Virus record (IMG/VR): IMGVR_UViG_3300014208_000023
Location: 256,001 to 320,000 of that record
Reading direction: 5' to 3' (one strand)
From: a virus
Lineage: Duplodnaviria; Caudoviricetes
DNA: 64,000 nucleotides
Under the pieces are notes generated by a model. The model had not been told where the DNA came from. It saw only the letters and a list, made by a program, of their open reading frames with translations, and did no database searches. The translations under genes were made by a program, and so were the position numbers. Below, one piece after another: positions 1 through 64,000 of the stretch. The first letter of the stretch is position 1, and the number at the start of each line of letters is the position of its first letter.

Positions 1-578
1 TGAAGTTTTTTAAGCTTTTCAATTTCATAATATTCTTTAACTGGGTCATCGCTTACTGGGCCACTGCTGCCCATGGCTTGCATCATGGCCATCTGATCTG
101 TTTTAGATAGTGGTGCTCCGGCTGATTCACCGCTCATGTCTATAGGCCCATAATCAGGATCTATGCCAACAAATTCTGATGGATCTGCTGCTCCGCCCTG
201 TATCTTTTCAACTATTGACTTCATTCCTGGCTGCTTAATTCCAGCTCTTTGTTGAAAACTAATTGCTGATTTTGCAAGCTCTGTTTGACGACGCATAGTT
301 TCTTCATCAACTCCATTTTCATCAAAAATTCCGCCAGATGACAAATTTTGGCTAGGCTCTTTTAATTTGCCGCCTTTTCTCAAAGAATAGTTTGATCCTA
401 GCCACTCTTCAACTTGTTCCATAAAAGGCTCGGCCGCCTTCATGAGAGTTTGAAGCTCAACCAAAATATTCTGAAGAGCTTCCTCCATTATATTTTCGCC
501 GCAGAATGGACATACGTTCGTCTTTATGGCGTGAGCGAATTTTGATGGGATAACTTCTTCACACGTTTTACACTTCAT
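1..578 (-). CDS. Hypothetical protein with N-terminal CxxC...CxxC zinc ribbon; partial, runs off window start
   Basis: Not in the ORF track. Manual translation from ATG 578 gives MKCKTCEEVIPSKFAHAIKTNVCPFCGENIMEE..., open to the edge; AAGGA SD upstream. Confidence 0.75.
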   Translation of the reverse strand, partial: MKCKTCEEVIPSKFAHAIKTNVCPFCGENIMEEALQNILVELQTLMKAAEPFMEQVEEWLGSNYSLRKGGKLKEPSQNLSSGGIFDENGVDEETMRRQTELAKSAISFQQRAGIKQPGMKSIVEKIQGGAADPSEFVGIDPDYGPIDMSGESAGAPLSKTDQMAMMQAMGSSGPVSDDPVKEYYEIEKLKKL

Positions 579-596
579 GTCATATTCCTTTTCATA

Positions 597-3500
597 CTAT
601 ATATCATAATCATCGCCAGTTTCATCTTCTTCTTGGTCTAAATCAATGTGTCCGCCATTGAAAAGATCGTCCTCTAAATCACTAATGATATCATCAACAT
701 TATCACTCTTTTTTATATCTATTTTTTCTTTTTTAGACAATCTTTTTACCACTATTTTCTTAGCCTTAAGATCTTCTGGAACCGCTGGAGATGGGCTGGC
801 ATTTAAAAGATCTCTTACAATAACGCCAATTTCATCTTCGTATAAATTAACTGATCCATTGAAATGGATTGACATAGTTGGCTCTAATTTATGTTTAGAA
901 CCAAAAGCATCTTTAATTCTTCTTCTTGCTTCTTTGAGGCTATCAGGGAAAATAGTTATATTTATCTGATCTCCGAACTCATCTTCTATTACGCATTTGG
1001 CCATATCTTGACCAACATATCTTGATGTTTCTTTTTTAATTTTGAATTCAAAAATGCTTTTGATTTCACCTTTGACGTGTGGCAATATTGATTTATCTTT
1101 TTCTTTTTTAATTGCTCTGATCGGGATAGATTTACCATTATAAAATCTTCCATTATCGTAGGCTACTTTTTTGCCACATATGAATGACTCCCCAAGATAC
1201 TTTAGCTCTAAAGCATATAGTTCTGGCCGTGACCATTCATCAAACGCCGGCCAAGCATATTCAAACTGTTCAATTTTTGAATTATGAGTTTTTAGCCAAG
1301 CCTTAAGTTTTTCCCTATAATCAGACGCATATAGATAAATCATTTTACGCGGAATTTTAAATGAATCCAATGCTCCAATTGCCGCTAGTGCCTTAATAGA
1401 TGCGGCGCCAACTTTTTTAGTCTCAACTCGCAACATAAAATCATCAAATGATTTGAATGGGCGCTTCGATAGTATGTCATGCATGGCGTCGTCACCTAGA
1501 AACTTTGCAGCCTCTAGTCCGGTCACTAAAGTGGTGTCATCTTGAATCTTGTAAGATATCTCTGACGCATTTACATCAGGAGGCATAAGTTTCTTACCCA
1601 ATTTACGTAATTCATTCTTTATTTTTAAAGCATTTTCTTCTGCTGTTGGAGCATTAGATTGAAGCTCAAATTTAAGATTCGCCAGCAAGAACTCTAGTGG
1701 AAAATGGGCCTTAAGATAAGCAGTTATATATGATATGAAACTGTAAGTCACGGCGTGTGACTTATTGAAGCTATACTTTCCGTATGGCTCTACAATCTCT
1801 TCCCAAATACGAATGGCGATCTTTTCGTCAATCTTATTTTCTATTGCTCCCTCAATAAACTCTTCTCGCCATTTTTTGGCTTTCTCTGGATTCTTACCTT
1901 TTTCTTTAGTTAATTTTCGAAGCTTATCCGCTTCCGCCAAGTCCCAACCAGAAACGTCCTCTGAAAGAATCAGTAGGCTTTCATCATAGATAGAAAATCC
2001 ATAAGTATCTTTCATGGCCCTCTCAAGAGATGGGTGCATTACTTTAGCTTTCGCTTTTCCATTCTTAACGTTGATCAGATCTTCTCTAATATCCTTGGAT
2101 GCTGGTCTAGCGATGGTCGTAATGATTGCTAGATCTTCAATAGATTTTGGTTTAATGCGACGACAAAGCTCAACTGTTCCGGCAGAAGTTCCGAACTGGA
2201 AGACGCATAAAGTATCGCCCTTGCTAATTAGATCGTATGTTTTTTCATCGTAAGCTTCAAAATCTATTACCGGAACTTCTTTTCCTTGCTCTCTTATGAA
2301 ATCATAAGTTAGATCGATAACATCTAGCGTTTCTAATCCAAGAATATCCATTTTTACAAGACCGACTTCTTCGGACTTATCTTTATCCAACTCAACTACG
2401 GCCGCACCGTTTTTATCTGTTCTAACTGGAACAATATCAGAAAGTGCTCTTGTTCCTATAATAAGTCCTGCTGCGTGCTGAGAAACTGCACGTGGCTTAT
2501 TGCATATTTTTTTGTGTTTTATGAAATCTGGGTTTCTTTTGGCGCTTTCAGCAAAAAGAGCACATTTTTTAATAGCTTCCTCTATGGAAGTGATTTCTTT
2601 TGGTATGTAGTCGGCTACCGTATTACCTAGCAATACGGCGGAGTCTCTTGAGCCTCCCATCTGTAATGATCTTGCTAAATCCTTGATAAAGACCTTGGGA
2701 GTGACTTTGTTTATATTGCTTATCTGCGCAACATTATCTTTACCATATTTAGCAGTTATGTATTTAATGACCTTTTCTCGGCCAGCCTGGGAAAAGTCGC
2801 AGTCTATATCACTATAGCCGGTCTTTAGTTTATTATAGAAACGCTCAAAAACTAGTCCATATTTAATTGGATCTGCGGCGTGAATCTTTAAAAAGAACGC
2901 AACAAGACTTCCGGCAACCGATCCTCGCCCAGGACCGCAAGAAACACCGTTTTGTTTTGCCCAATTAACATAGTCTGCAACTATAAGCATATAGCTGGAA
3001 ATGCCTGTAAAATAGAAGGTGTCTAGCTCTCGCTCTAATCTAGCCCTATACTCAATTTCTTTACCTTTTGGCACCATAATAGAGAATGCCTTTTCACAAA
3101 CAAATCTCAAATAATTTCTGTCTTCATCTTGCTCTAAAACCTTATTTTCTTGTAACTGCTTGGTTGTCCAAGCAACAAAATCTTTGTAATCTGGCTGATG
3201 ACTAACCGGAAATGTCGGAAGCTCTTTGCCGGTTGGATTAGAGAACTTTGGATCTACCCAAGCAGAGGGTTCGCACATATCTGAAATGATTTTAGTATTT
3301 TTGCAAATTGTTTCTGCAAAATCTTCGCCATAATTTCTGCTGAAAAATGTTTTAATCTCATCTTCAGATTTCAAATAAAGTTCAGTTGTATTAAACTTCA
3401 TTCTGGCATTAGAATAAACTGGCTGACCGGATCCGATTGCCAATTCAACATCGTGCGTTTCAGAATCTTCTCTTGAAAGATAATGAGTATTACATGTCGG

Positions 3501-4130
3501 AACAATTTTTATTCCAAGTTTTTTTGCTAATCTAATAATGTGAGTATTGGTAAATACCTGATTTATGGCACCACGATAATGTGTGGCAGAACTAATTGCG
3601 TTATGGGCCTGTATTTCGGCTCCAAGATTTTGGCCAAAAATATCAATTAGTTTTTGTAAGGTTTCTTCTGCCTCATCGAATCTTTTACTGTTGATTAGCT
3701 GGCCAACTATACCATTACCACAAGCAGTAAGGCAAACCAATCCTTCGGAGTATTTTTTCAATAAGCTCCAGTCTATTACTGGCACAACCTTTTTCATTAT
3801 AATGGAGTGCCTATCGAACCCTGCTCTATGTAGTCGGAGTAGATTTTTATATCCCTCAGCGTTTTTTGCAAGCAAAACTACTTGACGTAATTTTTCTTCC
3901 TTATCAGCAAGATCATTTGTAAAATATAATTCGCATCCAGGAATGAACTTCACTCCAGTATCTTTGGATGCTTTATAGCAATCCCATACTCCCGATAAAT
4001 TTCCATAGTCAGAAATGGCTATCGCTTCCTGCCCCAATTCTTTTGCTTTGGCGAAAAGTTCTTTTGGTGACGGAAGCGCTTGAAGAATACTATACTGGCT
4101 GTGATTATGCAGCGAAATGAAACTTGACAT
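597..4130 (-). CDS. dnaE: DNA polymerase III alpha subunit (DnaE-type)
   Basis: PHP start HNHSQYS, GPGRGSVAGS, catalytic SDIDCDF and KMDILGL, FNKSHA, C-terminal OB fold; no intein. Confidence 0.97.
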   Translation of the reverse strand: MSSFISLHNHSQYSILQALPSPKELFAKAKELGQEAIAISDYGNLSGVWDCYKASKDTGVKFIPGCELYFTNDLADKEEKLRQVVLLAKNAEGYKNLLRLHRAGFDRHSIIMKKVVPVIDWSLLKKYSEGLVCLTACGNGIVGQLINSKRFDEAEETLQKLIDIFGQNLGAEIQAHNAISSATHYRGAINQVFTNTHIIRLAKKLGIKIVPTCNTHYLSREDSETHDVELAIGSGQPVYSNARMKFNTTELYLKSEDEIKTFFSRNYGEDFAETICKNTKIISDMCEPSAWVDPKFSNPTGKELPTFPVSHQPDYKDFVAWTTKQLQENKVLEQDEDRNYLRFVCEKAFSIMVPKGKEIEYRARLERELDTFYFTGISSYMLIVADYVNWAKQNGVSCGPGRGSVAGSLVAFFLKIHAADPIKYGLVFERFYNKLKTGYSDIDCDFSQAGREKVIKYITAKYGKDNVAQISNINKVTPKVFIKDLARSLQMGGSRDSAVLLGNTVADYIPKEITSIEEAIKKCALFAESAKRNPDFIKHKKICNKPRAVSQHAAGLIIGTRALSDIVPVRTDKNGAAVVELDKDKSEEVGLVKMDILGLETLDVIDLTYDFIREQGKEVPVIDFEAYDEKTYDLISKGDTLCVFQFGTSAGTVELCRRIKPKSIEDLAIITTIARPASKDIREDLINVKNGKAKAKVMHPSLERAMKDTYGFSIYDESLLILSEDVSGWDLAEADKLRKLTKEKGKNPEKAKKWREEFIEGAIENKIDEKIAIRIWEEIVEPYGKYSFNKSHAVTYSFISYITAYLKAHFPLEFLLANLKFELQSNAPTAEENALKIKNELRKLGKKLMPPDVNASEISYKIQDDTTLVTGLEAAKFLGDDAMHDILSKRPFKSFDDFMLRVETKKVGAASIKALAAIGALDSFKIPRKMIYLYASDYREKLKAWLKTHNSKIEQFEYAWPAFDEWSRPELYALELKYLGESFICGKKVAYDNGRFYNGKSIPIRAIKKEKDKSILPHVKGEIKSIFEFKIKKETSRYVGQDMAKCVIEDEFGDQINITIFPDSLKEARRRIKDAFGSKHKLEPTMSIHFNGSVNLYEDEIGVIVRDLLNASPSPAVPEDLKAKKIVVKRLSKKEKIDIKKSDNVDDIISDLEDDLFNGGHIDLDQEEDETGDDYDI
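598..606 (-). promoter_or_regulatory. TGATATATA promoter-like motif
   Basis: Overlaps the dnaE stop, 19 nt upstream of ATG 578; same motif precedes several other genes. Confidence 0.45.
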
Positions 4131-4163
4131 ATACTTACCTTATATCTTGCTGGCGTTGGTGGT

Positions 4164-4847
4164 TTATCGATTTGATTTTGACGAAATCAAACTTCTAACT
4201 ACCTTGGTAGATAAGTCGTTCTTTTCATCATAAATAATCTTCATCGTTTTAAATTTTTCTTTCCAGAAATCTTTATCTTCAGGAATTCTGGTTAAAAGAT
4301 ATTTGAGCTCAGCCGGCCCCAATTTCTTTTTCTTATAGAGAGCATGGGCAACGGTTTTTACCGCTTCCCAATGATTGATTAGAAATTTTTCAACTTCTTC
4401 ACGAATTTCTTGCTTAAGGGCAAAAGTATTTTTTCCTCCCTCAGCTAATTTATATTTCCTAATTAATTTAGAAGCTCTGGAAGTATCTTCTGATGATCCA
4501 TTCTTAAGATGCATTGGAAATTTGCCAGAACCGCAAATGTCCTTGTAATACATTTTTTCTCCTACAAGTCCGGCATAAAATGTTTTAATTTCAGACATTA
4601 ATAGGATATTTTTCAATTTTTCATCATGCGCCTGATCCACATTATGAATATCATAATGAGTATAGCCTTCTTGACTGTCAATAATATTGACCATATCAAC
4701 CATTATAAGATGGCCTAAAGCTACTATTGTATGAGAGGCTTCGTGATAAGATGTTGCTATTAAGCCATAATCATTGGCTTGTTGTTTGGCTACTGATAGT
4801 TTATTAGCTTTCCGCTTGACTTTAGGGGACCTTGGCTTAAAAATCAT
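4164..4847 (-). CDS. Stand-alone peptidase M41 (FtsH-protease-like) domain protein
   Basis: TSYHEASH (HExxH) and YAGLVGE, resembling the FtsH LAGRAAE segment; no AAA or TM domain. Confidence 0.7.
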   Translation of the reverse strand: MIFKPRSPKVKRKANKLSVAKQQANDYGLIATSYHEASHTIVALGHLIMVDMVNIIDSQEGYTHYDIHNVDQAHDEKLKNILLMSEIKTFYAGLVGEKMYYKDICGSGKFPMHLKNGSSEDTSRASKLIRKYKLAEGGKNTFALKQEIREEVEKFLINHWEAVKTVAHALYKKKKLGPAELKYLLTRIPEDKDFWKEKFKTMKIIYDEKNDLSTKVVRSLISSKSNR

Positions 4848-4848
4848 C

Positions 4849-5139
4849 CTACATCTCCTGTATTATAGCCTCCAACTTACCTAACTCTTCTAAACAATTA
4901 GGGTTTTTGCATTTTATCTGCAATCGGTTATTACCTATAGCCCCGATGGCAACTAAACTCGTACCCTCTAAATAGAATAAGCCACTATTAGTATAAGATT
5001 TTTTTTCTCTATATCCTAAAGAAATAAAATGTGGTAAGTCCGCGAAACTTAAAGAGAAGTTAAGCTCAAGGAATATTTCCTTTTTATAGCACTTGCAAGC
5101 CGCTTCAGATACTATTCTCTTAACTTCTCTTTTTGCCAT
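4849..5139 (-). CDS. Hypothetical protein
   Basis: 96-aa ORF tightly packed in the operon. Confidence 0.7.
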   Translation of the reverse strand: MAKREVKRIVSEAACKCYKKEIFLELNFSLSFADLPHFISLGYREKKSYTNSGLFYLEGTSLVAIGAIGNNRLQIKCKNPNCLEELGKLEAIIQEM

Positions 5140-5140
5140 A

Positions 5141-5431
5141 TCACACTTCTTCTTTACCGATTTCGAGTCCTCTTTCTTCTAGGACCCAAAGGCAATACTT
5201 GATTTTTGCTGCCTCTTGTTTTTTAGTATCTTTATATGGCTGAGTCATTTCTTTAAGTTCAGTTTTAGCATCAAGAATTTTTTCGTTGCTTGATAGATCG
5301 TCTTCAACTTTATAGATGTTTCCCTCAGCTTCTAGAATGCGCTCATTAATTTCTTCTGCCGACATTGCGTTGATGTTGTCGGCAAATTCTGCTGGCAATT
5401 TAGTAGATAGATTTTTTGGAAATACTTTCAT
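5141..5431 (-). CDS. Hypothetical coiled-coil protein
   Basis: 96-aa charged helical ORF with AAGGT SD. Confidence 0.75.
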   Translation of the reverse strand: MKVFPKNLSTKLPAEFADNINAMSAEEINERILEAEGNIYKVEDDLSSNEKILDAKTELKEMTQPYKDTKKQEAAKIKYCLWVLEERGLEIGKEEV

Positions 5432-5439
5432 GACTTACC

Positions 5440-6792
5440 TTATTCAATAATGTTACAATTTTTGAGAATGAAGTTTAATGTGAATTCGTCTTTAATTCTG
5501 CTTAAAAACATTGACATCTGACCTTTTTGATAAATGTCCTGCATTACTCGATCTGGATCTTGAGTGTATTGGGAAATGTTTTTCTTACCCATAGCCAACA
5601 TCTCCTCGTCAGTTAGCTGGGCCTCTGGCTCTTCATCTTGAATTTTTCCAAGTATAAGAGATAGCTTAATTCCATCCTCCGCATCTTTAATTCGTTTTGC
5701 CTTATCCTCTTCTGTCAATGAATCCCATGCCTGCTTTTGCATTTCGGCTTGAACCTTGGCTTCAGGAAGTGAAATCCATTCTGGAATTTTGAACTCATGA
5801 TTACTTATTAGTCTACGACCAATTTGATCTTGATAATGTCCATTCTCCATTCCCTGGATTTTGGCCCCAGCTACGCCCTTAACCTGCGTCTGTAGGGCCT
5901 CAAAGTTCTCAAGCCCAATTCTTTGAGCTAACTCATCGTCTAGTGCTGCCGGAGTCTTTTTAGAGCCTCCAACTAATTTGACTTTGAATTTCAATTCTTT
6001 TCCAAGAAATTCCGGATCAAAGTCCTTATCAGGGGCGGTAAGAGTAAATTCCCTTTCGTCCCCAGGCTTCATACCAAGAATATTATCATCAAATCCTGGA
6101 ACGTTAATTCGTCCAACTTCCAATACGGTTCCTTCTGATGATAGGCGCTCGATTGGTTCATCGCCCATAAACGTGCTGTATTGAACAACGATACTGTCAG
6201 TTAATTGAACAAAATCATCTTCGCCATAAGGAACTGATGTAGAATGCTCCATTCTCAATTCCTGAAGAATCTGCTGTGATAATTCCTCTATTCCGGTTCC
6301 GGAACTATGTTTTGGAAGGTCAAATCCCTTATATTCCTTAAGCTCAAACTCTGGTAGTGTATGAACTGAAAATTCACAATCAAAATTATTTCCCTCTATG
6401 ACTGAGGAGATAACCTGTGGTCCGCCAAAAGGCTTGATGTTCTTTTCTGTAACGGCATCAGCAAATGCTTTATTTAGCATTTCTTGCTTTAGATGCCCTT
6501 CTAGCTCGCGTGGAAAAGAGAGGCGAATAGCTTCTGGAGTAGCCTTGCCTTTTCGGTATCCTTTTACCTCATAAGTCTTGGCCATTTCTTTGGCTACAAA
6601 ATTCTTTCTTTCCTTTACAACTTCGGTTGAGGCCTGATACTTTATTGCCTGCTTGCAATACTCTATTTCAGAAACTTCAATTTCCATTTCACGCTCACGT
6701 GCACGTGTGGATGAGGCCGATGACGCTGATGGCATCGTAATTATGTGTTTGCCGCTTGGTAGTTTTTCTGTGTTAATTATTAAATTGCTCAT
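5440..6792 (-). CDS. tig: Trigger factor (ribosome-associated chaperone/FKBP PPIase) with ~35-aa N-terminal extension
   Basis: GYRKGKAT variant of GFRxGxxP; FKBP segment PGFDDNILGMKPGDEREFTLT; SurA-like C-terminal domain; ATG 6792 overlaps upstream TGA. Confidence 0.9.
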   Translation of the reverse strand: MSNLIINTEKLPSGKHIITMPSASSASSTRAREREMEIEVSEIEYCKQAIKYQASTEVVKERKNFVAKEMAKTYEVKGYRKGKATPEAIRLSFPRELEGHLKQEMLNKAFADAVTEKNIKPFGGPQVISSVIEGNNFDCEFSVHTLPEFELKEYKGFDLPKHSSGTGIEELSQQILQELRMEHSTSVPYGEDDFVQLTDSIVVQYSTFMGDEPIERLSSEGTVLEVGRINVPGFDDNILGMKPGDEREFTLTAPDKDFDPEFLGKELKFKVKLVGGSKKTPAALDDELAQRIGLENFEALQTQVKGVAGAKIQGMENGHYQDQIGRRLISNHEFKIPEWISLPEAKVQAEMQKQAWDSLTEEDKAKRIKDAEDGIKLSLILGKIQDEEPEAQLTDEEMLAMGKKNISQYTQDPDRVMQDIYQKGQMSMFLSRIKDEFTLNFILKNCNIIE

Positions 6793-7568
6793 GTCCAACT
6801 TGTTTCTCCACTTTTAATCGGTTTAGGTAATACGGCCTTTTTGCCTTCAGAACAATGATCTAGGAACCCGCACCAGTTACATAAATAAGATGCGCTGGGT
6901 TGAAATTCTTTTTCATTCTGCATGTCTTGTGCAAAATTTATGAAAGTTTGCTTCATCTCCATTATTTCTTGCCTATTAAACTCTTTGGTTATACAGCAAA
7001 ATCCATGACGAAGAAACATATATGAACACCTTATAGTTTGTAGGGACGGATCTTCTGTCATCATTACGTAACTATAAACTTGCATCTGGAAGAAATCATC
7101 TTCATAATACTTCATATTCTTTGAAGTTTTATAGTCTAGAACATGCAGCATACCGTCAGGGTCTTTTTGGCACCTATCTATCATGCCTATGAGTGTTACT
7201 ACACCATCTATATCAAGTTTAAAATTCTTCTCGACACCAATAATTTCTGCTGGGGTTTCTTGGGCTGCAAGAATTTGCAGATACTCGTCGATAGTTCTAT
7301 AGGCCTCCTTCATATCGTCTTCCGATAGTTTGGCGCCATACTTTTTCTGAGCTTCTTTGAAGCACTTTCCCATAGTTTGACTTTGATTAATGCTTGCATC
7401 TGCCATTAAAGCAAGGTGAAAATCCTCTAGCACCATGTGGAGCATTTTACCATAGTCAAAAAACAAAAAGTCTTTTGGCTTTAGTTTAAGGAGATAATTG
7501 TATTCGAATTTTTTTTTACAACTCTCAAAGGTTTTGGCCTTTGAAACGCTTATTTTGTATAATGACAT
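6789..7568 (-). CDS. PD-(D/E)XK RecB/Cas4-like nuclease with probable Fe-S cluster
   Basis: GMIDR...LDYKT...QMQVY; N-terminal Cys (FESC) plus C-terminal CNWCGFLDHC. Confidence 0.85.
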   Translation of the reverse strand: MSLYKISVSKAKTFESCKKKFEYNYLLKLKPKDFLFFDYGKMLHMVLEDFHLALMADASINQSQTMGKCFKEAQKKYGAKLSEDDMKEAYRTIDEYLQILAAQETPAEIIGVEKNFKLDIDGVVTLIGMIDRCQKDPDGMLHVLDYKTSKNMKYYEDDFFQMQVYSYVMMTEDPSLQTIRCSYMFLRHGFCCITKEFNRQEIMEMKQTFINFAQDMQNEKEFQPSASYLCNWCGFLDHCSEGKKAVLPKPIKSGETSWT

Positions 7569-7581
7569 TTTTCTTACTTAC

Positions 7582-7590
7582 TATATATCA
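7582..7590 (-). promoter_or_regulatory. TGATATATA promoter-like motif
   Basis: In the intergenic gap, 13 nt upstream of ATG 7568. Confidence 0.5.
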
Positions 7591-7595
7591 GGCAC

Positions 7596-8207
7596 TTATT
7601 CTACGACGTTATGTCGCCGCTTTTGGCATCCATCTAAATTATTTTGCTTTGCAGAGAGTGGCCGTAAATTTGATAGGCTCCAGCATTTTTTAAATTGCTC
7701 ACATTCTGTATTTTCATAATGAAAAATAGAATGAGGGACAATATGATCTAGTTGCCACGTCCAGGTTAAAGGATTATTATCATCCCAAGTTTTTGAGCTA
7801 TATCTTCCTTGGTTTCCCCAATTCATCCAGGGTTCAAACAATAACTCTATGTGTGTTTTTAATTCTTCTAATGAATATGGTAAATTTGCAATAAAAGAAT
7901 TGCCCTTCTTCGTCGAGCCTCTTTGTTTAAAATAAGCTCTAACTTGCCTAGATATGTTGCTTCTGAAACGGAAAACTGAATCAGTTTCTCTTTTCATTCG
8001 ACGATATTTCTTTTTAGCTTTTCTATTTATCTCAGGATTTTCTTTACTATATTGCTTGCTCTTTGCTAATAGAGCGGATTTATTGTTCTTATAATAGATT
8101 CTAGCAATTAAAGCAGCACAAGCCATGCACTCTCCTCGGCCTTGCCTAAAGAGATCTAATGATTTTTCTAATCCGCAAGGACCCTTACATCTTTTCAATT
8201 GATCCAA
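7596..8207 (-). mobile_element. Free-standing HNH-family putative homing endonuclease (TTG start)
   Basis: N-terminal CxxxC/CxxC; WQLDHIVPHS...WSLSNLRPL; paralogous to 33547-34437. Confidence 0.75.
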
Positions 8208-8216
8208 AAACTAAAA

Positions 8217-9191
8217 TTACATTAACGTACGTCTCATCCACAGGTGCCAAGGATAAACATGGACGCTTCCGGGTTCGCGTCCGAAAACTAAATTACTAAA
8301 ACTATTTAGACTTGGTTCAGTTGGCGTGTATTGCCATTCGCTTATGATCCACCTATTAACGGCGCTATCTCTATAATAAGTCTTCATAGTTCCAGTATTT
8401 GGATTGTAATGTGACTTTATAAATGATCCGGTTATTGTTGGAGAATTTAAGTTGTGTGTCGAAAGTAATATTCCATCTTTTATCAATTCAGGATTTTCTA
8501 AAGAAAAATGAGGCCTATTGATTATGGTTGGAGTTAGCAGATCAGTATTAGACGCATCGTGATAAATAACTAATGCTTTTGGATTAAATAATTTATCATT
8601 ATTGCTTGAAAATTCCTGAACAAATTCTATTGGTCCATTTTTCCCAATAACACTTACGTTCTTATCTTTTATCTGTGGTGGTGCGCCAAACACATCAATT
8701 GGGTCATTACTGAATGATGCCGGATTTCCGCTTTCATCGTATCCATTTGGAACTGAAGGTAATGATTGGTCATATATTGTATTGGCGGAGCTACCTACGC
8801 CAGTATATTGAGTATTTGATCCTGGATTGGTCGTTCCAAAAGGAAACAAACTATTTCCATTAGCGGAGTTACCTATGCTAGCTTGTGTTGCTTGTGGAAA
8901 CTTGGCGCCACCACTAAAATTTACTACGGAAGAAAGGTCTCCGGTAAAGGTTTGCGAAACTACTGATGATGTATTCGTTCCATCAGTTGCCAATACATTT
9001 AATGTAACCTGCGAAAGGGATGATGGCAGCCTTATTGGTGATACATAAACTGATGAATTTGTGTTAGGTAATGTTCCATCTATCGTGAAAAATACGACCG
9101 CAGGAATGTTTGTTGAAACAGTTATTGTGTCTGGGATGCCACGAAGAGTCTCGTGGGCTGATTGTGTTAGCGTTAGTGAAATTACTGACAC
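8217..9191 (-). CDS. Probable virion structural protein with N-terminal chitobiase/Fn3-associated Ig-like domain
   Basis: VVFFTIDGTLPNTNSSVYVSPI resembles the IxYTxDGxxP..S..Y..PI motif; S/T/N/G-rich. Confidence 0.55.
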   Translation of the reverse strand: MSVISLTLTQSAHETLRGIPDTITVSTNIPAVVFFTIDGTLPNTNSSVYVSPIRLPSSLSQVTLNVLATDGTNTSSVVSQTFTGDLSSVVNFSGGAKFPQATQASIGNSANGNSLFPFGTTNPGSNTQYTGVGSSANTIYDQSLPSVPNGYDESGNPASFSNDPIDVFGAPPQIKDKNVSVIGKNGPIEFVQEFSSNNDKLFNPKALVIYHDASNTDLLTPTIINRPHFSLENPELIKDGILLSTHNLNSPTITGSFIKSHYNPNTGTMKTYYRDSAVNRWIISEWQYTPTEPSLNSFSNLVFGREPGSVHVYPWHLWMRRTLM

Positions 9192-9500
9192 TTACTCCAC
9201 CAAATTCAGAAATTTATTACTTCTTTTGATTAATTTTTGTTTAACCATCATTCTATAGGCTTTGTGTGCCGCCCTACGGAATGCATATGATATTAATTTA
9301 TAGCTTTCTTTGTTTTCACGCCTATATATTTGCATGAATTGATTTGAATAATTTAAAAGCTCTACTTCTGGGCTAGGGCCTTTATTAATCGTATTTTCAG
9401 AAATACGAGCTTGAGCATATCTAAAAAGTATTAGATAAAATTCTTCCGGGCCAGCGGTTTCGAATTTTTCAATGAAATGTTGTTTTGAAGTATTTTGCAT
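9192..9500 (-). CDS. Hypothetical protein
   Basis: 102-aa ORF abutting neighbours. Confidence 0.7.
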   Translation of the reverse strand: MQNTSKQHFIEKFETAGPEEFYLILFRYAQARISENTINKGPSPEVELLNYSNQFMQIYRRENKESYKLISYAFRRAAHKAYRMMVKQKLIKRSNKFLNLVE

Positions 9501-9512
9501 CTGCTTCTTAAA

Positions 9513-10106
9513 CTATACTAATTTATGAACTATTATTTCGGCTTGACGAGCTAAATCATTGAGTGATCCATTATTTTCTATAACATGATCAAAAAATGTG
9601 TCAGGTATTTCTAACTGTGCCGTTTCCGATATGTCATCTATTTGAGGAACTCCAGGCCTTTTTAATCGAACCATACAAAATCCATGGCTCTTTAAGTAAT
9701 TGATTTCATTAGGAAATCTGACATCTGAAACGACATAAACCTTTAATGATTTATTTTTATCCGCATCTTGAACCAATGCATTTAGCCAAATATCTGTATT
9801 GTATTTTCGGCCAAGAGTGCCTATATCCATAAGCATTTTTCTATAGGTTAGAGGTTGCTCATTTAAGTCCCTAAAATCTCCGGGAACTAATTTTGACCTT
9901 AACTCGCTTTCTCCCCATAGGCATTGAGGGTCTGCATTCGGAATCATTTGCATTACTATATTTTTGATTGGATCCGCGACCGCAACTATTTTGTGGTCAT
10001 TAACGAATTCGCTAGATACGCTTATTGGGATTATATTTTCCACGATCATTTGCGCTAAAGTATTTTTTCCCGTTCGCGCTTGTCCTGAAATTGCTATTTT
10101 TATCAT
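9513..10106 (-). CDS. Deoxynucleoside monophosphate kinase (T4 gp1-like)
   Basis: P-loop SGQARTGKNT, ADPIK, VVSDVRFPNE, HISE-like DISET. Confidence 0.85.
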   Translation of the reverse strand: MIKIAISGQARTGKNTLAQMIVENIIPISVSSEFVNDHKIVAVADPIKNIVMQMIPNADPQCLWGESELRSKLVPGDFRDLNEQPLTYRKMLMDIGTLGRKYNTDIWLNALVQDADKNKSLKVYVVSDVRFPNEINYLKSHGFCMVRLKRPGVPQIDDISETAQLEIPDTFFDHVIENNGSLNDLARQAEIIVHKLV

Positions 10107-10107
10107 T

Positions 10108-12267
10108 TTACCATCCGTTAGAGACTTTGGCTGTTGAGTTTAGGTTGTTGTCCTGTTCCACTACTATAGCATGACTAAACTTCATTTTCAGTTCATTATT
10201 GTGAGTGATTATTAGTATTTTGTAATCCTTCTGTAACTCCTTGATTGCTTGCTCAAAAGTTTCTAGCGCAGCTTCGTCTAGTGACTGGTCAGCCTCGTCA
10301 ATCAGTATCATCTTCAAATCAATTCCCAGCCTTTTGCTAATGACCGCAGCCAAGCCTAATCGTAGAGCTAGGGACACTAATAGTTTTTGCGCCCCTGAAA
10401 GCTGTGAGAACTCAAGCTCGGTGTTATTTAAGAAATACGTAATCTCTAAAGTATCAGACATTTCGCCGTCACTTCGCTCATTTTCAGTTAAAAACTGAAG
10501 CCTTAATCCTGGTCGAAGTCTATCTAGCATATTATTAGACTCTATTTGATAGTCATCTAAAATGGTGTGAGTTATTAGTGCGGGAATTCCGCTGGGACCA
10601 AAAGCAGTTAATACTTTTTGATGTAAAGCAAATTGATATTCTAATTGCAACAGATCTTTTTGTAGATTTGCAATCTTTTCTTTATCAGAATTTTTCTGTT
10701 GTATTTTATGATTTAATACCGCTTCCTCATTTGATAGGGAAGACAGGTTATCAAAATAATGTTTTCTCTCTTGAGATGCGCTTAATGATTGCGCCTTAAG
10801 ATTTCCAAGATCCTTATTTAGGATATTCTCACGATCTTTTAAAGAGCTTCCGGCATATTTTGCAATAAGGTCTAGCTTAATCCCCTCTTTTGTTTTTAGC
10901 TCTTTTTCTTTAGAAGATTTTAGTCCTTTGAACTCATCAGCCATAGTTGCCGATGACATAGTGTTCTTCTTTTCTTTTTCAAGTTCAAAATCCTTATCTT
11001 TTAGAAGAGAGGCGGATACTCTAGCTGAATCTTGCTCTTTCTCAAGAAATGCTAACTGCTCCCTTAATATTGAGACGGAGGATTTTAGCTTAACAACTCG
11101 CGCGCTGATTTCCTGTTTTTCAGTATCTATAGATGCTTGGCATAAGGCCCTCGCCTTTGGATCTACCGTCTGACGACAATGCTTACATACGGCATCTTCA
11201 GTCAATGGAACACTTAAGTCCTTATATTTTGACGTAAGCTGCTTGAAATCAGATTCCTGCTCCAACATTTTGGAGCGAACGTCATTTATATCATTTTTTA
11301 TTTTCTCATCGCTACGAATCTTAATTGATTTTATGCTTTTGATTTCACCAACAAGAGCCTTAACGCGATCAAAACTAATCTTCTCATTTCGTTCAAGTTC
11401 AGATATTCTTGTAGAATATTTAGAAATTTCAGAATTAAGAGTAAATATCTCCCTATCTACTTCAAGTAGATTCTTATTGGAATCTTTTATTTGATCCGCA
11501 AGATCATTTAGCTCTTTTTGTTTTGTAATTATTTCTGCAGTCAATTCTGACATCTTACATTCAGATGCCAATAATGCTTTTGAAAACTCCTCTTGAGATG
11601 GTTTTATTAACTCAAGTTTGCTAGCCAATTCAATAATATCTTTTTCAGGCTTACCTAGAGTAGCTATAATTGTTTGAGTTTTTTCAACTTCTTTGGTAAG
11701 CTCGGCCACTTTTTTCTTAATAGAGCTTTCATATTTAGAATAAATACCTAGCTGTAGAGCTTCCTTTAGAGCAGTTTTTCTTTCGCGTGGGGTCATGGCA
11801 GCTATGCCTGACATATCTCCCTGCGCAAATAGAACTGAATTTGAAAACGTTCTATAGTTAATTTTGATTAGTTTAACTATTTCTTTGTCAGTTTCGGTTG
11901 GCGTTCTCTGTGTAAGGTCTTCCCATTCACCATTTATTTTTTTAAATAGACGAACTTCGGCTCCGGGCTTTCTGCCTCTAAATCTTATGATCTTATAAAT
12001 CTGGTTATCAAGAGATGATTGAAATTCAAATGCTACCTTGCAAGAATCGGCGTCATGCTTAATAACTTTCTCAAGCGAGCTAGTATCTACCTCATTAAAT
12101 AGAACGTATTTAATTGCAGCAAATATTGTGGATTTTCCAGCTCCATTGGAAAACTTATCGTTTCCATTAATTTTACCAACTATTACTGCCGCTTGGAAAT
12201 CATCAAAATTAATTATGCTTTTGCTATGACAATAAAAATTCTCTATATCTAATTTAAGAGGTAGCAT
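10108..12267 (-). CDS. sbcC: SbcC/Rad50-like SMC ATPase
   Basis: Walker A NGAGKS, coiled coils, zinc hook CKHC, signature LSGAQK, Walker B ILIDEAD, H-loop IITH; start reassigned to MLPLKL. Confidence 0.93.
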   Translation of the reverse strand: MLPLKLDIENFYCHSKSIINFDDFQAAVIVGKINGNDKFSNGAGKSTIFAAIKYVLFNEVDTSSLEKVIKHDADSCKVAFEFQSSLDNQIYKIIRFRGRKPGAEVRLFKKINGEWEDLTQRTPTETDKEIVKLIKINYRTFSNSVLFAQGDMSGIAAMTPRERKTALKEALQLGIYSKYESSIKKKVAELTKEVEKTQTIIATLGKPEKDIIELASKLELIKPSQEEFSKALLASECKMSELTAEIITKQKELNDLADQIKDSNKNLLEVDREIFTLNSEISKYSTRISELERNEKISFDRVKALVGEIKSIKSIKIRSDEKIKNDINDVRSKMLEQESDFKQLTSKYKDLSVPLTEDAVCKHCRQTVDPKARALCQASIDTEKQEISARVVKLKSSVSILREQLAFLEKEQDSARVSASLLKDKDFELEKEKKNTMSSATMADEFKGLKSSKEKELKTKEGIKLDLIAKYAGSSLKDRENILNKDLGNLKAQSLSASQERKHYFDNLSSLSNEEAVLNHKIQQKNSDKEKIANLQKDLLQLEYQFALHQKVLTAFGPSGIPALITHTILDDYQIESNNMLDRLRPGLRLQFLTENERSDGEMSDTLEITYFLNNTELEFSQLSGAQKLLVSLALRLGLAAVISKRLGIDLKMILIDEADQSLDEAALETFEQAIKELQKDYKILIITHNNELKMKFSHAIVVEQDNNLNSTAKVSNGW

Positions 12268-13456
12268 TTGATTCCTTTGCTTCTGCCACAATAGAGTTTG
12301 CTAGTGAAATAAAATCATCTCTATAAGATTCTTCTACGTTTTCGCCGGCATACATTTTAATAGCCGTCATCTCATTAACTGTGTTATCCATATTTTCCAT
12401 ACCAGCGGCTTTCTTTACTTGAACGACTTTTCTTTCTTGGTCAATTCTTGGAATATGGAATGCTCCCATTTGCATTATGGCCTCTTCAACTTTTGACTTA
12501 TTTATGCTTATAAGGTCCGGACTCTCATAGCTAATATGCATTCGGACAATTGCATTTAATAGGTTTTGTTCGCCGTTCTTTAATTGATCAATAACAAAAG
12601 CAGTCGTATCTGTAATACTTGCTGGAACTGACACCGAAATCTGTTTTAGAGGCCGAGTAGGGAGGTCTAGATAGCTAACAATATCTTTTTTTGAGGTGTC
12701 TATAATGGCTATAATTTTCGAATGAGTATTTTCCGAGAAATTGGATAAATCCATACTTCCAATGTGAGAAATAAATGGATCTTTGGACATTATTTGTGGT
12801 TTATGAATGTGTCCCATAAAAGTAAAGTCATAGTCCTTGAATGTTGCTAGTGGTATAAAAAGCTCATTATGCATATCATCAACTTCGTCTCCGACCGGCA
12901 GCGATCCGACAAGCGCAAAATGTCCAACCATAATATTTATGTTTCTATCATCCATACCAAGACGCTCATATCTAATTTTATCTTGAACAATCTTTACCGC
13001 CTCTGAATTGAGATTGGTATTGAATGACCTTCTATCTCTAAATGGCAGTATCGTAAATGATACTCCCGGAAGGTCCAGCGTGGATATATCATTATATATG
13101 AATACGTTTTCAATATCTGCCGCCGAAATTATATCAAAAGCTGACATATTATGTTGTCCGCTTCTAATAATATCGTGATTGCCTTTACATATACAAATAG
13201 AAATATCATTATCAGTACATTTTTTAAGCCACTCAATAAATAAGGCAACTAACGTTGGGCTAGGCCGAGGATCCTCAAACACGTCCCCTGTAGTGATTAT
13301 GTGCGAGGCTTGATGAATTATGGCCTGTTCTAATACCCAATCTAATAAAGCAAACTGGTCTCTAATTCTACTATTAAGAGTTGATCCAACTCCTCCCTTT
13401 CCAAGGGAAACGCCCTTGCCACAATGAATATCTCCAAGAATTATAGCTACTGACAT
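12254..13456 (-). CDS. sbcD: SbcD/Mre11-like nuclease
   Basis: GDIHCG, TGDVFE, GNHD, MVGH, GHIHK motifs; adjacent to sbcC. Confidence 0.93.
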   Translation of the reverse strand: MSVAIILGDIHCGKGVSLGKGGVGSTLNSRIRDQFALLDWVLEQAIIHQASHIITTGDVFEDPRPSPTLVALFIEWLKKCTDNDISICICKGNHDIIRSGQHNMSAFDIISAADIENVFIYNDISTLDLPGVSFTILPFRDRRSFNTNLNSEAVKIVQDKIRYERLGMDDRNINIMVGHFALVGSLPVGDEVDDMHNELFIPLATFKDYDFTFMGHIHKPQIMSKDPFISHIGSMDLSNFSENTHSKIIAIIDTSKKDIVSYLDLPTRPLKQISVSVPASITDTTAFVIDQLKNGEQNLLNAIVRMHISYESPDLISINKSKVEEAIMQMGAFHIPRIDQERKVVQVKKAAGMENMDNTVNEMTAIKMYAGENVEESYRDDFISLANSIVAEAKESNATS

Positions 13457-14073
13457 ACATTCCTATAAGTTTTATTTGTTAAAAGTTTCCAGATTGTTGT
13501 CCTATCAACTTTGTATTTAATTGCTAACTGTGATGTGGTTACATTTTTATTTTTGAATTCTTCCCTAATACAAATAACTTGATCGTCTGTAAATTTAGAT
13601 TGAGCCGACCGAATATTAAACATTCCGTTCTTGGCTCCAAGATTAATGGAGCGATTCCTGTTTGCATTACCAATTTTTGTACGGGCCTCTTCAGAAACTA
13701 AATGCCCTTTTTGCGCTTCTGACATTCGTTTTTTAGTTTCATTTGAAATGAATCTATTCACTGTTCCATTAATAGTTTTATTGTATCCGTATTTGGAATT
13801 TAGAGCGTCGTACTGAATTATAAGATCGTTCTCTAAAAAATTCAACAAATCAGCTGTTGGCGCTTGTGCTATTACGTCAAACAAGAAATTTTGAATGCCA
13901 TATTTATTCATAGAGGCGTATAGATGGTAATTTTTCTTACCATCATTTCTGCTATGGTATTTATGACTATTCCATCTTACCCTGGGGTCATTACTTTGTC
14001 CTATATAATTTTTCCCATTAATAATATTGGTTATTTTATACACACAAAAATATCCATCAGGCACTACGGACAT
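13447..14073 (-). mobile_element. GIY-YIG homing endonuclease with NUMOD3-like repeats and C-terminal HTH
   Basis: CVYKITNIINGKNYIG; SNETKKRMSEAQKG and SEEARTKIGNA repeats. Confidence 0.88.
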
Positions 14074-14744
14074 TCGTACTTTCCTATTCTTTTTTCTAAT
14101 TCACTTATTACGTGATTGATTCCGCTAACATCAATTACTCTTTCTCGCTCACGCTTGCCTTTGCCTCTCATTGCGGAGTCAAATGCCCTAGTGATTACAT
14201 CTGCAAATAATATTGCTTCGGATGTATTGTGCTCTTTAAGAAAATTTCTAATAAGTGCCGAGAACTTTAGAAAAAGGTCCTCTTTCTCTTTAGATCTAAA
14301 TCCTAAAGCTTCATTATCCTCGTCACTTTCGAAGTTATCTAGTAACTTTTCGGCAGCATCTGTTTTAGATATGCCTTCTAAGGCTGCAACAAAATTAACT
14401 GGTCCGCCAGAATTTTTGCAACCAAAACAATGAAAACTGTTGGTGCCATGAAAATACTGAAATGATGGGCTACTGTCATTGTGAAACTTAAATGGGCAGC
14501 GTATTTTAGTATTATATTCGTCAATATCTATTCCATAGTGTTTGCATACGTGCGCAAACTTAACGGTATTGGCCTGCTTAATGCTTATATTTTCTACTTG
14601 AAAATCTTTCTCTAGATCGCAATCACTCCAACTAACTGGTCCAGTTAGGAAACTTTGTGATCTAACACCATCTCTAGGGCTTCTATTTTTGATTGGTGCC
14701 TTAAAATTACTAAAGGATCTGCTTTGACTTTGAAGTATTGACAT
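14064..14744 (-). CDS. Stand-alone CHC2 zinc-finger (DnaG primase N-terminal-like) protein
   Basis: CPFKFHNDSSPSF...FHCFGC...GGPVNFV; no TOPRIM domain; true start uncertain. Confidence 0.8.
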   Translation of the reverse strand: MSILQSQSRSFSNFKAPIKNRSPRDGVRSQSFLTGPVSWSDCDLEKDFQVENISIKQANTVKFAHVCKHYGIDIDEYNTKIRCPFKFHNDSSPSFQYFHGTNSFHCFGCKNSGGPVNFVAALEGISKTDAAEKLLDNFESDEDNEALGFRSKEKEDLFLKFSALIRNFLKEHNTSEAILFADVITRAFDSAMRGKGKRERERVIDVSGINHVISELEKRIGKYECP

Positions 14745-14815
14745 AATTGTAGATATGAACTATATTTGTTCTGCTCATCTGCTATTAAATCTAGCAAATC
14801 TTCTTTTGAGATCAT
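14645..14815 (-). CDS. Unannotated 56-aa protein (MISKEDLLDLIADEQ...HKVS)
   Basis: ATG 14815 overlaps the TGA of the upstream gene (ATGA); helical protein-like composition. Confidence 0.6.
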   Translation of the reverse strand: MISKEDLLDLIADEQNKYSSYLQLCQYFKVKADPLVILRHQSKIEALEMVLDHKVS

Positions 14816-15249
14816 GATTCGCCGTGTTTAATTTGCAACTCAAGAACTTTTTTCTCTAATTGCTCAATGCGAAATTTCTGCTGATTAACAATATCTTTAT
14901 GCAAAATCATCATTTTCATAATGAGCTGTGCTAAGGCTATGCTTCCCGCTCCCTCTGGCTGCGAATCATCAGCATTAATGTCGGAAGCTAATTGAGATAG
15001 CTGCATTAATGTTTCAGACTCTAGGTCTTTAATTAGAGCGTTTTTATTTTCAGGAAGAATAGAGCTTTCCATTATTCCCTTGAATTTTACTCCAAGATCC
15101 CATGAGCGCTTTTTGTATTCAGTTAATCTGCCTGCCGCCTCTTCAGCTACCGCTTTGAAGGCAGCGGCAGTCGAGCTAGCTGGAGCGGCTACCGTGGATT
15201 TGTCATTATTGATTTTTAGACCTTTGGGGCCTTTTGGCTCATTAGACAT
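14812..15249 (-). CDS. Hypothetical protein
   Basis: 145-aa helical ORF in operon. Confidence 0.75.
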   Translation of the reverse strand: MSNEPKGPKGLKINNDKSTVAAPASSTAAAFKAVAEEAAGRLTEYKKRSWDLGVKFKGIMESSILPENKNALIKDLESETLMQLSQLASDINADDSQPEGAGSIALAQLIMKMMILHKDIVNQQKFRIEQLEKKVLELQIKHGES

Positions 15250-15251
15250 AA

Positions 15252-15713
15252 TTATTTCTTCTGTGAAACCACTAGATAATCGCCAACTACTTCAAAATCA
15301 AAATCTGGAACCGCAGCTTCTAGGGCAGGAATTACTGAAGAAACTTTATATTTCATCATGCATCTAGTTGGATCCGCATTAATAGTTGTGCAATATTTCT
15401 CAACCGTCTGACCGACTAGGCCAAATAAACCAAGCTCTCTTCCCCTAATTGAGTTCCAAATTTTTTCTGACATTGGAAGTTCTGGAGCCTTCACCGGAAG
15501 GACTTTCGCCTGCTGCTCTTTAATTGCAGGTTTTGCGGCAGCTTTGGCATGTTTTACGGCAGGTTTGGCTGGCTGAACTGGCTTAATGTCTGCGGTTAGA
15601 TCCTTGGCTGCCGAAACCTTATCTAGCCCAGATACTGTCTTAAGTGGCTTGGATTTTGGTTTTGCGACTACGGCCTGCTCTACTTGATTAGTTTCTTCGT
15701 TTTTCATTTGCAT
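15252..15713 (-). CDS. Hypothetical protein with A/K/P-rich N-terminal linker
   Basis: AGGAG SD before ATG 15713 removes the overlap with the upstream gene. Confidence 0.75.
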   Translation of the reverse strand: MQMKNEETNQVEQAVVAKPKSKPLKTVSGLDKVSAAKDLTADIKPVQPAKPAVKHAKAAAKPAIKEQQAKVLPVKAPELPMSEKIWNSIRGRELGLFGLVGQTVEKYCTTINADPTRCMMKYKVSSVIPALEAAVPDFDFEVVGDYLVVSQKK

Positions 15714-15738
15714 AATTCTCCTAAAGTTAATATAACGA

Positions 15739-15948
15739 CTAGTTACCAGAATTCTTTTTTGTTTCGTCCATAATATTTTGCTGGACAAGCTCGGTCAGCT
15801 TACTTACTATTTTTTTTGTTTCAGTGGCGATGTCGATGTTATTAATTAGTCCCTTTGCCACAATAGCGTTTTCTAGGGCAGTTACCTTTATGAGTAATTC
15901 TGAAATAAGAATTGTCTGCTCATCACGTATTTCATTTTTGTTTGACAT
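15739..15948 (-). CDS. Hypothetical protein
   Basis: 69-aa ORF directly after def. Confidence 0.7.
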   Translation of the reverse strand: MSNKNEIRDEQTILISELLIKVTALENAIVAKGLINNIDIATETKKIVSKLTELVQQNIMDETKKNSGN

Positions 15949-16467
15949 TTATACCTTAAGATAACAACATTTTTTGAATTTTTTATTAGAGCCACACTGA
16001 CAAGCTTCATTTGGCTTTTGTTTAATTATTTCAACAATATGTTTGTCTGGAAGCAATATTCCATTCAAATGGTCTAGTTCGTGCTGACAACAAACCGCGA
16101 ACAATCCTGTGGCGATGAAGCTATGTGGATAAACCAAATTATCTACCACATGAATTTCATTAAAACGTTTGGTGTCTTCACGCAAATCTGGAAAGGACAA
16201 GCAGCCTTCTCCTTCAAAAAGGAACTCATCAAATGATTTTTCAATACGACAATTTACCAGATTGACGCTATGCCTGTCGCTAATTCTAATAATTGCTATA
16301 TTTTTAGCAATTCCTATTTGTGGAGCGGCTAAACCAATTCCTGGTCTGCCGGTTATCGCGGAATTTGATAACTCTTTTTCTAGAAGAGCAACTAGCTCAC
16401 CTACTTCGCTAGCAAGAACCGGCTCGCATTTAACCCTTAAGGCTTCCTCGTTATTGGTAATAATCAT
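15949..16467 (-). CDS. def: Peptide deformylase with C-terminal SEC-C zinc motif
   Basis: GIGLAAPQIG, EGCLS, QHELDH all intact; C-terminal NEACQCGSNKKFKKCC. Confidence 0.93.
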   Translation of the reverse strand: MIITNNEEALRVKCEPVLASEVGELVALLEKELSNSAITGRPGIGLAAPQIGIAKNIAIIRISDRHSVNLVNCRIEKSFDEFLFEGEGCLSFPDLREDTKRFNEIHVVDNLVYPHSFIATGLFAVCCQHELDHLNGILLPDKHIVEIIKQKPNEACQCGSNKKFKKCCYLKV

Positions 16468-16481
16468 TTCGTCTTACGGAG

Positions 16482-16490
16482 ACTATATCA
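16482..16490 (-). promoter_or_regulatory. TGATATAGT promoter-like (extended -10-like) motif
   Basis: Intergenic, 14 nt upstream of def ATG. Confidence 0.45.
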
Positions 16491-16512
16491 TAAGATCCGC
16501 GCTTCTCGACAA

Positions 16513-16719
16513 TTATTTTGATTTGCCGCAGCCACAACCTTTTGGCTTAACGTCCGACAATACTACAAATCTCTTTAGACATATAGAGCACATTCTTGAT
16601 TGGGTAGAGCACATCTCGCAAATACAAGAAAGATTATTGGCTATTAATCCCTGACACCGAACACATATTCTATTATTCGTCTCAATGATTGCTAGTGTAG
16701 AACATTTTTCACAAAACAT
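16513..16719 (-). CDS. Cys-rich zinc-binding mini-protein, CRIPT-like spacing
   Basis: MFCEKC...CVRC-x11-CEMC-x6-CSIC; AGGA SD. Confidence 0.7.
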   Translation of the reverse strand: MFCEKCSTLAIIETNNRICVRCQGLIANNLSCICEMCSTQSRMCSICLKRFVVLSDVKPKGCGCGKSK

Positions 16720-16745
16720 AATTCATTCCTATAATATACGGTTTA

Positions 16746-16786
16746 ATTAAACAAAAGGGGCGTATGAAGTAAATCATACGCCCCTT
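16746..16786 (-). terminator. Rho-independent terminator
   Basis: Perfect 13-bp stem AAGGGGCGTATGA/TCATACGCCCCTT (16755-16786) with 6-nt loop, followed on the minus strand by TTGTTT. Confidence 0.85.
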
Positions 16787-16807
16787 AACTAACACTTACA
16801 TTAATTA

Positions 16808-16909
16808 CTAGCTCTTTGTTTTCTTAGCCTTTTTCTTTGCTTTCGTGCTCTTCTTTGAGCTGGAGCTACTGACGGTTTTAGTTGCTTTTTTTGAATTACC
16901 TTTTTTCAT
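16808..16909 (-). CDS. Unannotated 33-aa highly basic peptide MKKGNSKKATKTVSSSSSKKSTKAKKKAKKTKS
   Basis: Perfect SD AGGAGGT 4 nt before ATG; own terminator downstream; 14 Lys and no acidic residues. Confidence 0.8.
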   Translation of the reverse strand: MKKGNSKKATKTVSSSSSKKSTKAKKKAKKTKS

Positions 16910-16913
16910 ATAC

Positions 16914-16987
16914 ACCTCCTTTTTCGGATTTTTTTTACGGAGAGAATCAGATAAACTCTCCTATTCATATACCGAAGTATAGGAAGT
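16914..16987 (-). promoter_or_regulatory. Structured 5' leader with anti-SD and c(UUCG)g hairpin
   Basis: ACUUCCU-AUAC-UUCGG can pair with CCGAA-AA-AGGAGGU; alternative UAUAC-UUCG-GUAUA hairpin; internal GGAGAG/CUCUCC hairpin. Confidence 0.5.
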
Positions 16988-16988
16988 T

Positions 16989-17495
16989 CTAGTCAATATT
17001 CGTAAATAAATTCCAACTTGAGTGCCAATCTTCTTGCTGGGGAGACACTACTAGATAGCCGGCTGGAGTTTCTGGTTGTTTAACCAACCTCATTCCAATT
17101 TCATTGGGAAGTCTTGATCCCTTTTTCTCATTACAATCGTGACAAGCCGCAACACAATTTTCAAACGTATTGCTTCCTCCGCGACTTTTTGGAATAATAT
17201 GATCTATTGTGACCTGGGAGGACGTTAAACTTTTTCTGCAATACTGGCACCCATAGTTATCTCTCTTGAAAACTGCGCTGCGAGAGAAAACCATTTTAAT
17301 GAAATTACGAACAATTTTATTTTTGAGCTTCAATACGGCAGGAAGCTCAATAAATCCAGAAGAATGGAAGTATTTTACATCAGCCCATAATGATATTACA
17401 TCAACCTTGTCTTCTTTTAACAAAAGTTTTATTGCTCTTTTGTCTGGTATAAAAGCTAGCGGCTGATAGTCGCCATTAAGCAACAGCGTCTTCAT
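16989..17495 (-). CDS. HNH endonuclease (McrA-like)
   Basis: LLLNGDYQPL N-terminus; VFKRDNYGCQYC...TIDHIIPKSRGG...NCVAACHDCNEKKG. Confidence 0.92.
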   Translation of the reverse strand: MKTLLLNGDYQPLAFIPDKRAIKLLLKEDKVDVISLWADVKYFHSSGFIELPAVLKLKNKIVRNFIKMVFSRSAVFKRDNYGCQYCRKSLTSSQVTIDHIIPKSRGGSNTFENCVAACHDCNEKKGSRLPNEIGMRLVKQPETPAGYLVVSPQQEDWHSSWNLFTNID

Positions 17496-18201
17496 TTACA
17501 ACTTCCATTAATTTCTGAAGCGAATCTCTAACGTCTTCTCCGTCGCATACTTCATTACCGATTGTGGTCCATCCTACTAGCGATCTCCGAGCAAATATCT
17601 CAAGTTTTTTGCAACGTGGGAACATCAAATCTAAAGAGTTTTGTAAATGACCTGGCTTAGCTGAATGTTTCATGTTCTGTCCGAATGAGACGGACCTCTG
17701 CGATTTGTTATTTAATAATTTATATATTTTCGTGCTATTGATGCCAATTAAACAAATTTCGTGCGTTTGTCTAAATAGCCTACCCATTCCAAATCCCAAA
17801 ATTGACTCGTCCAACACGAATTCAAAATCTTTAAATGTTATTGGCTTACCATTTAACTTAACGGCTTTTCTTTGAACTTTTTTAACTAAACCAATTAATT
17901 CTTTTCGAATCACATTAGTGATATTTTCTTTTTTCTTTGACTTTGCCCAAATATAGGTTTGACGCTGCTCAAACCCCCAAGCCTCCATTACGTCTAGCCC
18001 TTCTTGAAGTAAAGAGCTTGGAACCCAAAGTGCCAGAATACATCCATTAGGATCTGCAACCTCTGATACTTTTAGTTTTTTTATTTCTTCAATATCTAGT
18101 GTTGGATAGTTGGCGTCAGCACCTCTTGGTACGCTTGACATTTCAAGCTTATCAGAAAATAACCAAGGCGGATCTGCAACTATTACTTGAAATTTACTCA
18201 T
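17476..18201 (-). CDS. MT-A70 family N6-adenine methyltransferase
   Basis: FQVIVADPPW, LALWV, WGF, GxG..FRQTHEICL, HSAKP, KLEIFAR; basic insertion. Confidence 0.9.
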   Translation of the reverse strand: MSKFQVIVADPPWLFSDKLEMSSVPRGADANYPTLDIEEIKKLKVSEVADPNGCILALWVPSSLLQEGLDVMEAWGFEQRQTYIWAKSKKKENITNVIRKELIGLVKKVQRKAVKLNGKPITFKDFEFVLDESILGFGMGRLFRQTHEICLIGINSTKIYKLLNNKSQRSVSFGQNMKHSAKPGHLQNSLDLMFPRCKKLEIFARRSLVGWTTIGNEVCDGEDVRDSLQKLMEVVNEDAVA

Positions 18202-18208
18202 TACTATC

Positions 18209-18568
18209 TTATATAACCGGTTTCTCCGTATCTTTGATTTGTTCGAGCACATTTTCGATTGCGAAGATTTTAATTTTTCTTCCGTTGCTTCTTCGCTCTT
18301 CCATTAAATTTCTGTATTTCTTATTGATCTTGAATATTTTAGTCAGGTCTGAAATTTTGAAATTACTTCTAAACGAGCCAATCCATCTATCCATACTTTC
18401 CGGTAATTTCGGAAGACCATCTATTTCAGATGAAAGTACCGCTATCTCTGCATCTATTCTTTTTTGGTTCTCGTAAAGTTCTTGTAGATATAGATATTTC
18501 TTGTAGTCTGGAGATTCCACATCATCAGCAGAGGTTTCGATTGTCTGGGCGTCGATATAACCATCCAT
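18209..18568 (-). CDS. Hypothetical protein
   Basis: 119-aa ORF in operon. Confidence 0.7.
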   Translation of the reverse strand: MDGYIDAQTIETSADDVESPDYKKYLYLQELYENQKRIDAEIAVLSSEIDGLPKLPESMDRWIGSFRSNFKISDLTKIFKINKKYRNLMEERRSNGRKIKIFAIENVLEQIKDTEKPVI

Positions 18569-18576
18569 TAAATAAC

Positions 18577-19278
18577 CTACTCTCTATTAACTATTAGCGT
18601 TGGAAGAATTATCGTGCTATTAGAATTGCCTACCGTAATGTTTTGTTCGCCTTCTATTTTTTTCTGCAGCGCGGTATCCATCTTGGAAACTTTTACCGTA
18701 TATTTTCCTGGAGGCAGTTGAGCTTGCCATTTACCCATCGGATTAGTTCTTGTTTTTAGAACTGGTGACCCATCGCTAGAAAACAAATTAATTTCTGCCA
18801 TGAATAAATCTTTATTGCTATTATCCTGCACTCTTTGTGAGACTGGAACTTTCTTTTCTGATTTAACTGGCTCAGCGACTTTTGGCTTGAATTCTTCTGG
18901 TGCTGATTTTTTTCTACTAGCCATATAGTCTTTAAACTCTATATCAGCATTTGAAGCTTTCGTGCTGGGCGCATTGGCCGGCCTATTTATTCTTCTTTGT
19001 CCCTTAAATTCTCTCTCTACTTCAATTGGAAAACCAGGATCGATCGCAATAGCTTCTGATGGTTGCTCAGGCGTAAAAAACTTGCTCTTAATTGAGGCGC
19101 GCAATTCTGTAGGCATTTGTTGTACATCAATAAGTGCCTCTAATATTGCATTTGTTTTATTACAATTGCCAAGTATCATTTTCAATATTGAGTCTTGAAG
19201 ATTAACTATTCCTTTTAATGAGCGAATTTCTGTTTCAAGAGCTAAAAGAATATCTGAAGCTTTTCTCGGTTCTGTCAT
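18577..19278 (-). CDS. Hypothetical protein: N-terminal coiled coil, C-terminal carboxypeptidase-regulatory/prealbumin-like beta domain
   Basis: TRTNPMGKWQAQLPPGKYTVKVSK matches the TD..G.....L.PG.Y.V pattern. Confidence 0.65.
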   Translation of the reverse strand: MTEPRKASDILLALETEIRSLKGIVNLQDSILKMILGNCNKTNAILEALIDVQQMPTELRASIKSKFFTPEQPSEAIAIDPGFPIEVEREFKGQRRINRPANAPSTKASNADIEFKDYMASRKKSAPEEFKPKVAEPVKSEKKVPVSQRVQDNSNKDLFMAEINLFSSDGSPVLKTRTNPMGKWQAQLPPGKYTVKVSKMDTALQKKIEGEQNITVGNSNSTIILPTLIVNRE

Positions 19279-19279
19279 C

Positions 19280-19849
19280 TCAATCCTTTATAAAAACTCC
19301 AACTTGGATATCAACTCTCTTAAGGACTATAATATCTTCTTGCGGAACTTTTGATAGTTCAAAATCCAAATCTTCCCCATATAAAATAGATTTTACTTTT
19401 TCTTCTATTACATCTAATGATCCGCACATTATAATTTTGCCGGATATCATTAAAATATATTGGCCAACATCTGGAACCATTGATTCCTCCGTCTTATTAG
19501 AATCCAAATCAATAAAGTCGCCATTCTCAATTGCTTCTGACATTTCTTTTTCTGAAGAAAAACCAAAATTTAAAAACTCATTATTATCTATGATGTGGCT
19601 GTCTTTTTTGCTAGCTGATTGATGGCGCTTCCCTTCTTGATCAAAGGAAGCTCCATCAACCTCAGATATGGTATCTGGTGATAGCGGGGTTTTTCCTGGA
19701 GAAAAAGCTATTGGTAGTAAAGACTCTGGCCGAGCATAATTGTTAGGATTTATAGTGGTTGGATTGATTCCAAGCCTCTCATATTCTGGCGTTCTAATTT
19801 CTACTGGTCTAGGACGATTCCTATTGGGATTCTTTACTACGTCTGACAT
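19280..19849 (-). CDS. Hypothetical protein
   Basis: 189-aa ORF overlapping the bS21 stop. Confidence 0.7.
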   Translation of the reverse strand: MSDVVKNPNRNRPRPVEIRTPEYERLGINPTTINPNNYARPESLLPIAFSPGKTPLSPDTISEVDGASFDQEGKRHQSASKKDSHIIDNNEFLNFGFSSEKEMSEAIENGDFIDLDSNKTEESMVPDVGQYILMISGKIIMCGSLDVIEEKVKSILYGEDLDFELSKVPQEDIIVLKRVDIQVGVFIKD

Positions 19850-20244
19850 TAAACTTCTCCAAGCTCTTTGGTTCTAACGCTTCGCTGGCGCATTTTCTGC
19901 TCTTTGCGAACCTGCTTCTTTGCCTTCTCTTTTTCATATTCTCCAGAGATGATTTTTTTCATCTTCATCTCTTCTTTATATGCGTTTTGAATTGCCTCTG
20001 ATTGCTTACGGCGTTTTTTATCCGAAGGCTTTTCATATCGTGACTTCTCTTTATATTCCGAGAGAATATTTTCTGACTGGACTATCTGCCTAAATGTCTT
20101 CATTGCTCTCTCAAAACCATTTCCAAAAACCTGAACTTGTAGTGGTTTGAAATAATTTGAGTCAATTTCCTGAGGGATTGATGACTTTTCTACTGCTGGG
20201 GACTTACTTTTTTTCATTTTCTTCTTCTTTCTCTTTCCGAACAT
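19849..20244 (-). CDS. rpsU: Phage-encoded ribosomal protein bS21 homologue with N- and C-terminal basic extensions
   Basis: VQVFGNGFERAMKTFRQIVQSENILSEYKEKSRYEKPSDKKRRKQSEA matches the bS21 core (YEKPS). Confidence 0.85.
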   Translation of the reverse strand: MFGKRKKKKMKKSKSPAVEKSSIPQEIDSNYFKPLQVQVFGNGFERAMKTFRQIVQSENILSEYKEKSRYEKPSDKKRRKQSEAIQNAYKEEMKMKKIISGEYEKEKAKKQVRKEQKMRQRSVRTKELGEV

Positions 20245-20271
20245 AGCTGCGAAAACCTTGTGCCATAGTAA

Positions 20272-20299
20272 CCTATAAATTCATTCATATCCGTGTCAA
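20272..20299 (-). promoter_or_regulatory. Possible sigma70-type promoter for bS21
   Basis: TTGACA-N16-TATAGG; weak -10. Confidence 0.3.
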
Positions 20300-20361
20300 A
20301 TATCTTATTAAGATCTCTTATTTCTTGCTCTAACTCACCATCAGTTAGGGTGGCCACATTT

Positions 20362-22128
20362 TCATTCATTTTTCACCATACTCTTTGTGTTTTTACAAAT
20401 CGGCCACTGGTTACATCCAAAAAACTCATCGTTGTTTTTGGATTTTCGTTTAATCATTACTCCACCACAAGAACATATATCGTGACCATCCTTAATATAT
20501 GCTGCGTCTAACTGCTTTTTGAATTCTATATAAAATTCTTTTAGAACATCTAGTGAATTCAGCTTACCTTCCGCTATCTTATCGAGTTTCACCTCCATAT
20601 TTGAGGTATAGTCGTAGCTAACAAAAGAGAAAAATTGCTCTAAAAGCTCTGTGATATCCCGGCCTATTTTGGTTGGCCTAAAAGTAGAGCCTTGTTTTTC
20701 TACATAATTTCGCGCAGTAATGGTTTTGATAATTGACGCATATGTAGCTGGACGACCTATTCCTTTAGCCTCTAGATCTTCTAGGATGGTAAAGTCATTA
20801 TATCGCGAAGGGGGCTGCGTGAATTTTTGCTCTGACTTAATGCTTTTTGGATTAAGCCTAACCGGATCTCCCTTACTTAATAAAGGAAGGTCTATCGTCC
20901 CAACTTCTTTTTTGCCAAAGATCGATAGATATCCAGGATCTTTTAAGGCCTTACCAGATGTTTTGAATACTAGCTTGTTATTTTTGATTCCAACCAAACG
21001 AATTTGCATAGTAGAATAAATCGCCGGAGTCATTTGAGACGCCAAGAAATGTTCAAAAATAGTTCTATATACCATCTGATCATCACCAGACAACATTTTA
21101 GAGTCTGGAGAATTATCAAGATTGGTTGGCCTTAAGCACTCGTGTCCTGCTTGAGCATTTCCTTTGTCTTCGTATTTGACCGGAGATTTTGGAATAGCAA
21201 ACCCTTTATTAGTCAAATACTCACGTGCAGGTCCGAGTGCGTCATCTGAAATTCTAACGCTATCAGTTCTTAAATATGTAATGTATCCGCTTTCATATAA
21301 GAACTGGGCAGCCTTCATTGTTCTTTCGGCATCCCACCCATGCTCCTTCGCCATAATTTGCTGGAGTCTAATTGTAATTAGAGGGGCAAATGGTCCTTTA
21401 GGCTTGTTTTGACTTTGGACCGAAGAAACGACGAAACCTTCTTCAGCTGATATTTGATTAACATACTTGTCAGCTTCTTCCTTATTTTTGATTTTGATGT
21501 CGAACTTACCGGCAAATGTTTGTTTATCTTTAGTGCCAAATTCAGCATAAATATTCCAAAATTCTTCTCGCTTAAAGTTTTCAATTGATTTCTCCAGATC
21601 TACTATTAGTTTAGTGACTGCGCTTTGAACTCTACCTGAAGATAGAGTTGTTTTATAATGATTGCTGATAAAAGGAGAGCAGCTAAATCCTACGAGACGA
21701 TCAATTATTCTTCTATTCTCTTGAGAAGAAACTAGATTTTGATCAATTTCTTTTTTATTTTTAATACCATTTTTGATTCCTGCTTTGGTTATCTCGCCAA
21801 ACAAAGCTCTCTTAATTGGTTTATTGAAACTTTTTAGATATCGATTTAGATCCCAGGCAATCTTTTCACCTTCACGATCAGGGTCGGAACAAATCAAGAT
21901 CTCATCGCACTTTTGCGCCGAGTCAAGAATGGTTTGCAGAGTGGATACCTTATCTTTCATAAGCATATATGTTGGTTCGAAGTTATTCTTAACATCAACG
22001 CCCATTTGATTGGTTGGAAGATCGGCTATATGGCCATAACAAGCCAGCACCTCATAATCTTTACCCAGGTATTGACCTATGCTTTGAGCTTTTTTATTGC
22101 TTTCGACCACTATTAATGTTTTACTCAT
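20362..22128 (-). CDS. topA: DNA topoisomerase IA with a single C-terminal zinc ribbon
   Basis: IVVES, DPDREGE, SGRVQS, active-site GYITYLRTDS, GIGRPATY. Confidence 0.97.
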   Translation of the reverse strand: MSKTLIVVESNKKAQSIGQYLGKDYEVLACYGHIADLPTNQMGVDVKNNFEPTYMLMKDKVSTLQTILDSAQKCDEILICSDPDREGEKIAWDLNRYLKSFNKPIKRALFGEITKAGIKNGIKNKKEIDQNLVSSQENRRIIDRLVGFSCSPFISNHYKTTLSSGRVQSAVTKLIVDLEKSIENFKREEFWNIYAEFGTKDKQTFAGKFDIKIKNKEEADKYVNQISAEEGFVVSSVQSQNKPKGPFAPLITIRLQQIMAKEHGWDAERTMKAAQFLYESGYITYLRTDSVRISDDALGPAREYLTNKGFAIPKSPVKYEDKGNAQAGHECLRPTNLDNSPDSKMLSGDDQMVYRTIFEHFLASQMTPAIYSTMQIRLVGIKNNKLVFKTSGKALKDPGYLSIFGKKEVGTIDLPLLSKGDPVRLNPKSIKSEQKFTQPPSRYNDFTILEDLEAKGIGRPATYASIIKTITARNYVEKQGSTFRPTKIGRDITELLEQFFSFVSYDYTSNMEVKLDKIAEGKLNSLDVLKEFYIEFKKQLDAAYIKDGHDICSCGGVMIKRKSKNNDEFFGCNQWPICKNTKSMVKNE

Positions 22129-22307
22129 TTTTTGATCCGTTCTTTATTTCTCATCTTATCTAGGCCACTAAATGTAGCTTTTTGCCCAGAAAGCTCATTT
22201 GCTGGTCCCCAAAAATATCCACAATTTTGGTGGTTATTACAATCAGTTACCCCGTCATGCAAAATACAGAGGCGGAATATTAAATATGGACGATTATCTT
22301 TATTCAT
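22125..22307 (-). CDS. Small Cys/His-containing hypothetical protein
   Basis: TGA overlaps the topA ATG (ATGA); overlaps the plus-strand gene head-to-head. Confidence 0.45.
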   Translation of the reverse strand: MNKDNRPYLIFRLCILHDGVTDCNNHQNCGYFWGPANELSGQKATFSGLDKMRNKERIKK

Positions 22308-22720
22308 TTTATTGTATTCTCTATGTGGAGTATTTTAAATCTCTTAATGATTATTTTCAAATTGAATTGCAAAAGCTTGAATGTGAAGATGAGCTTAAGG
22401 TATATATAATAAGCATATTTTCTAAATATAAAACATCTGAAAATGATTTATCTAAACAAAGTTTAACAATTGAGTATGCTTCGGCCAAGTTTAAAAGAGA
22501 CTTTGCAAAATTTCAAGACATTGGTGATTGGATTTTTTATACCAATACTCTCTATCCGGAGAGTTTAAATAATGCCTCTAGAAATTATTATTATTCGGTT
22601 GGGCAGATGAGCTATTACTCTTGCTACACTATGGTAAGAGATTGGAAGCTATACGAACAAATGGCAGATAGATTTATTGATTTAAGCGAAACGTCACGAA
22701 AAATCATTCGTAAATTCTAA
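22286..22720 (+). CDS. Conserved hypothetical protein (bacterial GDxxLF...YYxxxG family)
   Basis: FQDIGDWIFYTNTLYPESL...YYYSVGQMSY...LYEQMADRF; start reassigned to MDDY. Confidence 0.7.
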   Translation: MDDYLYSFYCILYVEYFKSLNDYFQIELQKLECEDELKVYIISIFSKYKTSENDLSKQSLTIEYASAKFKRDFAKFQDIGDWIFYTNTLYPESLNNASRNYYYSVGQMSYYSCYTMVRDWKLYEQMADRFIDLSETSRKIIRKF

Positions 22721-23495
22721 TTTTTGTTTTATAAATTCTGCTTTTGTTTCTTTTGGCTCTAACGCACTCCATTGAGTTAAGGTCTATACATAATAAACTT
22801 TGTGGGGCGTTGTCTCCTAACACAAGATAAGTAGGGTATATCGCGGCCTTTTTGCCAGCGTTATGAACGCCTACCATTATCTTACCGTGTTCCATCATCT
22901 TCTCGACATCTAAAAAATTACCACCGCGCCAAGCTCTTTGGTAGCGAAGGTTGGCTGTGTTGTCAAACGCAAATGTAGTTTGGTTAGTTTCTTCTAGCGG
23001 AAGGCTTGTATTCCAGCCTCCATGAAAGAAGAAAAAATCCTCACACGCGTGTGTGTATGTGAGTGACTGAAGAAACTGAATATGGATATTCGGTATAATA
23101 TCTTTAAGCCTCATTTGTGGTATAGATGCTGCCGGTTCTTTTAGCCTAGCTACTTTCAAATAGCCAGTTAAAGTTGTGCTTCCACCATTTTGAATCCAAT
23201 ACTGGTAATCCTTTTCTGTTCCAGTTATAGCCTTAAGCATCATATGCTCATGATCGCCAATAAGAAAAATGGCTCGGTCACCATATTCTTCCTTAATGGA
23301 AATCAAGGAGTCCAACACTTTGCCGCCATCTTCGTCACCATCAATATATCCGCCAAGCATAATGAGAGTATCTTCTTGCCCCTTAAATTTTCGAAGGGGC
23401 AATACTCTATTTAAAATGACTTCCAGACTTGCCAGATTTCCTCTAACCTCTGGAATGACATAGATGCTTTTAAAACTCGGTCGCCACTTTCTCAC
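22704..23495 (-). CDS. PPP-type metallophosphoesterase homologue with degenerate catalytic motifs
   Basis: PEVRG (for GDIHG), LGGYIDGD (for LGDYIDRG), GDHE (for GNHE), FHGG. Confidence 0.8.
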   Translation of the reverse strand: MRKWRPSFKSIYVIPEVRGNLASLEVILNRVLPLRKFKGQEDTLIMLGGYIDGDEDGGKVLDSLISIKEEYGDRAIFLIGDHEHMMLKAITGTEKDYQYWIQNGGSTTLTGYLKVARLKEPAASIPQMRLKDIIPNIHIQFLQSLTYTHACEDFFFFHGGWNTSLPLEETNQTTFAFDNTANLRYQRAWRGGNFLDVEKMMEHGKIMVGVHNAGKKAAIYPTYLVLGDNAPQSLLCIDLNSMECVRAKRNKSRIYKTKIRIYE

Positions 23496-24001
23496 TATAT
23501 TCCTAACGCTTTAATTTCTTCTTTTGAAAGTTTAGATTTGGCAGATTTTAATGCGGCTAATTTTGCCAGCTTCTTTTTTTCTAATTTAAGAGCCTTATTC
23601 TTTTTTTCATCGGCCTCCCATTTTGGGAATAAGTTCTTGCCATCAATGAGTTCATTTTCAAAATCTTCAAACAACCATCTATATGGCATTCCCTGGGTTA
23701 GACTATATTTTTCGCCTTCCAATATGGCATTAAACTTTTCTCGAATATGCCCTTTGTCACTACAATAATAAATGATTGGGCCAAGATCGATATACTCCGG
23801 CATATGAATTAATGATAATAGATCGCCAAGCTCATTTTCTTCGGCACCATCGACATACCACCCTTCAAGATTGTAACCAAAAACTTCCCAAATTTTTTTA
23901 AGAATAAAGTCAATCCTATCTTCAATCATCCCATTGATTGTAGCTAATTCTTTGAGTAATTCATCTTGTTTATCAAAAATATCTAAATCTAGTGGTTTCA
24001 T
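23495..24001 (-). CDS. Hypothetical protein
   Basis: 168-aa ORF with basic C-terminal helix. Confidence 0.75.
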   Translation of the reverse strand: MKPLDLDIFDKQDELLKELATINGMIEDRIDFILKKIWEVFGYNLEGWYVDGAEENELGDLLSLIHMPEYIDLGPIIYYCSDKGHIREKFNAILEGEKYSLTQGMPYRWLFEDFENELIDGKNLFPKWEADEKKNKALKLEKKKLAKLAALKSAKSKLSKEEIKALGI

Positions 24002-25299
24002 TTTTCTTCCTTAAGTTTGGACTGAACTTTTTCTACAAGAATTTTTTTCAATCTATTAACATAAACGAATCCTCCCATTTGATAATGAGGAGGTATTCTC
24101 AAGTGTTTAATTTTTACTTTGGTTCCAGGCTTGACAATCGTTGGATCCATACATACCTTAAGGCAACTGTATTCTCTTACCTTGTCAAGCAGAGACTCTC
24201 CAGTTGCTTCATCGGTAATTTCAAGTATCTTGCCAATATAATATGGCTGACAATAGTATCCGCCTCTACCACCAACATATATTTCTTGAGTTAGATTTGG
24301 TATCTCAAAACTTTCATTCACTTCTGCGCTAAATATACTTTCTCCACCAAAAATACTTAATCTTTCATCTAGAAGAGATGTTATGTGATGTTCTTGTCCT
24401 TTTTGAGTATATGAAAATGGCAGATTTTTTTCTAGGTGAGAAATAAATTCTTGTAGAATTTTTGATTGAATCTTACCGCCACCACTAGCTCTTCCAGAAC
24501 TACTTAAATAAGGAATTACTTCTTCAGGGTATTTATCCAGAGAAGAGCTAAATGCTTTATACATACACAACTTAATTACATAAGTTGCTGGGAACCCACG
24601 GAAGTGTAGAGTTCTTATTTGAGCATCAATACATTCATTGATAACCCTATAGGCCTTATCAACTTCCTCTTGCGCAGAAAGCCTTGCAACTCCGGTAGAT
24701 ACGGAATCTGCAAAATGCTCTAGATTAGAAGATACTGCCGTCCTATTGATTTTTACAGCAGGATGATGCATCTTGTTTAGGGATGTCTGCTCTCCTTCAA
24801 ATGCGCAGTTTTTGTATGGGCACTTTGTATGACCGCTATTGTTTTCTGGTATAAACTTTGAGCAATCTGGACACTTATATCCAACCGCCGAATGTATAGA
24901 GAACGTTTCGTGCAAAAGAATATCTTTGGCCGAATTTGAGTTGTTACCAATTTCTTTAAAACAATTGGCGCAACACAATCCGTCAGAGGTGAAGCTCAAT
25001 ACTTCTATGTGGTTATTTTCTTTGCATCCCGGACAAATTAGGGTGCTTGTTCTATTTTCATTTACAAGCTTTAAATTAGCAAGCCTTAATGTTCCATACA
25101 AATATGAATCCAAGTAATTAGTGTCTTTATCCTTGGATACGTAATTGTCATAGGCGTTGTCAAGTGCCGATTTCATTATTGACTTAAACGCTGAAAATGC
25201 AACGCCAGAACGATCGTATGTTGCGTTGCTCATTTTATGGATAGTGCCGTTATACTTATCCATAAATGAATTTACATAATTCTCTTCAGTTTGAAGCAT
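23998..25299 (-). CDS. Multi-zinc-ribbon protein; N-terminus weakly sigma70 region-2-like
   Basis: CPGC, CANC, CPDC, CPYKNC; helical N-terminal segment ending YLDSYLYGTLR. Confidence 0.6.
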   Translation of the reverse strand: MLQTEENYVNSFMDKYNGTIHKMSNATYDRSGVAFSAFKSIMKSALDNAYDNYVSKDKDTNYLDSYLYGTLRLANLKLVNENRTSTLICPGCKENNHIEVLSFTSDGLCCANCFKEIGNNSNSAKDILLHETFSIHSAVGYKCPDCSKFIPENNSGHTKCPYKNCAFEGEQTSLNKMHHPAVKINRTAVSSNLEHFADSVSTGVARLSAQEEVDKAYRVINECIDAQIRTLHFRGFPATYVIKLCMYKAFSSSLDKYPEEVIPYLSSSGRASGGGKIQSKILQEFISHLEKNLPFSYTQKGQEHHITSLLDERLSIFGGESIFSAEVNESFEIPNLTQEIYVGGRGGYYCQPYYIGKILEITDEATGESLLDKVREYSCLKVCMDPTIVKPGTKVKIKHLRIPPHYQMGGFVYVNRLKKILVEKVQSKLKEEK

Positions 25300-26281
25300 T
25301 AAAAACCTCTTTGGCATCAGTGAAAGCTGCTTGAAATCTCACATAATCATTATTATAATTTTTTATGATGGCGTCACCATTTCCTACTAATAGCTCTGCT
25401 CCGTTTTGGTCAAGAATAACTCTACTATCGGTCTTGCTAGAAACCTTGAATGCAATCCTTGCCGGCAGATTTGCTTTGATCACGCCCTTAATAACATCGA
25501 CAGATGGTCGTTGAGTGGCTACTATACAATAGATACCGGCCGCCCTGCATTTTTGCGTTAAGCAGCAGATCAGGTTATATAGCTTGTCGTCAGAGTCTTG
25601 CATAATTAAGTCTGCAAACTCGTCGATTATTAGAACGTAAGGCGGAAAGTCGGCTAGAGTATAATTATCTCCACGAAGCCATCCATATCTAAATTCCATT
25701 TCTGAAATTAAATATTCCAAGACATCACACGCAAGCTTATATGTATTGTATATTGAAATGTTTCTGAACTTTTTGGCGAATGGTAAAAACTCCATATCTT
25801 TTGTATCAACAACCAAAACGTTGGCGTAGGACATCAAAAGAAGATTGGCTATTATGGTATGAAGCATAACGCTTTTGCCGGCTCCGGTTGCCCCAGCGAT
25901 AAGCATATGTGGGTTTTTAGAGAAGTCGGCCCATATATCTTTGCCATCAATTGAGCTGCCTAAATACACTGGCAACTTATAATCTGACGGCGGAGATGAT
26001 TTCTTTAATTCAGTAAGAAGATCTAATTTGTGTGGCTTATCATCCATAACCTCGACTTGAACTATTCCTGTTTCAGTAATTGGTTTAAAAGTAAGCTTGC
26101 TTTTTGCATGTAGTGCTAGCGCCATTTCTTCCGAGAATTTCTGAAGAGATTGAATTCTCGTCCCAGGAGAAAGATTGAGGCCATATAGTGACATATTTCG
26201 CACCTTCGTATGCGAAACGCACTGCGCCTGAATCCTAAATGCCTTAAGGATATCGTTTAAGTTCTGTTCTTGTTCTGTCAT
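25286..26281 (-). CDS. ftsK: FtsK/SpoIIIE motor (alpha+beta) only; no membrane or gamma domain
   Basis: PHMLIAGATGAGKS, IIDEFADL, ATQRPSVDVI, ARIAFKV, GAELLVGNGD. Confidence 0.9.
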   Translation of the reverse strand: MTEQEQNLNDILKAFRIQAQCVSHTKVRNMSLYGLNLSPGTRIQSLQKFSEEMALALHAKSKLTFKPITETGIVQVEVMDDKPHKLDLLTELKKSSPPSDYKLPVYLGSSIDGKDIWADFSKNPHMLIAGATGAGKSVMLHTIIANLLLMSYANVLVVDTKDMEFLPFAKKFRNISIYNTYKLACDVLEYLISEMEFRYGWLRGDNYTLADFPPYVLIIDEFADLIMQDSDDKLYNLICCLTQKCRAAGIYCIVATQRPSVDVIKGVIKANLPARIAFKVSSKTDSRVILDQNGAELLVGNGDAIIKNYNNDYVRFQAAFTDAKEVFNASN

Positions 26282-26325
26282 ACGTCATAATATAAATCGT
26301 CTGCGGCATTTTGTCAAGTTGCCGC
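26282..26325 (-). promoter_or_regulatory. Sigma70-type promoter giving a probable leaderless ftsK mRNA; -35 flanked by an inverted repeat
   Basis: TTGACA (26317-26312), N17, TATATT (26294-26289), 7 nt, then ATG; GCGGCA-N11-TGCCGC brackets the -35. Confidence 0.65.
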
Positions 26326-26330
26326 TATCG

Positions 26331-26720
26331 CTAATAATTTATACTGTTAGACAGAAGTATTTTCGATAACGAGCTTGGGTGATACTCCATAGCTATTTCG
26401 TCACCGACCTTCATTCCCATTCCATCGGACTTACCGAATGGCATTTCCAAAACCAAATCTGATAAATGATTGCCGCCAATAAGCTCGGTTGAGTTTGGTT
26501 TTCCGTGGCATATAGAAACTATCTTGTTTTTAAGGCAGAAAATTATGTCAAGAGGCTGTGGGGTTCTAGACATCCAAAATTTATTGATGCGTGGTTCAGT
26601 ATAAACGAATGCCATCGCTGGTGGTAAATTTTGCTCATACATAAGGCCTTTCTGCTGCTCATCAGCAGTTATTGCTAATACGGCAGGTATCTTATGATTT
26701 TTGTATTTCAAATAATCCAT
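26331..26720 (-). CDS. DUF192 family protein
   Basis: EQQKGLM...FWMSRTPQPLDIIF...VLEM. Confidence 0.85.
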   Translation of the reverse strand: MDYLKYKNHKIPAVLAITADEQQKGLMYEQNLPPAMAFVYTEPRINKFWMSRTPQPLDIIFCLKNKIVSICHGKPNSTELIGGNHLSDLVLEMPFGKSDGMGMKVGDEIAMEYHPSSLSKILLSNSINY

Positions 26721-28246
26721 TATAAAATTCTTCTTTTCATATCTCTACGGAATTCGTTCTGAAGAACTGAATCCATAAACGGATTGGTATTTGGCTGCTT
26801 TTCTTTTCGTTTTTTGGAATACTCTTTAAAAGCATGTTGCCTATAAATTATATTGAGAACTCCAAGTCTATCTTGTATTTTTTTGGACTCGACCTCAATA
26901 TCTTTTATGGAGTCGTTTAAAAGACTGTCATCAATTTTCTTTTCTAAAGAATTCATCATTTTTTGAAGAATTTTTTTAATTGATTCGACGGAATCAGAAA
27001 TTTTTAATCTATGAATGGCCGTTTTATTTGAGCCTCTTAAGCCTATCCATTTCTTTTTTAAGAATCTAGTTATGAAATTGTGTGATAATTTGATTATCTC
27101 ATCTGAGCTAAATTCAGATCTTTTTAGAATCTCCTCTAGTTGATTCTTTTTTACATCATTCTTTTCATTATTTATGAGAGTAGAAAGAGCCATTTTAAGA
27201 GTATCATGATCCTGAATCATTTTGTCATATAGTTCTACCGCTAGGGCTAGATTTTTGCTCCGAGCCGCGGCGCTAAATTCTTTTACTATGCTGAGTAATT
27301 TTAGACACTCACTTTTTAGTGGCAATGAAGAGCTATGAATTACTCCGGTGTCATAATTAATGATTTTTACGGTTGCTTTTATTTCTTTAGGATCTGGCAA
27401 CTGCCTTACTGATTCTTGTTGTTTAGACGATGCTGGTTGAGATGCTGGTGAGTGATCTGGTCCAGGATTGTTTAGCATGTCATGAAGAAGCTCATTTCCC
27501 TTTGGTTTATTGGGCGCTCCACCTGGCTTTGCGCTGGTGTCTGGATCATCTTCAGATATTGAACTTTTAAATACCTGAAGATTGGCGTGAATTGATTGTA
27601 GCTCATATATTGATTCTGGAATTGATTCTATATCAAATGATAATATTGAGTTTTCTAAATCTAGAAAATTATCATACATCTCTGCCGCCGAACGTAATAG
27701 CCCAACTCTTCTTTTTAAATCCTTTTCCTTATTCCACGGATTAAGTGGTTTTAAGTATTGAATGGCTCTAGATGGGGCTGATGATGAATATTTCTCCAAA
27801 AAATCAGATTTTGACATTGCTACATTTGAAAGAAATGAATCAACTGCAGTATTTTTTTCTTGAGCACTTTCTGCTGGTTGATTTTGTTCTGGCTTTGCTT
27901 CTGGAATGCCTGATTTTGGCTGCTTTGGTAGCTGAGGCTTTTTCTCTTGCTTCTTGCGTCTATGTTGAGAATAAGCATTTTGTTCAGCTATAATAGACCC
28001 TGCCCCGCCAACCAGCGTTTGAAATTGGGAAGTTAGTGCTCCCAATAACGCGGATATTTCGCCGGGCAAAGGATCTTTTATATTTGATGGAGGTATGCCA
28101 AAACGCGAATCTCCACGGCCATTTAAGCCATTTTTAAGCCCCATAACATGCGCTACGAATTCCTTTTGAGCATCTTTCCATTCGCTTTTATGGTCTCGTA
28201 GGGCTTGCTGAGCAGGATCAGTAGATCTTTTTTTAGCTTTAGGCAT
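26720..28246 (-). CDS. Large hypothetical protein (possibly virion)
   Basis: 508-aa ORF of helical blocks separated by P/Q/K/S linkers. Confidence 0.75.
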   Translation of the reverse strand: MPKAKKRSTDPAQQALRDHKSEWKDAQKEFVAHVMGLKNGLNGRGDSRFGIPPSNIKDPLPGEISALLGALTSQFQTLVGGAGSIIAEQNAYSQHRRKKQEKKPQLPKQPKSGIPEAKPEQNQPAESAQEKNTAVDSFLSNVAMSKSDFLEKYSSSAPSRAIQYLKPLNPWNKEKDLKRRVGLLRSAAEMYDNFLDLENSILSFDIESIPESIYELQSIHANLQVFKSSISEDDPDTSAKPGGAPNKPKGNELLHDMLNNPGPDHSPASQPASSKQQESVRQLPDPKEIKATVKIINYDTGVIHSSSLPLKSECLKLLSIVKEFSAAARSKNLALAVELYDKMIQDHDTLKMALSTLINNEKNDVKKNQLEEILKRSEFSSDEIIKLSHNFITRFLKKKWIGLRGSNKTAIHRLKISDSVESIKKILQKMMNSLEKKIDDSLLNDSIKDIEVESKKIQDRLGVLNIIYRQHAFKEYSKKRKEKQPNTNPFMDSVLQNEFRRDMKRRIL

Positions 28247-28273
28247 TCAGAAATATGCGAAAATAGTGGGATA

Positions 28274-28618
28274 CTATCTGGCCCTATTCTTTTTAAGTAT
28301 TTCTAGCTCTTCCGCGCAGCTAATACACGTATTAAATACTGGATTGAATAATAGTCTTTTTTCGGCAATATAATCACCACATGACTCACATTGACCAAAA
28401 TTAGCGCCAGTAGAAATCTTTTTAAGAGCGGCCTCTATTTTGACCAGTTTTTCTTGTTTTCTAGCAAGAATTTGAGCATCACTACGGGCAATTATTTTGG
28501 CCTGAATTTCGTCGGTCTCATCACCTTCAAAATCAATATCTGGCTGATGATTTTTAATGAAAATAACGATTTCTTCTTTTTGCTGCTCAAGAAGTGTTTT
28601 GAATTTATTTAGTGTCAT
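28274..28618 (-). CDS. dksA: DksA/TraR family RNA-polymerase-binding factor
   Basis: Coiled-coil tip GDETDE (DxxD); CESC...RL...P....CISC zinc finger. Confidence 0.9.
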   Translation of the reverse strand: MTLNKFKTLLEQQKEEIVIFIKNHQPDIDFEGDETDEIQAKIIARSDAQILARKQEKLVKIEAALKKISTGANFGQCESCGDYIAEKRLLFNPVFNTCISCAEELEILKKNRAR

Positions 28619-28931
28619 CTTTTTCGCAAAGCTCCGTGCTTATTAGTTGTTTTAGTATATTTCGTGATATTGTAAATCGAAGAGAATTGTATGGTTTGGT
28701 TAGTTGCTCTACACCAGTTCTAACATTTTTGATTATTTTCGGCTTGAATGTCTTCAAAAGAATTTTGCCAAAATTAGGTATGATTACTTTCCTGGTATTA
28801 ACTATTTCTCGTTTAAGCTCATCAATTAAAATATTGACTACGGAAAATATATCAAAATATGATATGGAGCCCGGCATCTCCTTTTTAATTGACTTAACTA
28901 ATTCTTGTTTATTCATCTGATTCTGATTCAA
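28605..28931 (-). CDS. HU/IHF family DNA-binding protein
   Basis: MNKQELVKSI...VIIPNFGKI...KNVRTG...LRFTIS. Confidence 0.85.
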   Translation of the reverse strand: MNQNQMNKQELVKSIKKEMPGSISYFDIFSVVNILIDELKREIVNTRKVIIPNFGKILLKTFKPKIIKNVRTGVEQLTKPYNSLRFTISRNILKQLISTELCEKDDTK

Positions 28932-29415
28932 ACTTCAAAAAATCAATTAAGCTTTTATATATTGCTTCGCCATCCGTATTTTTTGACCAAGTAACATAAA
29001 GCTCCATTAATGATTCTACAGCTACCAGAATTTTGGCCTGGAATAATGTAGAGGCCTCATGCCACTTGCCGTCTATTCCAAAGAATAACGAGCCGCTATC
29101 TTCTGGGTCTAAAGAGATTCTGGCGGCGTAGGGAGGAAATGAGTCAAGCTGTAAAAGCAGGGAATACTCTGGGACCTCCTCGGTTAAATCTGCTATGATG
29201 AATTGGACCCTAGATCCGTCATCTACCTTTGTTTCACCAGACCAAATGCTGTTGTCATATTTTTCACCATCAACTTCAAATGTAAGTTTCTGGTCTAATA
29301 AAAATTGGCTAGATACTGGACCTTCTCTTTTGCCAGACTCTACATCTTCTCTTGTAAGAAGACCAAACTTATTAAATATATGGTTTATAATTTCTTGTTT
29401 AAGTGATTCGTTCAT
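28909..29415 (-). CDS. Hypothetical acidic protein
   Basis: 168-aa ORF. Confidence 0.75.
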   Translation of the reverse strand: MNESLKQEIINHIFNKFGLLTREDVESGKREGPVSSQFLLDQKLTFEVDGEKYDNSIWSGETKVDDGSRVQFIIADLTEEVPEYSLLLQLDSFPPYAARISLDPEDSGSLFFGIDGKWHEASTLFQAKILVAVESLMELYVTWSKNTDGEAIYKSLIDFLKFESESDE

Positions 29416-29419
29416 GGTT

Positions 29420-29716
29420 TTATATCCTGAATGTTTTTAATATTTTGTTTATGTCTATATTTATAGATGGCAAATCGTTAGTGAGTTCGGTTATTTTGTC
29501 TTCATAATTGAATTGATCTCCGCGCTCTCTTCTTGCTGCCAATTCTTCCATGGATAATATTGACTCTTTTTCCATTAATCCTAGATATCGATAACAAACT
29601 ATGATCTCGCATAATTTGTGATTTGTCATATCTGGCAAATTTTTCTTAAATTCCTCTTCATTGAATTGAAAGTCGCTTGAAGTATCTTGGAGTTGAAAGT
29701 TTTGGTTTAATGACAT
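29420..29716 (-). CDS. Hypothetical protein
   Basis: 98-aa ORF. Confidence 0.7.
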   Translation of the reverse strand: MSLNQNFQLQDTSSDFQFNEEEFKKNLPDMTNHKLCEIIVCYRYLGLMEKESILSMEELAARRERGDQFNYEDKITELTNDLPSINIDINKILKTFRI

Positions 29717-29951
29717 TGTAATTTTCTCTCTTAAAACATATTAGGCTGAAATTATTTAATAGGCCAGAAATAGAAATGGTTTCGCCATTCATAAGTGATG
29801 AGCGTAAAACAATAAAAAAATACTTAATTATTAAGGCTACTTGCGCCTTTGTTAATTGTGGATACCGACCATGAACCCTCTCAAGGATGTCTTGCGAGTA
29901 TTTCAGAGAAACGGGGTATTCTTTATTGAATGTCTGGTAATCTTCGCGCAT
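29658..29951 (-). CDS. Second HU/IHF-like protein lacking the DNA-binding beta-arm
   Basis: ILERVHGRYPQLTKAQVALII...LMNGETISISGL..FSL, then a short loop; start at MREDY. Confidence 0.6.
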   Translation of the reverse strand: MREDYQTFNKEYPVSLKYSQDILERVHGRYPQLTKAQVALIIKYFFIVLRSSLMNGETISISGLLNNFSLICFKRENYNVIKPKLSTPRYFKRLSIQ

Positions 29952-29957
29952 TTTACT

Positions 29958-30458
29958 ATGGAACGTGTAGAAGAGCTCTGTTGCTATTATATCAGCCATT
30001 TAAGAAGTATTGCAATAGTTCATCAAAACCATCACTGGATAGCTAAAGGAAAGAGCTTTTACGGCAATCATCTTTTGTTTGAAAGAATATACAAATCCGC
30101 CCAGGAAGACGCGGACCTTATGGCAGAAAAATTCGTTGGAGTTTTTAATGCCGAATGTTTAGATTTGAATCTTCAATCAAAACTTATGTCCAAAATACTA
30201 GACGAGCATAGTTCTGGAGATCCAATTAAAACATCTCTAAAAATAGAGACCGAATTTCTTGCGTTCTGCCAAAAATTTTATGATATTCTAGACAAGCAAG
30301 AAAGCCTTACTCTTGGGCTAGACGATGCCATCATGTCGGTAAGCTCAAACCGAGAAGGCGCTGTCTATCTATTAAAGCAGGCTAGTGAAGAGTCTAATTT
30401 GACAATTAGCCCAATTGAGGCCAGAATAAGTCTTTTAAAGAAAATGCTTAAAAAGTAA
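29958..30458 (+). CDS. Dps/ferritin-like protein
   Basis: HQNHHWIAKGKSFYGNHLLFERIY...DLMAEK, the Dps HW.V.G..F...H..FE..Y pattern; start at MERVE. Confidence 0.8.
   Translation: MERVEELCCYYISHLRSIAIVHQNHHWIAKGKSFYGNHLLFERIYKSAQEDADLMAEKFVGVFNAECLDLNLQSKLMSKILDEHSSGDPIKTSLKIETEFLAFCQKFYDILDKQESLTLGLDDAIMSVSSNREGAVYLLKQASEESNLTISPIEARISLLKKMLKK
29986..29994 (-). promoter_or_regulatory. TGATATAAT, perfect extended -10 for the arm-less HU gene
   Basis: 34 nt upstream of ATG 29951, embedded antisense in the Dps gene. Confidence 0.4.
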
Positions 30459-30747
30459 TTTTATCTCGTAAATCAAGAATATCCAACTGATCCTTTAGAG
30501 AGGCATAAACATCTATGTTCTCTTTTTTTGATAGATTAGCTATATTTATTAGCAATCTTCCTATTGCTTTTGATTTCATTTCGCTGATTAAGCCTCTATC
30601 TTTTGATGTGGCAGATACTTTATATATGTCCCTCAACTCTTCCAGGGTTGAGGAAATTTTTGCCAGCACTTCTTGACCTCCAAGATCATCAAATGAATTT
30701 GCTTTTTCTGCCTTATCCCAAAGATCCTCAAAATGAACTTTTGCCAT
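30448..30747 (-). CDS. Small all-alpha protein, weakly MazG-like
   Basis: AIGRLLINIANLSKKENIDVYASL resembles ELGDVLF.LA...GIDLEEAL. Confidence 0.45.
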   Translation of the reverse strand: MAKVHFEDLWDKAEKANSFDDLGGQEVLAKISSTLEELRDIYKVSATSKDRGLISEMKSKAIGRLLINIANLSKKENIDVYASLKDQLDILDLRDKITF

Positions 30748-30752
30748 ATTTC

Positions 30753-31619
30753 CTACTTTTTGTTATTTTCAGCAAACTCTTTTACGCATCGTTTTAGCTC
30801 TTCTTCTTGATTAAGAAATTCAAAACCCTCATTCATAATTTTAGAGCTATCTATTATACAATTTGATCTAGGAGCACTAACTAATCCGTTTAATTCATCT
30901 GGAGTAATACTATTAAAAGTATGCTCAGGAACATATTTCTTATACTCATTTAATATTTGGCTATGAGTAATCGGTTTTGGACTTGTAACGTGATATGTCC
31001 CAGTTGCCTCACTAGATACTGCCCAATCTACTGCTCTCGACAAGTCTTTCAAAAAAGTTACGGAGTTGGGTATTTCCACAATTTCTTTATAGCTAATTAG
31101 TTTTGATATGAGATTGCGAGGAGAGGCTTTATCACTAATAGGCATGCGAATGCGTAATGTCGTTACGTTTTTCATTGTTCCAAGAGCGAGATCGCAAGCA
31201 TATTTTGATTTAGAATAGGTAGATAGAGGCGCTGCTGCGTCATTTTCTACCCAACCAGAATCACGTCTTGCCTCATAAGAGTCATAATATCTTTTAAAGA
31301 AAACCGCATTTGGCGATTCTCCATAAAAAATACATCCAGACCCTATTTGAATTACTCGTATATCTCTGGCCGCACAAACTGAAGCTAGCATTATTGGAAG
31401 AATAGTATTAGTCTGAAATGTTCTAGACTTATTTATTTCGCATCCGTCTATATTTGCTCCACCACAATATCCAATACAATTAATTACTACATCTGGCTTA
31501 TAATCATCTAACCAATTTGCTATGTAATTATAGCTGGCCTCAATGCGGTCGTGTAATATTGGATAATTTAGATGGCTTGCTATAAAACCATTTCCAACTA
31601 TCACTTTTCTTATAGCCAT
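30753..31619 (-). CDS. Bifunctional NDP-4-keto-6-deoxyglucose 3,5-epimerase/4-reductase (plant NRS/ER, mimivirus L780 type)
   Basis: NIDGCE, GSGCIF, YSKSK, LRIRMPIS...PRNLISK, IPNS, APRSNC all match NRS/ER rather than RmlD. Confidence 0.8.
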   Translation of the reverse strand: MAIRKVIVGNGFIASHLNYPILHDRIEASYNYIANWLDDYKPDVVINCIGYCGGANIDGCEINKSRTFQTNTILPIMLASVCAARDIRVIQIGSGCIFYGESPNAVFFKRYYDSYEARRDSGWVENDAAAPLSTYSKSKYACDLALGTMKNVTTLRIRMPISDKASPRNLISKLISYKEIVEIPNSVTFLKDLSRAVDWAVSSEATGTYHVTSPKPITHSQILNEYKKYVPEHTFNSITPDELNGLVSAPRSNCIIDSSKIMNEGFEFLNQEEELKRCVKEFAENNKK

Positions 31620-31885
31620 TATTTTCTCCTAAACATTTGATTATTCTTTTTCTTTTGTTTAAAGGCTATATCGTCCTTACAAACAATTTCTGCTGATTTA
31701 TAGGTGAAAAAGAACTCTTCTTCAGTTAATGGCCTTTTGTCTGGACCAATTGTAACGTTGTAGAAGTCACGCAATTCTTCTTGCCCTTTGACGCCTACCA
31801 ATAGATCTTCCTTAATCCATCCAAGTAGTATTTCGAAACTTCCTTCAAAAAATTCCTTTTCCATATGTATTGGTTCAAATAGCAT
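31619..31885 (-). CDS. Hypothetical protein
   Basis: 88-aa ORF abutting neighbours. Confidence 0.65.
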   Translation of the reverse strand: MLFEPIHMEKEFFEGSFEILLGWIKEDLLVGVKGQEELRDFYNVTIGPDKRPLTEEEFFFTYKSAEIVCKDDIAFKQKKKNNQMFRRK

Positions 31886-32620
31886 TTAAAACTCCACCGG
31901 CTCAGTTTTTATGAGATCTAATACTTTACCAATAGATTCTGGTGTTCCCATATCAGACCACCAGCCATTTTGAATATTATATTTTAAATCTCCGCATGTA
32001 TGATATTGCTTTATAATGTCGATAATTTCATATTCATTTCTTGGAGAAAGCTTTAAGCTCTTAAAAAACTCAAAATACTTTCTATTAAAAACATAGGCGC
32101 CAGTTACAGCATAGTTATCAGTGTCATTTGATAATATTTTTGGCTTTTCTTCAAATCTAACAATAACATCATTTAATATGGACACAACTCCAAATTGATG
32201 AAGATTAATGTTTGTTGAATTATTTAAGAATATTTCAGCCCCATTACTTTTGGTATCGTATTTTATAGGCTTTTGGAAAGCATTATCTCCCAAGATAACC
32301 GCAAATCTTTCATCCTTAATAAAAGGCTCACAAAGATTAATTGCTTGAGCTATTCCTCTAGCCTCTCTTTGATAGACGTAATTTATTTTAAGCCCAAGCT
32401 CTTGACCATCCTTAAGGAGATCTACAACTTTGGCAAAATGTTCTCCTCCCAGAACGACCGTGACATTTTCTATTCCAGATTTTTTAATCGTATTTATTGA
32501 GTAATCTAAAATAAGCTTATCATGAATTGGATGAAGATGCTTATTGCTTATCTTCGCAAATCTTCCAAGTCTCGTGCCCTGACCGCCAGTGAGAAGTATC
32601 CCGGATTTTATTTCCATCAA
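31886..32620 (-). CDS. rmlA: Glucose-1-phosphate thymidylyltransferase-like sugar nucleotidyltransferase
   Basis: GGQGTRL, NKHLHPI, Q...GIAQA, ILGDN, FEEKP, RNEYEI, WSDMGT. Confidence 0.85.
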   Translation of the reverse strand: MMEIKSGILLTGGQGTRLGRFAKISNKHLHPIHDKLILDYSINTIKKSGIENVTVVLGGEHFAKVVDLLKDGQELGLKINYVYQREARGIAQAINLCEPFIKDERFAVILGDNAFQKPIKYDTKSNGAEIFLNNSTNINLHQFGVVSILNDVIVRFEEKPKILSNDTDNYAVTGAYVFNRKYFEFFKSLKLSPRNEYEIIDIIKQYHTCGDLKYNIQNGWWSDMGTPESIGKVLDLIKTEPVEF

Positions 32621-33090
32621 CCTTTTATATATCTCGGAAGAATCCCTCCCTTAACGAATTCCTCTTGCTTATCTTTAGATAGCGTATTAAAGCCAGAAAT
32701 GGTCTTTCTGCAGTAGTATCTGTGGCAGCTACAAGGCATTGACCAGTCAGTTTCGGAGTCAGTGCTGGTAAGAGAATAGTCAAACGTTATCTCTTCATCT
32801 TTTGATATGGGGCGTAAGGCTATTAGGAAGGCAGAATTGACAACCGCCTTAACATAACAATTAGGATTGCAGTTATGATTTATAAAAAATGGAGTTTCTT
32901 TTTCCAAATCAATAAAACGATCTATTCCAACTTGCAGAACATTATCTCTCTGCTCGCCAGATAGCTTGCTTACTTGTTCGCCCGTTAAATTGTTGGCCGG
33001 AAATTTAAGAATAACATCATTAGTTTCAAATGGCCGACTTGTAAAGACTCCACGCTTGTTATCATTTATTTTTTTAATAATAAGTGTCAT
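32617..33090 (-). CDS. SET-domain lysine methyltransferase with post-SET motif
   Basis: RGVF, INHNCNPN, EITFDY, CSCHRYYCR. Confidence 0.9.
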   Translation of the reverse strand: MTLIIKKINDNKRGVFTSRPFETNDVILKFPANNLTGEQVSKLSGEQRDNVLQVGIDRFIDLEKETPFFINHNCNPNCYVKAVVNSAFLIALRPISKDEEITFDYSLTSTDSETDWSMPCSCHRYYCRKTISGFNTLSKDKQEEFVKGGILPRYIKG

Positions 33091-33560
33091 GTGAAAAATA
33101 TACTCATTTTGTTGAAGGTTTTATTGAGCTGCTCAAATGGTTTCCAGCCTTCTGGCACATTAAGTGCTCCATTATGTATGTCGGAATATTTGCTAATTGG
33201 CAATTCTACAATAGAAAACCCAAAATTATTTTTACAACATCTCATTGTGATTTCTTGAGAAAAATCTTCGCTTTGTTTAATTCCAGCTATGTCACTAAAT
33301 ATAAGTGCAATTATATCTTTTTTATGCTTGTAGAATAATGTCTTAATAATTCTTGGGCTATATTTAATGTAATCGTGAATCATAATGGCAATTTGCGTGT
33401 CACTATAATCCTTGGTATGACTTAGCAAAGCAATCTTATCAAAAAAAGATATTATCTCTTGCTCGCTACCTAAATGAGTGGCAGATATATTCATATTATG
33501 AATATTTATTGTTCTATGATCATTTTCCCATACACTAGTTGTTTTTTTAAAGATCGCCAT
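33087..33560 (-). CDS. Hypothetical protein
   Basis: 157-aa ORF with ATGA overlap. Confidence 0.7.
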   Translation of the reverse strand: MAIFKKTTSVWENDHRTINIHNMNISATHLGSEQEIISFFDKIALLSHTKDYSDTQIAIMIHDYIKYSPRIIKTLFYKHKKDIIALIFSDIAGIKQSEDFSQEITMRCCKNNFGFSIVELPISKYSDIHNGALNVPEGWKPFEQLNKTFNKMSIFFT

Positions 33561-34437
33561 TTTTAGTTTCTAATTCTTTTAGAATTTTAATTATTGTTTC
33601 TTCATATAATTTATGATCAATATTGTTGGATTTTAATAGATTTTCTTTTGAAGAAAGAGGCCGAAGATTAGATAACGCCCATGCTTTTTTACACTCAATA
33701 TCTTTTATTGATGAATAATTGAAAAAAGAATGAGGAATAATATGATCTAGTTGCCATGTCCAAGTTGATGCGTCATTATCGTCCCAAGTTTTTGAATTAT
33801 ATGTGCTCTGATTTTCCCAAGTCATCCATGCTTCGAAAAGTGATTCTATATGAGTCTTAATTTTTGATGGATAATCTTTTCCAAATATAGATAAGCAGCC
33901 TATGTTGTTTTTTATAGAATTATTTTGCTTAAGCGCTAAATTTATTGCTCTAGACATTATCTTTCTAATTTTATAGGATGGATCTACTTGTCTTCGTATT
34001 TTATTTCTTTTTGATTTTTTAATATTTATTTTTTCTTTATTATTTTGCTGATAAAGCTTAATCTTCTCTTTAATTCTATATTTATTTTCAGAGTATCTTT
34101 TTTTAGATTGTAATATTAAATTTTCTTTATTATTAATATAATATAATTTACTATATTCAATTAATTTATCTCTATTTTCAATTCTATATTTCTTATTTTT
34201 ATTTAAAATTTTATCTTTATTTTTGTTATAATTTTCTTTTTTCTTTTTAGTTAAGACCTTTTTATTTTTTTTTCTATATTGTTTTTGATATATGGATATT
34301 TTATTTTTATTTTTTTTAGAAAAATCTTTCATATATATTTTGCGACAGTCTTTGCACACATTTCGTGTGGCCGCAAAACATTTTTTTGATTTTCTTAATC
34401 CACATGGCCCAGAGCACTTTTTCAAAAAATTATTCAC
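33547..34437 (-). mobile_element. Free-standing HNH-family putative homing endonuclease with K/N/Y-rich helical repeats
   Basis: CSGPC/CKDC; WQLDHIIPHS...LSNLRPLSSKENLLKSN; very AT-rich. Confidence 0.8.
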
Positions 34438-35209
34438 ATTCTAATGTGTTTTTATTATTAAATATAGAAAAGAGCCAGTCTTTCTCATGCGAGAATAATG
34501 GGAGCTCGTCATTTATAATTAGTTTATGCTTTATCTCTTGGCTTTTAGGATTTAATTTTGGACTTCTATATGCTCCAACCCCTCTTTTAAATGGAAGTGG
34601 GTATGAATTAAAATCAATCTTGCATTCTTCATATAGAATCTCTGATTTTTGTTTCGGACTTTTTCCTGCCAACATTTGCTTAACTTCATCTGAATTGTAG
34701 CGCTTTAGAAGCTCGTAAAAGCACGCCTGCGATAATGCCGTATGAAAGCAGTTTTGCTGCATATGTATTATAGTATTTGTAAGCTCCATTATGCTGGGAA
34801 CCACGAAAGTCTTTGCGGTAAATACGGCATCACCCAAAAGCTTTATGTCTTTTGTGTCCTTAATTTTATTGAACTCTAGGGTGGCTAGAGATGATGCGGC
34901 CGATACTATGGCCTGTATTTTGTTGTTATACCATGCATCCGTGTTAGATGTTTGGTCGTTTCGCATAGCTACCACGATTTGATCATTAAAAGTAAATGCA
35001 AAGATTACACCATCTACTTCTTGACACAACTTTACCATGGCAGCGATCATTAGCTCCATAAAATCAGGAGAGAACGGCTTATCTACCAAAGATGAAAGCT
35101 TTGAAAAAGACCGGCCATTCAAAACAATTACTACTGGTAATCGCTTCATAAGCTGATGATCTGACAATTCTTGATAGGAGTTAATCCTATCTGTTAGAGA
35201 TGCTTCCAT
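34430..35209 (-). CDS. tRNA(His) guanylyltransferase (Thg1)-like protein, catalytically degenerate
   Basis: VLNGRSF (for RLDGRxF), KPF, FNDQI (for QSDEI), IQAIVSAASS, KRGVGAY. Confidence 0.8.
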   Translation of the reverse strand: MEASLTDRINSYQELSDHQLMKRLPVVIVLNGRSFSKLSSLVDKPFSPDFMELMIAAMVKLCQEVDGVIFAFTFNDQIVVAMRNDQTSNTDAWYNNKIQAIVSAASSLATLEFNKIKDTKDIKLLGDAVFTAKTFVVPSIMELTNTIIHMQQNCFHTALSQACFYELLKRYNSDEVKQMLAGKSPKQKSEILYEECKIDFNSYPLPFKRGVGAYRSPKLNPKSQEIKHKLIINDELPLFSHEKDWLFSIFNNKNTLECE

Positions 35210-35217
35210 TAATACCT

Positions 35218-35226
35218 TATATATCA
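35218..35226 (-). promoter_or_regulatory. TGATATATA promoter-like motif
   Basis: 8 nt upstream of the Thg1-like ATG. Confidence 0.45.
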
Positions 35227-35703
35227 GCCAGAGCCCAATTTATTAGATATAACCTGACAAATATTAATTACCTCTGATTTAAAAGTGGATGCTTTTGGCT
35301 CAGGAACATCAATATTTGAAACCCTATCTTTTAGATCTGATATTATTTTTTTCATACCATCAATAGAATATGGGTTCTCGTTTGATGATACGACATCATA
35401 TATCCATTTTGATAATGAATATATATTTTTTGTACTATTTGTAAATTGGCTTCCACTAATGCTTGGCGCCTTCCAAGTATTACTGAAATCTAGTTTTCCA
35501 TCAGTAAGAATAAATAAATACTTATTGAATAAGTTTATTACCTTCTCTATATCTTGTGCAAACTCTGGCTTTTTAGAAAAAAGATTAACGCGATAATTAG
35601 GTATTTGCGACAAAGATATCGTGGGAGCCTGCGTATTAACTGTTGGCACGGCAGTTGTTTGGGCTAGCTTCTTCCAAAACTTGATTCTTTCAGAGATTAT
35701 CAT
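35224..35703 (-). CDS. Hypothetical protein
   Basis: 159-aa ORF. Confidence 0.75.
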   Translation of the reverse strand: MIISERIKFWKKLAQTTAVPTVNTQAPTISLSQIPNYRVNLFSKKPEFAQDIEKVINLFNKYLFILTDGKLDFSNTWKAPSISGSQFTNSTKNIYSLSKWIYDVVSSNENPYSIDGMKKIISDLKDRVSNIDVPEPKASTFKSEVINICQVISNKLGSG

Positions 35704-36379
35704 TACCTAAATGCCAGTCTATTGCAGTAAGTCCCTTACTTTTTAGAAAGCCATTGACCGTTGAAAATGGTGAGCTTCTAAAAAACCCACTGTGGGCAGA
35801 AAGAGGAGATGGATGAACCGACTCAATTATGAAATGATTACGATTAGTTATGAGTTTTCTTTTGGACTTTGCAAAATTTCCCCACAAAATAAATACTAGA
35901 TTTTCTTTTTCATCATTAAGCTTTTGAATTACCCTATCAGTAAATTCTTCCCAGCCCTTATCCTTATGACTATTTGATAGTCCTTCACGAACCGTGAGGA
36001 CGCAATTTAAAAGCAATACTCCTTGTTTAGCCCATTTTGTAAGATCACCATTCTTGGAAATTGGTATGTTTAAGTCGTTTTTAAGCTCCTTAAAAATATT
36101 CAAAAGACTAGGTGGTAATGGAAAAGATTCCGGAACGCTGAAAGAAAGTCCTTGGGCTTGGCCAGGATTAATATATGGATCTTGTCCTATAACTACAACT
36201 TTAGTGTTTTCAAAATCACAATGCTTAAAAGCATTAAAGATATTTTCTTTTGCTGGAAAAATATTAAAGGATATTTCTTCTGTCGAAAGAAATTTCGAAA
36301 GATCTCTAAAATATTCTTTTTTCATTTCTTCAACTAAAAGTGTTTTCCATTCTCCCGTGAGCGACATTATTTCATCCAC
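35690..36379 (-). CDS. ung: Uracil-DNA glycosylase family 1
   Basis: GQDPY, FSVP, PPSL.NI, QGVLLLN, LWG, HPSPLS. Confidence 0.97.
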   Translation of the reverse strand: MDEIMSLTGEWKTLLVEEMKKEYFRDLSKFLSTEEISFNIFPAKENIFNAFKHCDFENTKVVVIGQDPYINPGQAQGLSFSVPESFPLPPSLLNIFKELKNDLNIPISKNGDLTKWAKQGVLLLNCVLTVREGLSNSHKDKGWEEFTDRVIQKLNDEKENLVFILWGNFAKSKRKLITNRNHFIIESVHPSPLSAHSGFFRSSPFSTVNGFLKSKGLTAIDWHLGNDNL

Positions 36380-37538
36380 CCTTTAGGGTTTTAATTTGAG
36401 TATTTATTCTTCCCTGTAACTCATCTATGTAATCTTGAGGATTTGCATCAGGATTTGTTTGCACTCTAATTGCCAATTCATTTATGTATGCAATTGGCCA
36501 CTTATTAACTTTGTCGGCGAAAGAATCATATAGATCCCCAAGAACGCCCTTTATAACCTGGTCGTCCAAATACTCTATCGTTCTCAATTCATCAAAACGC
36601 CCTGGCCGCAGAACGGCAGGAGGGAACGCCTTCAGCGAATTGGTTATAGCTATAACCACTTTAGTATGGCGGTGAAGCCACTCTAAAAATTCTAGCATTG
36701 ATGTTGTTTCTGAAAAGTAATCAAAATCATCCAATAGAACGGCTTCTATTTCGAATGTTTCGAGTAGGAATGAGATAATTCCCATTACGGAAGCATTTGT
36801 ATTTTTGCTATACTTAAACTTTAATGTATTCAAATTAAGATCTTGAAAAATCTTGTGCGCCATAGTAGATTTTCCGGTTCCAGGCAGTCCATTAAGAATG
36901 ATTGACCTTGGCAACCCTTTGGCAATGTATCTTTCCAAATACGAGCTTAAGTCAGATGCTGTTTTAGATGGGATTGCTATGCTCTCTTCTGGCTTCAGAT
37001 CGAATTTAATTGTTGGATATCCGCTAGATCCGGTCTTACTTTCTTCCACTATAGTTACCATCTTGGAATTTCCACCATTCATTTTCTCTTTCATAATGAA
37101 ACGAAGAACATCATTCTTGTTATTCTCTGATGAGCGAAAATAAATGGCCCTTTTTGTTTTGCCTAAAGTCCCTACTGGCAGAGTGTAGATCATTGTCTTA
37201 TCTGTTTCATAGGCAAACTTGAACTGTCTTTTTGGAAAAGATTCTATGCCAGAGCTCAATATATCATAAAGGGCCTGTTGTGTATAGCTTGCGGCTAACG
37301 ACTCCCACCCATTAATAGTAGAGAAGAAGCTTTCGCTATCTCCGCTGATAATTTTTACTCCAGTATTAAATGCAGCAACCCCTCCTTCTACGAAGGATAA
37401 GGGGCTTTTGCTTTGAGCGAAACTAGACACGCTTCTGGCTATCGACATGCCCATATCAAGAACGTTTTGATGCGCAAGTATGGTTTGCAACATACTATAT
37501 TTTGCTTCTTGAAATTTCTGACTTTTGAAAATATTCAT
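36372..37538 (-). CDS. AAA+ ATPase, paralogue 1
   Basis: GLPGTGKS, VLLDDFD, ITNS, PAVLRPGRFD. Confidence 0.88.
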   Translation of the reverse strand: MNIFKSQKFQEAKYSMLQTILAHQNVLDMGMSIARSVSSFAQSKSPLSFVEGGVAAFNTGVKIISGDSESFFSTINGWESLAASYTQQALYDILSSGIESFPKRQFKFAYETDKTMIYTLPVGTLGKTKRAIYFRSSENNKNDVLRFIMKEKMNGGNSKMVTIVEESKTGSSGYPTIKFDLKPEESIAIPSKTASDLSSYLERYIAKGLPRSIILNGLPGTGKSTMAHKIFQDLNLNTLKFKYSKNTNASVMGIISFLLETFEIEAVLLDDFDYFSETTSMLEFLEWLHRHTKVVIAITNSLKAFPPAVLRPGRFDELRTIEYLDDQVIKGVLGDLYDSFADKVNKWPIAYINELAIRVQTNPDANPQDYIDELQGRINTQIKTLKGG

Positions 37539-38734
37539 CTTGCTGTTTCTGTAAATGTCTTTAGTGCTTTTATTTGATTTTTAACGCGCCTATCTAATTC
37601 TTTTACTTGTTGAGTAACATTGACTTTTGGATTAATAAGTATTCTCTCATTAAGTTCCTTAATATAAGCAACTGGCCAGGCCTTTACTTTTGGATAAAGA
37701 GTTTTAAATCTTGTTCCAAGAATTTCCTTAATAACTTCCTGATCTAATCTGTTGATTGTAATTATCTCATCAAATCGTGCTGGTCGTAAAATTGCCGGAT
37801 GAAATGGCGCCAAGCTATTAACGATACCGATCGTTAGTTTTAGCTTGACATGCATTCTTTCCAAGAATCCCAATAAAGATGCGGATCCTTCTACGGTATC
37901 TAGGTCGTCAAGTATTAGAGCCTCTACTTTTAGAGCGTCAATAATATTCTCAATTGCTTGAAGGTCGGATGTTTGTGGATCATATTTGAACTTAAGGGTT
38001 CGAAGTCCCAGCTCATTTATTATCGTATTGGTGCAGGTTGTTTTTCCGGTTCCAGGATATCCCAAAAATATTATTGATCTATTGATATTTTTATCAATGG
38101 CGGCTTTAATATGTTTGAGATGTTTTGTTGCTGTGGGAGAATTAATTGATTTTAACTCTTCATTCTTTAATAGAAATCTAGTGCCTGCATCAGACCATTT
38201 ATGTGGTCCTCTATGTGCTTTTTCAGTAATAGAAAAAACTTGAGATTTTATTGACTTAAAAGCTTCTTGATATACGAAATCTAATAGCTGCTCTTTTTTA
38301 CCTTCATCCAAACAAAACCATAGTCCCTGTTCATCCCTGCCAATGGATTTTCCATTTGGAAGAGTATATATTTTAGATACTGATTGGTTATTGTATTTGA
38401 AGTTTAGAACTTTGGAGGGATAATTGTCTAATATTGGAACTAGAATATCATAAAGTGGTTGCTGTGTAGTTGCACACACTAACACGTCCCAGCCCTGTTT
38501 TATATTGAAATAGTCTGAGCTCCATGAACCCATAAAATCAGCCATAACATTGAGTGAGCCAAGTCCGCCCTCAACAAATGATAGCCAATTTTTATTGTTA
38601 GCAAATGCGGTTATTGAGCGAGCAACCTCTACTCCAGCCGCAATGTATAAGCTTTTGTCCAGCAATTCTCTAACAAGTTTCCGCTTGAATTTATGAAACT
38701 TTTCGCTATCAAAAAATGATGATTCACTTTTCAT
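37535..38734 (-). CDS. AAA+ ATPase, paralogue 2
   Basis: GYPGTGKT, LILDDLD, IVNS, PAILRPARFD; N-terminus similar to paralogue 1. Confidence 0.88.
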   Translation of the reverse strand: MKSESSFFDSEKFHKFKRKLVRELLDKSLYIAAGVEVARSITAFANNKNWLSFVEGGLGSLNVMADFMGSWSSDYFNIKQGWDVLVCATTQQPLYDILVPILDNYPSKVLNFKYNNQSVSKIYTLPNGKSIGRDEQGLWFCLDEGKKEQLLDFVYQEAFKSIKSQVFSITEKAHRGPHKWSDAGTRFLLKNEELKSINSPTATKHLKHIKAAIDKNINRSIIFLGYPGTGKTTCTNTIINELGLRTLKFKYDPQTSDLQAIENIIDALKVEALILDDLDTVEGSASLLGFLERMHVKLKLTIGIVNSLAPFHPAILRPARFDEIITINRLDQEVIKEILGTRFKTLYPKVKAWPVAYIKELNERILINPKVNVTQQVKELDRRVKNQIKALKTFTETAR

Positions 38735-38750
38735 TTATGCCTCTTATGAG

Positions 38751-38759
38751 TATATATCA
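38751..38759 (-). promoter_or_regulatory. TGATATATA promoter-like motif
   Basis: Intergenic, 16 nt upstream of ATG 38734. Confidence 0.5.
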
Positions 38760-38813
38760 GCATCACTTGCCTTACCGACAAGATTGCAATAATGATTATC
38801 GTATCAAACGGAC

Positions 38814-39572
38814 TTATTCAAACGGAATAAAAAGTGATTTTCTTTTTTGAACGTAAGCGGCGCAATTCTCCCTAAATTTTGCAAGATTATTTTTGTGACA
38901 ATCAGTTTTAAACTCTCTATATGGGCCAACATCTAGCTCTCCCTGTCCAAAATGTATTCCCATTTCAGGAAGATAAGCCATTTCCCATCCTAATAATCTG
39001 GCCCTAAAGAAATAGTCAGCATCCTCTTCTCCATATTTTCCAAATTCTGTTATAAAATAACCTATTTGGTTATGAAGTTCTCTGCTAAAAACTGTGCAAG
39101 CAGTTCCCAGATTTCCTTGGGTTTTGTATTGAAACGTTTTGCCATGTCTGCTACGTATTGGATATTCTACGCCTTCCATATTCAATCCAACTGCAAACTT
39201 TGGATTAACTGAAAGAATATCTAATGATTTAGATAGCCACCCAGGAACGAATTCAATATCATTATCTAGCGTTGATAGGTATTCATCATTATATTTGGCA
39301 GATGCTTTTAGTCCTTGATTGCGACCAATAGCAATTCCCATATTTTCTTTGTTATAAACAAAGTCTTGACCAACACAATTCTTATTATTCCAAATATTTT
39401 CCTTTAGCCAAGGATCATTTTCTAGCCACTCCACCGTTCCATCAGTAGAGCCGTTATCAACTATAATGAGTCTGAATGGCGAATCAGTATTCTCAAAAAG
39501 GCTCTTGAGCATTCTTTTTGTTAAATCCAGCCTATTATAAGTAACAATCATTAATGATGTTGTCATTTGCAC
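38814..39572 (-). CDS. Glycosyltransferase family 2
   Basis: IVTYNR, IVDNGSTDGT, LDNDIE, YGEEDADY. Confidence 0.9.
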   Translation of the reverse strand: MQMTTSLMIVTYNRLDLTKRMLKSLFENTDSPFRLIIVDNGSTDGTVEWLENDPWLKENIWNNKNCVGQDFVYNKENMGIAIGRNQGLKASAKYNDEYLSTLDNDIEFVPGWLSKSLDILSVNPKFAVGLNMEGVEYPIRSRHGKTFQYKTQGNLGTACTVFSRELHNQIGYFITEFGKYGEEDADYFFRARLLGWEMAYLPEMGIHFGQGELDVGPYREFKTDCHKNNLAKFRENCAAYVQKRKSLFIPFE

Positions 39573-39934
39573 ATCTTCTTTATTGTCTTAAGGGTCTCGA
39601 TAAAACTTTCTGCCTGTAGTTTTTTAAGCTCAATTTCTTTGTCTTCTAAAGTCGAAATTCTAACCTTGAGATGGTGTTCGTCTTCGTTTATAATTTGGTC
39701 CGCGCTTAATTCTTCAATTTTAGCACACAATTTATTAAACGTAGTTGTTTTTATGAAATCAACTTTAGATTTGGCAAAATCTTTAATCTCTTTAAGATTA
39801 TTGCTCATAAGAATGAATGTAGCCATTCTTTCTACTTCTGGATATCCTACTTTATTAGGAACAAAAACTCTATATATCGGTTCGGCCACAAGCCCGCAAA
39901 TAAAAGCGGTTGCTATAAATATTAAATCAATCAT
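39563..39934 (-). CDS. Hypothetical protein with N-terminal hydrophobic segment
   Basis: MIDLIFIATAFICGLVA then charged helices. Confidence 0.65.
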   Translation of the reverse strand: MIDLIFIATAFICGLVAEPIYRVFVPNKVGYPEVERMATFILMSNNLKEIKDFAKSKVDFIKTTTFNKLCAKIEELSADQIINEDEHHLKVRISTLEDKEIELKKLQAESFIETLKTIKKMCK

Positions 39935-39954
39935 TGCGCACCATTTATAAAATG

Positions 39955-40875
39955 TTAGTTTGCTCTGTTTTCAACAAACCATTTGTAAGTTTTAGCTATT
40001 CCGTCTTCTAGAGACGTTTCTGCCTTAAGCCCAATTGATTTTAGTTTAGAAACGTCCAACAGTTTTCTTGGTGTTCCGTCAGGCTTGCTGCTATTATATG
40101 TGACTGGCCCTTCGTAACCGACAACTTTCTTTATCAAAATCGCCAAATCGTTAATGGTCATATCCTCACCGACACCAACATTAATGAGATCCGGTATGTC
40201 GTCCATAAACAATGTTTCTTTTACTATATTGGCCAGATCTTCACAATACATAAATTCTCTTCTAGCTTTTCCAGTTCCCCATAATTCTACGGACTCTGAA
40301 CCATTTACTTTAGCTTCGTGAATTTTTCGCAGTAAAGCCGGCAACACATGAGAATCTTCCAGATCAAAACTATCACCGGGCCCATACAAATTGGTGGGCA
40401 TTAATGAGTAGCCGGGAAAATTATATTGCCTACAATATGCTCTTATCATTTGCACTCCGGCAATTTTGGCAACAGCATAAGCGTCATTAGTAGATTCTAA
40501 TGGTCCGGTTAGAAGATATTCTTCTTTAATTGGTTGAGGGGCAAATTTTGGATAGATACACGACGATCCAAGAAAACAAAACTTTTTGCAACCATACTTT
40601 CTAGCTGCCTCTATTGTATTTACGGTTATTTGTAAATTCTGCCTAATAAAATCTCCCTGATAAGTAAAGTTTGCCATAATACCGCCAACCTTTGCGGCGG
40701 CCATTACAACATAATCAGGATGGTATTCTTTGAAAAAATCCTCTACTTGAGCTTGATTGGTTAAATCAAGCTCTGATCTAGATTTAGTAATGATATTATC
40801 ATAGTTAGATTTTTTAAGACTGCGCACTACGGCAGATCCTACCATCCCATTATGGCCCGCTACGTAAATGCTCAT
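39955..40875 (-). CDS. fcl: GDP-L-fucose synthase
   Basis: GHNGMVG, AAAKVGGI, LGSSCIYP (catalytic Cys), YAVAK, SHVLPAL (catalytic His), KPDGTPRK. Confidence 0.95.
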   Translation of the reverse strand: MSIYVAGHNGMVGSAVVRSLKKSNYDNIITKSRSELDLTNQAQVEDFFKEYHPDYVVMAAAKVGGIMANFTYQGDFIRQNLQITVNTIEAARKYGCKKFCFLGSSCIYPKFAPQPIKEEYLLTGPLESTNDAYAVAKIAGVQMIRAYCRQYNFPGYSLMPTNLYGPGDSFDLEDSHVLPALLRKIHEAKVNGSESVELWGTGKARREFMYCEDLANIVKETLFMDDIPDLINVGVGEDMTINDLAILIKKVVGYEGPVTYNSSKPDGTPRKLLDVSKLKSIGLKAETSLEDGIAKTYKWFVENRAN

Positions 40876-41873
40876 TTTTTATTTAGTAAATAAAGTTCTT
40901 TTTCAGCCAATTCCATATCATATTGAATCATCTCATCTACCAGCATTTGGAATGAAAACTTTGGTTCCCAACCCAGCTCTTTTCGTATTTTGGAAGAATC
41001 TCCGCATAGAGCATCCACTTCGCTTGCTCTAAAGTATTTAGGATCTATTTCAACATAGTTTTTGTAATCAAGCCCCAGATGAGAAAATACCATCTCAACA
41101 AACTCTAGAACTGAATGCATCTCTCCGCTAGAGATAACGTAGTCTCCAGGATTTTCAGCAGTTATGATTTTAAACATTCCGGCAGCTACGTCCGATGCAT
41201 GAGACCAATCTCTTTTGGCGTCTAGATTTCCTAGATATAGTTTTTCTTGTAGCCCTAGTTTTATACGAGTTGCCGCTCTAGTTATTTTTCTGGTAACGAA
41301 GGTTTCTCCTCGTCTAGCGCCTTCGTGATTGAAACTGATGGCGTTACTGGCATGCATTCCATAAGCTTCTCTGTAGTTTATGGTGGCGTAGAATCCGGCC
41401 ACCTTTGCCACTCCATACGGAGACCTTGGGTGAAATGGCGTTGTTTCACTCTGTGGTGGATTTTCAGATCCAAACATTTCGCTGCTTGAGGCCGTAAGGA
41501 ATCTGGTTTTGGGACTACATTTCCTAACTGCCTCCAAAACTCTCATTACTCCGGTTCCTGTAACGTCCATGGTATAAACTGGAATATCAAAACTTACCTT
41601 AACGTGAGATTGCGCTCCCATGTTAAATAACAAATCTGGCTTAATATCTCCTATCCAGCTAGATAGTGATGCATAATCAGATAGGTCTCCATATGTTAAT
41701 TCTAATTGCGCATCCGAATGCGGATCTTGATAAAGATGGTCTATTCTCTCCGTATTTAGAGAGCTACTTCGACGCTTTAATCCATGAACCTTATAGCCTT
41801 CTTTTAGAAGAAGTTCGCATAGATATGATCCCGTCTGTCCAGTAACGCCAGTAATGCAAGCAGTTTTAGTCAT
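40872..41873 (-). CDS. gmd: GDP-mannose 4,6-dehydratase
   Basis: GVTGQTGSYL, AQSHVKVSF, ASSSEMFG, PRSPYGVAK, FNHEG, ETFVTRKIT, GNLDAKRDW. Confidence 0.96.
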   Translation of the reverse strand: MTKTACITGVTGQTGSYLCELLLKEGYKVHGLKRRSSSLNTERIDHLYQDPHSDAQLELTYGDLSDYASLSSWIGDIKPDLLFNMGAQSHVKVSFDIPVYTMDVTGTGVMRVLEAVRKCSPKTRFLTASSSEMFGSENPPQSETTPFHPRSPYGVAKVAGFYATINYREAYGMHASNAISFNHEGARRGETFVTRKITRAATRIKLGLQEKLYLGNLDAKRDWSHASDVAAGMFKIITAENPGDYVISSGEMHSVLEFVEMVFSHLGLDYKNYVEIDPKYFRASEVDALCGDSSKIRKELGWEPKFSFQMLVDEMIQYDMELAEKELYLLNKK

Positions 41874-41890
41874 TTAAAGTCCTTAACAAT

Positions 41891-41899
41891 TCTATATCA
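41891..41899 (-). promoter_or_regulatory. TGATATAGA promoter-like motif
   Basis: Intergenic, 17 nt upstream of the gmd ATG. Confidence 0.45.
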
Positions 41900-41928
41900 A
41901 ATGAACAAAAAGTTTTTCAACTAAAATT

Positions 41929-42183
41929 TCATTTTTTACCATATATTTTGGTCGATCCCTGCCCATATAGTTTTTGTGCCTCTCCGGTTTTAACCATATG
42001 ATTTATCTGCTCGTCTATCTGCTGAATAAGATCATTTCTCTGCTGGTTTGCTATGTTAGTAAGGCGAGTGGCATCTGCAATCTCCTTATCTGTAGCGGAT
42101 TTATTCCTCTTAATATCTTCGGCCATCCATATTCTTATATTGGTTACTGATAAGCTGTCAATTAGATTTCCAATAGTAGTCAT
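41929..42183 (-). CDS. DUF4254-like small helical protein
   Basis: TIGNLIDSLSVTNIRIWMAED...NQQRNDLIQQID. Confidence 0.6.
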   Translation of the reverse strand: MTTIGNLIDSLSVTNIRIWMAEDIKRNKSATDKEIADATRLTNIANQQRNDLIQQIDEQINHMVKTGEAQKLYGQGSTKIYGKK

Positions 42184-42977
42184 TGTTTCCTAGTTTTGAA
42201 TTGTTCGATGTCTTCTTGCGTATCATTTAGAAGGTCCCAATACGTATATTCCCAATTTACGGATGGGGTAATCCATTTTGTATTAGTTGGCGGAGTGCTT
42301 GTATCTTCATTAACAAGATCGTGATATTCTAAACCGTTCATTTCGTATAAATCTTGCACGAAGTTTCTAACATTAAACGCCATTCCGGCCCCAACCATAC
42401 AATCTTCGATCTGCCCTATGCTTTTGCTTACGACAAATTTTGTATGAACCATATCTCGCTCGAAGTCCAAATTACCAACACTAATTTTTTCATTATTTAC
42501 GATCGATCTAAATATCTTTCCAAATAGGAAATACTTGCTTCTATACGTTGAATTGAAATAGAATGGGTGAATAAATATAACTTTTTTGTATAGATCGTTT
42601 AATTCACGAAGTTCTTTAATTTTATTTAAGAGAAGTAGTTTAGAAATCGCGTATTCATTTTTAAGATCGAAATTTGGTTCCGTATCTAAAGATATTACTC
42701 CCTCCCCAAACCCTCTCCACAATTCACAACTGGTGTAGCACACTATCTTTTTGGAGTTTTGCAGAAGGGCTTTGATTATCTTTAGTGTGTTCAGATAATT
42801 CGGAGTGATATAGTCAATGTTCTTTTCGTATATTCTCTGCTCGGCAAAAGTAATATATACAGAGTCCCATTGATTTTGTTTTAAATAATTGAAGTCAATA
42901 TTTCTGGAGGAAATTTTGACATAATCATCCGGAAAATACTGGGCTAACTGGGACGAACTTCCTATCACTAAATCCAC
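42180..42977 (-). CDS. Atypical NAD-dependent sugar epimerase/reductase (SDR)
   Basis: Degenerate IGSSSQLA nucleotide loop, YAISK, GNLDFERD. Confidence 0.65.
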   Translation of the reverse strand: MDLVIGSSSQLAQYFPDDYVKISSRNIDFNYLKQNQWDSVYITFAEQRIYEKNIDYITPNYLNTLKIIKALLQNSKKIVCYTSCELWRGFGEGVISLDTEPNFDLKNEYAISKLLLLNKIKELRELNDLYKKVIFIHPFYFNSTYRSKYFLFGKIFRSIVNNEKISVGNLDFERDMVHTKFVVSKSIGQIEDCMVGAGMAFNVRNFVQDLYEMNGLEYHDLVNEDTSTPPTNTKWITPSVNWEYTYWDLLNDTQEDIEQFKTRKQ

Positions 42978-44194
42978 TAGACACCTATAACTTCAAATTT
43001 CGGGCAGGGGACTATAAAACGACCACCTGCTAACAAATAATCCTGTTCTCTGCTGACAAACTCATTTATAAAATGCCAAGGCAATACTAGTAAATAATCT
43101 GGCTTTGCTCTACGCATCTCATCTTCAGAGTAAATCGGTATATTTGTTCCTACCGTTTTAAGCCCAAACTTATAGGGACTACGCTCGGCAATTCCATCGA
43201 TTAACGTGTGGTCAAGTCCAAAATATTGCAATAGGGTATTTCCTTTGGTGGAGGCGCCATAACCCCAAATAGTCTTGCCTTTGGCCTTCTCTTCTTTTAT
43301 AAAGAATACGGTTTTTTCTTTCAAAGATTCTATATCATTGTAAAACGATATCCAGGTTTCAGCTTGGTCTAATTTCAAAGTTTTTTCATATGCCAATAGA
43401 GAATCAACTCTCATATTGCAGATGTCTCTATATGGTTGAGAAGAAAATGTTTTTTCATCACCAGATTGTTTCATCGTATAAATTCTAAATGACCCGCCAT
43501 TAACATCATTAAGCTGGCAGTCCATAACTTTAAACCCATTTTTTTCTAGCAAAGCTTTTAAATTAAAAAGAGAATAGTAATAAATGTGTTCGTGACAGAT
43601 ATTATCAAAAGCCATTTGTTTAATCATTAATGGCGTATAGCTTAATTGAAGAACCCAAATGCCATTATCATCCAACACTTCTCCGATATCACGAATAAAT
43701 GAGTCTGGGTCTTCCAGGTCATAAAACATAGCTATAGAGGTTATTACTTTCGCTTTTAATCCGCCAAACTTACATTTTTTAAATGTATTAGCGCTAAAGT
43801 AATCTTGAATAATTAAATTGGAATGTTTTTGTGACTCGGCTTTATATGAATCATCTACCGGATCTATTCCAACTCTGATTAGGTCAGATGGTAACCACGA
43901 AAGAAGCGTTCCGTCATTACAAGCAATATCTATCCAAAGATCATTTTCTTTAAGTTTTTTTATTTTAAGAATGGAATCAACTATATCTTTTAATTCTTGT
44001 TTCATAGAAGAATTAATGCCGCTACGATACCAATATGTTCCATACATAGTATTTAACGGAGCTGATTTGGAAAGCTTAACGTTTCCATCATCAGTTAGCA
44101 ATAGTTTCATTTCAACCTTATCGCCCCGTGGTGGCTGGTTGTCTTTTATAAAGTCAGAAACATATAGGTCGCCTAAAGTAAAAAGCTCTTTCAT
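42977..44194 (-). CDS. NDP-hexose 3-C-methyltransferase family
   Basis: YWYRSG, DIACNDGTLL, FDNICHEHIYYY, GGS.R, WGYGASTKGNTLLQY, LPWHF, GGRFIVP.P. Confidence 0.88.
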   Translation of the reverse strand: MKELFTLGDLYVSDFIKDNQPPRGDKVEMKLLLTDDGNVKLSKSAPLNTMYGTYWYRSGINSSMKQELKDIVDSILKIKKLKENDLWIDIACNDGTLLSWLPSDLIRVGIDPVDDSYKAESQKHSNLIIQDYFSANTFKKCKFGGLKAKVITSIAMFYDLEDPDSFIRDIGEVLDDNGIWVLQLSYTPLMIKQMAFDNICHEHIYYYSLFNLKALLEKNGFKVMDCQLNDVNGGSFRIYTMKQSGDEKTFSSQPYRDICNMRVDSLLAYEKTLKLDQAETWISFYNDIESLKEKTVFFIKEEKAKGKTIWGYGASTKGNTLLQYFGLDHTLIDGIAERSPYKFGLKTVGTNIPIYSEDEMRRAKPDYLLVLPWHFINEFVSREQDYLLAGGRFIVPCPKFEVIGV

Positions 44195-44206
44195 TATGAT
44201 TTTGAC

Positions 44207-45106
44207 CTAAAATTTGTTTAATGTTTCCGATATTGCCTGCGCGAATCCACTGTTCATTCTATCTAAAGACATATTATCGCAAATAAAGCTATTAACTGAA
44301 CCATTAGCAATAACCGAACTTTGAATCATAGTTCCGCACATTTCTACTCTGGGAACCGGCTTATTGCCCCAGCAACTTACTGCCTGGGTAATTCCGCTAC
44401 ATACTCCAATAAATAAATCGCAATAATTATGAACTAGCGCTAACTGTCTTACGGTAAAACTAGATCCGGAAACAACCCCAGGATCATCAACATATTTTGT
44501 ATGATCCATCATGCTGGCGAAAATAAAATTACATTTTCCAAATTTAGCCCTGCATAGAACCATCATATTTCTAATTACTTCTTCGCTCAAATTAAAATTG
44601 CCCGCCGATCTCAATTGAGACTCTATCATAACGGTTTTTGGGTGAGGTAGTTTAGAGCAAAACTCTCTTGCCATTTCACGCTCTTCATCGGAGAATTTTA
44701 GGTAAGGATGCCATTCCGCCGATGGATCTACGCCAAAAACCATTCTTGGTATATTTGAGTAATTGACATCATTAAGGGCATTATTTGGAAGCATTGCCCA
44801 TGGAGCTGGAAAATAACCATTATGCAGGTCTTTCATAGTATCATAATCCTGCCTTCTATTTAATAGAAGTTGCCCGTTTTTATCCATTAAATTTCTAAAG
44901 TCTTCTTGAGGCCAATCTCTTATTTCAGAGATGGCGTCATTATGCTTTAGCATATCCATGTACGTGGCTTTTTCTGGGGAAGTATTGAGAAACCAAACGA
45001 TTTCTTTACCAGGCCATAGGATATCTTTATATTTCAAAACGCAAGTGCATAAAGCTATGTCACCGTGCTGCCCATGAACAAAAATTCCAATCTTATTATT
45101 TACCAC
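44207..45106 (-). CDS. GT9-like (GT-B) glycosyltransferase
   Basis: HGQHGDIAL...LK...PGKEIVW; CDLFIGVCSGITQ. Confidence 0.6.
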   Translation of the reverse strand: MVNNKIGIFVHGQHGDIALCTCVLKYKDILWPGKEIVWFLNTSPEKATYMDMLKHNDAISEIRDWPQEDFRNLMDKNGQLLLNRRQDYDTMKDLHNGYFPAPWAMLPNNALNDVNYSNIPRMVFGVDPSAEWHPYLKFSDEEREMAREFCSKLPHPKTVMIESQLRSAGNFNLSEEVIRNMMVLCRAKFGKCNFIFASMMDHTKYVDDPGVVSGSSFTVRQLALVHNYCDLFIGVCSGITQAVSCWGNKPVPRVEMCGTMIQSSVIANGSVNSFICDNMSLDRMNSGFAQAISETLNKF

Positions 45107-45155
45107 ACTTGTCCTTATGTCAATACTTTGTTATTGGTATAGATAAGGGACGCAA

Positions 45156-45788
45156 ATGACATATTACTCTCAAGCATGGCAAGACGAATTCGTTATAAAT
45201 CTTTTGAACTTTAAAAAGAATGGGCACTTCATAGACATAGGAAGCACCGATGGTATGAATCAAAGTAATTCATATTTTCTTGAAAAAGAAATGGGGTGGA
45301 AAGGAACTTGCGTTGAGCTTGGAATCGGCTATACCGAGCACTATAAAAACAATAGAAGCTGCGTATTCTTAAATGAAGACGCTACCAAAATAGATTATAA
45401 ATCTTTATTTGATAAAAATCAATATCCATCACGAATAGATTATTTGTCTTTGGATATTGATGAGAGCAGTATGCTTGGTCTTGCAAAATTACCGTTTGAT
45501 GACTATAAGTTTAGCGTTATAACTATAGAGCATGACTCGTATAGATTTGGTGATATACTGAAAAATCAAGAGAGAGAATTTTTAAGGCATCACAATTATA
45601 CTCCATTATTTTTAGACGTTCTAGTTCCGCTTGGCTGTGGAATGGGACCAAATCTTTCATTTGAAGACTGGTGGGTAGATGCGTCTGTTTTTAATATGGA
45701 AAAATTAAACAAATTAAGTGCCACAAGAATGTATCCAGACGAAATAGTTGCTATGATAAAAAATAAGAAAGATATATACGCCATATAG
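45156..45788 (+). CDS. FkbM-like (Methyltransf_21) methyltransferase
   Basis: SQAWQDEF, FIDIGSTDG..QSN, IDYLSLDID, VITIEHD, FEDWWV. Confidence 0.85.
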   Translation: MTYYSQAWQDEFVINLLNFKKNGHFIDIGSTDGMNQSNSYFLEKEMGWKGTCVELGIGYTEHYKNNRSCVFLNEDATKIDYKSLFDKNQYPSRIDYLSLDIDESSMLGLAKLPFDDYKFSVITIEHDSYRFGDILKNQEREFLRHHNYTPLFLDVLVPLGCGMGPNLSFEDWWVDASVFNMEKLNKLSATRMYPDEIVAMIKNKKDIYAI

Positions 45789-45807
45789 TGAAAGGTTCGC
45801 CGAAAAT

Positions 45808-46623
45808 ATGAAAAAAATAATAAGCTACTCTTTGTATAATTCTATTCCAAAGAACACGATAAATGCCATCATCAACTGTATGTTGGTGCCTAAAATATAC
45901 CCAGGCTGGATAGCAAGATTTTATATAGATGATACTGTGCCAAAGCCTATTGTGGATATTTTACGAACTTTTGACTATGTTGAAATAGTTGAAATGCCAA
46001 GGGGAACTGGAAGTGAGCGTATGTGCTGGCGGTTCCTCCCAGCGGCAGACTATAATGCAATAATGATATCACGTGATTGCGATAGCTGGATTAGTTCAAG
46101 AGAAAAAGTTTGTGTCGATGCTTGGTTAGCTAGTGATAAAAACTTTAGTATTATTTATGATCACTGTTATCACACGGACTCAAAAATTAAAATAATGGGT
46201 GGCGTGTGGGGCTCAAGAAATGGTATCATTCCAAAGATGGCCGAAGAAATTGATAAGTTTGTAAATGCTGGCCAAACTTATGACCAGGGCCTATTATCAT
46301 CCGTAATCTATCCAAACATTACGCATACCGTCATGATTCATTATGGTGACCCTCAATATAATAATAAGGGGGAACGAATTCATCGAGGCAGCGAACTTGG
46401 AGGAGTTCCAATTCCGCCCTATGAAGAAAACGACGAGCCAATTCCTGGCCTTTCATTTAGACGCGTTAATAAGTTGAATGAATTTTTCTGCGCTCACTGC
46501 AAAAAACATCATGACGTTTTCATTGGTGGCATTATGGAACATATTCCAGAAGATGCTATGCAGGTTGTCAGAAATTACGCTAAAGAAAAGGGAATTTCAG
46601 TAGAAAATTGTCCTGGCTTCTAA
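45808..46623 (+). CDS. Putative GT-A glycosyltransferase of a family common in giant viruses and protists
   Basis: KIISYSLY...YPGW..RFY...MCWRF...SRDCDS..S.RE...DH..H..MGG.WG...DQ.LL...IYP. Confidence 0.6.
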   Translation: MKKIISYSLYNSIPKNTINAIINCMLVPKIYPGWIARFYIDDTVPKPIVDILRTFDYVEIVEMPRGTGSERMCWRFLPAADYNAIMISRDCDSWISSREKVCVDAWLASDKNFSIIYDHCYHTDSKIKIMGGVWGSRNGIIPKMAEEIDKFVNAGQTYDQGLLSSVIYPNITHTVMIHYGDPQYNNKGERIHRGSELGGVPIPPYEENDEPIPGLSFRRVNKLNEFFCAHCKKHHDVFIGGIMEHIPEDAMQVVRNYAKEKGISVENCPGF

Positions 46624-47393
46624 TAAAAATACTTCAAAAACAAATCCATTCTTAATTTATGCCCCTCAGCAAATGAGGGGAAATAAGAATTCCATTGAGA
46701 ACCAGCCATATAATGGTAGAACCCATTAGCAACCCAGCCGGCACTTAATCCATATTTGCCACATATAAATAAATCATCTCTAAAATACTGTAAGAATGGG
46801 GTATCTTTGGCTGTGCTAATATAATTTAATATTTGGCTATTTTCCAGAAACTTAACTTTTTCTGGATTACTTTCAATAAAGTATCTGGTTTTCCCACCAC
46901 AATCTAGTCCTGGCTCTAATCCAAAATCTATATTTTTAGGATTTTGTAGAAGAGCCATATTAATGATCGTAAATGCTGGGTAGAAATAAATAATTCCTTT
47001 ACCATCCAATATTTTATATTCAGTTGTGCTTGCCGCAATATTGTTTCCTATAATATTTGAAACATTAATATCTTCTATTGGAAATACATCAGTATGAAGC
47101 AAAATAATAATTTCACAATTATTTTTAACGGCATAGTCTTGTACTGCCCAATTTAAAGTGGCAGCATATCCTTCTGAAGGATTTTGAATCTTATGAATAC
47201 TTTGCGGAACTCTCACGCAATTAATTTTATTATAGGAGGTCACCAGATTTATGGCCGCTTCCATCTCCGGATCCATTGCATCATTAAATAATACAAAATC
47301 AAAATCTTCTTTCATATACTTTTGAAATTGTCTATACATTATATCAATTGGAAACTTATCATTGACAGCAAAAGAGAAAACGGATATTTTCAT
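46620..47393 (-). CDS. Putative GT-A glycosyltransferase
   Basis: FVLFNDA, LLHTDVFP (xxD motif); cluster context. Confidence 0.5.
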   Translation of the reverse strand: MKISVFSFAVNDKFPIDIMYRQFQKYMKEDFDFVLFNDAMDPEMEAAINLVTSYNKINCVRVPQSIHKIQNPSEGYAATLNWAVQDYAVKNNCEIIILLHTDVFPIEDINVSNIIGNNIAASTTEYKILDGKGIIYFYPAFTIINMALLQNPKNIDFGLEPGLDCGGKTRYFIESNPEKVKFLENSQILNYISTAKDTPFLQYFRDDLFICGKYGLSAGWVANGFYHYMAGSQWNSYFPSFAEGHKLRMDLFLKYFY

Positions 47394-48289
47394 ACAAGCT
47401 CCATAGAATTAATAGTTTCTTGAAGACCGTCCTTCAAAGAAGTAAATGATATATTTGGCATTATTGTTTTTAAGTATTGATTGCTTACGGTTTTCTTTAA
47501 ATTTCCATCAGGCTTACTGGTATCAAATTTAATTTGATGTTTGAAATTGACTATTTCGCCAATCGTAGTTGATAGGTCTGCAATACTAATTTCTTCGTCA
47601 CCGCAACAAATTACTGGTTTTGTGTCGAAATAAACATATACCAATTCTTTTATTATTGAGGCTAAATCTTTAGAATAAATAAACTGCCTTAATGGCTTGC
47701 CGGCACCACTCATTATGACATCAGAATTATTTTTCTCTGCATCTTTAAACTTATTAATTAAGTTTGGTATTAACCTACCAGAAGACATATTGTCATTTGG
47801 GCCATAGATATTTGACGGTATTATTCCAAAGTATTTTCTGCCATATTGAGTGTTATAATTTTGGCACTGTAGCTCAAGCATTCTTTTTGAAAACGCGTAT
47901 CCGGCAAAAGCTCCGGTTAAATTGCCTTCAAAAATCATAGACTCGTCCATAGGAAATTTTGATGGAACTTCTGGAAACATATTGACTGAAAGGCAGCACA
48001 TTACATTTTGAATATTAGATATATTGGCTGCCTCTAATACGTTTTCATTTATTCTAACATTTGTTGAGAACGAAGAAACTCTATCTATATTGTAGAAGCC
48101 AGGAACATATGATGCCAAATGAACAATATAATCTGGCCGCATCTCATTTATAAAACCAATAGTCTGCGATCTTTCCGTTAAGTCACAATCTTTTCTATTG
48201 ATGAATATCCAATTATTTTCACCTGAGCACATAGACTTTAGCGCGCTTCCTACGCAACCATCACTTCCAGTAACTAAAATACGTTTCAT
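47390..48289 (-). CDS. Fcl/ColC-like NDP-4-ketosugar reductase lacking epimerase residues
   Basis: TGSDGCVG, YAFSK, PSNIYGP, RQFIYS.DLA, KPDG; SVN replaces S(S/T)C and RLIP replaces HV(I/L)P. Confidence 0.8.
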   Translation of the reverse strand: MKRILVTGSDGCVGSALKSMCSGENNWIFINRKDCDLTERSQTIGFINEMRPDYIVHLASYVPGFYNIDRVSSFSTNVRINENVLEAANISNIQNVMCCLSVNMFPEVPSKFPMDESMIFEGNLTGAFAGYAFSKRMLELQCQNYNTQYGRKYFGIIPSNIYGPNDNMSSGRLIPNLINKFKDAEKNNSDVIMSGAGKPLRQFIYSKDLASIIKELVYVYFDTKPVICCGDEEISIADLSTTIGEIVNFKHQIKFDTSKPDGNLKKTVSNQYLKTIMPNISFTSLKDGLQETINSMELV

Positions 48290-49488
48290 GGCTTGTAGCT
48301 CAACAATATATCAACCAGATCATCCACTAGATCGGCCGACATTAAATTGCTTGGAAGACCTATAAAACACCCTCTATAGTGGCATTTCTCGGCCCCTTTA
48401 AAATCAGCCGGATTTAATTCAGGATAAAGATCCTTGATGACTGGCTGCCTAACCATATTGCCGGTTATTATTGGCCTATTTTCGACGCCTTTGCTTGAAA
48501 GATAATCTAAATAATCTGATAGCTTAATGTTTTCATCCAAAAACATAGTTACTCCAAACCACGCAATATCGCCATTATCTATTTCTTTTGGAAATGAAAT
48601 AAAGCTACCTCTTGGATCTGCTTCTATTTTTGACTTTATATTGCTATAGTTTATTTTCCTATTTTCGTTTTTAGATTTTAATTTATATAGCTGATGCACG
48701 CCCATCGCCGCCTGTATCTCCATGGGCCTGACGTTATATCCTAGATTTACGAAAGTAAATCTTGGGTCTATGTCCGGAAACTGTTCCTGAATTTCATTCT
48801 TATTCTTTAGGCTCCTAGACCAACCATGGGCACGCAGACACTTTATGAGCTCATAATCCTCATCGTCATCACAAACTACCATTCCGCCTTCCATAGTAGT
48901 TATGTGATGTGAATAATAAAATGAATATGTGGCAAAGGTTCCAAAAGTCCCCAGGTATTTGCCATCATATTTGGATCCTAGGCTTTCACACGTATCCTCT
49001 ATTAAAATAAGATTGTGGCGCTTAACTATATCCATTAATTTTCTCATGTCGGTGGAGTTTCCTAGGACATGAACCAACATAATGGCTTTTGTTTTTTCAG
49101 TTATTTTCTTTTCTAGATCCTCTAAATCTATATTTAGAGTTTCAGGATCTACATCGACAAACACTGGAACTAGATTGCACTGAACAATTGGAAAAATACT
49201 TGTAGACCAACACAAGGCCGGAACAATAACTTCATCGCCCGGCACAAGCTTATTGGCTCTTTTGTAGTTAGTTAAAGCGGCTACGGCTAACAAATTGGCG
49301 GACGAACCAGAATTAACCATAACTGCATGTTTAGCACCAACATATTCTGCGAACATATTTTCGAATTGGCTTACCTGCTCACCCATAGTGAAGTTTCCGG
49401 TAAGCAATACTTTAATCATATTTAAAATATCATCAGTATCGTGAGCGTTCTGTCCCAATGGGAACTTCATAATTAACGGTGATTTCAT
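48286..49488 (-). CDS. colD: GDP-4-keto-6-deoxy-D-mannose 3-dehydratase (PLP-dependent)
   Basis: FTMGE, NSGSSANLL, SFYYSHHITTMEGG (His replaces the Schiff-base Lys), RAHGWSR, GYNVRPME; no RfbH Fe-S Cys motif. Confidence 0.85.
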   Translation of the reverse strand: MKSPLIMKFPLGQNAHDTDDILNMIKVLLTGNFTMGEQVSQFENMFAEYVGAKHAVMVNSGSSANLLAVAALTNYKRANKLVPGDEVIVPALCWSTSIFPIVQCNLVPVFVDVDPETLNIDLEDLEKKITEKTKAIMLVHVLGNSTDMRKLMDIVKRHNLILIEDTCESLGSKYDGKYLGTFGTFATYSFYYSHHITTMEGGMVVCDDDEDYELIKCLRAHGWSRSLKNKNEIQEQFPDIDPRFTFVNLGYNVRPMEIQAAMGVHQLYKLKSKNENRKINYSNIKSKIEADPRGSFISFPKEIDNGDIAWFGVTMFLDENIKLSDYLDYLSSKGVENRPIITGNMVRQPVIKDLYPELNPADFKGAEKCHYRGCFIGLPSNLMSADLVDDLVDILLSYKP

Positions 49489-50552
49489 AGTTGGCTCTTA
49501 AGGCTGGTAAGAATTTCTTGCCAGTTATTATAAACTGAAGATCTTCTCAAGATATTGTGTTGGGACATATTATAGCTAATTTCGCTAGTATTTACGGTAT
49601 TTAATAAGTGAGATAGGTGAGATGGTGAATCAAAATATTGAATATATTTCATATTTCCTTCGTCGTAAAAATCACAGGTATCTATCCATTTATTTAAAAC
49701 CTCTGGGTTTCGAAGACTATTTGGATTATTTATATCTTCTGGCTCTTGCGCCTTACCTACTCTATAAAAAGTAAGGTCAGCAAATGCTTTGTTTTGATGA
49801 AACAATTCTTTTAAATAGGATTTAGATGGGAAAAATAATGGAACGTTAGCCGTATATTGCTCGAACGTAGACATTGTTCCATTGTGATATGGAATATGAA
49901 TTATTCCTTTATAACTATATAGATCTGCCCAGCTATATTTCCAGTTGCCGTTTCTTATTGCGCCAAGACTGACACACGAATTTCCAGGAACAGATATCTC
50001 TGATCGATCATGTATAACGAACTGATTTTTTGTTCCAGTATATTTGGCATTTGTATATTCGCATAAGTTTGGAATATGCATGCCAGTAATTCCAGTCATA
50101 TATTTAGTGTAATATTGGTCTCCTTTATTATTGCAAACATAATAAAGTTTTCCAGATGCAGCTCTTTCTTTTAGAAAGATATTTAATCTATCTCTAATTG
50201 CTAGATTGAAAGTATTGGGATGGTCATATCTAATACAATTAACAACTATAATTGGTTTATTAAATTTTTCATATAGAAGAGCGAATTCAGTAGGATAGCA
50301 CGCAATGAAGCCATCATATTTGCTTAATTCTTCTTTATTTGCCTCATAGAACTTATCACAAACTTCTTGCGTGCATACTCCAGAACAAGTTAATTGCGTT
50401 CCATCACTTAATTTGATATTTGGTTTAGGCTTATTTAAAACCCAGTGATGACCGGATAGCGACCAATCATCAACTTCATGGCCCAAATTTTTGAAAATAT
50501 GAGCCACATCTGCTATGACTGAAACGTGCTGGTCTATGTTGAAAAATTTCAT
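49485..50552 (-). CDS. Putative glycosyltransferase (GT-B-like, uncharacterised family)
   Basis: MKFFNIDQHVSVI..., GIIHIPY...STFEQY.ANVPLFFPS; cluster context. Confidence 0.45.
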   Translation of the reverse strand: MKFFNIDQHVSVIADVAHIFKNLGHEVDDWSLSGHHWVLNKPKPNIKLSDGTQLTCSGVCTQEVCDKFYEANKEELSKYDGFIACYPTEFALLYEKFNKPIIVVNCIRYDHPNTFNLAIRDRLNIFLKERAASGKLYYVCNNKGDQYYTKYMTGITGMHIPNLCEYTNAKYTGTKNQFVIHDRSEISVPGNSCVSLGAIRNGNWKYSWADLYSYKGIIHIPYHNGTMSTFEQYTANVPLFFPSKSYLKELFHQNKAFADLTFYRVGKAQEPEDINNPNSLRNPEVLNKWIDTCDFYDEGNMKYIQYFDSPSHLSHLLNTVNTSEISYNMSQHNILRRSSVYNNWQEILTSLKSQL

Positions 50553-50567
50553 ATATCCTAAATATAA

Positions 50568-51413
50568 TTATACTGCTTCAGAAGAGGTGTGAAAAAGCCG
50601 AATACCTATTTGCGTTTTGTTTTCTAGAAAATACATCTGCACATCAAACCCATTACTAAATGGCTTAATAGTATTATACAAAGTATATGGCGAAAACCAA
50701 TACTTATGATCTGGATGAACCATTTCTAACGAAAACTCATCTGAACAAAAAATTTCCGCAACTGCCATACACGGAACAGTGAATAAATATTCTTTAGCTT
50801 TTACTGAAAAAATATCTTTTAAAAATAAATCTACATTTGGAACGTGCTCCATTACTTCAGGAACTATGACAATATCATATTCTTTATCAACATCCTTATA
50901 TGACGTAAAGTATGTTCCTGGGCAGGCCTGTTTTAGCTTATTTGTGGTTTCAACATCAATATCCAGACCGTCTATTCGCGTATTTATTCTTTTTTTAAAT
51001 TCAGAATAAGCTATTTCTGCAAGAGAAGATGCAAGCTCTGCCTTGGCGAGCGCTTCATTTCCAACGGCCTGTTCTGGCGTTACCTTCGCTCTTTCTTTAG
51101 TTCTTTCTATTTTTGCCTTATCTACTTTCTCTTTAAGAACTATTTCTTCTTCGGTCTTCATGTCCTTAAGTTTAGATAAGAATATATGCAAATTAGATTC
51201 CACATTAAAAACCATAGTGTCAGCGCATCCTACATGTAGGACTGTTTTGCCCTGACATAAATTTCCAATAAATTCAAATCTAGAATGTCTGATATTTTTC
51301 AGATGCATTTTTTGTATATAAAAATTATCAGTAGCCTCGTATGTTTTACGGGCAATTTTAACTGGTGCTTCTGGTGCTTCGATAACTTCTAGCTGCATAT
51401 TTTCTCCGGTCAT
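50568..51413 (-). CDS. Class I SAM methyltransferase with ~60-aa helical insertion
   Basis: VLHVGCAD, GLDID, YDIVIVPEVMEHV, FTVP. Confidence 0.8.
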   Translation of the reverse strand: MTGENMQLEVIEAPEAPVKIARKTYEATDNFYIQKMHLKNIRHSRFEFIGNLCQGKTVLHVGCADTMVFNVESNLHIFLSKLKDMKTEEEIVLKEKVDKAKIERTKERAKVTPEQAVGNEALAKAELASSLAEIAYSEFKKRINTRIDGLDIDVETTNKLKQACPGTYFTSYKDVDKEYDIVIVPEVMEHVPNVDLFLKDIFSVKAKEYLFTVPCMAVAEIFCSDEFSLEMVHPDHKYWFSPYTLYNTIKPFSNGFDVQMYFLENKTQIGIRLFHTSSEAV

Positions 51414-52129
51414 ATTTTAATCCATTCTGGTGGTAAAAGGTCTTTTGTGTTATGTTGTAGTGCCGGCCCAAACCAGGTACTTGGTGCCAGAACTTTTTTA
51501 TTTTCGTTTTTATTTAGCCAAGCTCCCCACCAGCTAAAGCTACTGTTGCATATAATATTGCTTTCGCATGTTTTAGCCATCAAAGCTAAATCTATTGCCG
51601 GCCCATTTCCCTCAGAATATTCGTATTGATTTCCTACGAAATTTCTTTTGGCCCAGTCCATATCATCAGATAGAATCAAAAATTTCTTGCACCCACTCAT
51701 TTCCATTGCTTTTGAATAATAATCCATACTCATAAGTGGATGACAATTTTGAAAATTAAGGTAATCACCTCTTCTTATATGAAGAGAACACAATCCCTCT
51801 TCTCTTTCAAACTTATAAATTGGAGTTAATGCTTTAGCTATTTCTTCTTTATTATTTTCAAAGTATTTCCAGGATTGGAAATATCCTATTAAATCCACCG
51901 AATTAGACGCTGGGATTTCATCATAATGAAATGCTTTTTCCTGATAAGTTTTAGATACGGCTATATTTGATGAAAAACAATTATGCAAATTAAAGTTAGG
52001 TTCATATTGCCAAGGTGGAAACTGATAATCCGTATTGTTTTTAATAGCAGTAGATATAGTGGTAGCTATCTGGAATAAACAATTCCCTAACCTACCCATC
52101 TTTCCTAGCTGTGAAAACGTAACTGTCAT
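51410..52129 (-). CDS. GT11 alpha-1,2-fucosyl/colitosyltransferase
   Basis: GRLGNCLFQ, GYFQSWKYF, HIRRGDY, ILSDD, NSSFSWWGAWL. Confidence 0.93.
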   Translation of the reverse strand: MTVTFSQLGKMGRLGNCLFQIATTISTAIKNNTDYQFPPWQYEPNFNLHNCFSSNIAVSKTYQEKAFHYDEIPASNSVDLIGYFQSWKYFENNKEEIAKALTPIYKFEREEGLCSLHIRRGDYLNFQNCHPLMSMDYYSKAMEMSGCKKFLILSDDMDWAKRNFVGNQYEYSEGNGPAIDLALMAKTCESNIICNSSFSWWGAWLNKNENKKVLAPSTWFGPALQHNTKDLLPPEWIKI

Positions 52130-54459
52130 TGCCTTATTTCGTGGTGGTTTTTATCAAGTAGAAGTATTTTTGGCGCAAATGTTTTTGGAAGCCACTTCTT
52201 CTTATAAGACTCAATATTTGATTGAGGGTAGTGATAGCTTGGAGTCAAAATTACTGTTGGCTCGTTGTCTAGAAAATACCTATTTATTGCGGTCTCGTCG
52301 TGCCAAACTGGAATCACGTTGTTTGCCACATCTCTATCTATAACATCCTTACACCATTTAGCAAGCTCCATATACTTGTCTCTTCTACCTCCACTAAATC
52401 CTCCGCCAAAATAGTTCTTATATTTTTTTGGATACGAATCAGAAATGAATAAACGAGAGGCTGGATTTGTTTCAAATGGACCCTTACCATTAGTAAATCC
52501 ACAATGCTGAACGCCAACCAAATCGCCTATAATCTCTGGCCCAATATTATCTACGAATAAACAATCAACATCTACATAATATAGATAATCTTCATTATTC
52601 AGAATATGCTCATTGTTTGCGAAATGGGCAAATCGATCCATACTGGCAAATGGAAACGGTTTATGCTGAATTGGAATATGAATTATTCTACGATCCGATT
52701 TTGGAATATGAACTGTTTTTCGCTCAGCATCTAATGACGTTATGTCGCTAAAAACATAATATGTTACATCAAAATTTTCATTTAGAAAATGTTTGTCGGC
52801 AGAATCTATTATTCCTTGCAAAAATCTATCATATTTGCCCGTGGCTATAAGCATTAGTCCAACCGAAGTTTTTTTACTTGGCGGAGATACTGGAGAATAC
52901 CGAGGCATATTTCTAATGTGCCTATCAAGATCTTGTTGCATCTTAACATTTACTTTATGATCATTAATTGGGTTTTCCATATTATAGACATAAAGAATAT
53001 CTGAAATGTATTTTTGATGGTGTTTTGCCATTTCCATCATAGGAAACATTATGGCGAAATCCCATGTCATCTTGAAAAATTCACCGTTAATCGATAAATC
53101 TTCTTTTCTTATTATTTTGAATAGCCAAGCATAGAACGTTCTTAAGTGGGAGGCTGCCCAAGGCGTTTTTCTAAACGCTAGATTTTCTATAACTTCTGGT
53201 CGATAGGCGCCGGCAATACCTGAGCCGCCATTTGGGTGGTTTGTATATTGTCCGTAAGACATCCAAATATCACTTTCATTGTAGTGACGCTTAAGTCTAT
53301 TCAAAACCTCTCCATCGGGAAGCCAGTCATCACCATCAAGCGTTAGGACAATTTCATCATCAGCACAACTATGAATCATATTATATAGATTTGCCAACGC
53401 TCCTTGTCTGGAGTTATTCTTTATTACGGTGCATTTATGTTGGTGCGGTGAGTTTTTCACCGCAGCATTTACCAAATTGAATGTTTGATCTGGAGAGCAA
53501 TCATCTACAAATATGACTCTGAACTTATCATAATTTTGATTTAGTGCCGACAATATATTCTTTACGCACCATCTTTCATTATTGTAGCTTGGAATAACAA
53601 TAACGAACCTTTTTTCTTTAGAATCCAATGACCACGCTCGCGGAACATTAACTAGGGCCGTTTTCATTGGCAAACTAATTGATGTTGGATCATTAAGTGT
53701 TAGTGGCTTGCCAATAGTTAAGCCTGGCCTTCTTGAATTAATAAAGCGCTCACTATACTGAACATCTCCGCTTCTACGTGCGGCATCTGACTCCAGCTTA
53801 AGAATATGGTGCCTATCTCTGCGTATAAACCAAAGCCTTCTATTACCAAATTTTCTTCCGGTATCATTAACCGACCAGTCATATCTAAATTGGCCGTGAT
53901 TTAATTTAGTCTCATCAACCCTTTTGAATTTTGCATTCAATGATGAAAGCTTGTTTTGCAGATTTTTTTCTGAAACAATGCTTCCTTCTCCACTGAAGGA
54001 ATGATCGTCTATATCTTTAGATTCATAAATAGGAACTAATATATTTGGATTAGAAGAATCTAATATTTCAGTTTCTAGAACTATTCTTTCAGAAACTGAA
54101 AGCAACGATTCTATATGTTTTTCATATGTCTTAAGGTGACATAGAAGATCTATGCTAATGGCCATATCAAAAGAAAAAGGCTCGAATGGAAAATCTTTTT
54201 CCAAATCGAGCTGCATTGTTTTTATATATGGGAACTTTTTTCTAATAAGATTTAGGTTAGATTCTCTTGCATCTACGCAAGTCATCTCCGCCCCTAACCT
54301 TGCAAATATATTGGCAAATTCTCCGTTACCGGCACCCAAATCAAGGATCTTTTTTCCTTTGAAAAAGGTCTGTCCAAAATAATCAATTATAGTTTTGCTT
54401 AACTTGAAATTTCTCTCTTTTTGCTCGGCTGGAGTCATAACTCTAAATATAACTGCCAT
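52126..54459 (-). CDS. Three-domain fusion: SAM methyltransferase + GT2 + GT6 (ABO-like)
   Basis: ILDLGAGNG; IPSYNN/VDDCS/LDGDDW; IATGKY, VDVD, FGGGFSGG, WHDETAIN. Confidence 0.88.
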   Translation of the reverse strand: MAVIFRVMTPAEQKERNFKLSKTIIDYFGQTFFKGKKILDLGAGNGEFANIFARLGAEMTCVDARESNLNLIRKKFPYIKTMQLDLEKDFPFEPFSFDMAISIDLLCHLKTYEKHIESLLSVSERIVLETEILDSSNPNILVPIYESKDIDDHSFSGEGSIVSEKNLQNKLSSLNAKFKRVDETKLNHGQFRYDWSVNDTGRKFGNRRLWFIRRDRHHILKLESDAARRSGDVQYSERFINSRRPGLTIGKPLTLNDPTSISLPMKTALVNVPRAWSLDSKEKRFVIVIPSYNNERWCVKNILSALNQNYDKFRVIFVDDCSPDQTFNLVNAAVKNSPHQHKCTVIKNNSRQGALANLYNMIHSCADDEIVLTLDGDDWLPDGEVLNRLKRHYNESDIWMSYGQYTNHPNGGSGIAGAYRPEVIENLAFRKTPWAASHLRTFYAWLFKIIRKEDLSINGEFFKMTWDFAIMFPMMEMAKHHQKYISDILYVYNMENPINDHKVNVKMQQDLDRHIRNMPRYSPVSPPSKKTSVGLMLIATGKYDRFLQGIIDSADKHFLNENFDVTYYVFSDITSLDAERKTVHIPKSDRRIIHIPIQHKPFPFASMDRFAHFANNEHILNNEDYLYYVDVDCLFVDNIGPEIIGDLVGVQHCGFTNGKGPFETNPASRLFISDSYPKKYKNYFGGGFSGGRRDKYMELAKWCKDVIDRDVANNVIPVWHDETAINRYFLDNEPTVILTPSYHYPQSNIESYKKKWLPKTFAPKILLLDKNHHEIRQ

Positions 54460-54504
54460 TATAAGAGTTTTGCAACATATTAATCATCTCGTATTTATAT
54501 ACAA

Positions 54505-57249
54505 ATGGCCACAAATTATCCTACCCATATTGACGACACCTCTAGCTTGCCAGTTGTGGCTGATAACGTACATAGAGTAGATTCTGATGTTATTAATCGA
54601 TTACGGGCCGCAATTATAGCCGTTGAATCTGAATTGGGCACAAAACCAAGTGGAATATATGGAACCGTAACTAATCGGCTTGATGGGTTTGAAACTCTAA
54701 TTAATTCGATCATTAGCGCCGGCGTTGCTAGCAGCTTTACTGCTGCCGGCGATTTAAGCGGGAACTCTACTAGCCAAGTAGTTATTGGCTTACGTGGAGT
54801 TTCAGTAAGCTCTACGGCACCAACAAATGGTCAAATATTATCATATGATGGATATTCTTGGAAAGCTAAGGGGCCACAAACTCCAGTTGTTACACAGGAA
54901 GCTTGGTTCATAGATCCAGTTAGCGGCAACGATTCCAATAGCGGACTTACTTCTGGAACGGCTCTAAAAACTCTTGCGGAAATGTATTCTCGCTGGGGTC
55001 CGGCTCCAAAGCTATTAGCATCTGTTTCTGGATTTATTACCGTAACACTAATGAGTGCTCCGGGCATAAATGACCCCATTATTTTGAGCGGAGATCTTGG
55101 TCCAGACACGAATTTAATGTATAAAGGAGCGGCATCTACCGTTAGATCTGGAACTTTTAGTGCGGTAACTGCACTTAATTCAGCAACAAATCAAGCGTGG
55201 GAAGTTGATGATAGCGCTAGAGATTGGACTACGGATCTAAATAAGCGCATTAAAAATACGACTGCCGGAGCAAATCTTGGACAAGTAGCCTGGGTAGCTA
55301 AAAGCATAGGTGGAACATCTGCCAGAATATCGCAGCCGGCATTTATTGATGCGGCCACAATACATGGATATACCGGGCCAACAGTTGGAGTATTCTCCAC
55401 TAGCGACACTTATATAGTAGAAGATATTACGGAGGCTTATTTAGCAAGCGTTATTCGCGTAGGCCGTTTCGAAGGCAATGAATTAGTTCACCCTGGTAGG
55501 GTATTTTTTCAGGATATTTATTTTAAAAATTCAGTTGGCGGAACACTAATTCAGCAGTGTGCTTCTTTAGTATTTTTGGGTTGTCGTTTTGATAACTCAT
55601 ATCTTGAGCATGCATTAGCTCCTGCATTTATGAATTGTAATTTGGGTAATGGTATTGGCATCTTTGAATCTGAAATGTCAACAATTACAGGAATGATTGC
55701 GGGAGATATGAATATAGCTTCTGGCAGTAAAGTATATATGCAAAATTGGCTGGTTCAGGGCGCGACCATTTATTTATTTGGTGGAGATGTAGTTCTTACT
55801 GGAACTTTAGGAATTTTTGATTCTGCCGCAGACGCGATCAACGTTGGATATGCTAGTTACGGCAAAGGGTCTCTTGATGCTGGGCTAGCTTTGTTTGGAA
55901 GTGGCAATGCTGGGCATGGAGTTAATATTGGCCCACTAGGATCATTAGCTTATGCTACAACCCCTACAATTACTGGAACTGCCGGCAACGTTGTTATTGA
56001 TGGAACATCGCTAACATGGAGAACGGCACCGCAAATTTTTAGTGGAACAAACAATTCTACGAGCACCTTTTCAGTAGGTCCAAACCCCGCTCTTACTGGC
56101 GATTGTTTGCGCCTTGGACCATCCATAGCTAATGCTGGCGTATATAACAATGTAATAACCACTCGCATCAATGGTGCAGATGCTACCGTCGTCAGAATTC
56201 ATGACGGCGCCTCTTACATCATGCTGGGAGATACCGGCTATTACATGACGCTACAAGGCTATAATAACGTGTTCGCTTCCAATGCGTTAGGCATTCACGA
56301 GTTCATAATTGGAGCTGCTGACGCAATGCAACTTAATGCTAACGGCGTTCAGATTGGGCCAGGCGCTTTTGATCTTGGCGGTGGAACTGGTGTAATCGGA
56401 ATTGATGACGCGGCCGTTGTTCCAACAACCAATCCAACAGGCGGAGTAGTTCTTTATTCTGAAACGGGGGCACTGAAATTCAGAAACCCAGCAGGCACAA
56501 TAACAACACTTGGTTCAGGCGGATCTCCAGGCGGTTCTGATACGTATATTCAATTTAATGATACTTCTACTTTTGGTGGCGATGCTGGACTTACCTATAA
56601 TAAAACCACAAACGTTCTTTCATTAACCGACGCTATTGCTATTGGAGCAATACCTGCATCTGCGGGCTCACTGCGATTAGCAACCAGTTCTATTATAAAC
56701 TATCGCAATGCATCCAATACTGGAGACGTTCAAGCACTCAACTGTGATGGTTCGTTTGTGTATGTCGGAGATGTTAGTCGCAATGATTCTGGATTATTGC
56801 TATATTCTGGTGGTAGTGTTGCCATTAATGCAACTGGTGACGTTGTGCTTGGGTATGGCACGCCAAGATTAACTGCCACTACTACCAATATTCTTTCTAC
56901 ATTTCCACTTATTGGTGATAGCGCCAACACTTCGCCATACGGTGTTCATGGAGGAGTAATTGTTACTCCAGCAATAGACGCTGCCGTAACACTAGTGGCA
57001 GCAGAATATAACTTCGATTGGATTCAAGTTGATACCGGCGCTTGGGCGACTGGCCCATTTGGGGTTATTTTTCCAACTCCAGCCACAAAAGCCGCGGGTT
57101 TTTATAAAACTGTTTTTAACAATTCGACGCAAACAATAACGGTGCAAAATGGCGGAGTAGCAACCAGAACTCTTACTACTGGACTTGGCCAGAGATTTTG
57201 GTTTGATGATGGCGGCGCGTTTTTTGCTGGGGCAACATTTACTCCATAA
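54505..57249 (+). CDS. Tail-fibre/tailspike-like virion protein
   Basis: G/T/S/A-rich; GDLSG...APTNGQILSYDG..W, FIDPVSGNDSNSG...KTL and PGGSDTYIQFND fibre motifs; probable beta-helix core. Confidence 0.75.
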   Translation: MATNYPTHIDDTSSLPVVADNVHRVDSDVINRLRAAIIAVESELGTKPSGIYGTVTNRLDGFETLINSIISAGVASSFTAAGDLSGNSTSQVVIGLRGVSVSSTAPTNGQILSYDGYSWKAKGPQTPVVTQEAWFIDPVSGNDSNSGLTSGTALKTLAEMYSRWGPAPKLLASVSGFITVTLMSAPGINDPIILSGDLGPDTNLMYKGAASTVRSGTFSAVTALNSATNQAWEVDDSARDWTTDLNKRIKNTTAGANLGQVAWVAKSIGGTSARISQPAFIDAATIHGYTGPTVGVFSTSDTYIVEDITEAYLASVIRVGRFEGNELVHPGRVFFQDIYFKNSVGGTLIQQCASLVFLGCRFDNSYLEHALAPAFMNCNLGNGIGIFESEMSTITGMIAGDMNIASGSKVYMQNWLVQGATIYLFGGDVVLTGTLGIFDSAADAINVGYASYGKGSLDAGLALFGSGNAGHGVNIGPLGSLAYATTPTITGTAGNVVIDGTSLTWRTAPQIFSGTNNSTSTFSVGPNPALTGDCLRLGPSIANAGVYNNVITTRINGADATVVRIHDGASYIMLGDTGYYMTLQGYNNVFASNALGIHEFIIGAADAMQLNANGVQIGPGAFDLGGGTGVIGIDDAAVVPTTNPTGGVVLYSETGALKFRNPAGTITTLGSGGSPGGSDTYIQFNDTSTFGGDAGLTYNKTTNVLSLTDAIAIGAIPASAGSLRLATSSIINYRNASNTGDVQALNCDGSFVYVGDVSRNDSGLLLYSGGSVAINATGDVVLGYGTPRLTATTTNILSTFPLIGDSANTSPYGVHGGVIVTPAIDAAVTLVAAEYNFDWIQVDTGAWATGPFGVIFPTPATKAAGFYKTVFNNSTQTITVQNGGVATRTLTTGLGQRFWFDDGGAFFAGATFTP

Positions 57250-57263
57250 TAAATATGGGTTAT

Positions 57264-57842
57264 TTACAATTGCTCGCCCTCTGAAATCTCCGCCACTAGA
57301 TCAAGTATTTTTGACTCCGATACTGGATAGTAGTTCCACCGATCAACTCCAACATTAATCATGCGGTTTCTAAATAGCCATTTTTCATGAATGTGACCGT
57401 GAAGTAGCCACTGCCCATCATTCTTTGGGCGGTAATCAGGATACCTTTGATCCTTATCACCTTCTTTTAGAAAAGGTAGATGACAAAGAAGAAACTTACG
57501 ATCGCCAATCGATAGCTCCATACGCTCTTGAACGGAAGCAAATCCATATTCAATATATTTTAGAATTGATTTTTTATGCTTTGAATGTTTCGAAAAACAA
57601 GAATCGTGGTTGCCTGAAACTAGATGTTTAATTCCGTTAAGTCTAGATAGGATTGGTTGAACAAACTTATCATTTAGTGAGAAATCTCCCAGATGATAAA
57701 CCACATCATCTATACCAACAACTTCATTGTATCTTTTTACAATTTCATAATTCATTTCTTCAACGTCTTTAAATGGACGATTAGAGTAACCAATAATCGC
57801 CTTATGGAAAAAATGCTGATCAGACGTGAAAAAAATTGTCAT
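57264..57842 (-). CDS. Calcineurin-like metallophosphoesterase (phage type)
   Basis: SDQHF, LGDF, GNHD, LCHLP, HGHIH, NVGVD intact. Confidence 0.9.
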   Translation of the reverse strand: MTIFFTSDQHFFHKAIIGYSNRPFKDVEEMNYEIVKRYNEVVGIDDVVYHLGDFSLNDKFVQPILSRLNGIKHLVSGNHDSCFSKHSKHKKSILKYIEYGFASVQERMELSIGDRKFLLCHLPFLKEGDKDQRYPDYRPKNDGQWLLHGHIHEKWLFRNRMINVGVDRWNYYPVSESKILDLVAEISEGEQL

Positions 57843-58593
57843 CGTTTATAAATCTCTTCTACTCTATGGTGGAAGATCCTAGTAATCATCCATATGAATT
57901 TAGAATAGGACATTTTACCTTTAGCTCTATTACAAAGCAAACAACAAGGAATAACATTTTCTAAATCGTGCTTACCATCACTTGTTTTTCGATCTAAACC
58001 ATTATATATGAAATTACCATGAAGACTAGCAAACTCTGAGCATCCATATGTTTTGTTAAACACATTAGACATATTTGATGGGTTAGTTCCACAATAATGA
58101 CAAGGAAGTTGAGATAATTTTAAAAAATTATCGAATGATAAATTCCCATCACTATATGAGTCTCTATAGACCATTCTTGCCGTAGATAATCTCGGCTCTT
58201 CTGGAGCCGAATGTATTTTATTGTGCCCGCAAGATTTTATGCTTCTTCCGTCTATTCTAGATAAATCTCTATATCTAACTATTTTTCTAGGCCACAATCA
58301 CAAATACAAGGAAAAAACATTACATTTTTGTTGAAATAACCGGAACCAGTTATAGTAAGTTGGCCGAATTTTTCATTCAAAATGTTTGGTATATTTCTAC
58401 GGGAACATCCGCAAGATTTGCTTCGCCCGGAAGATAGGGATAGTCCTTTTATTATTTTTAGCTTACCGCAATCACATTTACAAGACCAATATGTATCTTT
58501 ACAATTTAGATTATCTGGCTTGCTTACTTTTTCAAGCACAATCCAAAATCCAAATTTCATTCCAACTCCTACAGAGGGTTTTTTATATTTCAT
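57839..58593 (-). pseudogene. HNH homing endonuclease split by a -1 frameshift (track ORFs 58279-58620 and 57839-58297)
   Basis: CICDCG-LEK* joins IVRYRDL...KSCG if one A is added to the A5 run at 58282-58286; C-terminal CHYC...GLDR...CCLLCNRAK. Confidence 0.8.
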
Positions 58594-58831
58594 TTCTATG
58601 TGGAATGTTTGCGTCTTCAATACGTTTCATTTTATGAAAATCTGGATTTGGTGAATGGCGCAAATAAGGATTGCAGTCTGGACAAATTAAATCGCTATAA
58701 TCTTCTCTAGTAACAACCCATCCTTTTGTAGCGCTATTTGGTTTATGCCAGCAGACGTATTTGCACACGCTACAAGTGGATTTCCACACTTCTTCGTTAG
58801 TTCTACTATAGACATCAACAACTACTTGCAT
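58583..58831 (-). CDS. Small zinc-finger protein
   Basis: CSVC...CPDC. Confidence 0.6.
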   Translation of the reverse strand: MQVVVDVYSRTNEEVWKSTCSVCKYVCWHKPNSATKGWVVTREDYSDLICPDCNPYLRHSPNPDFHKMKRIEDANIPHRNEI

Positions 58832-59283
58832 TTTAAGTCTAGCTCCACCAACTCTTTATTTAGAGCGGCCATTTTGTTTTTAACAATATTAATTCGTTTT
58901 TTAACAAAATCAGATAGGCTCTTTTTATATTCTTTATCTTTACCAAAATTAACTACTTCATTAAAAAATTTATATTCTTCTTGATTAAATTGAGAAGCAA
59001 AATCATTACATTTTTCTATGAATTTTTTTATTTCAAGAGAGTATTTGTCAGCATCTAAAATACAAGCCCGGTCTATTTCTTCAAATACATAGTCTTTATA
59101 TTTTGCGGCTATATTTTCGTTCCATTCATATTGGGCGTAATCATCTTCTTCCCAGTAAAGTTTAAGAGGAACTTCAAACGAAAGATCTATATTTACTTTA
59201 GTTTTAACTAATTTTCCTTTTTCAAGTTTTTTGAATTCTTTATTTAGAGAACGAAGAACTGTTGTCTTATTTAATTTCGGCAT
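58822..59283 (-). CDS. Hypothetical protein
   Basis: Start reassigned to MPKLNK to limit overlap. Confidence 0.7.
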   Translation of the reverse strand: MPKLNKTTVLRSLNKEFKKLEKGKLVKTKVNIDLSFEVPLKLYWEEDDYAQYEWNENIAAKYKDYVFEEIDRACILDADKYSLEIKKFIEKCNDFASQFNQEEYKFFNEVVNFGKDKEYKKSLSDFVKKRINIVKNKMAALNKELVELDLKCK

Positions 59284-59746
59284 TTTTAATCTCATAATCA
59301 TAAATATAAACATCAACATCATTTGCAAAAACTTCTTCAATCATTGGCTCTATGATTTCCCATTTACCACCAGCCAATCCGCAACCAATTCTAGGCATAT
59401 GAACCGAAGCTTCGTTTTCTTTTGCAATTTTACATACATCATATAGACATTTTCTGAGCGCCTCATATCTAATGGGTGGATCGTTTTTATCACCATAGCC
59501 CTGCTGAGCTATCATATTGGCTACAAGAATATCTCCCCTTACTTTTACATATCCAACATTTCCTTGAGCGAAATTAATTTTTGTTCTATACCAATTTCTA
59601 TATTCTATCTCTGGATCTTTCCATTTTTTGGAAAGAGCTAGAACAAATCCTTTTCCCCATCCACCCATATCATTATTTATATGAGCTATAATTTTGGCAC
59701 CATTAGTTTTTGGATCGGTAGCGTCACCTTTTAAATAAGTAATCAT
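59267..59746 (-). CDS. Macrodomain (Poa1p/TARG1/DarG-class ADP-ribose hydrolase fold)
   Basis: ITYLKGDA, IAHINNDMGGWGKGF, MPRIGCGLAGGKW. Confidence 0.9.
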   Translation of the reverse strand: MITYLKGDATDPKTNGAKIIAHINNDMGGWGKGFVLALSKKWKDPEIEYRNWYRTKINFAQGNVGYVKVRGDILVANMIAQQGYGDKNDPPIRYEALRKCLYDVCKIAKENEASVHMPRIGCGLAGGKWEIIEPMIEEVFANDVDVYIYDYEIKNAEIK

Positions 59747-59747
59747 A

Positions 59748-59930
59748 TTATTTTTTAATTATTCTACATATTTTATCGCATCGGACCCTTATGATGGCAT
59801 TATCAAATGCAGGACACATGAGCTCAATATATCCATAATATTTTCGGAAAAGATTACCAGTATAAAGGCCGCCTCCGCTACTAAACTGAACAATGTCGTC
59901 CGTCGTTAGATTGGCAATACAAGACTTCAT
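59748..59930 (-). CDS. Hypothetical small protein
   Basis: 60-aa ORF filling the gap between genes. Confidence 0.55.
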   Translation of the reverse strand: MKSCIANLTTDDIVQFSSGGGLYTGNLFRKYYGYIELMCPAFDNAIIRVRCDKICRIIKK

Positions 59931-59935
59931 TTCAT

Positions 59936-60529
59936 TTATTTTCTATCGAAAGCTAGCTTAAGGCGCTCTTTCAATTCGACCAAATTAGAGCCATCATATC
60001 TAAAGATATTGTCTTGATAAGCGGCCCCACCTACGGCAAACATTTCGTTCCATGGGTGAGCTATACAAACAACCAATCCTCTAGGCCTATGATTAAGCCA
60101 CTTTAGAAAATATGGAGAGAAGTCATCCACAAGCACGCGTCCGTATGAGAGTGACTTATCTTGAGTTATTGTTACTGGAACGTCTGGCAAATGTTCTTGG
60201 CACCACGAATATTTCTCATGCCATGCAGAGGGGCATTTTCTTGGCCCTTGAGTTAAGACATTTATAGAGAATCCAATTTCTTTAAGAAGACCTACTATGT
60301 GAAAACCTAGTGGTAGTGGTTCTAGATTTCTCCAAAATCCGGGCTGGTTTTGAATCAGCTTTCTGCGATGTTTAAGATAAGGTTGATCGGAACCAAAATT
60401 AGCCGCATACTTATCATACGGGTCTTCATGTGGCGAAGAAATCAACGCCATCTCTGCGGACATTGTTTTGTCGTAGTCAGCAACTGTCCCGTCTAAATCT
60501 AGAAGGGCAATTTTTGGATCTGAACTCAT
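59936..60529 (-). CDS. 5'(3')-deoxyribonucleotidase, HAD family (NT5C-like)
   Basis: LDLDGTVADY, FWRNLEP, EKYSWC, DKSL, LVDD, HPWN. Confidence 0.88.
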   Translation of the reverse strand: MSSDPKIALLDLDGTVADYDKTMSAEMALISSPHEDPYDKYAANFGSDQPYLKHRRKLIQNQPGFWRNLEPLPLGFHIVGLLKEIGFSINVLTQGPRKCPSAWHEKYSWCQEHLPDVPVTITQDKSLSYGRVLVDDFSPYFLKWLNHRPRGLVVCIAHPWNEMFAVGGAAYQDNIFRYDGSNLVELKERLKLAFDRK

Positions 60530-62832
60530 GCGTTTAATACTTTATCTTCTTCAAGATCTTCGTAAAAAATTTCTATTTCTGGATCGAAACTTTCTTCTTG
60601 TGATCTTTCTTGTAAGTTAGAAGATACCGAATCAGTTACGACGCCTGTTACTAGATCGAGAATTTCTTCTACTGCAAAATTACCGGCAGTAGTTAAGCTG
60701 CTTACTCGAAACTCCTTTGCCATGATTTGTGCCTTTTCATTATCTTTCATAGCGTATGTAAGAGCCATGCCATTAACCATGGATACGAAAGATGTTCCTA
60801 GCTCTGAATCTAGGAATTGCTGTAACATTGCAGACTTGTCTCCAGGAAGAGCGGCAGACAAAACGCCTTTGGTTACTTTATTTAGTTGAGTTGCTGCTAC
60901 GCGGACTCCGGCTTTTTTTGCTTCTCCTACTAATTTATTTTGCTTAATTTCTTCCTTTATGGGCTTCTCGTCTGTTAGATAGTCATATTTTGTTAGAGGA
61001 TTAATGTTTCTATTATACTCTTCCCAATCAAAAGCTAAATCCGGCAAGATTGGAATTGGATATACTTTAATTTCTCCTGGCTTTATGTCCTTAAAAATAC
61101 CGCGCCAGATATCCTCATCTTCTTTGGCTGCCAAGTAATTATCCTCTTCAATTATTTTATTGACATCAATTTTTTTGCCATTTATAGTTAAGTTCGGAGT
61201 ATTTATGCTCACTGACGGCCCGGCTATATTTACTCCCCCAAGGGCGTTTATATCGTAACTGGTCGCTTTAGGATCGCTAACTGCACTGGCGGCAGTTTCA
61301 ACTTGAGAAACATATTTAGATCCTGGATTTAAAACCTCAAATCCTGACATTTCTTTTACAAACCAAGAAGTATCGGGAATTGGAGGCAGCGGCGGTGGGA
61401 CGGGTATTTCTTTTTTACCTTTTGGCAGATCATTATATTGAGTAACGATAGACCTAATGTATTGCATTTGACTTTTAGTTAGCTCTTCAAATAGCAAGAC
61501 TCCTTCACTAATTGAATTAAGCTCTGCAACTAAAACATCTATATTTGCTGGATCCCAGTTCATACACTTATTATATTGTGCATCACAAGATTCTGGGTTG
61601 TTATCTATTACTCCCCATACTCGTAATTTATGAACCAAATCTTTAATTGTTTTTCTTAAAGCCGGACTCTTAAGTGAATCGCCTTCTTGTATCTCTTTAA
61701 GAATTGCCGAGTGATTGGCATATTCTTTTGATTTATTTACCTTAAGAATATGATCTCTGATAGCGTTGGCGGAAGCCAATTCTTCTGCGCTATTCTGCCG
61801 AATTATATTATTGAAGGCGTGATTTGTTATCTTTTTTTCCAGATCCTTACGCTCATTGAGATCCCAGTTAAAAAATGTAGCCTTTTCTTTTGCGGTTAGA
61901 AAAATATTGCAATTAACAAGCCTATTAATTAGTGCTTGTGAATTAAAGGCATCTCCCCAAGTAGTAATTTTTGATGCATTAATATCTCTTACTACTTCTT
62001 TAATGCCAGCAAGTAATATTTTTTTTTCATCCGGATGCTTACATTTTCTGTAAATCTTTATGAAATTACGTAGGGCATCATAATTTGAGCTTGTCCAAGT
62101 AATATACTTGGACTGCTGATCTTGTCGTTCGTAGTCATGGGAAAATACTCCCATCTCCCATAGCTCGTCATTGAACTGGCTTGGGTTAATTAAATCCCTT
62201 GGAGAAAGCATTCCTGGCCTATTAAAGCTGTTGGCTGTAATAGGCGATCCGTCCGTCATGCCAAAAGACTTGGCGGTTATTTGGTCACCGTCTTTTATAT
62301 TGAGAACATTGGCTGCAATTTTGTCGTCATAGGCATAGGTGGATGTATTTTTACTCACATCGCTACCTATATCAACACCGGCAAAAGTTGTAAATGGAAG
62401 CGTTTTTAAATCGTCAATAACCTCTTGAACCGTCATGGTTTTTGGTAAAGTTAATTTTTGATTATGATCAAAATACGAATTACCATCCAATATTGGATCT
62501 CTATTATCCAAATATTCTGCCATATCTGTTTTTAGAATTGGCAACGATCCATCCGGTAACGTATCTACTATAAGAGAGGCTCCGGCTGGAATTTTCTTTT
62601 TTGGAGATTTCTCTATTAAGGTCTTTACTTGCTTATAGAGATCGTCTAATTTTTTCTTATCATTAACTTCTCTAACAATCTCATCTACCGCTTCTTGCGA
62701 AAATTGTAAGATGCCGGCATTCATCATATCGGCAATCAATTCATTGCGAGTTATCTTTTCAAGAGGAGAAAGCGGAGCAAGCCGCTCATCCTGAGTAAGA
62801 TTTTCAAAAAGCGTTGATAATTTATATTCCAT
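60526..62832 (-). CDS. Large hypothetical protein
   Basis: 768-aa ORF with PVPPPLPPIP and a hydrophobic helical C-terminal domain. Confidence 0.8.
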   Translation of the reverse strand: MEYKLSTLFENLTQDERLAPLSPLEKITRNELIADMMNAGILQFSQEAVDEIVREVNDKKKLDDLYKQVKTLIEKSPKKKIPAGASLIVDTLPDGSLPILKTDMAEYLDNRDPILDGNSYFDHNQKLTLPKTMTVQEVIDDLKTLPFTTFAGVDIGSDVSKNTSTYAYDDKIAANVLNIKDGDQITAKSFGMTDGSPITANSFNRPGMLSPRDLINPSQFNDELWEMGVFSHDYERQDQQSKYITWTSSNYDALRNFIKIYRKCKHPDEKKILLAGIKEVVRDINASKITTWGDAFNSQALINRLVNCNIFLTAKEKATFFNWDLNERKDLEKKITNHAFNNIIRQNSAEELASANAIRDHILKVNKSKEYANHSAILKEIQEGDSLKSPALRKTIKDLVHKLRVWGVIDNNPESCDAQYNKCMNWDPANIDVLVAELNSISEGVLLFEELTKSQMQYIRSIVTQYNDLPKGKKEIPVPPPLPPIPDTSWFVKEMSGFEVLNPGSKYVSQVETAASAVSDPKATSYDINALGGVNIAGPSVSINTPNLTINGKKIDVNKIIEEDNYLAAKEDEDIWRGIFKDIKPGEIKVYPIPILPDLAFDWEEYNRNINPLTKYDYLTDEKPIKEEIKQNKLVGEAKKAGVRVAATQLNKVTKGVLSAALPGDKSAMLQQFLDSELGTSFVSMVNGMALTYAMKDNEKAQIMAKEFRVSSLTTAGNFAVEEILDLVTGVVTDSVSSNLQERSQEESFDPEIEIFYEDLEEDKVLNA

Positions 62833-62859
62833 ATTTCTTTCTAGAATGAATATTCTTCT

Positions 62860-63588
62860 TTAAACGTCTATTGTAAATTTGTCGTCGAAACCGTTTTCTT
62901 CAACGGTCTCGTGAAACATAGTATATCCTCTTGGGTTTGCCACTATGCGTGTGTCCTCAACTTTTGTATCCACGTGTGCGTGTGTGTGTCCGTGGATCCA
63001 TAACGATGGCTTCCTATCTTCAATCAAGGCCTCCATATTTGAAAGATAAAACACATTTGTTTTATCGCTCTTATATTTTGGATTGATGCATTTTGGAGAC
63101 GGAAGGTAGTGGCTTATGACTATATCTCCTTCTTTGAGGTTATCGTCCAAAAACTGTTTTGCTTTTTTATTTTCGTCCCAAACCCAATCCCCAAAATTAC
63201 GGATATACTTAAAGTCTGACCAGTCCCAAGTTTTTTCTGGAGAAACGAATGAATACCATAATGTACATCCTATAAATCGACGACCTTCTAATTCAAGAAT
63301 TTTATTGTCTAGAATATGAAGGTTAGAATACTTCTCTTGTATTAGATCGAAATTATGAATAACACTACCGGCATCAGATCCGTAATATTCGTGATTACCT
63401 GGAACAAAAATAACTTTAGGATATTTCGCGCAAAATAAACCAATAGCTTTTTCAAGGCATGGGCTTTCGGCAATATCTCCAGCAAGAATTAAAACATCGA
63501 TTCCGGTTGAGTCTAGATTTTTAATTATCGACTCTCCTTCGTCATCGTGATATTCTAAATGGAGATCGGACATTATAGCAAGTTTCAT
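62860..63588 (-). CDS. Metallophosphoesterase
   Basis: SDLHLE, AGDI, GNHEYY, SHYLP, WIHGHTH, NPRGY. Confidence 0.92.
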   Translation of the reverse strand: MKLAIMSDLHLEYHDDEGESIIKNLDSTGIDVLILAGDIAESPCLEKAIGLFCAKYPKVIFVPGNHEYYGSDAGSVIHNFDLIQEKYSNLHILDNKILELEGRRFIGCTLWYSFVSPEKTWDWSDFKYIRNFGDWVWDENKKAKQFLDDNLKEGDIVISHYLPSPKCINPKYKSDKTNVFYLSNMEALIEDRKPSLWIHGHTHAHVDTKVEDTRIVANPRGYTMFHETVEENGFDDKFTIDV

Positions 63589-63604
63589 TTTTAATCTCTT
63601 ATCT

Positions 63605-64000
63605 TTAGCGACGCCATGGATTGTATTGATTTACAACTATACCAGGAGTGGGTAGCTGAGGGGCAGGCATTACCGGCATTTCATCGGCAACCTCTTGTGG
63701 GTCGATACCTATAGCTTGGCGTATATTTTGGCGAGCTTCCCGCATTTGATCCGCAATACCCTGTCTTGCTGCCGGAGTTACTTGAGCCACCTCTACCGGC
63801 TGATTATTTGTATATCCTCTTGGAATTCCCATTCCCGCCGCCACTTGCATATCAAAGTTCCCCCAATTTGCTCTATATGGGGTTCTGGCTGGCGCTGGGG
63901 CAGCAATCTCTTCGAACAAGTCATTCGTAGGCATCTTAAACTTTGGTGTCTTTTTAGGTTTTGGCCTAGCTTCACTTATGACCTTTATATTGCAGACGGT
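63605..64000 (-). CDS. Hypothetical P/Q/A-rich protein, partial
   Basis: The frame is open from the window end (TVCNIKVISEARPKPK...) through ATG 63934, so the gene may start outside the window. Confidence 0.7.
   Translation of the reverse strand, partial: TVCNIKVISEARPKPKKTPKFKMPTNDLFEEIAAPAPARTPYRANWGNFDMQVAAGMGIPRGYTNNQPVEVAQVTPAARQGIADQMREARQNIRQAIGIDPQEVADEMPVMPAPQLPTPGIVVNQYNPWRR

What the first reader, a model, noticed from the sequence alone, without database searches (positions are those of the whole stretch)
38814..57249. Candidate self-contained phage virion-glycosylation system beside a tail fibre
Seen: a ~16 kb block with nucleotide-sugar enzymes (Gmd, Fcl, ColD, two extra SDRs, C-methyltransferase), up to eight GT domains (GT2 x2, GT6, GT11, GT9-like, three unclassified) and four methyltransferase domains. 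It shares a 45-bp divergent spacer with a 914-aa S/T-rich tail-fibre-like gene. Seen: no Wzx/Wzy, GtrAB, ABC exporter or undecaprenyl priming transferase; only one small ORF has a hydrophobic N-terminus. Known: O-antigen conversion needs membrane components, whereas chloroviruses and mimiviruses glycosylate capsids/fibrils with soluble self-encoded enzymes, and some mycobacteriophages glycosylate virions. Inference: this phage builds a complex methylated deoxy-sugar glycan in the cytoplasm and puts it on virion proteins (possibly this fibre), on a giant-virus scale not well described for tailed phages.
Basis: partly seen in the sequence, partly recalled or inferred. Interest (0 to 1): 0.9.

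Follow-up and report, generated by a model that had tools for sequence, protein, structure and literature searches.

The report
Megaphage sugar-coat gene cluster beside fibre
A 428-kb groundwater megaphage carries a real 16-kb set of soluble enzymes that make fucose-, colitose- and methyl-branched sugars and join them into a glycan; comparison with related phages suggests the glycan goes onto virus-particle proteins, but this is unproven and the neighbouring tail-fibre gene is only an accidental neighbour.

Summary
Window 38814-54459 is a tightly packed, almost wholly minus-strand operon. It encodes Gmd, Fcl, a true ColD 3-dehydratase with a ColC-like reductase, a C-methyltransferase, and three more methyltransferase domains. 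It also encodes GT2 (twice), GT6, GT11, a GT9-like enzyme, one GT-A-fold enzyme and two probable phage glycosyltransferases. No cluster enzyme has a membrane helix. The complete 428-kb genome has no priming transferase, Wzy/ligase, multi-pass membrane protein or tyrosine integrase.

The 914-aa gene is a mosaic tail fibre. Its N-terminal domain recurs in a paralogue encoded beside the tail sheath. Its C-terminal tip recurs in the tail module of an unrelated phage.

The cluster-fibre adjacency is not conserved in any relative examined. In three related megaphages the same cluster follows baseplate-region genes on the same strand with overlapping stop/start codons. In at least three others it diverges from a Thg1 gene. 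In small complete phages, homologues of two cluster genes sit between the capsid and tail genes.

I favour virion glycosylation (about 0.5) over host-envelope remodelling (about 0.3). Large glycan clusters in jumbo phages and virion glycosylation in mycobacteriophages are both already described, so this is a new variant, not a new kind. Earlier scan notes on this genome flagged two further glycosylation modules; I verified both.

The parts
38814..39572 (-). GT2 glycosyltransferase (252 aa), last gene of the operon
   Evidence: Pfam Glycos_transf_2 69.8 bits; 49-62% identical homologues at the head of the cluster in relatives
39563..39934 (-). 123-aa ORF with hydrophobic N-terminal helix and charged coiled-coil tail; function unknown
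   Evidence: Translation; no Pfam or NCBIfam match
39955..40875 (-). GDP-L-fucose synthase (Fcl/GMER)
   Evidence: NF047922 435 bits, cut-off 500; GxxGxxG and YxxxK present; the gene at this position in relatives is only about 40% identical
40872..41873 (-). GDP-mannose 4,6-dehydratase (Gmd)
   Evidence: TIGR01472 451.5 bits, above the 415 cut-off
41929..42183 (-). DUF4254 small protein, always beside the C-methyltransferase module
   Evidence: Pfam PF14063 42 bits; conserved at 71-81% in relatives
42180..42977 (-). Degenerate SDR-like protein (265 aa), inferred 4-ketoreductase for the C-methyl sugar
   Evidence: Weak GDP_Man_Dehyd/Gmd match, E 9e-5; YAISK present, no GxxGxxG; the role is inference
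42977..44194 (-). NDP-hexose C-methyltransferase (TylC3-type)
   Evidence: Pfam Methyltransf_14 155.6 bits and Methyltransf_23
44207..45106 (-). GT9-like GT-B glycosyltransferase (299 aa)
   Evidence: Profile of 34 family members hits PDB 3TOV (GT9) at E 6.3e-9; Atlas neighbours are phage clusters, some carrying Glyco_transf_9
45156..45788 (+). FkbM-family methyltransferase
   Evidence: Pfam Methyltransf_21 25.3 bits, cut-off 22.7
45808..46623 (+). Conserved 271-aa protein with an SRDADS (DxD-like) motif; probable GT-A-type transferase
   Evidence: AF2 pLDDT 64; weak glycogenin/GT8-like matches, E about 1e-3. A bacterial homologue lies in a GT4/GT2/ABC-transporter glycan locus. A homologue lies in the capsid-tail operon of a 53.6-kb phage
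46620..47393 (-). GT-A-fold glycosyltransferase (257 aa), no Pfam family
   Evidence: AF2 pLDDT 86.9, pTM 0.87; the top 50 Foldseek PDB matches listed (of 430 at E <= 0.001) are all GT-A enzymes such as SpsA, LARGE1, BoGT6a and GT8, prob 1.00
47390..48289 (-). Fcl-like SDR, inferred GDP-L-colitose synthase (ColC)
   Evidence: NF047922 167 bits; overlaps ColD by 4 nt; GxxGxxG and YxxxK present
48286..49488 (-). GDP-4-keto-6-deoxy-D-mannose 3-dehydratase (ColD)
   Evidence: Best PDB hits are E. coli ColD 2GMS/3GR9 at E 9e-85, ahead of E1 and perosamine synthases; the catalytic His ('SHH') is kept in place of the aminotransferase Lys
49485..50552 (-). 355-aa member of a phage glycosyltransferase-like family; best conserved gene of the cluster
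   Evidence: Atlas score 0.98 to viral 'glycosyltransferase family protein' clusters; 678 homologues, 70-89% identical in related megaphages; no PDB sequence match
50568..51413 (-). 281-aa protein with a weak methyltransferase signature
   Evidence: Methyltransf_23 E 0.0045, below cut-off
51410..52129 (-). GT11-type fucosyltransferase (239 aa)
   Evidence: Pfam Glyco_transf_11 72.3 bits; HIRRGD GDP-fucose motif at residue 117
52126..54459 (-). Three-domain enzyme: SAM methyltransferase, GT2 and GT6 (777 aa); first gene of the operon
   Evidence: Pfam Methyltransf_11/25, Glycos_transf_2 67 bits, Glyco_transf_6 118.6 bits; NF041524 155 bits; DVD motif; the GT2-GT6 core is conserved in relatives with a variable N-terminus
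54460..54504 (.). 45-bp divergent spacer between the cluster head and the fibre gene
   Evidence: Sequence; no promoter or terminator signal above shuffled expectation; junction absent from all relatives examined
54505..57249 (+). 914-aa mosaic tail fibre/tailspike-like receptor-binding protein
   Evidence: N-terminal 130 aa match own paralogues of 495 aa (E 2e-27) and 1088 aa, the latter beside the tail sheath gene (E 9e-9). The N-terminus also heads 629- to 1974-aa ORFs in relatives. Residues 711-914 are 54% identical to a fibre in another phage's tail module. The middle is beta-helix-like by Atlas only
30753..32620 (-). Outlying sugar genes: RmlD-like reductase (30753-31619) and RmlA-like nucleotidyltransferase (31886-32620)
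   Evidence: Pfam and NCBIfam; separated from the cluster by SET, Thg1, UDG and two AAA genes

Best explanation
The block is a cytoplasmic glycan assembly line made entirely of soluble enzymes.

Proposed sugar pathways:
- Gmd converts GDP-mannose, probably from the host pool, to GDP-4-keto-6-deoxymannose.
- Fcl turns this into GDP-L-fucose.
- ColD plus the ColC-like reductase turn it into GDP-L-colitose.
- The C-methyltransferase plus the degenerate SDR probably make a C-methyl-branched 6-deoxyhexose.

Proposed assembly: six to eight transferases (GT2 twice, GT11 fucosyltransferase, GT6 alpha-1,3 hexosyltransferase, GT9-like, one GT-A-fold enzyme and two phage-specific enzymes) build an oligosaccharide. 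Three or four methyltransferases cap it with methyl ethers.

Proposed acceptor: I think the glycan is most likely attached late in infection to virion proteins (fibres, baseplate periphery, possibly the collagen-like fibre). It would work together with the phage's two other glycosyltransferase modules, which sit inside the tail and collagen-fibre gene blocks.

The 914-aa neighbour is a mosaic receptor-binding fibre brought beside the cluster by rearrangement. It is not a dedicated acceptor.

Shown: enzyme identities, solubility, absence of export machinery, and synteny with structural genes in relatives. Inferred: the glycan's composition, the timing, and above all the acceptor.
For: 1. Enzyme calls and catalytic motifs.
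2. No hydrophobic segment in any cluster enzyme. No ORF with more than four such segments in the 428-kb genome. No Bac_transf, Glycos_transf_4 or Wzy_C match.
3. In three related megaphages (L007, L008, L047) the same cluster lies on the same strand directly after homologues of the large proteins encoded next to the baseplate wedge and after a GT4 gene. Most junctions are 1- to 4-nt overlaps. In two of the three (L007, L008) it is followed by the RmlB-like gene of the baseplate-adjacent module. This implies co-transcription with tail genes.
4. In a complete 53.6-kb phage (G004/L010), homologues of 45808-46623 and 49485-50552, with further GT and MT genes, lie between the major capsid gene and downstream (presumed tail) genes in one operon. 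A second contig of the same type (L050) has GT2 and the 49485-50552 homologue downstream of its capsid gene.
5. The phage has a second glycan module wrapped around a 1005-aa collagen-repeat fibre gene, and a third beside the baseplate genes.
6. No tyrosine integrase was found, so long-term serotype conversion of a lysogen is less likely.
7. Gene content varies between relatives: the colitose branch is lost in two (L008, L048), and amino-sugar modules appear in L006 (in place of the C-methyl module) and in L048. This is expected for an exposed, selected surface glycan.
Against: - No direct evidence for any acceptor.
- At least three relatives (L003/L006, L004, L048) place the cluster next to Thg1 and other non-structural genes.
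- Linkage of receptor-binding genes with host-glycan-modifying genes is also the classic pattern of seroconverting phages.
- Bacterial homologues of these enzyme families (GT2, GT6, GT9, GT11, and the 45808-46623 family) normally act on lipid-linked cell-envelope glycans. They are often soluble or peripheral, so lack of membrane helices does not exclude a lipid acceptor supplied by the host.
- No recognisable protein-directed initiating transferase was identified.
- The proteins preceding the cluster in relatives are assigned to the virion only by position and domain content (LamG, dockerin-like); no PHROG or PDB match was found.
Confidence: 0.5

Rival explanations
1. Host-envelope remodelling. 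The soluble phage transferases act at the inner face of the host membrane on undecaprenyl-phosphate-linked or lipid A-core acceptors that host enzymes prime, flip and ligate. This changes the infected cell's O-antigen or capsule, for example to block superinfection or to stop progeny adsorbing to debris. This is the published reading of jumbo cyanophage clusters.
For: - Published interpretation of the P-SSM2-type clusters (PMC7824862; PMC12801897).
- The GT6 domain is 32% identical to P-SSM2's.
- GT9, GT11, GT6 and colitose are typical of LPS.
- A bacterial homologue of 45808-46623 sits in a GT/ABC-transporter envelope-glycan locus.
- The cluster lies next to a tailspike-like receptor-binding gene, as in P22- and epsilon15-type converting phages (own knowledge).
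Against: - No priming transferase, flippase, polymerase, ligase or Gtr-like protein in 428 kb.
- No tyrosine integrase.
- Operon fusion with tail genes in three relatives, and capsid-tail placement of homologues in small phages, point to late expression, when changing the cell surface has little time to act.
- A whole new oligosaccharide would have to be accepted by host Wzx/Wzy/WaaL.
Confidence: 0.3
2. The 914-aa fibre itself is the specific acceptor, and the shared 45-bp spacer co-regulates fibre and enzymes.
For: Physical adjacency in this genome; the fibre has somewhat more S+T (19%) than the genome mean.
Against: - The adjacency is absent in every relative examined.
- The fibre gene is GC-richer than its surroundings (0.40-0.41 against about 0.35), is mosaic and has an HNH endonuclease gene nearby. 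This is consistent with recent insertion.
- The cluster is conserved without this fibre.
- Several other proteins in the genome are richer in S/T.
Confidence: 0.08
3. Another acceptor: phage DNA (hypermodified bases carrying glycans), a secreted or free oligosaccharide, a glycolipid or a small molecule.
For: - Phage GTs can build multi-sugar DNA modifications (Pyle et al. 2024, cited in PMC12619734).
- A UDG-family gene and a thymidylate-synthase homologue exist in the genome.
Against: - The ThyA homologue is a full-length, high-scoring thymidylate synthase 200 kb away.
- GT11 and GT6 extend glycans, not bases.
- Six to eight transferases plus deoxy-sugar and methylation branches are far beyond known DNA glycans.
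- No natural-product scaffold genes are nearby.
Confidence: 0.07

Closest known systems
Jumbo cyanophage 'LPS / cell-wall modification' clusters (Prochlorococcus phage P-SSM2, S-SCSM1, S-SCSM2R)
   Same: Large lytic myovirus-type genomes carry 15 or more clustered genes for NDP-sugar dehydratases/epimerases plus many soluble GTs, including GT6, GT11 and GT2. Content varies between relatives. There is no export machinery and the acceptor is unknown. The GT6 domain is 32% identical.
   Different: Here there is a true ColD/ColC colitose branch, a C-methyl-sugar branch, an MT-GT2-GT6 fusion and phage-specific GT families. The cluster is fused to tail operons in some relatives, and the genome has two further modules, one wrapped around a collagen fibre. 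The habitat is groundwater. The published reading for cyanophages is host-surface modification.
Mycobacteriophage virion glycosylation (Che8 and other cluster F1 phages; Freeman et al. 2023, as cited in PMC11256854 and PMC12619734)
   Same: Phage-encoded soluble glycosyltransferases are proposed here, and shown there, to put O-glycans on virion proteins without phage export machinery.
   Different: Those phages have two or so GT genes near the right genome end, use host sugar nucleotides, and glycosylate C-termini of capsid and tail-tube subunits of siphoviruses. Here there are six to eight GTs plus dedicated sugar-nucleotide synthesis in a 428-kb myovirus-like phage, and glycosylation is not demonstrated.
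Giant-virus autonomous glycosylation (chlorovirus PBCV-1 A064R-type multidomain GT/MT enzymes; Mimivirus fibril glycan clusters) - comparison from own knowledge
   Same: Self-encoded Gmd/GMER-type sugar-nucleotide synthesis, soluble multidomain GT-GT-MT enzymes, methylated deoxy sugars, clade-variable clusters, and collagen-like or fibril proteins as likely acceptors.
   Different: Those are eukaryotic viruses with experimentally solved glycans. Here there is no sequence relationship beyond shared enzyme superfamilies, and the bacterial host cytoplasm is the site of synthesis.
Bacterial O-antigen loci with colitose or blood-group-like units (E. coli O55/O111 ColD/ColC; E. coli O86 GT6+GT11) - comparison from own knowledge apart from the ColD match
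   Same: Same enzyme set for GDP-fucose and GDP-colitose, and the GT11+GT6 pair. ColD is about E 1e-84 to the E. coli O55 enzyme.
   Different: Bacterial loci always work with Wzx/Wzy or ABC transporters, a priming transferase and a ligase. None is encoded by this phage.
Seroconverting temperate phages (P22/SfV Gtr systems, epsilon15) - from own knowledge
   Same: Glycan-modifying genes sit next to a tailspike-like receptor-binding gene.
   Different: Those use one to three membrane proteins acting on periplasmic O-antigen in lysogens. Here there are no membrane proteins and no tyrosine integrase, and a whole biosynthetic pathway is present.

Membership tests
GDP-L-fucose pathway (Gmd + Fcl) | Gmd equivalog match above the curated cut-off | tested here: met
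   TIGR01472 451.5 bits against a 415 cut-off
GDP-L-fucose pathway (Gmd + Fcl) | Fcl/GMER equivalog match with SDR cofactor and catalytic motifs | tested here: inconclusive
   NF047922 435 bits, below the 500 cut-off; GxxGxxG and YxxxK present. Very likely Fcl, but not at equivalog level
GDP-L-colitose pathway (ColD + ColC) | ColD-type PMP-dependent 3-dehydratase: closest to ColD rather than aminotransferases, with active-site His replacing Lys | tested here: met
   Top PDB hits 2GMS/3GR9 ColD at E 9e-85, against perosamine synthase at 7e-48; 'SHH' aligns with ColD His188, which is N in the 3B8X mutant
GDP-L-colitose pathway (ColD + ColC) | Adjacent Fcl-like epimerase/reductase (ColC) | tested here: inconclusive
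   Fcl-like SDR at 167 bits overlapping ColD by 4 nt; substrate specificity cannot be read from sequence
CAZy GT11 fucosyltransferase | Pfam Glyco_transf_11 above cut-off and the HxRRxD GDP-fucose motif | tested here: met
   72.3 bits against a 23.9 cut-off; HIRRGD at residue 117. The protein is short (239 aa) and matches only profile positions 107-296
CAZy GT6 | Pfam Glyco_transf_6 above cut-off; DXD (or NXN) donor-binding motif | tested here: met
   118.6 bits against a 25 cut-off; NF041524 at 155 bits, below its 250 cut-off; DVD at residue 630
CAZy GT9 | Sequence-profile relationship to heptosyltransferase-type GT-B enzymes | tested here: inconclusive
   Family profile hits 3TOV (GT9) at E 6e-9, but WaaC/WaaF only at E 0.1-0.4; no Pfam hit. 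GT9-like rather than a member
Wzx/Wzy- or ABC-dependent O-antigen/capsule locus | Initiating phosphoglycosyltransferase (Bac_transf or WecA/Glycos_transf_4) | tested here: not met
   No match in six-frame search of the whole 428-kb genome; controls positive
Wzx/Wzy- or ABC-dependent O-antigen/capsule locus | Polymerase/ligase (Wzy_C) and multi-pass flippase or ABC permease | tested here: not met
   No Wzy_C match; no ORF with more than four hydrophobic segments. The few membrane proteins checked are a subtilase, a fatty-acid hydroxylase and unknowns. Wzx and ABC2 HMMs were not run individually
Seroconverting temperate phage module | Integrase/lysogeny functions and membrane Gtr-type or polymerase-inhibitor proteins | tested here: not met
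   No Phage_integrase match; no GtrA-like multi-TM ORF. Serine recombinases were not searched
Phage virion glycosylation (mycobacteriophage type) | Phage-encoded soluble GTs | tested here: met
Phage virion glycosylation (mycobacteriophage type) | Glycan demonstrably attached to capsid or tail proteins | not testable with these tools
   Needs purified virions. The only indirect evidence is synteny with structural genes
Jumbo-phage glycan cluster (P-SSM2 type) | Clustered NDP-sugar SDR enzymes plus several GT families in a phage genome over 200 kb, without export genes | tested here: met
   GT6 homology to P-SSM2; description in PMC7824862
Tail fibre / tailspike | N-terminal anchor domain shared with other fibre genes of the tail module | tested here: met
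   Residues 1-116 are 46% identical to a 495-aa paralogue. Residues 3-59 match the 1088-aa protein encoded beside the tail sheath. The same N-terminus heads 629- to 1974-aa ORFs in relatives
Tail fibre / tailspike | Exchangeable C-terminal receptor-binding tip found in other phages' tail modules | tested here: met
   Residues 711-914 are 54% identical to the C-terminus of P0002, which follows a sheath-initiator/baseplate block
Tail fibre / tailspike | Right-handed beta-helix (depolymerase-type) central domain | tested here: inconclusive
   Only Atlas embedding (0.92 to Pect-lyase_RHGA_epim) and TM 0.3-0.45 on a pLDDT 0.62 model; no Pfam, PHROG or PDB sequence match

The most novel reading that the evidence does not exclude
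A widespread family of 400-480-kb megaphages from groundwater, wastewater and freshwater coats its virions with a strain-variable, methylated deoxy-sugar glycan. The glycan would contain fucose, colitose, a C-methyl hexose and a GT11+GT6 blood-group-like motif. It would be built entirely in the host cytoplasm by three phage-encoded modules with roughly 13-17 GT domains, which is giant-virus scale. The gene pair 45808-46623 / 49485-50552 would then mark a general, previously unrecognised virion-glycosylation system that also sits inside the capsid-tail operons of ordinary 50-kb phages.
Probability: 0.4. Interest if true: 0.8.

Novelty: new variant of a known kind. Interest (0 to 1): 0.62.

Why it matters
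If the glycan is on the virion, tailed phages would join chloroviruses and mimiviruses in making complex, self-encoded glycan coats. Such a coat could affect particle stability, adhesion to biofilm or sediment matrices, evasion of host or grazer recognition, and antigenicity.

The synteny found here gives a practical handle. Two uncharacterised phage GT families sit inside structural operons of both small and huge phages. They could be used to find cultivable phages in which virion glycosylation can be tested directly.

The result also bears on the long-standing, untested assumption that jumbo-phage 'LPS genes' modify the host surface.

Separately, the cluster is a compact source of enzymes for rare sugars (GDP-colitose, a C-methyl 6-deoxyhexose) and of a natural MT-GT2-GT6 fusion.

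Tried and rejected
- Megablast of the 20-kb region against 50,697 phage records found nothing. tblastn with 49485-50552 also found nothing.
- The search for related loci with the fusion protein found nothing in IMG/VR.
- Loci from the look-up of encoding contigs could not be used as genome handles. Whole-record searches for the fibre were therefore limited to four IMG/VR relatives.
- The sigma-70 promoter and terminator scan of 38.5-58 kb gave counts equal to shuffled expectation.
- Genome-wide k-mer enrichment in upstream regions found a GATATAT element. It precedes genes of all classes and is absent from the cluster head, so it gave no timing information. The TATAAATA in the spacer is not enriched genome-wide.
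- The 49485-50552 family profile has no PDB sequence match.
- The AF2 model of 45808-46623 was too poor for a firm fold call.
- The large proteins that precede the cluster in relatives have no PHROG or PDB match.
- No RNA-seq run holds the sequence, so expression timing could not be checked.
- DNA glycosylation was considered and set aside: the thymidylate-synthase homologue looks canonical and is distant.
- A bacterial O-antigen locus was rejected: the record is a complete DTR phage with PolIII alpha, SbcCD, tail sheath and baseplate genes.
- Host identity was not resolved. Shine-Dalgarno use is low (28% of ORFs). The nearest GenBank records are unannotated 634-642-kb uncultured phages.
- No complex prediction was run, because no specific enzyme-acceptor pair is claimed.

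Full report
**Context.** The window is bases 256,001-320,000 of a 428,320-bp IMG/VR virus record with direct terminal repeats, rated 100% complete. It encodes a PolIII-alpha polymerase, SbcCD, topoisomerase I, a trigger-factor homologue and an FtsK-like ATPase. Elsewhere the genome has a tail sheath and a baseplate wedge/J protein. It is therefore a megaphage, not a bacterial locus. Reads identical to the cluster occur in groundwater metagenomes. Partial matches occur in wastewater, sludge, freshwater and soil. Coding density with table 11 is 94%.

**The observation.**
- Gmd scores above its equivalog cut-off. Fcl is just below its own cut-off.
- The DegT-family protein is a genuine ColD. Its best solved relatives are E. 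coli ColD structures (E 9e-85), well ahead of the CDP-sugar E1 dehydrase and perosamine synthases. It keeps the active-site histidine that distinguishes ColD from aminotransferases.
- The next gene overlaps ColD by 4 nt. It is an Fcl-like SDR, as ColC is.
- A TylC3-type C-methyltransferase, a small DUF4254 protein and a degenerate SDR form a second branch.
- Pfam supports four GT domains: GT2 twice, GT6 and GT11. The GT11 protein has the HxRRxD motif and the GT6 domain has a DVD motif.
- Of the ORFs without a Pfam match:
  - 44207-45106 is GT9-like (family profile to PDB 3TOV, E 6e-9).
  - 46620-47393 folds confidently as GT-A.
  - 49485-50552 belongs to a phage family auto-named glycosyltransferase, by embedding similarity only.
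  - 45808-46623 is at best weakly GT8-like.
- Three methyltransferase domains are firm and one is weak.
- Genes overlap by 1-10 nt or are separated by at most 55 nt. The spacer to the fibre gene is 45 bp.
- No cluster enzyme has a hydrophobic segment.

**Extending the negative evidence.** Across the whole genome no ORF has more than four Kyte-Doolittle segments. Six-frame HMM searches found no Bac_transf, no WecA/MraY-type transferase, no Wzy/O-antigen-ligase domain and no tyrosine integrase, with positive controls in reference genomes. The few membrane proteins checked are a subtilase, a fatty-acid hydroxylase and unknowns.

The system is not fully self-contained. No clear mannose-1-phosphate guanylyltransferase is present. 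The nearby RmlA-like nucleotidyltransferase scores best as a thymidylyltransferase.

**The 914-aa gene.** It has no Pfam, PHROG or PDB sequence match, but three lines identify it as a mosaic receptor-binding fibre.
- Its first ~116 residues are 46% identical to a 495-aa paralogue. Residues 3-59 match the N-terminus of a 1088-aa protein encoded directly beside the tail sheath gene. The same N-terminal domain heads 629- to 1974-aa ORFs in related megaphages.
- Its last 200 residues are 54% identical to the C-terminus of a 606-aa protein. That protein follows a sheath-initiator/baseplate block on an unrelated groundwater phage contig.
- Its middle resembles right-handed beta-helix tailspikes, but only by Atlas embedding and a low-confidence model.
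S+T is 19%, about 1.7 sd above the genome mean, and several other proteins are richer. The gene is GC-richer than its surroundings and has an HNH endonuclease gene nearby.

**Relatives.** The 355-aa protein has hundreds of homologues. Those at 70-89% identity lie on contigs of up to 477 kb. I examined nine contexts.

The core gene set is conserved at 50-80% identity. It comprises GT2, the GT2-GT6 fusion, GT11, the 355-aa protein, the GT-A enzyme, the 271-aa protein, FkbM, the GT9-like enzyme, the C-MT module and Gmd. The surroundings differ:
- In L003/L006, L004 and L048 the cluster head diverges from Thg1 and other non-structural genes.
- In L007, L008 and L047 the cluster lies on the same strand immediately after homologues of the phage's 1061-aa LamG protein and/or its 1056-aa dockerin-motif protein, and after a GT4. 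In this genome those genes follow the baseplate wedge gene. Most junctions in the three relatives are 1- to 4-nt overlaps. In L007 and L008 the cluster is followed by the RmlB-like gene of the baseplate-adjacent module.
- None of the relatives has a fibre gene where this phage has one.

Content also varies. L008 and L048 lack ColD and ColC. L006 and L048 carry an extra aminotransferase/acetyltransferase module, which in L006 stands in place of the C-methyl-sugar module. The Fcl-position gene is only about 40% identical, while Gmd is 65-79% identical.

More distant homologues of both the 271-aa and 355-aa proteins lie in a complete 53.6-kb phage. There they sit with GT2, another GT-MT fusion and two further methyltransferases between the major capsid gene and downstream (presumed tail) genes, all on one strand. 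A second contig of the same type has GT2 and the 355-aa homologue downstream of its capsid gene.

**The rest of this genome.** Following earlier scan notes, I verified two more glycan modules:
- GT4, two GT2 genes and an RmlB-like dehydratase directly after the baseplate-region genes, with a plus-strand GH5 cellulase island.
- A block around a 1005-aa collagen-repeat fibre gene. It holds a GT2+GT4 fusion, two methyltransferases, two weak GT4-like genes, a second C-methyltransferase and a 4,6-dehydratase-like SDR.

**Interpretation.** The chemistry is reasonably secure at family level. GDP-fucose and GDP-colitose are made from GDP-4-keto-6-deoxymannose, with probably a C-methyl-branched deoxyhexose as well. 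These are assembled by six to eight transferases and O-methylated. The adjacent GT11 and GT6 suggest a Fuc-alpha-1,2 / alpha-1,3-hexose motif like the one made by the same family pair in E. coli O86. That comparison is from my own knowledge and is an inference.

The acceptor is the open question. I favour virion proteins for three reasons:
- The cluster is fused into tail operons in three relatives.
- Two of its phage-specific genes sit inside the capsid-tail operon of small phages.
- This phage wraps another GT module around a collagen-like fibre.
Late co-expression suits particle decoration and suits surface conversion poorly. No tyrosine integrase was found.

The main rival is the published reading of cyanophage clusters: host LPS or capsule remodelling using host priming and export enzymes (PMC7824862, PMC12801897). 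It cannot be excluded. The enzyme families involved normally act on lipid-linked glycans and need no membrane helices. At least three relatives place the cluster among non-structural genes. Receptor-binding genes and glycan-conversion genes are also neighbours in classic converting phages.

DNA or small-molecule acceptors are unlikely.

**Novelty.** Large GT/NDP-sugar clusters in jumbo phages have been known since P-SSM2 and were reviewed in 2021. A phage with 13 GTs has been reported. Virion glycosylation is established in mycobacteriophages.

The new elements are:
- the particular chemistry (a ColD/ColC colitose branch, two C-methyltransferases, an MT-GT2-GT6 fusion);
- the occurrence in a widespread groundwater and freshwater megaphage family;
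- the three-module organisation, with roughly 13-17 GT domains;
- the synteny evidence tying the cluster and two uncharacterised GT families to structural operons.

This is a new variant of a known kind, of moderate to high interest.

Noticed in passing
genome-wide; e.g. window 38735-38813 (upstream of the AAA gene at 37535-38734), and upstream of 34430-35209 and 31886-32620: A GATATAT (often TGATATAT) element lies in the 80 nt upstream of 38 start codons, in about half of them only 12-16 nt from the start. TGATATAT is about 11-fold enriched in upstream intergenic DNA. The spacing suggests a -10-like promoter giving nearly leaderless mRNAs. Shine-Dalgarno-like motifs precede only 28% of ORFs.
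   Followed up: partly
window 32617-33090 and 34430-35209: A SET-domain protein and a Thg1-like tRNA-His guanylyltransferase homologue lie just downstream of the cluster. The Thg1 gene is conserved (44-48% identity) beside the glycan cluster in several relatives.
   Followed up: no
window 57839-58297; L047:8537-9370: An HNH endonuclease gene lies close to the fibre gene in this phage. A GIY-YIG/NUMOD3 homing-endonuclease gene is inserted inside the glycan cluster of relative L047. Such mobile endonucleases may drive the rearrangements seen.
   Followed up: no
genome 130543-132954 (+), outside the window: An 803-aa GH5 cellulase-family protein is encoded on a plus-strand island inside the baseplate-adjacent glycosyltransferase module. 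It may be a virion-associated depolymerase.
   Followed up: partly
genome 191377-206304 (-), outside the window: A second glycan module surrounds a 1005-aa collagen-repeat fibre gene. It holds a GT2+GT4 fusion (911 aa), two SAM methyltransferases, two weak GT4-like genes, a second TylC3-type C-methyltransferase with a zinc-ribbon domain, and a 4,6-dehydratase-like SDR.
   Followed up: yes
genome 241854-248963 (+), outside the window: Several consecutive ORFs of about 340-510 aa are the most S/T-rich proteins in the genome (22-26%). The first shares the fibre N-terminal domain. This looks like an array of short fibre paralogues.
   Followed up: partly
window 39955-40875 against L004, L007, L047 and L048: The gene at the Fcl position is only 37-41% identical between this phage and its relatives, while the adjacent Gmd is 65-79% identical. 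This suggests the reductase was replaced, and possibly a different 6-deoxyhexose product in relatives.
   Followed up: no
window 5440-6798; 25286-26281: The phage encodes a trigger-factor homologue (Trigger_N/C plus FKBP) and an FtsK/SpoIIIE-like ATPase.
   Followed up: no
L049:2599-7875 and 10001-11095: In a more distant phage (146-kb contig) a 48%-identical homologue of the 355-aa GT-like protein stands alone, about 2 kb from a 1741-aa ORF (two minus-strand ORFs lie between) and next to a class I tRNA-synthetase gene, without the rest of the cluster.
   Followed up: no
genome 339576-340073 and 383881-385605, outside the window: Among the few membrane proteins of the phage are a fatty-acid-hydroxylase-family protein and a subtilase with hydrophobic segments.
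   Followed up: no

What the first reader, a model, noticed from the sequence alone, without database searches (positions are those of the whole stretch)
47390..49488. ColD paired with a reductase that lost its epimerase residues: possible new GDP-3,6-dideoxy-D-hexose route
Seen: 48286-49488 has the ColD signature (His at the PLP-Lys position). Its coupled downstream gene is Fcl/ColC-like with YxxxK intact, but Asn replaces the catalytic Cys (LSVNMFP vs LGSSCIYP) and Arg replaces the catalytic His (GRLIP vs SHVLP); the true Fcl at 39955 keeps both. Known: that Cys/His pair performs epimerisation in GDP-fucose synthase, and colitose needs C5 epimerisation. Inference: reduction without epimerisation would give a D-series 3,6-dideoxyhexose (tyvelose or its C4 epimer) on GDP, whereas bacterial tyvelose is made on CDP. 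It could instead act as a GDP-D-rhamnose/6-deoxytalose reductase.
Basis: partly seen in the sequence, partly recalled or inferred. Interest (0 to 1): 0.72.

Follow-up and report, generated by a model that had tools for sequence, protein, structure and literature searches.

The report
Phage ColD with epimerase-less Fcl-type reductase
A 428-kb uncultured phage and its relatives pair a colitose-type sugar 3-deoxygenase with a fucose-synthase-like reductase that has lost both epimerising residues, so they probably make a GDP-linked 3,6-dideoxy-D-sugar not yet described in nature, most likely for a phage-built glycan.

Summary
48286-49488(-) is a ColD-type 3-dehydratase: it has Ser-His at the PLP-lysine site and matches PDB ColD at E 9e-85. 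It overlaps by ATGA the start of 47390-48289(-), an Fcl-fold SDR with the Ser/Tyr/Lys triad intact. In that SDR, Asn103 and Arg172 replace the epimerisation Cys and His.

This is a family trait. In 100 homologues of at least 50% identity the His site is always Arg and the Cys site is Asn in 90 (else Thr, His, Gly or Ser). Hits of 45% identity or less, the window's own Fcl, and E. coli O55/O111 ColC all keep Cys/His.

The subfamily forms one clade. It was found only on phage or metagenome contigs, and in 8 of 9 loci examined it sits in a fixed block: GT, ColD, reductase, GT-A.

Its nearest outside relative is a ColD-SDR fusion protein. Crystallised reductase-only enzymes of C. jejuni (MlghC/Cj1428) also carry His-to-Arg. 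No RmlC-type epimerase is present in the complete phage genome.

Best reading (about 0.55): a 4-reductase without epimerase activity that yields a GDP-3,6-dideoxy-D-hexose. The C4 configuration and the product are untested. I class it as a new variant of a known kind.

Other readers in this scan noted this same stretch, and ColD modules in more than 100 other genomes.

The parts
48286..49488 (-). ColD-type PLP/PMP-dependent GDP-4-keto-6-deoxy-D-mannose 3-dehydratase (P0002, 400 aa)
   Evidence: PDB ColD at E 9e-85. It is 39-40% identical to E. coli O55/O111 ColD. Ser187/His188 and D159, E162, S183, R219, F240, N248, R250, E329 and R331 are conserved, and there is no extra Cys cluster. It is the only DegT gene in the phage.
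47390..48289 (-). Fcl-fold SDR 4-reductase lacking the epimerisation dyad (P0001, 299 aa; Asn103, Arg172; triad Ser101/Tyr131/Lys135)
   Evidence: Human GFS alignment. NCBIfam GDP-L-fucose synthase scores 167.5 bits against a cut-off of 500. Subfamily site counts. Model pLDDT 91.9, TM 0.95 to human GFS. ATGA overlap with ColD.
49485..50552 (-). Conserved upstream partner (P0004, 355 aa), probable glycosyltransferase of no Pfam family; overlaps the ColD start by 4 nt
   Evidence: No Pfam or NCBIfam hit. Atlas neighbours are viral 'glycosyltransferase family protein' clusters, score 0.98; this is a lead only. It is syntenic in all nine loci examined, 68-80% identical where measured (L013, L093, L094).
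46620..47393 (-). Conserved downstream partner (257 aa), GT-A-fold glycosyltransferase; overlaps the reductase stop by 4 nt
   Evidence: AlphaFold model pLDDT 87.5. All top Foldseek PDB hits are GT-A glycosyltransferases such as SpsA, BoGT6a, LgtC and GnT-I. It is syntenic in L013, L093, L094 and L100-L103.
40872..41873 (-). GDP-mannose 4,6-dehydratase (Gmd, P0005), supplier of the ColD substrate
   Evidence: TIGR01472 scores 451.5 bits against a cut-off of 415.
39955..40875 (-). Canonical GDP-L-fucose synthase-like enzyme (P0003) with Cys/His intact; coupled to gmd
   Evidence: NF047922 scores 435 bits. It reads GSSCIYP and DSHVLP. In the tree it groups with the bacterial Fcl/ColC branch.
51410..54459 (-). 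GT11 gene and methyltransferase-GT2-GT6 fusion at the head of the same co-linear gene string
   Evidence: Pfam Glyco_transf_11, Glyco_transf_6, Glycos_transf_2 and Methyltransf_11. The same gene order is seen in relatives.

Best explanation
The two genes form a phage-borne branch off GDP-mannose.

1. Host GDP-mannose is turned into GDP-4-keto-6-deoxy-D-mannose by the phage Gmd.
2. The ColD-type enzyme removes the 3-OH, using PMP formed from glutamate, and gives GDP-4-keto-3,6-dideoxy-D-mannose.
3. The Fcl-fold SDR (Asn103/Arg172) then reduces C4 with NAD(P)H without epimerising C5.
4. The product keeps the D configuration. It is GDP-3,6-dideoxy-alpha-D-arabino-hexose (GDP-tyvelose) or its C4 epimer, GDP-3,6-dideoxy-D-lyxo-hexose.
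5. One of the two flanking glycosyltransferases, which are translationally coupled to the pair, puts the sugar on a phage-made glycan.

Shown here: gene identities, loss of the dyad across a conserved clade, and linkage to ColD and Gmd.

Inferred: absence of epimerase activity, the substrate, the C4 stereochemistry and the acceptor.
For: (1) Dyad lost, triad kept. The Cys site reads N90/T5/H1/G1/S1 and the His site R100/100. Ser, Tyr and Lys are conserved. The variable residue at the Cys site suggests it is no longer catalytic.

(2) In human GFS, C116A and H186A have no detectable activity, and Cys and His are the base and acid for both epimerisations (PMC12362431).

(3) Real ColC keeps Cys/His and sits on a different branch of the tree. 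The Asn/Arg clade is monophyletic (SH-aLRT 100) inside a Cys/His-bearing clade.

(4) There is a precedent. The reductase-only C. jejuni enzymes MlghC/Cj1428 (PDB 7anc, 7cxt, 7m13) and the HS:5 C4-reductase read GSGYMYP and KSRVLP, that is Cys to Tyr and His to Arg.

(5) Linkage to ColD. There is an ATGA overlap. The block GT355, ColD, SDR, GT-A is found in the window, L013, L093 and L100-L103, and L095 has ColD, SDR, Gmd, Fcl in a row. The nearest non-subfamily relative, P0262, is a single ColD-SDR polypeptide followed by Gmd. It is 58.5% identical to P0002 and about 49-50% to P0001.

(6) No RmlC-type epimerase (PF00908) is found in the complete 428-kb genome or in two partial relatives. Both flanking unknowns look like glycosyltransferases, not cupins.

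(7) A separate Gmd-Fcl pair already covers fucose.
Against: - No activity data exist.
- Reductase-only enzymes of C. jejuni normally act after a separate epimerase, so loss of the dyad does not by itself fix the D series. A host epimerase, or the generic 141-aa cupin at about 193.5 kb of the phage genome, cannot be excluded.
- One relative (L094) keeps the SDR (Gly at the Cys site) between the same two GT genes but has no ColD in the 17 kb seen. The enzyme can therefore evidently serve without 3-deoxygenation.
- H186K human GFS remains active, so Arg could still act as an acid. A subfamily-specific Tyr61 (94 of 100 sequences) lies in the active-site loop and could be a substitute base.
- The aromatic residue that stacks on guanine in human GFS (Trp208) is Asn or Ser in the subfamily, so nucleotide binding may differ.
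- A GT11 gene, a family that uses GDP-beta-L-sugars including colitose, travels with the block.
Confidence: 0.55

Rival explanations
1. P0001 is a plain GDP-4-keto-6-deoxy-D-mannose 4-reductase giving GDP-D-rhamnose or GDP-6-deoxy-D-talose. The ColD product is finished by the canonical Fcl (P0003), acting as a ColC, to give GDP-L-colitose for the GT11 enzyme.
For: L094 keeps the SDR and Gmd without ColD. P0003 retains Cys/His and groups with E. coli ColC in the tree. GT11 enzymes transfer both fucose and colitose.
Against: The ATGA coupling and fixed ColD-SDR adjacency occur in 8 of 9 loci, while Fcl is coupled to Gmd. ColD-SDR single-chain fusions are the nearest relatives. P0001 is far from the Rmd family: 2pk3 scores E 9e-7 against 2e-61 for GFS. 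E. coli strains that make colitose carry a dedicated ColC besides their fcl; the presence of fcl in the colanic-acid cluster is my own knowledge, and the ColC genes are shown.
Confidence: 0.2
2. The pair still ends in an L-series sugar (GDP-L-colitose or its C4 epimer). C5 is epimerised either by an unrecognised or host epimerase before P0001 acts, as in the C. jejuni HS:5/HS:11 pathways, or by P0001 itself through other residues such as Tyr61/Arg172.
For: MlghC-type enzymes with Tyr/Arg act on epimerised substrates supplied by a cupin (PMC10440746). H186K GFS is active. Tyr61 is subfamily-specific. The co-travelling GT11 prefers beta-L donors. The phage has one generic cupin.
Against: No PF00908 match in the complete genome or in two partial relatives. 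The cupin lies 110 kb away beside an RmlB-like gene in a dTDP-sugar module. The neighbours in the operon are GT-like. The Cys-site residue varies (N/T/H/G/S), which is unlike a catalytic base.
Confidence: 0.12
3. The pair works on a different nucleotide sugar, for example a dTDP- or CDP-4-keto-6-deoxyhexose from the phage's RmlA/RmlB genes. The product would then be a 3,6-dideoxyhexose on another carrier.
For: The phage has RmlA-like, RmlD-like and two RmlB-like genes. The guanine-stacking aromatic residue is lost in the SDR subfamily.
Against: ColD-specific residues are all conserved, and the best PDB match is ColD, not E1 or the NDP-glucose 3-dehydratase 9wvy. The genes are contiguous with Gmd in L095 and L104. 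The C. jejuni HS:11 GDP-heptose reductase also lacks that aromatic residue, having Leu.
Confidence: 0.06
4. P0001 is a decayed, non-catalytic Fcl paralogue.
For: Two catalytic residues of the parent family are gone.
Against: The Ser/Tyr/Lys triad, the N-terminal glycine-rich motif region and 41 invariant columns are kept across homologues down to 50% identity. New motifs (LSVNMFP, SGRLIP, HLASYVPGFY) are themselves conserved. The fold model is confident.
Confidence: 0.02

Closest known systems
GDP-L-colitose pathway of E. coli O55/O111 and Yersinia pseudotuberculosis (Gmd, ColD/WbdK, ColC)
   Same: It has the same first two steps and the same enzyme families. ColD keeps Ser-His at the lysine site at 39-40% identity. 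The reductase and dehydratase genes are adjacent and overlap by 4 nt.
   Different: ColC keeps the Cys/His epimerisation pair, whereas the phage enzyme has Asn/Arg. The gene order is reversed: colC then colD in E. coli, ColD then SDR here. The phage SDR is not an orthologue of ColC in the tree. The predicted product is D-series, not L.
C. jejuni GDP-heptose C4-reductases (MlghC/Cj1428, PDB 7anc, 7cxt, 7m13; HS:5 reductase) and the GDP-3,6-dideoxyheptose pathway (PMC10440746)
   Same: These are Fcl-fold enzymes that only reduce C4. His is replaced by Arg and Cys by a non-nucleophile. A ColD-type C3-dehydratase acts upstream on a GDP-sugar. GDP-3,6-dideoxy-D-arabino and D-lyxo products are obtainable when no epimerase is added.
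   Different: They are only about 22-24% identical to the P0001 model. Their substrates are heptoses. Their natural pathways include a separate RmlC-like C5 epimerase and end in L-sugars, and the D-series products were made only in vitro. No such epimerase is present in the phage.
GDP-L-fucose synthase (human FX/TSTA3, E. coli Fcl/WcaG)
   Same: The fold matches at TM 0.95 with 35-37% identity to human GFS. The SDR triad and overall length are the same.
   Different: Both epimerisation residues are absent. The score is far below the NCBIfam equivalog cut-off (167.5 against 500). The guanine-stacking Trp is replaced.
Rmd / GDP-6-deoxy-D-talose synthase (GDP-4-keto-6-deoxy-D-mannose reductases)
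   Same: They are reductase-only enzymes acting on a GDP-4-keto-6-deoxy sugar, and the product stays in the D series.
   Different: They belong to a different SDR lineage: 2pk3 scores E 9e-7 against P0001. They are not linked to a 3-dehydratase.
CDP-tyvelose / CDP-paratose / CDP-abequose pathway (E1/E3, RfbS/RfbE)
   Same: It would give the same or an epimeric sugar (a 3,6-dideoxy-D-hexose).
   Different: It uses a CDP carrier, an iron-sulfur E1 plus an E3 reductase, and a 2-epimerase (established knowledge). None of these features is seen here: E1 is the weaker PDB match and there is no Cys cluster.

Membership tests
ColD (GDP-4-keto-6-deoxy-D-mannose 3-dehydratase) | DegT/aspartate-aminotransferase fold with His in place of the PLP lysine, preceded by Ser (Ser187/His188) | tested here: met
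   YSHHITT aligns with ColD YSHHIAT. Pfam PF01041, E 3e-89.
ColD (GDP-4-keto-6-deoxy-D-mannose 3-dehydratase) | No E1-type iron-sulfur cysteine motif and no E3 partner | tested here: met
   Only four Cys columns are conserved in the clade. Two are shared with cluster-free E. coli ColD, and there is no C-terminal Cys cluster. ColD outscores E1.
ColD (GDP-4-keto-6-deoxy-D-mannose 3-dehydratase) | Works on the Gmd product (genomic linkage to gmd) | tested here: met
   Gmd lies 6.4 kb away in the window. It is contiguous in L095 and L104 and 3-8 kb away in L013, L093 and L100-L103.
ColD (GDP-4-keto-6-deoxy-D-mannose 3-dehydratase) | Glutamate-dependent 3-deoxygenation activity | not testable with these tools
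   Needs an enzyme assay.
ColC (GDP-L-colitose synthase) | Fcl-fold SDR with the Ser/Tyr/Lys triad next to colD | tested here: met
ColC (GDP-L-colitose synthase) | Cys/His acid-base pair for C5 epimerisation | tested here: not met
   Asn103/Arg172 here. E. coli O55 and O111 ColC keep GSSCMYP and SSHMIP.
ColC (GDP-L-colitose synthase) | Orthology with enterobacterial ColC | tested here: not met
   ColC groups with the other Fcl branch. The Asn/Arg clade is nested in a separate Cys/His clade.
GDP-L-fucose synthase (NCBIfam NF047922) | Score above the curated equivalog cut-off, with the catalytic Cys and His | tested here: not met
   167.5 bits against a cut-off of 500. The dyad is absent.
Reductase-only Fcl-fold C4-reductases (C. 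jejuni MlghC type) | Epimerisation His replaced by Arg and Cys replaced by another residue | tested here: met
   MlghC/Cj1428 read GSGYMYP and KSRVLP. P0001 reads LSVNMFP and SGRLIP.
Reductase-only Fcl-fold C4-reductases (C. jejuni MlghC type) | Partnered with a separate RmlC-like epimerase; GDP-heptose substrate | tested here: not met
   No PF00908 in the complete phage genome or in two relatives. The context is Gmd, not heptose genes. Identity to the model is only 22-24%.
Rmd / GDP-6-deoxy-D-talose synthase | Sequence membership of the Rmd SDR lineage | tested here: not met
   2pk3 scores E 9e-7 against 2e-61 for GFS.

The most novel reading that the evidence does not exclude
The huge-phage clade, and probably some giant-virus-like contigs whose ColD-SDR fusions have also lost the dyad, naturally make a GDP-linked 3,6-dideoxy-D-hexose. 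If the reduction gives the D-lyxo isomer, this would be a 3,6-dideoxyhexose not among the five known from nature. The phage would use it, through its own dedicated glycosyltransferases, to decorate a phage-built glycan on the virion.
Probability: 0.25. Interest if true: 0.8.

Novelty: new variant of a known kind. Interest (0 to 1): 0.6.

Why it matters
To my knowledge, 3,6-dideoxyhexoses are rare, strongly immunogenic sugars made by two textbook routes: CDP/E1-E3 for the D-series and ascarylose, and GDP/ColD-ColC for L-colitose. A conserved ColD plus epimerase-less reductase would be a third natural route. It would give a D-series dideoxy sugar on GDP, and it is encoded by viruses rather than cells.

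The idea is directly testable with three soluble enzymes. It would add a new donor sugar for glycoengineering. It also gives a sequence signature (LSVNMFP and SGRLIP) that separates reductase-only members from true fucose and colitose synthases, which automatic annotation currently lumps together as 'GDP-L-fucose synthase'.

Finally, it adds to the case that huge phages build their own unusual glycans.

Tried and rejected
- blastn of the ColD gene against E. coli genomes found nothing. I reached ColC instead through a six-frame protein search of the O55 and O111 chromosomes.
- Single-protein locus searches found only one close viral relative and two irrelevant cellular loci. A profile was needed.
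- 79 cellular loci retrieved with subfamily-derived patterns all carried Cys/His-type or other enzymes. None was Asn/Arg.
- GenBank phages hold no subfamily member; the best hit is 36.6% identical.
- The literature search for C4-reductase structure papers returned nothing, and so did the search for 'GDP-tyvelose'.
- The promoter and terminator scan of 44-55 kb was at chance level.
- The roughly 140-aa N-terminal extension of the 540-aa ColD-like proteins has no Pfam family, so it could not be tested as a hidden epimerase.
I therefore could not measure active-site geometry around Asn103, Arg172 and Tyr61.
- I rejected the pseudo-enzyme reading because the triad and the new motifs are conserved.
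- I rejected membership of Rmd and of E1.
Full report
**Setting.** The window is bases 256001-320000 of a 428,320-bp IMG/VR virus record with direct terminal repeats that CheckV rates complete. The record has 16 tRNA genes and no 16S rRNA gene. The window carries bacterial-type DNA polymerase III alpha, topoisomerase I, SbcCD and trigger factor genes. This is a huge phage. Other readers of this scan describe it as a groundwater phage with suspected virion glycosylation. I treat those notes as leads only.

- On the minus strand, 48286-49488 encodes a 400-aa DegT-family protein, P0002 (Pfam E 3e-89).
- Its best solved relatives are the four E. coli ColD entries (E 9e-85 to 5e-83). These are ahead of the iron-sulfur 3-dehydrase E1 (2e-66) and perosamine synthase (7e-48).
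- It reads YSHHITT where ColD reads YSHHIAT, so the Ser187-His188 pair that replaces the Asn-Lys of aminotransferases is present.
- Thirteen other ColD positions that I checked are identical in E. coli ColD, P0002 and 21 relatives. These include D159, E162, S183, R219, F240, N248, R250, E329 and R331.
- There is no extra cysteine cluster.
- The ColD stop codon overlaps the start of 47390-48289 as ATGA.
- That gene (P0001, 299 aa) aligns end to end with human GDP-L-fucose synthase (E 2e-61). CLSVNMFP lies opposite CLSTCIFP, SGRLIP opposite DGHVLP, and YAFSK opposite YSYAK.
- So the reduction triad is kept, while Cys116 and His186 of the human enzyme are Asn103 and Arg172 here.
- The second Fcl-like gene at 39955-40875 overlaps gmd (40872-41873; TIGR01472 above cut-off) and keeps GSSCIYP and DSHVLP.

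**It is a family signature, not an accident.**
- A search of 5.8 billion clustered proteins gave about 100 clusters that are 50-82% identical to P0001.
- In 100 such sequences the His site is Arg in all 100. The Cys site is Asn in 90, Thr in 5, and His, Gly or Ser in one each.
- Ser101, Tyr131 and Lys135 are conserved.
- Every hit of 45% identity or less, and the window's canonical Fcl, keep Cys and His (22 of 22).
- In a maximum-likelihood tree the Asn/Arg sequences form one clade (SH-aLRT 100, stem length 0.62). This clade is nested within Cys/His-bearing sequences.
- In a library of 1.84 billion representatives at 50% identity, the whole subfamily collapses to one full-length representative. 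124 of the 150 nearest representatives keep Cys/His.
- Patterns taken from the subfamily retrieved 79 loci from 185,579 species-representative genomes. None had Asn/Arg.
- GenBank phage records have no member.
- The subfamily is so far seen only in IMG/VR and metagenome contigs, several of 410-480 kb.

**The stated refuter fails.** I located the colitose genes of E. coli O55:H7 CB9615 and O111:H- 11128 by six-frame search. In both, a 307-aa Fcl-like gene overlaps the start of colD. It reads GSSCMYP, YALAK or YAIAK, and SSHMIP. ColC therefore keeps the pair. ColC also falls on the other main branch of the tree, together with the window's canonical Fcl, far from the Asn/Arg clade. The Yersinia enzyme characterised by Alam et al. 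(cited in PMC8987622) could not be fetched.

**Does loss of the pair mean loss of epimerisation?** There are two lines of outside evidence.
- In human GFS, Cys116 is the base and His186 the acid for both epimerisations. C116A and H186A have no detectable activity, C116S is about 1000-fold down, and H186K is still active (PMC12362431).
- The C. jejuni heptose C4-reductases share the Fcl fold and were shown biochemically to reduce only, with a separate cupin doing the epimerisation. They include enzymes with the same His-to-Arg change. The HS:5 reductase and the crystallised MlghC/Cj1428 (7anc, 7cxt, 7m13) read GSGYMYP and KSRVLP (supplement of PMC10440746).
- Other C. jejuni reductases (HS:11, DdahC) keep His. 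Presence of the pair therefore does not prove epimerase activity, but its absence fits reductase-only enzymes.
- The variable residue at the former Cys site in the phage clade (N/T/H/G/S) fits a position that is no longer catalytic.
- The AlphaFold model is confident (pLDDT 91.9) and superposes on human GFS at TM 0.95. The scaffold is therefore intact.

**Is ColD really its partner?**
- Nine contexts were examined.
- The window, L013, L093, L100, L101, L102 and L103 all show the same string: [GT2-GT6 fusion], GT11, (methyltransferase), a 355-aa GT-like protein, ColD, the Asn/Arg SDR and a 257-aa protein, with 4-nt overlaps. Gmd-Fcl lies 3-8 kb further on.
- L095, a 50%-identity outlier, has ColD, SDR, Gmd and Fcl contiguous.
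- The nearest protein outside the subfamily, P0262, is a single 718-aa ColD-SDR polypeptide. Its ColD domain is 58.5% identical to P0002 and has the SHH signature. Its SDR domain is about 49-50% identical to P0001. It is followed directly by Gmd on a contig with ankyrin-repeat genes.
- Further ColD-SDR fusions exist with the dyad kept (P0394, P0284) or lost (P0262 Gly/His; P0387 Tyr/Pro).
- These fusions are Rosetta-stone evidence that the two enzymes act in one pathway. They also show that ColD-partnered reductases have lost the dyad more than once.
- The exception is L094. There the SDR (Gly at the Cys site) sits between the same two flanking genes with ColD cleanly absent, and Gmd, which carries an intein, has no Fcl behind it. 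In that phage the enzyme must take the 3-hydroxy substrate.

**Is there a separate epimerase?**
- PF00908 (the RmlC family, which includes the C. jejuni GDP-heptose epimerases) has no match at E 0.1 or better in the complete genome, nor in two partial relatives.
- The only cupins are a 141-aa protein at about 193.5 kb beside an RmlB-like gene and methyltransferases, in what looks like a dTDP-sugar module, and a 120-aa one near 400.6 kb.
- The upstream neighbour in the operon resembles viral glycosyltransferase clusters.
- The downstream 257-aa protein models as a GT-A glycosyltransferase (pLDDT 87.5; all top PDB matches are GT-A enzymes).
- A host epimerase cannot be excluded.

**Most likely mechanism.**
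1. Host GDP-mannose is dehydrated by the phage Gmd. The phage has no ManC; its single nucleotidyltransferase is RmlA-like.
2. ColD removes the 3-hydroxyl.
3. P0001 reduces C4 without touching C5.
4. The product is GDP-3,6-dideoxy-alpha-D-arabino-hexose or the D-lyxo epimer.
5. One of the flanking glycosyltransferases uses it.

The heptose counterparts of both products were obtained in vitro when C. jejuni reductases were given the un-epimerised ColD-type product (PMC10440746). The chemistry is therefore feasible, but no natural pathway to such a D-series GDP-dideoxy sugar is reported there. No paper in the searchable library mentions GDP-tyvelose.

I put this reading at about 0.55. The rivals are:
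- P0001 as a plain 6-deoxy-D-hexose reductase, with Fcl finishing colitose: 0.2.
- An L-series product through an unseen epimerase or substitute residues: 0.12.
- Another nucleotide carrier: 0.06.
- A dead enzyme: 0.02.

**Points that cut the other way.**
- A GT11 gene always travels with the block. [quoted passage not shown]
- The canonical Fcl could feed that enzyme. Even so, this keeps the colitose readings alive.
- The subfamily has also replaced the aromatic residue that stacks on guanine in human GFS (Trp208) by Asn or Ser. It has acquired a conserved Tyr61 and Pro63 in the loop that closes over the GDP-sugar. I could not inspect model coordinates.

**Verdict.** The genes are not a colitose (ColC) system and not a member of the fucose synthase equivalog. 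They work like the reductase-only Fcl-fold enzymes of C. jejuni, but on a hexose, without the partner epimerase, and in phages. I class this as a new variant of a known kind, of moderate to high interest, because a three-enzyme assay would settle it.

Noticed in passing
window 30753-32620 (-); G000:C1 about 125.7-126.7 kb and 189-197 kb (L097, L098): The phage also carries a dTDP-sugar toolkit. It has an RmlA-like nucleotidyltransferase (31886-32620), an RmlD-like reductase (30753-31619), and two RmlB-like 4,6-dehydratases elsewhere. One of these sits beside a 141-aa cupin and two methyltransferase-domain proteins.
   Followed up: partly
L094:11412-13418: In a related phage contig the Gmd gene is 668 aa and carries a LAGLIDADG (intein-type) insertion. 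The same contig lacks ColD and the Fcl that normally follows Gmd, and has a GalE-like epimerase in front of Gmd.
   Followed up: partly
P0213, P0216 (L096:6325-7938), P0239 and about 20 other metagenomic proteins: ColD-like proteins of about 540 aa, 55-59% identical to P0002, carry an N-terminal extension of about 140 aa with no Pfam family. In L096 the gene is divergent from an Fcl-like (Cys/His) gene followed by Gmd, next to NUDIX and GT10 genes.
   Followed up: partly
P0262 (L104:8001-10157), P0387 (L105), P0394, P0284: These are single-chain ColD-SDR fusion proteins in both domain orders. The epimerisation dyad is kept (Cys/His) in some and lost (Gly/His, Tyr/Pro) in others. P0262 sits on an ankyrin-rich, giant-virus-like contig directly upstream of Gmd.
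   Followed up: partly
L022:19837-20820, L038:108-755, L058:9436-10470(-), L065:102-1007: There is a separate cellular Fcl-like lineage in which the dyad reads Gly or Ala and Met (ASTIGIYP and SYSMVIP). It was used as the outgroup in the tree and appears uncharacterised.
   Followed up: no
window 42180-44194 (-): An NDP-hexose C-methyltransferase (Methyltransf_14) is coupled to an atypical 265-aa SDR just upstream of gmd. The pair is conserved in L013 and L100-L102 but absent from L103 and L094. It is probably a third, C-methyl-branched GDP-sugar branch.
   Followed up: no
window 51410-52129 (-): The GT11 protein is only 239 aa and matches only positions 107-296 of the 298-position Pfam model. 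Relatives have the same short form (236-242 aa).
   Followed up: no
L098:852-2219(-); L103:17429-18727: The phage and a relative carry FtsZ/TubZ-like tubulin genes (TIGR00065 E 8e-17; PF00091 in L103).
   Followed up: no
window 36372-38734 (-): Two adjacent paralogous AAA+ ATPase genes (388 and 399 aa) lie between the Thg1-like gene and the glycan island.
   Followed up: no

Follow-up and report, generated by a model that had tools for sequence, protein, structure and literature searches.

The window examined here is a 64,000-nucleotide stretch of the 428-kb genome of a groundwater phage. On its minus strand, a fusion gene encoding a protein of 777 amino acids (52126..54459) is followed by a gene encoding a protein of the GT11 (alpha-1,2-fucosyltransferase) family with 239 amino acids (51410..52129); these are the adjacent GT11 and GT6 open reading frames to which an earlier, sequence-only reading had drawn attention. 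The junction reads ...GGCAATGACAG..., and the TGA stop codon of the fusion gene and the ATG start codon of the GT11 gene therefore share the ATGA at 52126..52129 (minus strand), in keeping with the overlap coupling described in that reading. The open reading frame and its Pfam domains define a methyltransferase, a GT2 domain and a GT6 domain, and an AlphaFold model of the 777-residue protein has three folded domains, with a disordered linker at residues 227-273. This methyltransferase-GT2-GT6 architecture is found in more than 120 homologous protein clusters, on contigs of up to 478 kb.

The N-terminal part of the fusion protein is a class I SAM-methyltransferase domain (residues 7-226; 53782..54441, minus strand), matched by the Pfam profiles Methyltransf_11/25/23 at residues 20-122 and modelled as one folded block. 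It is missing in many relatives, where the N-terminal region is either different or not present at all. The central domain (residues 280-520; 52900..53622, minus strand) belongs to the inverting GT-A family GT2 (PF00535, 67 bits, match 285-433), and its DD319-320 and DGDD375-378 motifs are invariant across the 28 homologues of alignment A1. It is the sole part of the fusion gene retained in all related loci. The domain gives no clue to which sugar it transfers, and this counts against the interpretation preferred below.

As originally described, the protein ends in a GT6 domain: the catalytic domain at residues 529-777 (52129..52875, minus strand) is matched by Pfam PF03414 at residues 529-750 with 118.6 bits (cut-off 25 bits), and HMMER aligns it with BoGT6a (E = 4e-36) and with the human ABO transferase (E = 2e-28). 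A DVD metal-binding motif (residues 630-632; 52564..52572, minus strand), placed by HMMER alignment and translation, aligns with DVD211-213 of the human enzyme and NAN95-97 of BoGT6a and is invariant in alignment A1. The sequence-only reading had set this motif against the NxN of many bacterial GT6 enzymes. A metal-binding DXD is indeed kept, but it is not distinguishing, because 263 of the 264 nearest GT6 domains have DxD. These nearest domains make up the DXD clade already published for phage P-SSM2 and PaGT6, and in the GT6 tree the fusion GT6 domains are separated from P-SSM2 by a well-supported split of their own (support 0.987). The putative catalytic glutamate, E722, lies in a WHDE motif assigned by alignment and translation (residues 719-722; 52294..52305, minus strand) and corresponds to E303 in GTA and E192 in BoGT6a. 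D721, E722 and K770 are invariant in alignment A1, and Y683 and W719 are conserved.

The donor-specificity loop, YFGGGFSGG (residues 683-691; 52387..52413, minus strand), was likewise located by HMMER alignments and translation. Y683-F-G-G-G-F-S-G-G691 aligns with Y264-Y-[L/M/G]266-G267-[G/A]268-F-F-G-G272 of the human enzymes, such that G685-G686-G687 fall on positions 266-268 and glycine therefore occupies the equivalents of both 266 (G685) and 268 (G687). With BoGT6a included in this check, the earlier assignment of only glycine to these two positions is upheld. A GGG loop is shared by 154 of 264 relatives and, among fused forms, by 130 of 139, and the phage GGGF is smaller still than the AGGL of BoGT6a. 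AGGL is the basis of UDP-GalNAc specificity in BoGT6a, and a HAAL-to-AGGL change turns alpha3GT into a GalNAc-transferase (PMC3516806). The small GGGF loop is consistent with the earlier proposal of a pocket favouring UDP-GalNAc, but UDP-Gal and UDP-GalNAc serve about equally well as donors for a human enzyme that carries Gly266 (PMC4692239). A preference of the phage GT6 for UDP-GalNAc may thus be proposed from the loop, but, given the dual donor use that Gly266 confers on the human enzyme, the product may be of A type or of B type.

Residues at the A1, A2 and A7 positions tell fucosyl-acceptor GT6 enzymes from alpha3GalT, and the GTA/BoGT6a type admits a 2'-fucose (PMC3516806). In the HMMER alignments, these positions are His (H652), Gly (G654) and a small residue (L767), which are of the GTA/BoGT6a type and not the Gln/Trp/Trp of alpha3GT; HCG and L767 are almost invariant within the fused clade. 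Pro661 replaces the acceptor-binding Thr245 of GTA (Thr134 of BoGT6a), which counts against our preferred interpretation, and the position is Thr in only about one quarter of the fused clade. According to the literature, all four tested prokaryotic GT6s (BoGT6a, WbnI, BgtA and PaGT6) act on Fuc-alpha2-Gal acceptors, and PaGT6, a member of the DXD clade, is a proven metal-dependent A-synthase that is inactive on LacNAc.

The GT11 gene is matched by Pfam PF01531 with 72.3 bits (cut-off 23.9 bits). The match covers profile positions 107-296 only; the N-terminal GRLGN motif is still present, and the translation also contains HIRRGDY (residues 117-123; 51761..51781, minus strand), the HxRRxD GDP-sugar motif of GT11 and related fucosyltransferases. 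H117, R119, D122 and Y123 are invariant among 33 GT11 homologues, and the nearest homologues among the matches listed have 219-247 residues, mostly 236-245. In the AlphaFold model (pLDDT 93.6), residues 2-239 align with full-length WbgN, WbnK and FUT2, and the description of this GT11 as intact is borne out by its motifs, length and fold. The best reviewed match in a fold search is WbgN (TM 0.83 by query, 26% identity), followed by WbnK and then FUT2/FUT1; these nearest reviewed structures (WbgN, WbnK, FUT2) are transferases that form alpha-1,2 linkages on beta-Gal. The genome encodes no other GT11.

The adjacency of the two genes is not due to chance, since it recurs in 21 related loci. In all 21 loci with downstream sequence, GT11 lies downstream of the GT2(-GT6) gene: as the immediate next gene in 17, fused to GT2 in one (a single 873-residue open reading frame) and beyond one gene-sized gap in three. 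The -4 overlap is of identical size in 11 of the 21. Seven loci have GT2 and GT11 without GT6 (six with a GT2-only gene, together with the GT2-GT11 fusion), and searches of five of these seven records found no GT6. The constant core is thus GT2 and GT11, with GT6 as an optional terminal step. The earlier emphasis on a GT11-GT6 pairing is correct for the adjacency seen here, but the constant partner of GT11 is the GT2 domain and not GT6.

Genes for GDP-fucose synthesis had been placed in the same cluster, and both were recovered by profile searches and motifs about 10.5 kb downstream, within the same co-directional sugar block on the minus strand. The GDP-mannose 4,6-dehydratase Gmd (40872..41873) scores 451.5 bits with TIGR01472, above the cut-off of 415 bits. 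The GDP-L-fucose synthase Fcl (39955..40875) scores 435 bits with NF047922, below the cut-off of 500 bits; its translation contains the epimerase catalytic motifs SSCIYP (Cys) and SHVLP (His) and YxxxK. Closer to the GT11 gene is a ColD-type PLP enzyme (48286..49488, minus strand; DegT family, 300 bits) with His where Lys is usual (SHHITTMEGG in the translation); it could supply a 3,6-dideoxy sugar as an alternative donor. Coupled to it is a second Fcl-like reductase, Fcl2 (47390..48289, minus strand; NF047922, 167 bits), in whose translation neither the Cys nor the His motif of Fcl is present. The cluster could provide further GDP-sugars via ColD/Fcl2 and via a C-methyltransferase and an SDR; these are possible GT11 donors and count against our preferred interpretation. 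No UDP-Gal or UDP-GalNAc 4-epimerase was recognised among the six epimerase-family matches of the genome (Gmd, Fcl, Fcl2, two dTDP-glucose dehydratase-like genes and one weak match), and these donors must therefore come from the host.

The cluster proteins contain no transmembrane-like segments apart from one 123-residue open reading frame. Only four open reading frames in the whole 428-kb genome have at least three such segments, the maximum being three; of these, the two long ones encode a subtilase and a protein without an assignment. No candidates for a flippase (Wzx), polymerase (Wzy), ligase or lipid-carrier priming enzyme were found in the 428-kb genome, which makes a soluble phage product a likelier acceptor R than an O-antigen linked to lipid. 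On two grounds, the absence of export genes and the gene neighbourhood, we favour a soluble target, for instance a virion protein. Divergent from the fusion gene and 45 bp upstream of it is a gene for a fibre-like protein of 914 amino acids (54505..57249, plus strand), rich in Gly/Ser/Thr/Ala and without a match in Pfam or PHROG. Its N-terminal 69 residues are 80% identical to the product of an equally placed gene in the closest relative, and the remainder is mosaic. Its context makes this protein a candidate glycosylation substrate.

The model that we prefer, with a probability of about 0.5, is a cytoplasmic module of three glycosyltransferases by which this huge phage would build a histo-blood-group-like trisaccharide cap. 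The GT2 domain would attach a beta-linked hexose, most likely Gal; the translationally coupled GT11 would place an alpha-1,2-linked 6-deoxyhexose on it from a GDP-sugar, the donor sugar being most likely L-fucose that Gmd and Fcl of the phage itself would make; and the Mn/Mg-dependent GT6 would attach alpha-1,3-GalNAc, possibly also Gal, to the same hexose. The predicted product is GalNAc-alpha1-3(Fuc-alpha1-2)Gal-beta-R, one sugar of which is probably O-methylated by the N-terminal methyltransferase, and R could be a protein of the virion, with the adjacent fibre as one candidate. Each sugar, each linkage and the target are predictions from the features above.

A similar arrangement exists in the T4-like Prochlorococcus phage P-SSM2, where a GT11 (PSSM2_265) and a DVD-containing GT6 (PSSM2_268) share one co-directional cluster with GT2 genes. 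Both enzymes are 32% identical to those of the groundwater phage (the GT11 over its full length), and both GT6s are minimal catalytic domains without a C-terminal membrane-binding domain. However, the P-SSM2 enzymes are free-standing and two genes apart, whereas here GT6 is a C-terminal fusion domain coupled to GT11; the donor loop is AGG and not GGG, and A2 is Tyr and not Gly. PaGT6 of Parachlamydia, in DXD "clade 1" like P-SSM2, is a metal-dependent UDP-GalNAc:H-antigen transferase. In Escherichia coli O86, WbnJ (beta-1,3-GalT, which we take to be a GT2 member), WbnK (GT11) and WbnI (GT6) represent the same three families around one Gal; the phage GT11 has WbnK as its second-best match among reviewed structures, and WbnI uses Fuc-alpha2-Gal-beta-R. 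WbnI, however, belongs to a bacterial GT6 group that mostly has NXN for DXD, and transfers Gal, and the O86 enzymes are separate proteins whose substrate is a lipid-linked O-unit, in a pathway with Wzx and Wzy. BoGT6a from the gut symbiont Bacteroides ovatus (PDB 4AYJ/4AYL/4CJ8) is the best solved-structure sequence match of the phage GT6 and shares H122, G124, Y153, W189, E192 and K231 (BoGT6a numbering), a small A7 and a small donor loop, but it is a metal-independent single-domain enzyme with NAN, and its T134 position is Pro in the phage. Equivalents of DVD, H233, G235, Y264, G267, W300 and E303 of human GTA/GTB/AAGlyB are also present. Identity to these is about 30%, without a stem or transmembrane region and with Pro for T245. 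Among ABO chains, the Gly266 mutant (cis-AB AAGlyB) scores best; positions 266/268 are Gly/Gly in the phage, L/G in GTA, M/A in GTB and G/A in AAGlyB.

It may be that the same chemistry is directed at the host envelope, with a lipid-linked LPS or capsule intermediate remodelled using the host flippase and ligase, to exclude superinfecting phages or to prevent adsorption to cells already lysed. This is unlikely, but of the alternatives it carries the most weight. Cyanophage "LPS gene" clusters, among them that of P-SSM2, are classically read in this way, the P-SSM2 cluster holds GT2, GT1, GT11, GT6 and GT25 genes, and bacterial GT2, GT11 and GT6 sets such as that of E. coli O86 act on undecaprenyl-PP-linked O-units. 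The lack of candidates for a priming transferase, Wzx, Wzy or ligase argues against it, as does the cluster itself: it is very large, supplies its own nucleotide sugars and contains four methyltransferase domains, in which it resembles the self-contained virion glycosylation of giant viruses and mycobacteriophages, and it adjoins a fibre gene both here and in the closest relative. Somewhat more doubtful is a product of the same topology in which GT11 transfers another 6-deoxy sugar, whether colitose, the ColD/Fcl2 product or a C-methylated deoxyhexose. WbgN, the E. coli O55 alpha-1,2-colitosyltransferase, precedes WbnK and FUT2 in the fold search, the ColD-type gene and its coupled reductase are 2-4 kb downstream, and a single GT11 accompanies at least three encoded GDP-sugar branches. 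However, the gap between WbgN and WbnK is small, the phage GT11 is about 50 residues shorter than WbgN, and several cluster proteins without a classification (355, 299, 271 and 257 aa) are candidate transferases for the other sugars. GT11 orthologues with the same coupling also persist in phages without ColD: among five large related genomes retaining GT11, one has a ColD homologue, whereas four have a clear Fcl-like protein (36-41% identity). The colitose option raised earlier is therefore backed by the structural neighbour and the gene content of the cluster, but not by its distribution in relatives.

GT6 could also bypass the GT11 product and add alpha-1,3-Gal/GalNAc to the sugar placed by GT2, giving an alpha-Gal- or Forssman-like end, while GT11 fucosylates elsewhere. 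One polypeptide holds both GT2 and GT6 with GT11 separate, GT11 accompanies GT2 even without GT6, and the Thr245 equivalent is Pro. P-SSM2, which has the closest cultured-phage GT6, has Tyr at A2, and acceptor sites therefore vary across the wider clade. Against these points stand the His/Gly/Leu at A1/A2/A7, as in fucosyl-acceptor enzymes, the 2'-fucose requirement of all four characterised prokaryotic GT6s, and the presence of GT11 alongside GT6 in every GT6-bearing locus, and such a bypass is considered less probable again. Hypermodification of phage DNA with an oligosaccharide, for example on hydroxymethyl-pyrimidine bases, is highly improbable. Viral glycosyltransferases placing diverse glycans on DNA have been reported (cited in PMC12619734), and a thymidylate-synthase-family protein is encoded in the genome, but this match (248 bits) resembles ordinary ThyA and no evidence of a base hydroxymethylase was obtained. 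To our knowledge, no role in DNA modification is known for GT6, GT11 or GDP-deoxyhexose pathways.

The pairing of GT11 and GT6 is less unusual than the sequence-only reading held, as P-SSM2 has been annotated with both enzymes in one cluster since its genome was published. The novelty lies in the architecture, a methyltransferase-GT2-GT6 fusion coupled to GT11. If the GT11 donor is not L-fucose, the cap would be A-like in shape only, and GT6 would have to accept another sugar. With the preferred donor, it is plausible that the GT11 and GT6 pair would provide this phage with a blood-group-A-like sugar cap.

The window covers bases 256001-320000 of a virus record that is 428,320 bp long and has direct terminal repeats, and a phage-type DNA polymerase and SbcCD-like nucleases are encoded in the window. 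The fusion gene (52126-54459, minus strand) encodes a 777-aa protein in which Pfam recognises a class I methyltransferase (residues 20-122), a GT2 domain (residues 285-433, 67 bits) and a GT6 domain (residues 529-750; 118.6 bits against a cut-off of 25, spanning positions 73-292 of the 313 in PF03414). It is followed by a 239-aa ORF (51410-52129, minus strand) assigned by Pfam to GT11, and the stop codon of the first gene and the start codon of the second share an ATGA at 52126-52129. GT6 and GT11 each occur once in the genome, the former only in the fusion. The AlphaFold model of the 777-aa protein (mean pLDDT 84) consists of three folded blocks with a disordered linker at residues 227-273. 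A search of solved structures with the GT2 domain returned generic GT2 matches only, which are uninformative as to the sugar. The same cluster encodes Gmd (451 bits, above the equivalog cut-off) and an Fcl with both the Cys and the His epimerase motifs. The arrangement described in the sequence-only reading, an intact GT11 coupled by ATGA to a protein with a terminal GT6, with GDP-fucose synthesis nearby, is thus borne out.

The 3-kb stretch, compared as DNA with 50,697 phage records, gave no matches. Nothing connects the present genome with the lineage of the 'moraphage' paper (PMC12619734), which had been considered as a possible description of it. Two groundwater metagenome runs contain the full stretch and may be its source; the habitat was taken from these two runs, and runs sharing small fractions of sequence words (wastewater, sludge, soil and freshwater) were left out. 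No RNA run is on record among the listed sequencing runs containing the stretch. The genes flanking the glycan block (35690-38734 and 57264-58297, minus strand) encode a UDG-family protein and two roughly 390-aa AAA ATPases on one flank; on the other there are a metallophosphoesterase and a small ORF that weakly matches HNH.

Residue positions in the GT6 domain were set by HMMER alignments to solved GT6 enzymes and were judged unambiguous. DVD630-632 falls on D211-V-D213 of the human ABO transferase and on N95-A-N97 of the metal-independent BoGT6a, so that the proposed metal-dependent type of site is retained. Y683-F-G-G-G-F-S-G-G691 falls on human Y264-Y-X266-G267-X268-F-F-G-G272 and on BoGT6a Y153-Y-A155-G-G-L158-S-G-G. 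The glycines claimed for the equivalents of ABO positions 266 and 268 are therefore G685 and G687. The catalytic glutamate, E722 (E303 in GTA, E192 in BoGT6a), and the C-terminal lysine, K770 (K359 in alpha3GT, K231 in BoGT6a), are invariant among 28 homologues, and Y683 and W719 are conserved. The profile score, the glutamate and the lysine place the predicted domain in CAZy GT6/PF03414, and the DXD motif would assign it to the metal-dependent clade of P-SSM2, PaGT6 and the vertebrate enzymes; it scores 154.7 bits against the NCBIfam subfamily NF041524, under the cut-off of 250. Membership in the metal-independent NXN clade of the BoGT6a type was considered and rejected, given DVD instead of NAN95-97 and the lack of an extra C-terminal domain. 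The 777-aa protein stops 7 residues past K770 and has no C-terminal membrane-binding domain.

At the acceptor-site positions A1, A2 and A7 the domain has H652, G654 and L767, aligned with H122, G124 and I228 of BoGT6a. GT6 enzymes acting on 2'-fucosylated acceptors have His at A1, Gly or Ser at A2 and a small residue (Ala or Ile) at A7, and alpha3GalT (alpha3GT) has Gln, Trp and Trp (PMC3516806). The residues found here are those expected of an acceptor site that would admit a 2'-fucose. The acceptor-galactose contact made by Thr245 in GTA and Thr134 in BoGT6a is absent, with Pro661 at this position; in the fused clade, the residue is Pro in about two thirds of sequences and Thr in about a quarter.

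The sequence-only reading set the DVD motif against the NxN of many bacterial GT6s. It is present but not unusual: DxD occurs in 263 of the 264 nearest GT6 domains, a set made up of the 120 best word-index matches and the top 150 representatives from a HMMER search that was exhaustive and yielded 2,087 clusters at E <= 0.001, and a DXD-type GT6 group has already been defined (PMC3516806). Positions 266-268 in this set are most often GGG (154), AGG (60) or CGG (22), and the Gal-type xGA or xGS is rare. GGG is found in 130 of 139 fused forms, and AGG is commonest among free-standing GT6s. G685 and G687 match the pattern of A-synthase-like GT6s (GTA, BoGT6a, BgtA and PaGT6), in which small residues would admit the N-acetyl group, with precedents in the AGGL of BoGT6a and the L/G of GTA (PMC3516806). 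AGGL confers GalNAc specificity in BoGT6a and, grafted into alpha3GT, GalNAc transfer (PMC3516806), whereas UDP-Gal and UDP-GalNAc are used to about the same extent by a human enzyme with Gly266/Ala268 (PMC4692239). It follows that the all-glycine loop clearly permits GalNAc, but the suggested preference for UDP-GalNAc is not proven.

The GT11 match to PF01531 (72.3 bits against 23.9) covers profile positions 107-296 only, the C-terminal two thirds, yet the protein is complete. A GRLGN motif is present at the N-terminus; HIRRGDY117-123, SDD154-156 and NSSFSWW195-201 are invariant or nearly so among 33 homologues, and the closest homologues listed range from 219 to 247 aa, most of them 236-245. 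In the AlphaFold model (pLDDT 93.6), residues 2-239 cover full-length reviewed enzymes (WbgN 3-288, WbnK 1-302 and FUT2 63-333; TM 0.75-0.83). The best structural neighbour is WbgN, the alpha-1,2-colitosyltransferase of E. coli O55 (TM 0.83, 26% identity), followed by WbnK of E. coli O86 (24% identity) and then by FUT2, FUT1 and Sec1. A search of solved structures with the sequence found no match at E <= 1, and the model matched FUT8, POFUT1 and NodZ, of the same superfamily. In its profile, motifs and modelled alpha-1,2-fucosyltransferase fold, the protein conforms to CAZy GT11/PF01531. Gmd and Fcl in the cluster, along with Fcl-like genes in four of five relatives, lend only indirect support to the predicted GDP-L-fucose donor and beta-Gal acceptor.

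Related loci were retrieved with an alignment query; a single-protein query returned none. Over 120 protein clusters are homologous to the three-domain fusion (41-72% identity), and as these include contigs of 420-478 kb, it is a standard gene of a huge-phage clade. Of the related loci, 21 have sequence downstream of the fusion or GT2 gene, and in these a GT11 orthologue comes after it. Eleven of them show a gap of -4 (ATGA-type), six others have gaps from -1 to +231, and in three there are 0.7-1.9 kb, a single gene-sized gap, before GT11.

Four architectures are found. The methyltransferase-GT2-GT6 protein with GT11 is the first; in the second, a 370-aa N-terminal region without assignment precedes GT2-GT6, again with GT11; in the third, GT2 occurs alone (250-260 aa) beside GT11. 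The fourth is a single 873-aa ORF (L013:8888-11509, in record IMGVR_UViG_3300033074_001876) comprising an N-terminal region without assignment, the orthologous GT2 (381-542) and GT11 (686-870, both by Pfam), and it constitutes a Rosetta-stone link between GT2 and GT11. GT6 is wholly absent from five records in which GT2 stands alone or is fused to GT11, including that of the 873-aa ORF, all of them fragments of 10-78% estimated completeness, the largest 336 kb. Taken with the four architectures, these records make GT2 and GT11 the constant pair, with GT6 and the methyltransferase as additions.

In a FastTree phylogeny of 142 GT6 domains, a set without vertebrate or NXN-type sequences, 41 of 46 fusion-borne domains, together with five shorter forms, are set apart by a split (support 0.987), which suggests a single origin of the fusion; the P-SSM2 GT6 lies outside that group. 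In a 642-kb uncultured phage (LR756502.1; L026:8001-10162), GT2 (33% identity) and GT6 (40%) matches occur about 750 bp apart with no GT11 match within 8 kb, and the GT2/GT6 association thus reaches beyond the clade in which GT11 is coupled. In the closest relative, L022, a PRK/aldolase-II fusion, a nucleotidyltransferase and a TylF-type O-methyltransferase (L022:14913-17218) replace the ColD-type and second Fcl-like genes downstream of GT11; between the two phages the operon head, made up of the fusion and GT11, is constant and the sugar-supply part is swapped.

Several GDP-sugar routes are encoded that bear on the deoxy sugar transferred by GT11. Beyond Gmd and Fcl, a ColD-type enzyme with SHHITTMEGG, in which His replaces the Schiff-base Lys, is coupled to a second Fcl-like reductase (47390-49488, minus strand). 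This reductase keeps YxxxK, but the SSCIYP and SHVLP of Fcl are replaced in it by LSVNMFP and SGRLIP. The pair, 72-77% identical in two related loci (L005 and L010), may lead to a 3,6-dideoxyhexose without epimerisation. At 42180-44194 (minus strand) an atypical 265-aa SDR adjoins a sugar C-methyltransferase (Methyltransf_14, 156 bits); the methyltransferase is 62-77% identical in several relatives, which suggests a C-methylated deoxyhexose in the same glycan. With several GDP-sugar routes in one cluster and a colitosyltransferase as the closest structural neighbour of GT11, colitose or another GDP-sugar is a live option as the donor in this phage. However, among five large relatives that keep GT11, a ColD homologue occurs in one, whereas all five have an Fcl-family match, clear in four (36-41% identity). 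Fucose, or at least the product of Fcl, is thus the only donor predicted to be available across the whole family.

No cluster protein has TM-like segments except for one 123-aa ORF, and a hydropathy scan of the 563 ORFs of at least 100 aa in the whole genome found four with three such segments and none with more. The two long ones among these four are a 574-aa subtilase (C1:383881-385605) and a protein without assignment; the phage genome is nearly devoid of polytopic membrane proteins. By this crude scan the genome offers no candidate for a priming transferase, a flippase, a polymerase or a ligase, although host enzymes could substitute. The scan thus gave no priming polyprenyl-phosphate transferase, Wzx or Wzy, the components of a pathway like that for the lipid-linked O-antigen of E. 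coli O86, and a soluble cytoplasmic acceptor is accordingly favoured.

Divergent from the fusion gene, and 45 bp from it, is a gene (54505-57249, plus strand) for a 914-aa Gly/Ser/Thr/Ala-rich fibre-like protein. [quoted passage not shown] Such a mosaic is typical of receptor-binding proteins, and the fibre-like neighbour is absent in more distant relatives. Together with the lack of export-gene candidates, this neighbour makes virion glycosylation the preferred target. It is possible instead that host lipid-linked glycans are remodelled, with host enzymes doing the work for which the phage has no candidates, and much less so that the glycosyltransferases modify phage DNA. Confidence in any particular target, virion glycosylation included, is lower than in the chemistry itself. 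No UDP-Gal/GalNAc 4-epimerase was recognised in the genome, two extra epimerase-family genes proving to be dTDP-glucose 4,6-dehydratase-like, and the UDP-sugar donors would thus come from the host.

Other sugar-related genes lie elsewhere in the phage genome. A 455-aa FtsZ/tubulin-like protein (G000:C1:124351-125718; L027:2352-3719, minus strand; TIGR00065 61.6 bits, far under cut-off) is encoded beside a dTDP-glucose 4,6-dehydratase-like gene and two GT2 genes, which form a second glycan locus. A third (G000:C1:189862-199876; L028:1862-11876) contains a dTDP-glucose 4,6-dehydratase-like gene (343 bits against a cut-off of 365), a weak partial UDP-GlcNAc 3-dehydrogenase match (57.5 bits against 450), a 911-aa ORF with a GT2 domain and several ORFs without assignment. 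A thymidylate-synthase-family gene (248 bits), which may be an ordinary ThyA or a pyrimidine hydroxymethylase, is located at G000:C1:93715-94563 on the plus strand.

It may be that GT2 lays down a sugar, that GT11 would then fucosylate it and that GT6 would cap the product last, an order that fits a constant GT2 and GT11 pair with an optional GT6. The same enzyme families build the B-like O-unit of E. coli O86, where WbnJ is the GT2. The closest precedent is the annotated glycosyltransferase cluster of Prochlorococcus phage P-SSM2, with two GT2s, a GT1, a GT11 (PSSM2_265), two hypothetical genes, a GT6 (PSSM2_268), an epimerase and a GT25. Its GT6 and GT11 are each 32% identical to their counterparts here, and its GT6 has DVD, AGG and Tyr at A2, whereas the present one has DVD, GGG and Gly at A2. 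The combination of GT11 and GT6 in a phage is therefore already known, as is a prokaryotic GT6 of the DXD type that makes the A antigen: PaGT6, which depends on Mn2+ or Mg2+, transfers GalNAc onto the H trisaccharide or 2'-fucosyllactose and shows no activity on LacNAc (PMC3516806). What is new is the methyltransferase-GT2-GT6 fusion with its tight coupling to GT11, the breadth of this fusion in huge environmental phages, and the natural series with and without GT6, along with the GT2-GT11 fusion. Among the papers searched, none proposes or tests a phage-made ABH-type glycan. To our knowledge, the only GT6s characterised outside vertebrates come from a few host-associated bacteria and one chlamydia, and phage GT6s are so far sequence entries only.

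The observation behind the proposed phage route to an A/B-like epitope is confirmed, and the reading itself is partly supported; its core idea is drawn at the level of enzyme families and has a precedent in annotation, and we put the probability of A/B-like trisaccharide chemistry at about 0.5. Should the product not be A-like, the finding would be one more phage glycan cluster. The locus is a good experimental system with tidy comparative evidence. GT6 in huge environmental phages is built into a conserved assembly line that exists with and without the GT6 step, and this offers a testable system for whether phages make ABH-type glycans, for what purpose such glycans would serve in a groundwater setting without a vertebrate immune system, and for donor choice by a metal-dependent GT6 with an all-glycine loop. 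The compact fused enzymes could also serve in chemo-enzymatic synthesis of A/H-type oligosaccharides. A bolder reading, which we consider unlikely, is that a widespread clade of 400-480-kb environmental phages coats its particles with a true A-type trisaccharide and is polymorphic between an H-type (GT2 and GT11) and an A-type (with GT6). If true, this would be a viral counterpart of the ABO polymorphism, and a large reservoir, outside the vertebrates, of the metal-dependent GT6 lineage thought to be ancestral to the vertebrate enzymes.
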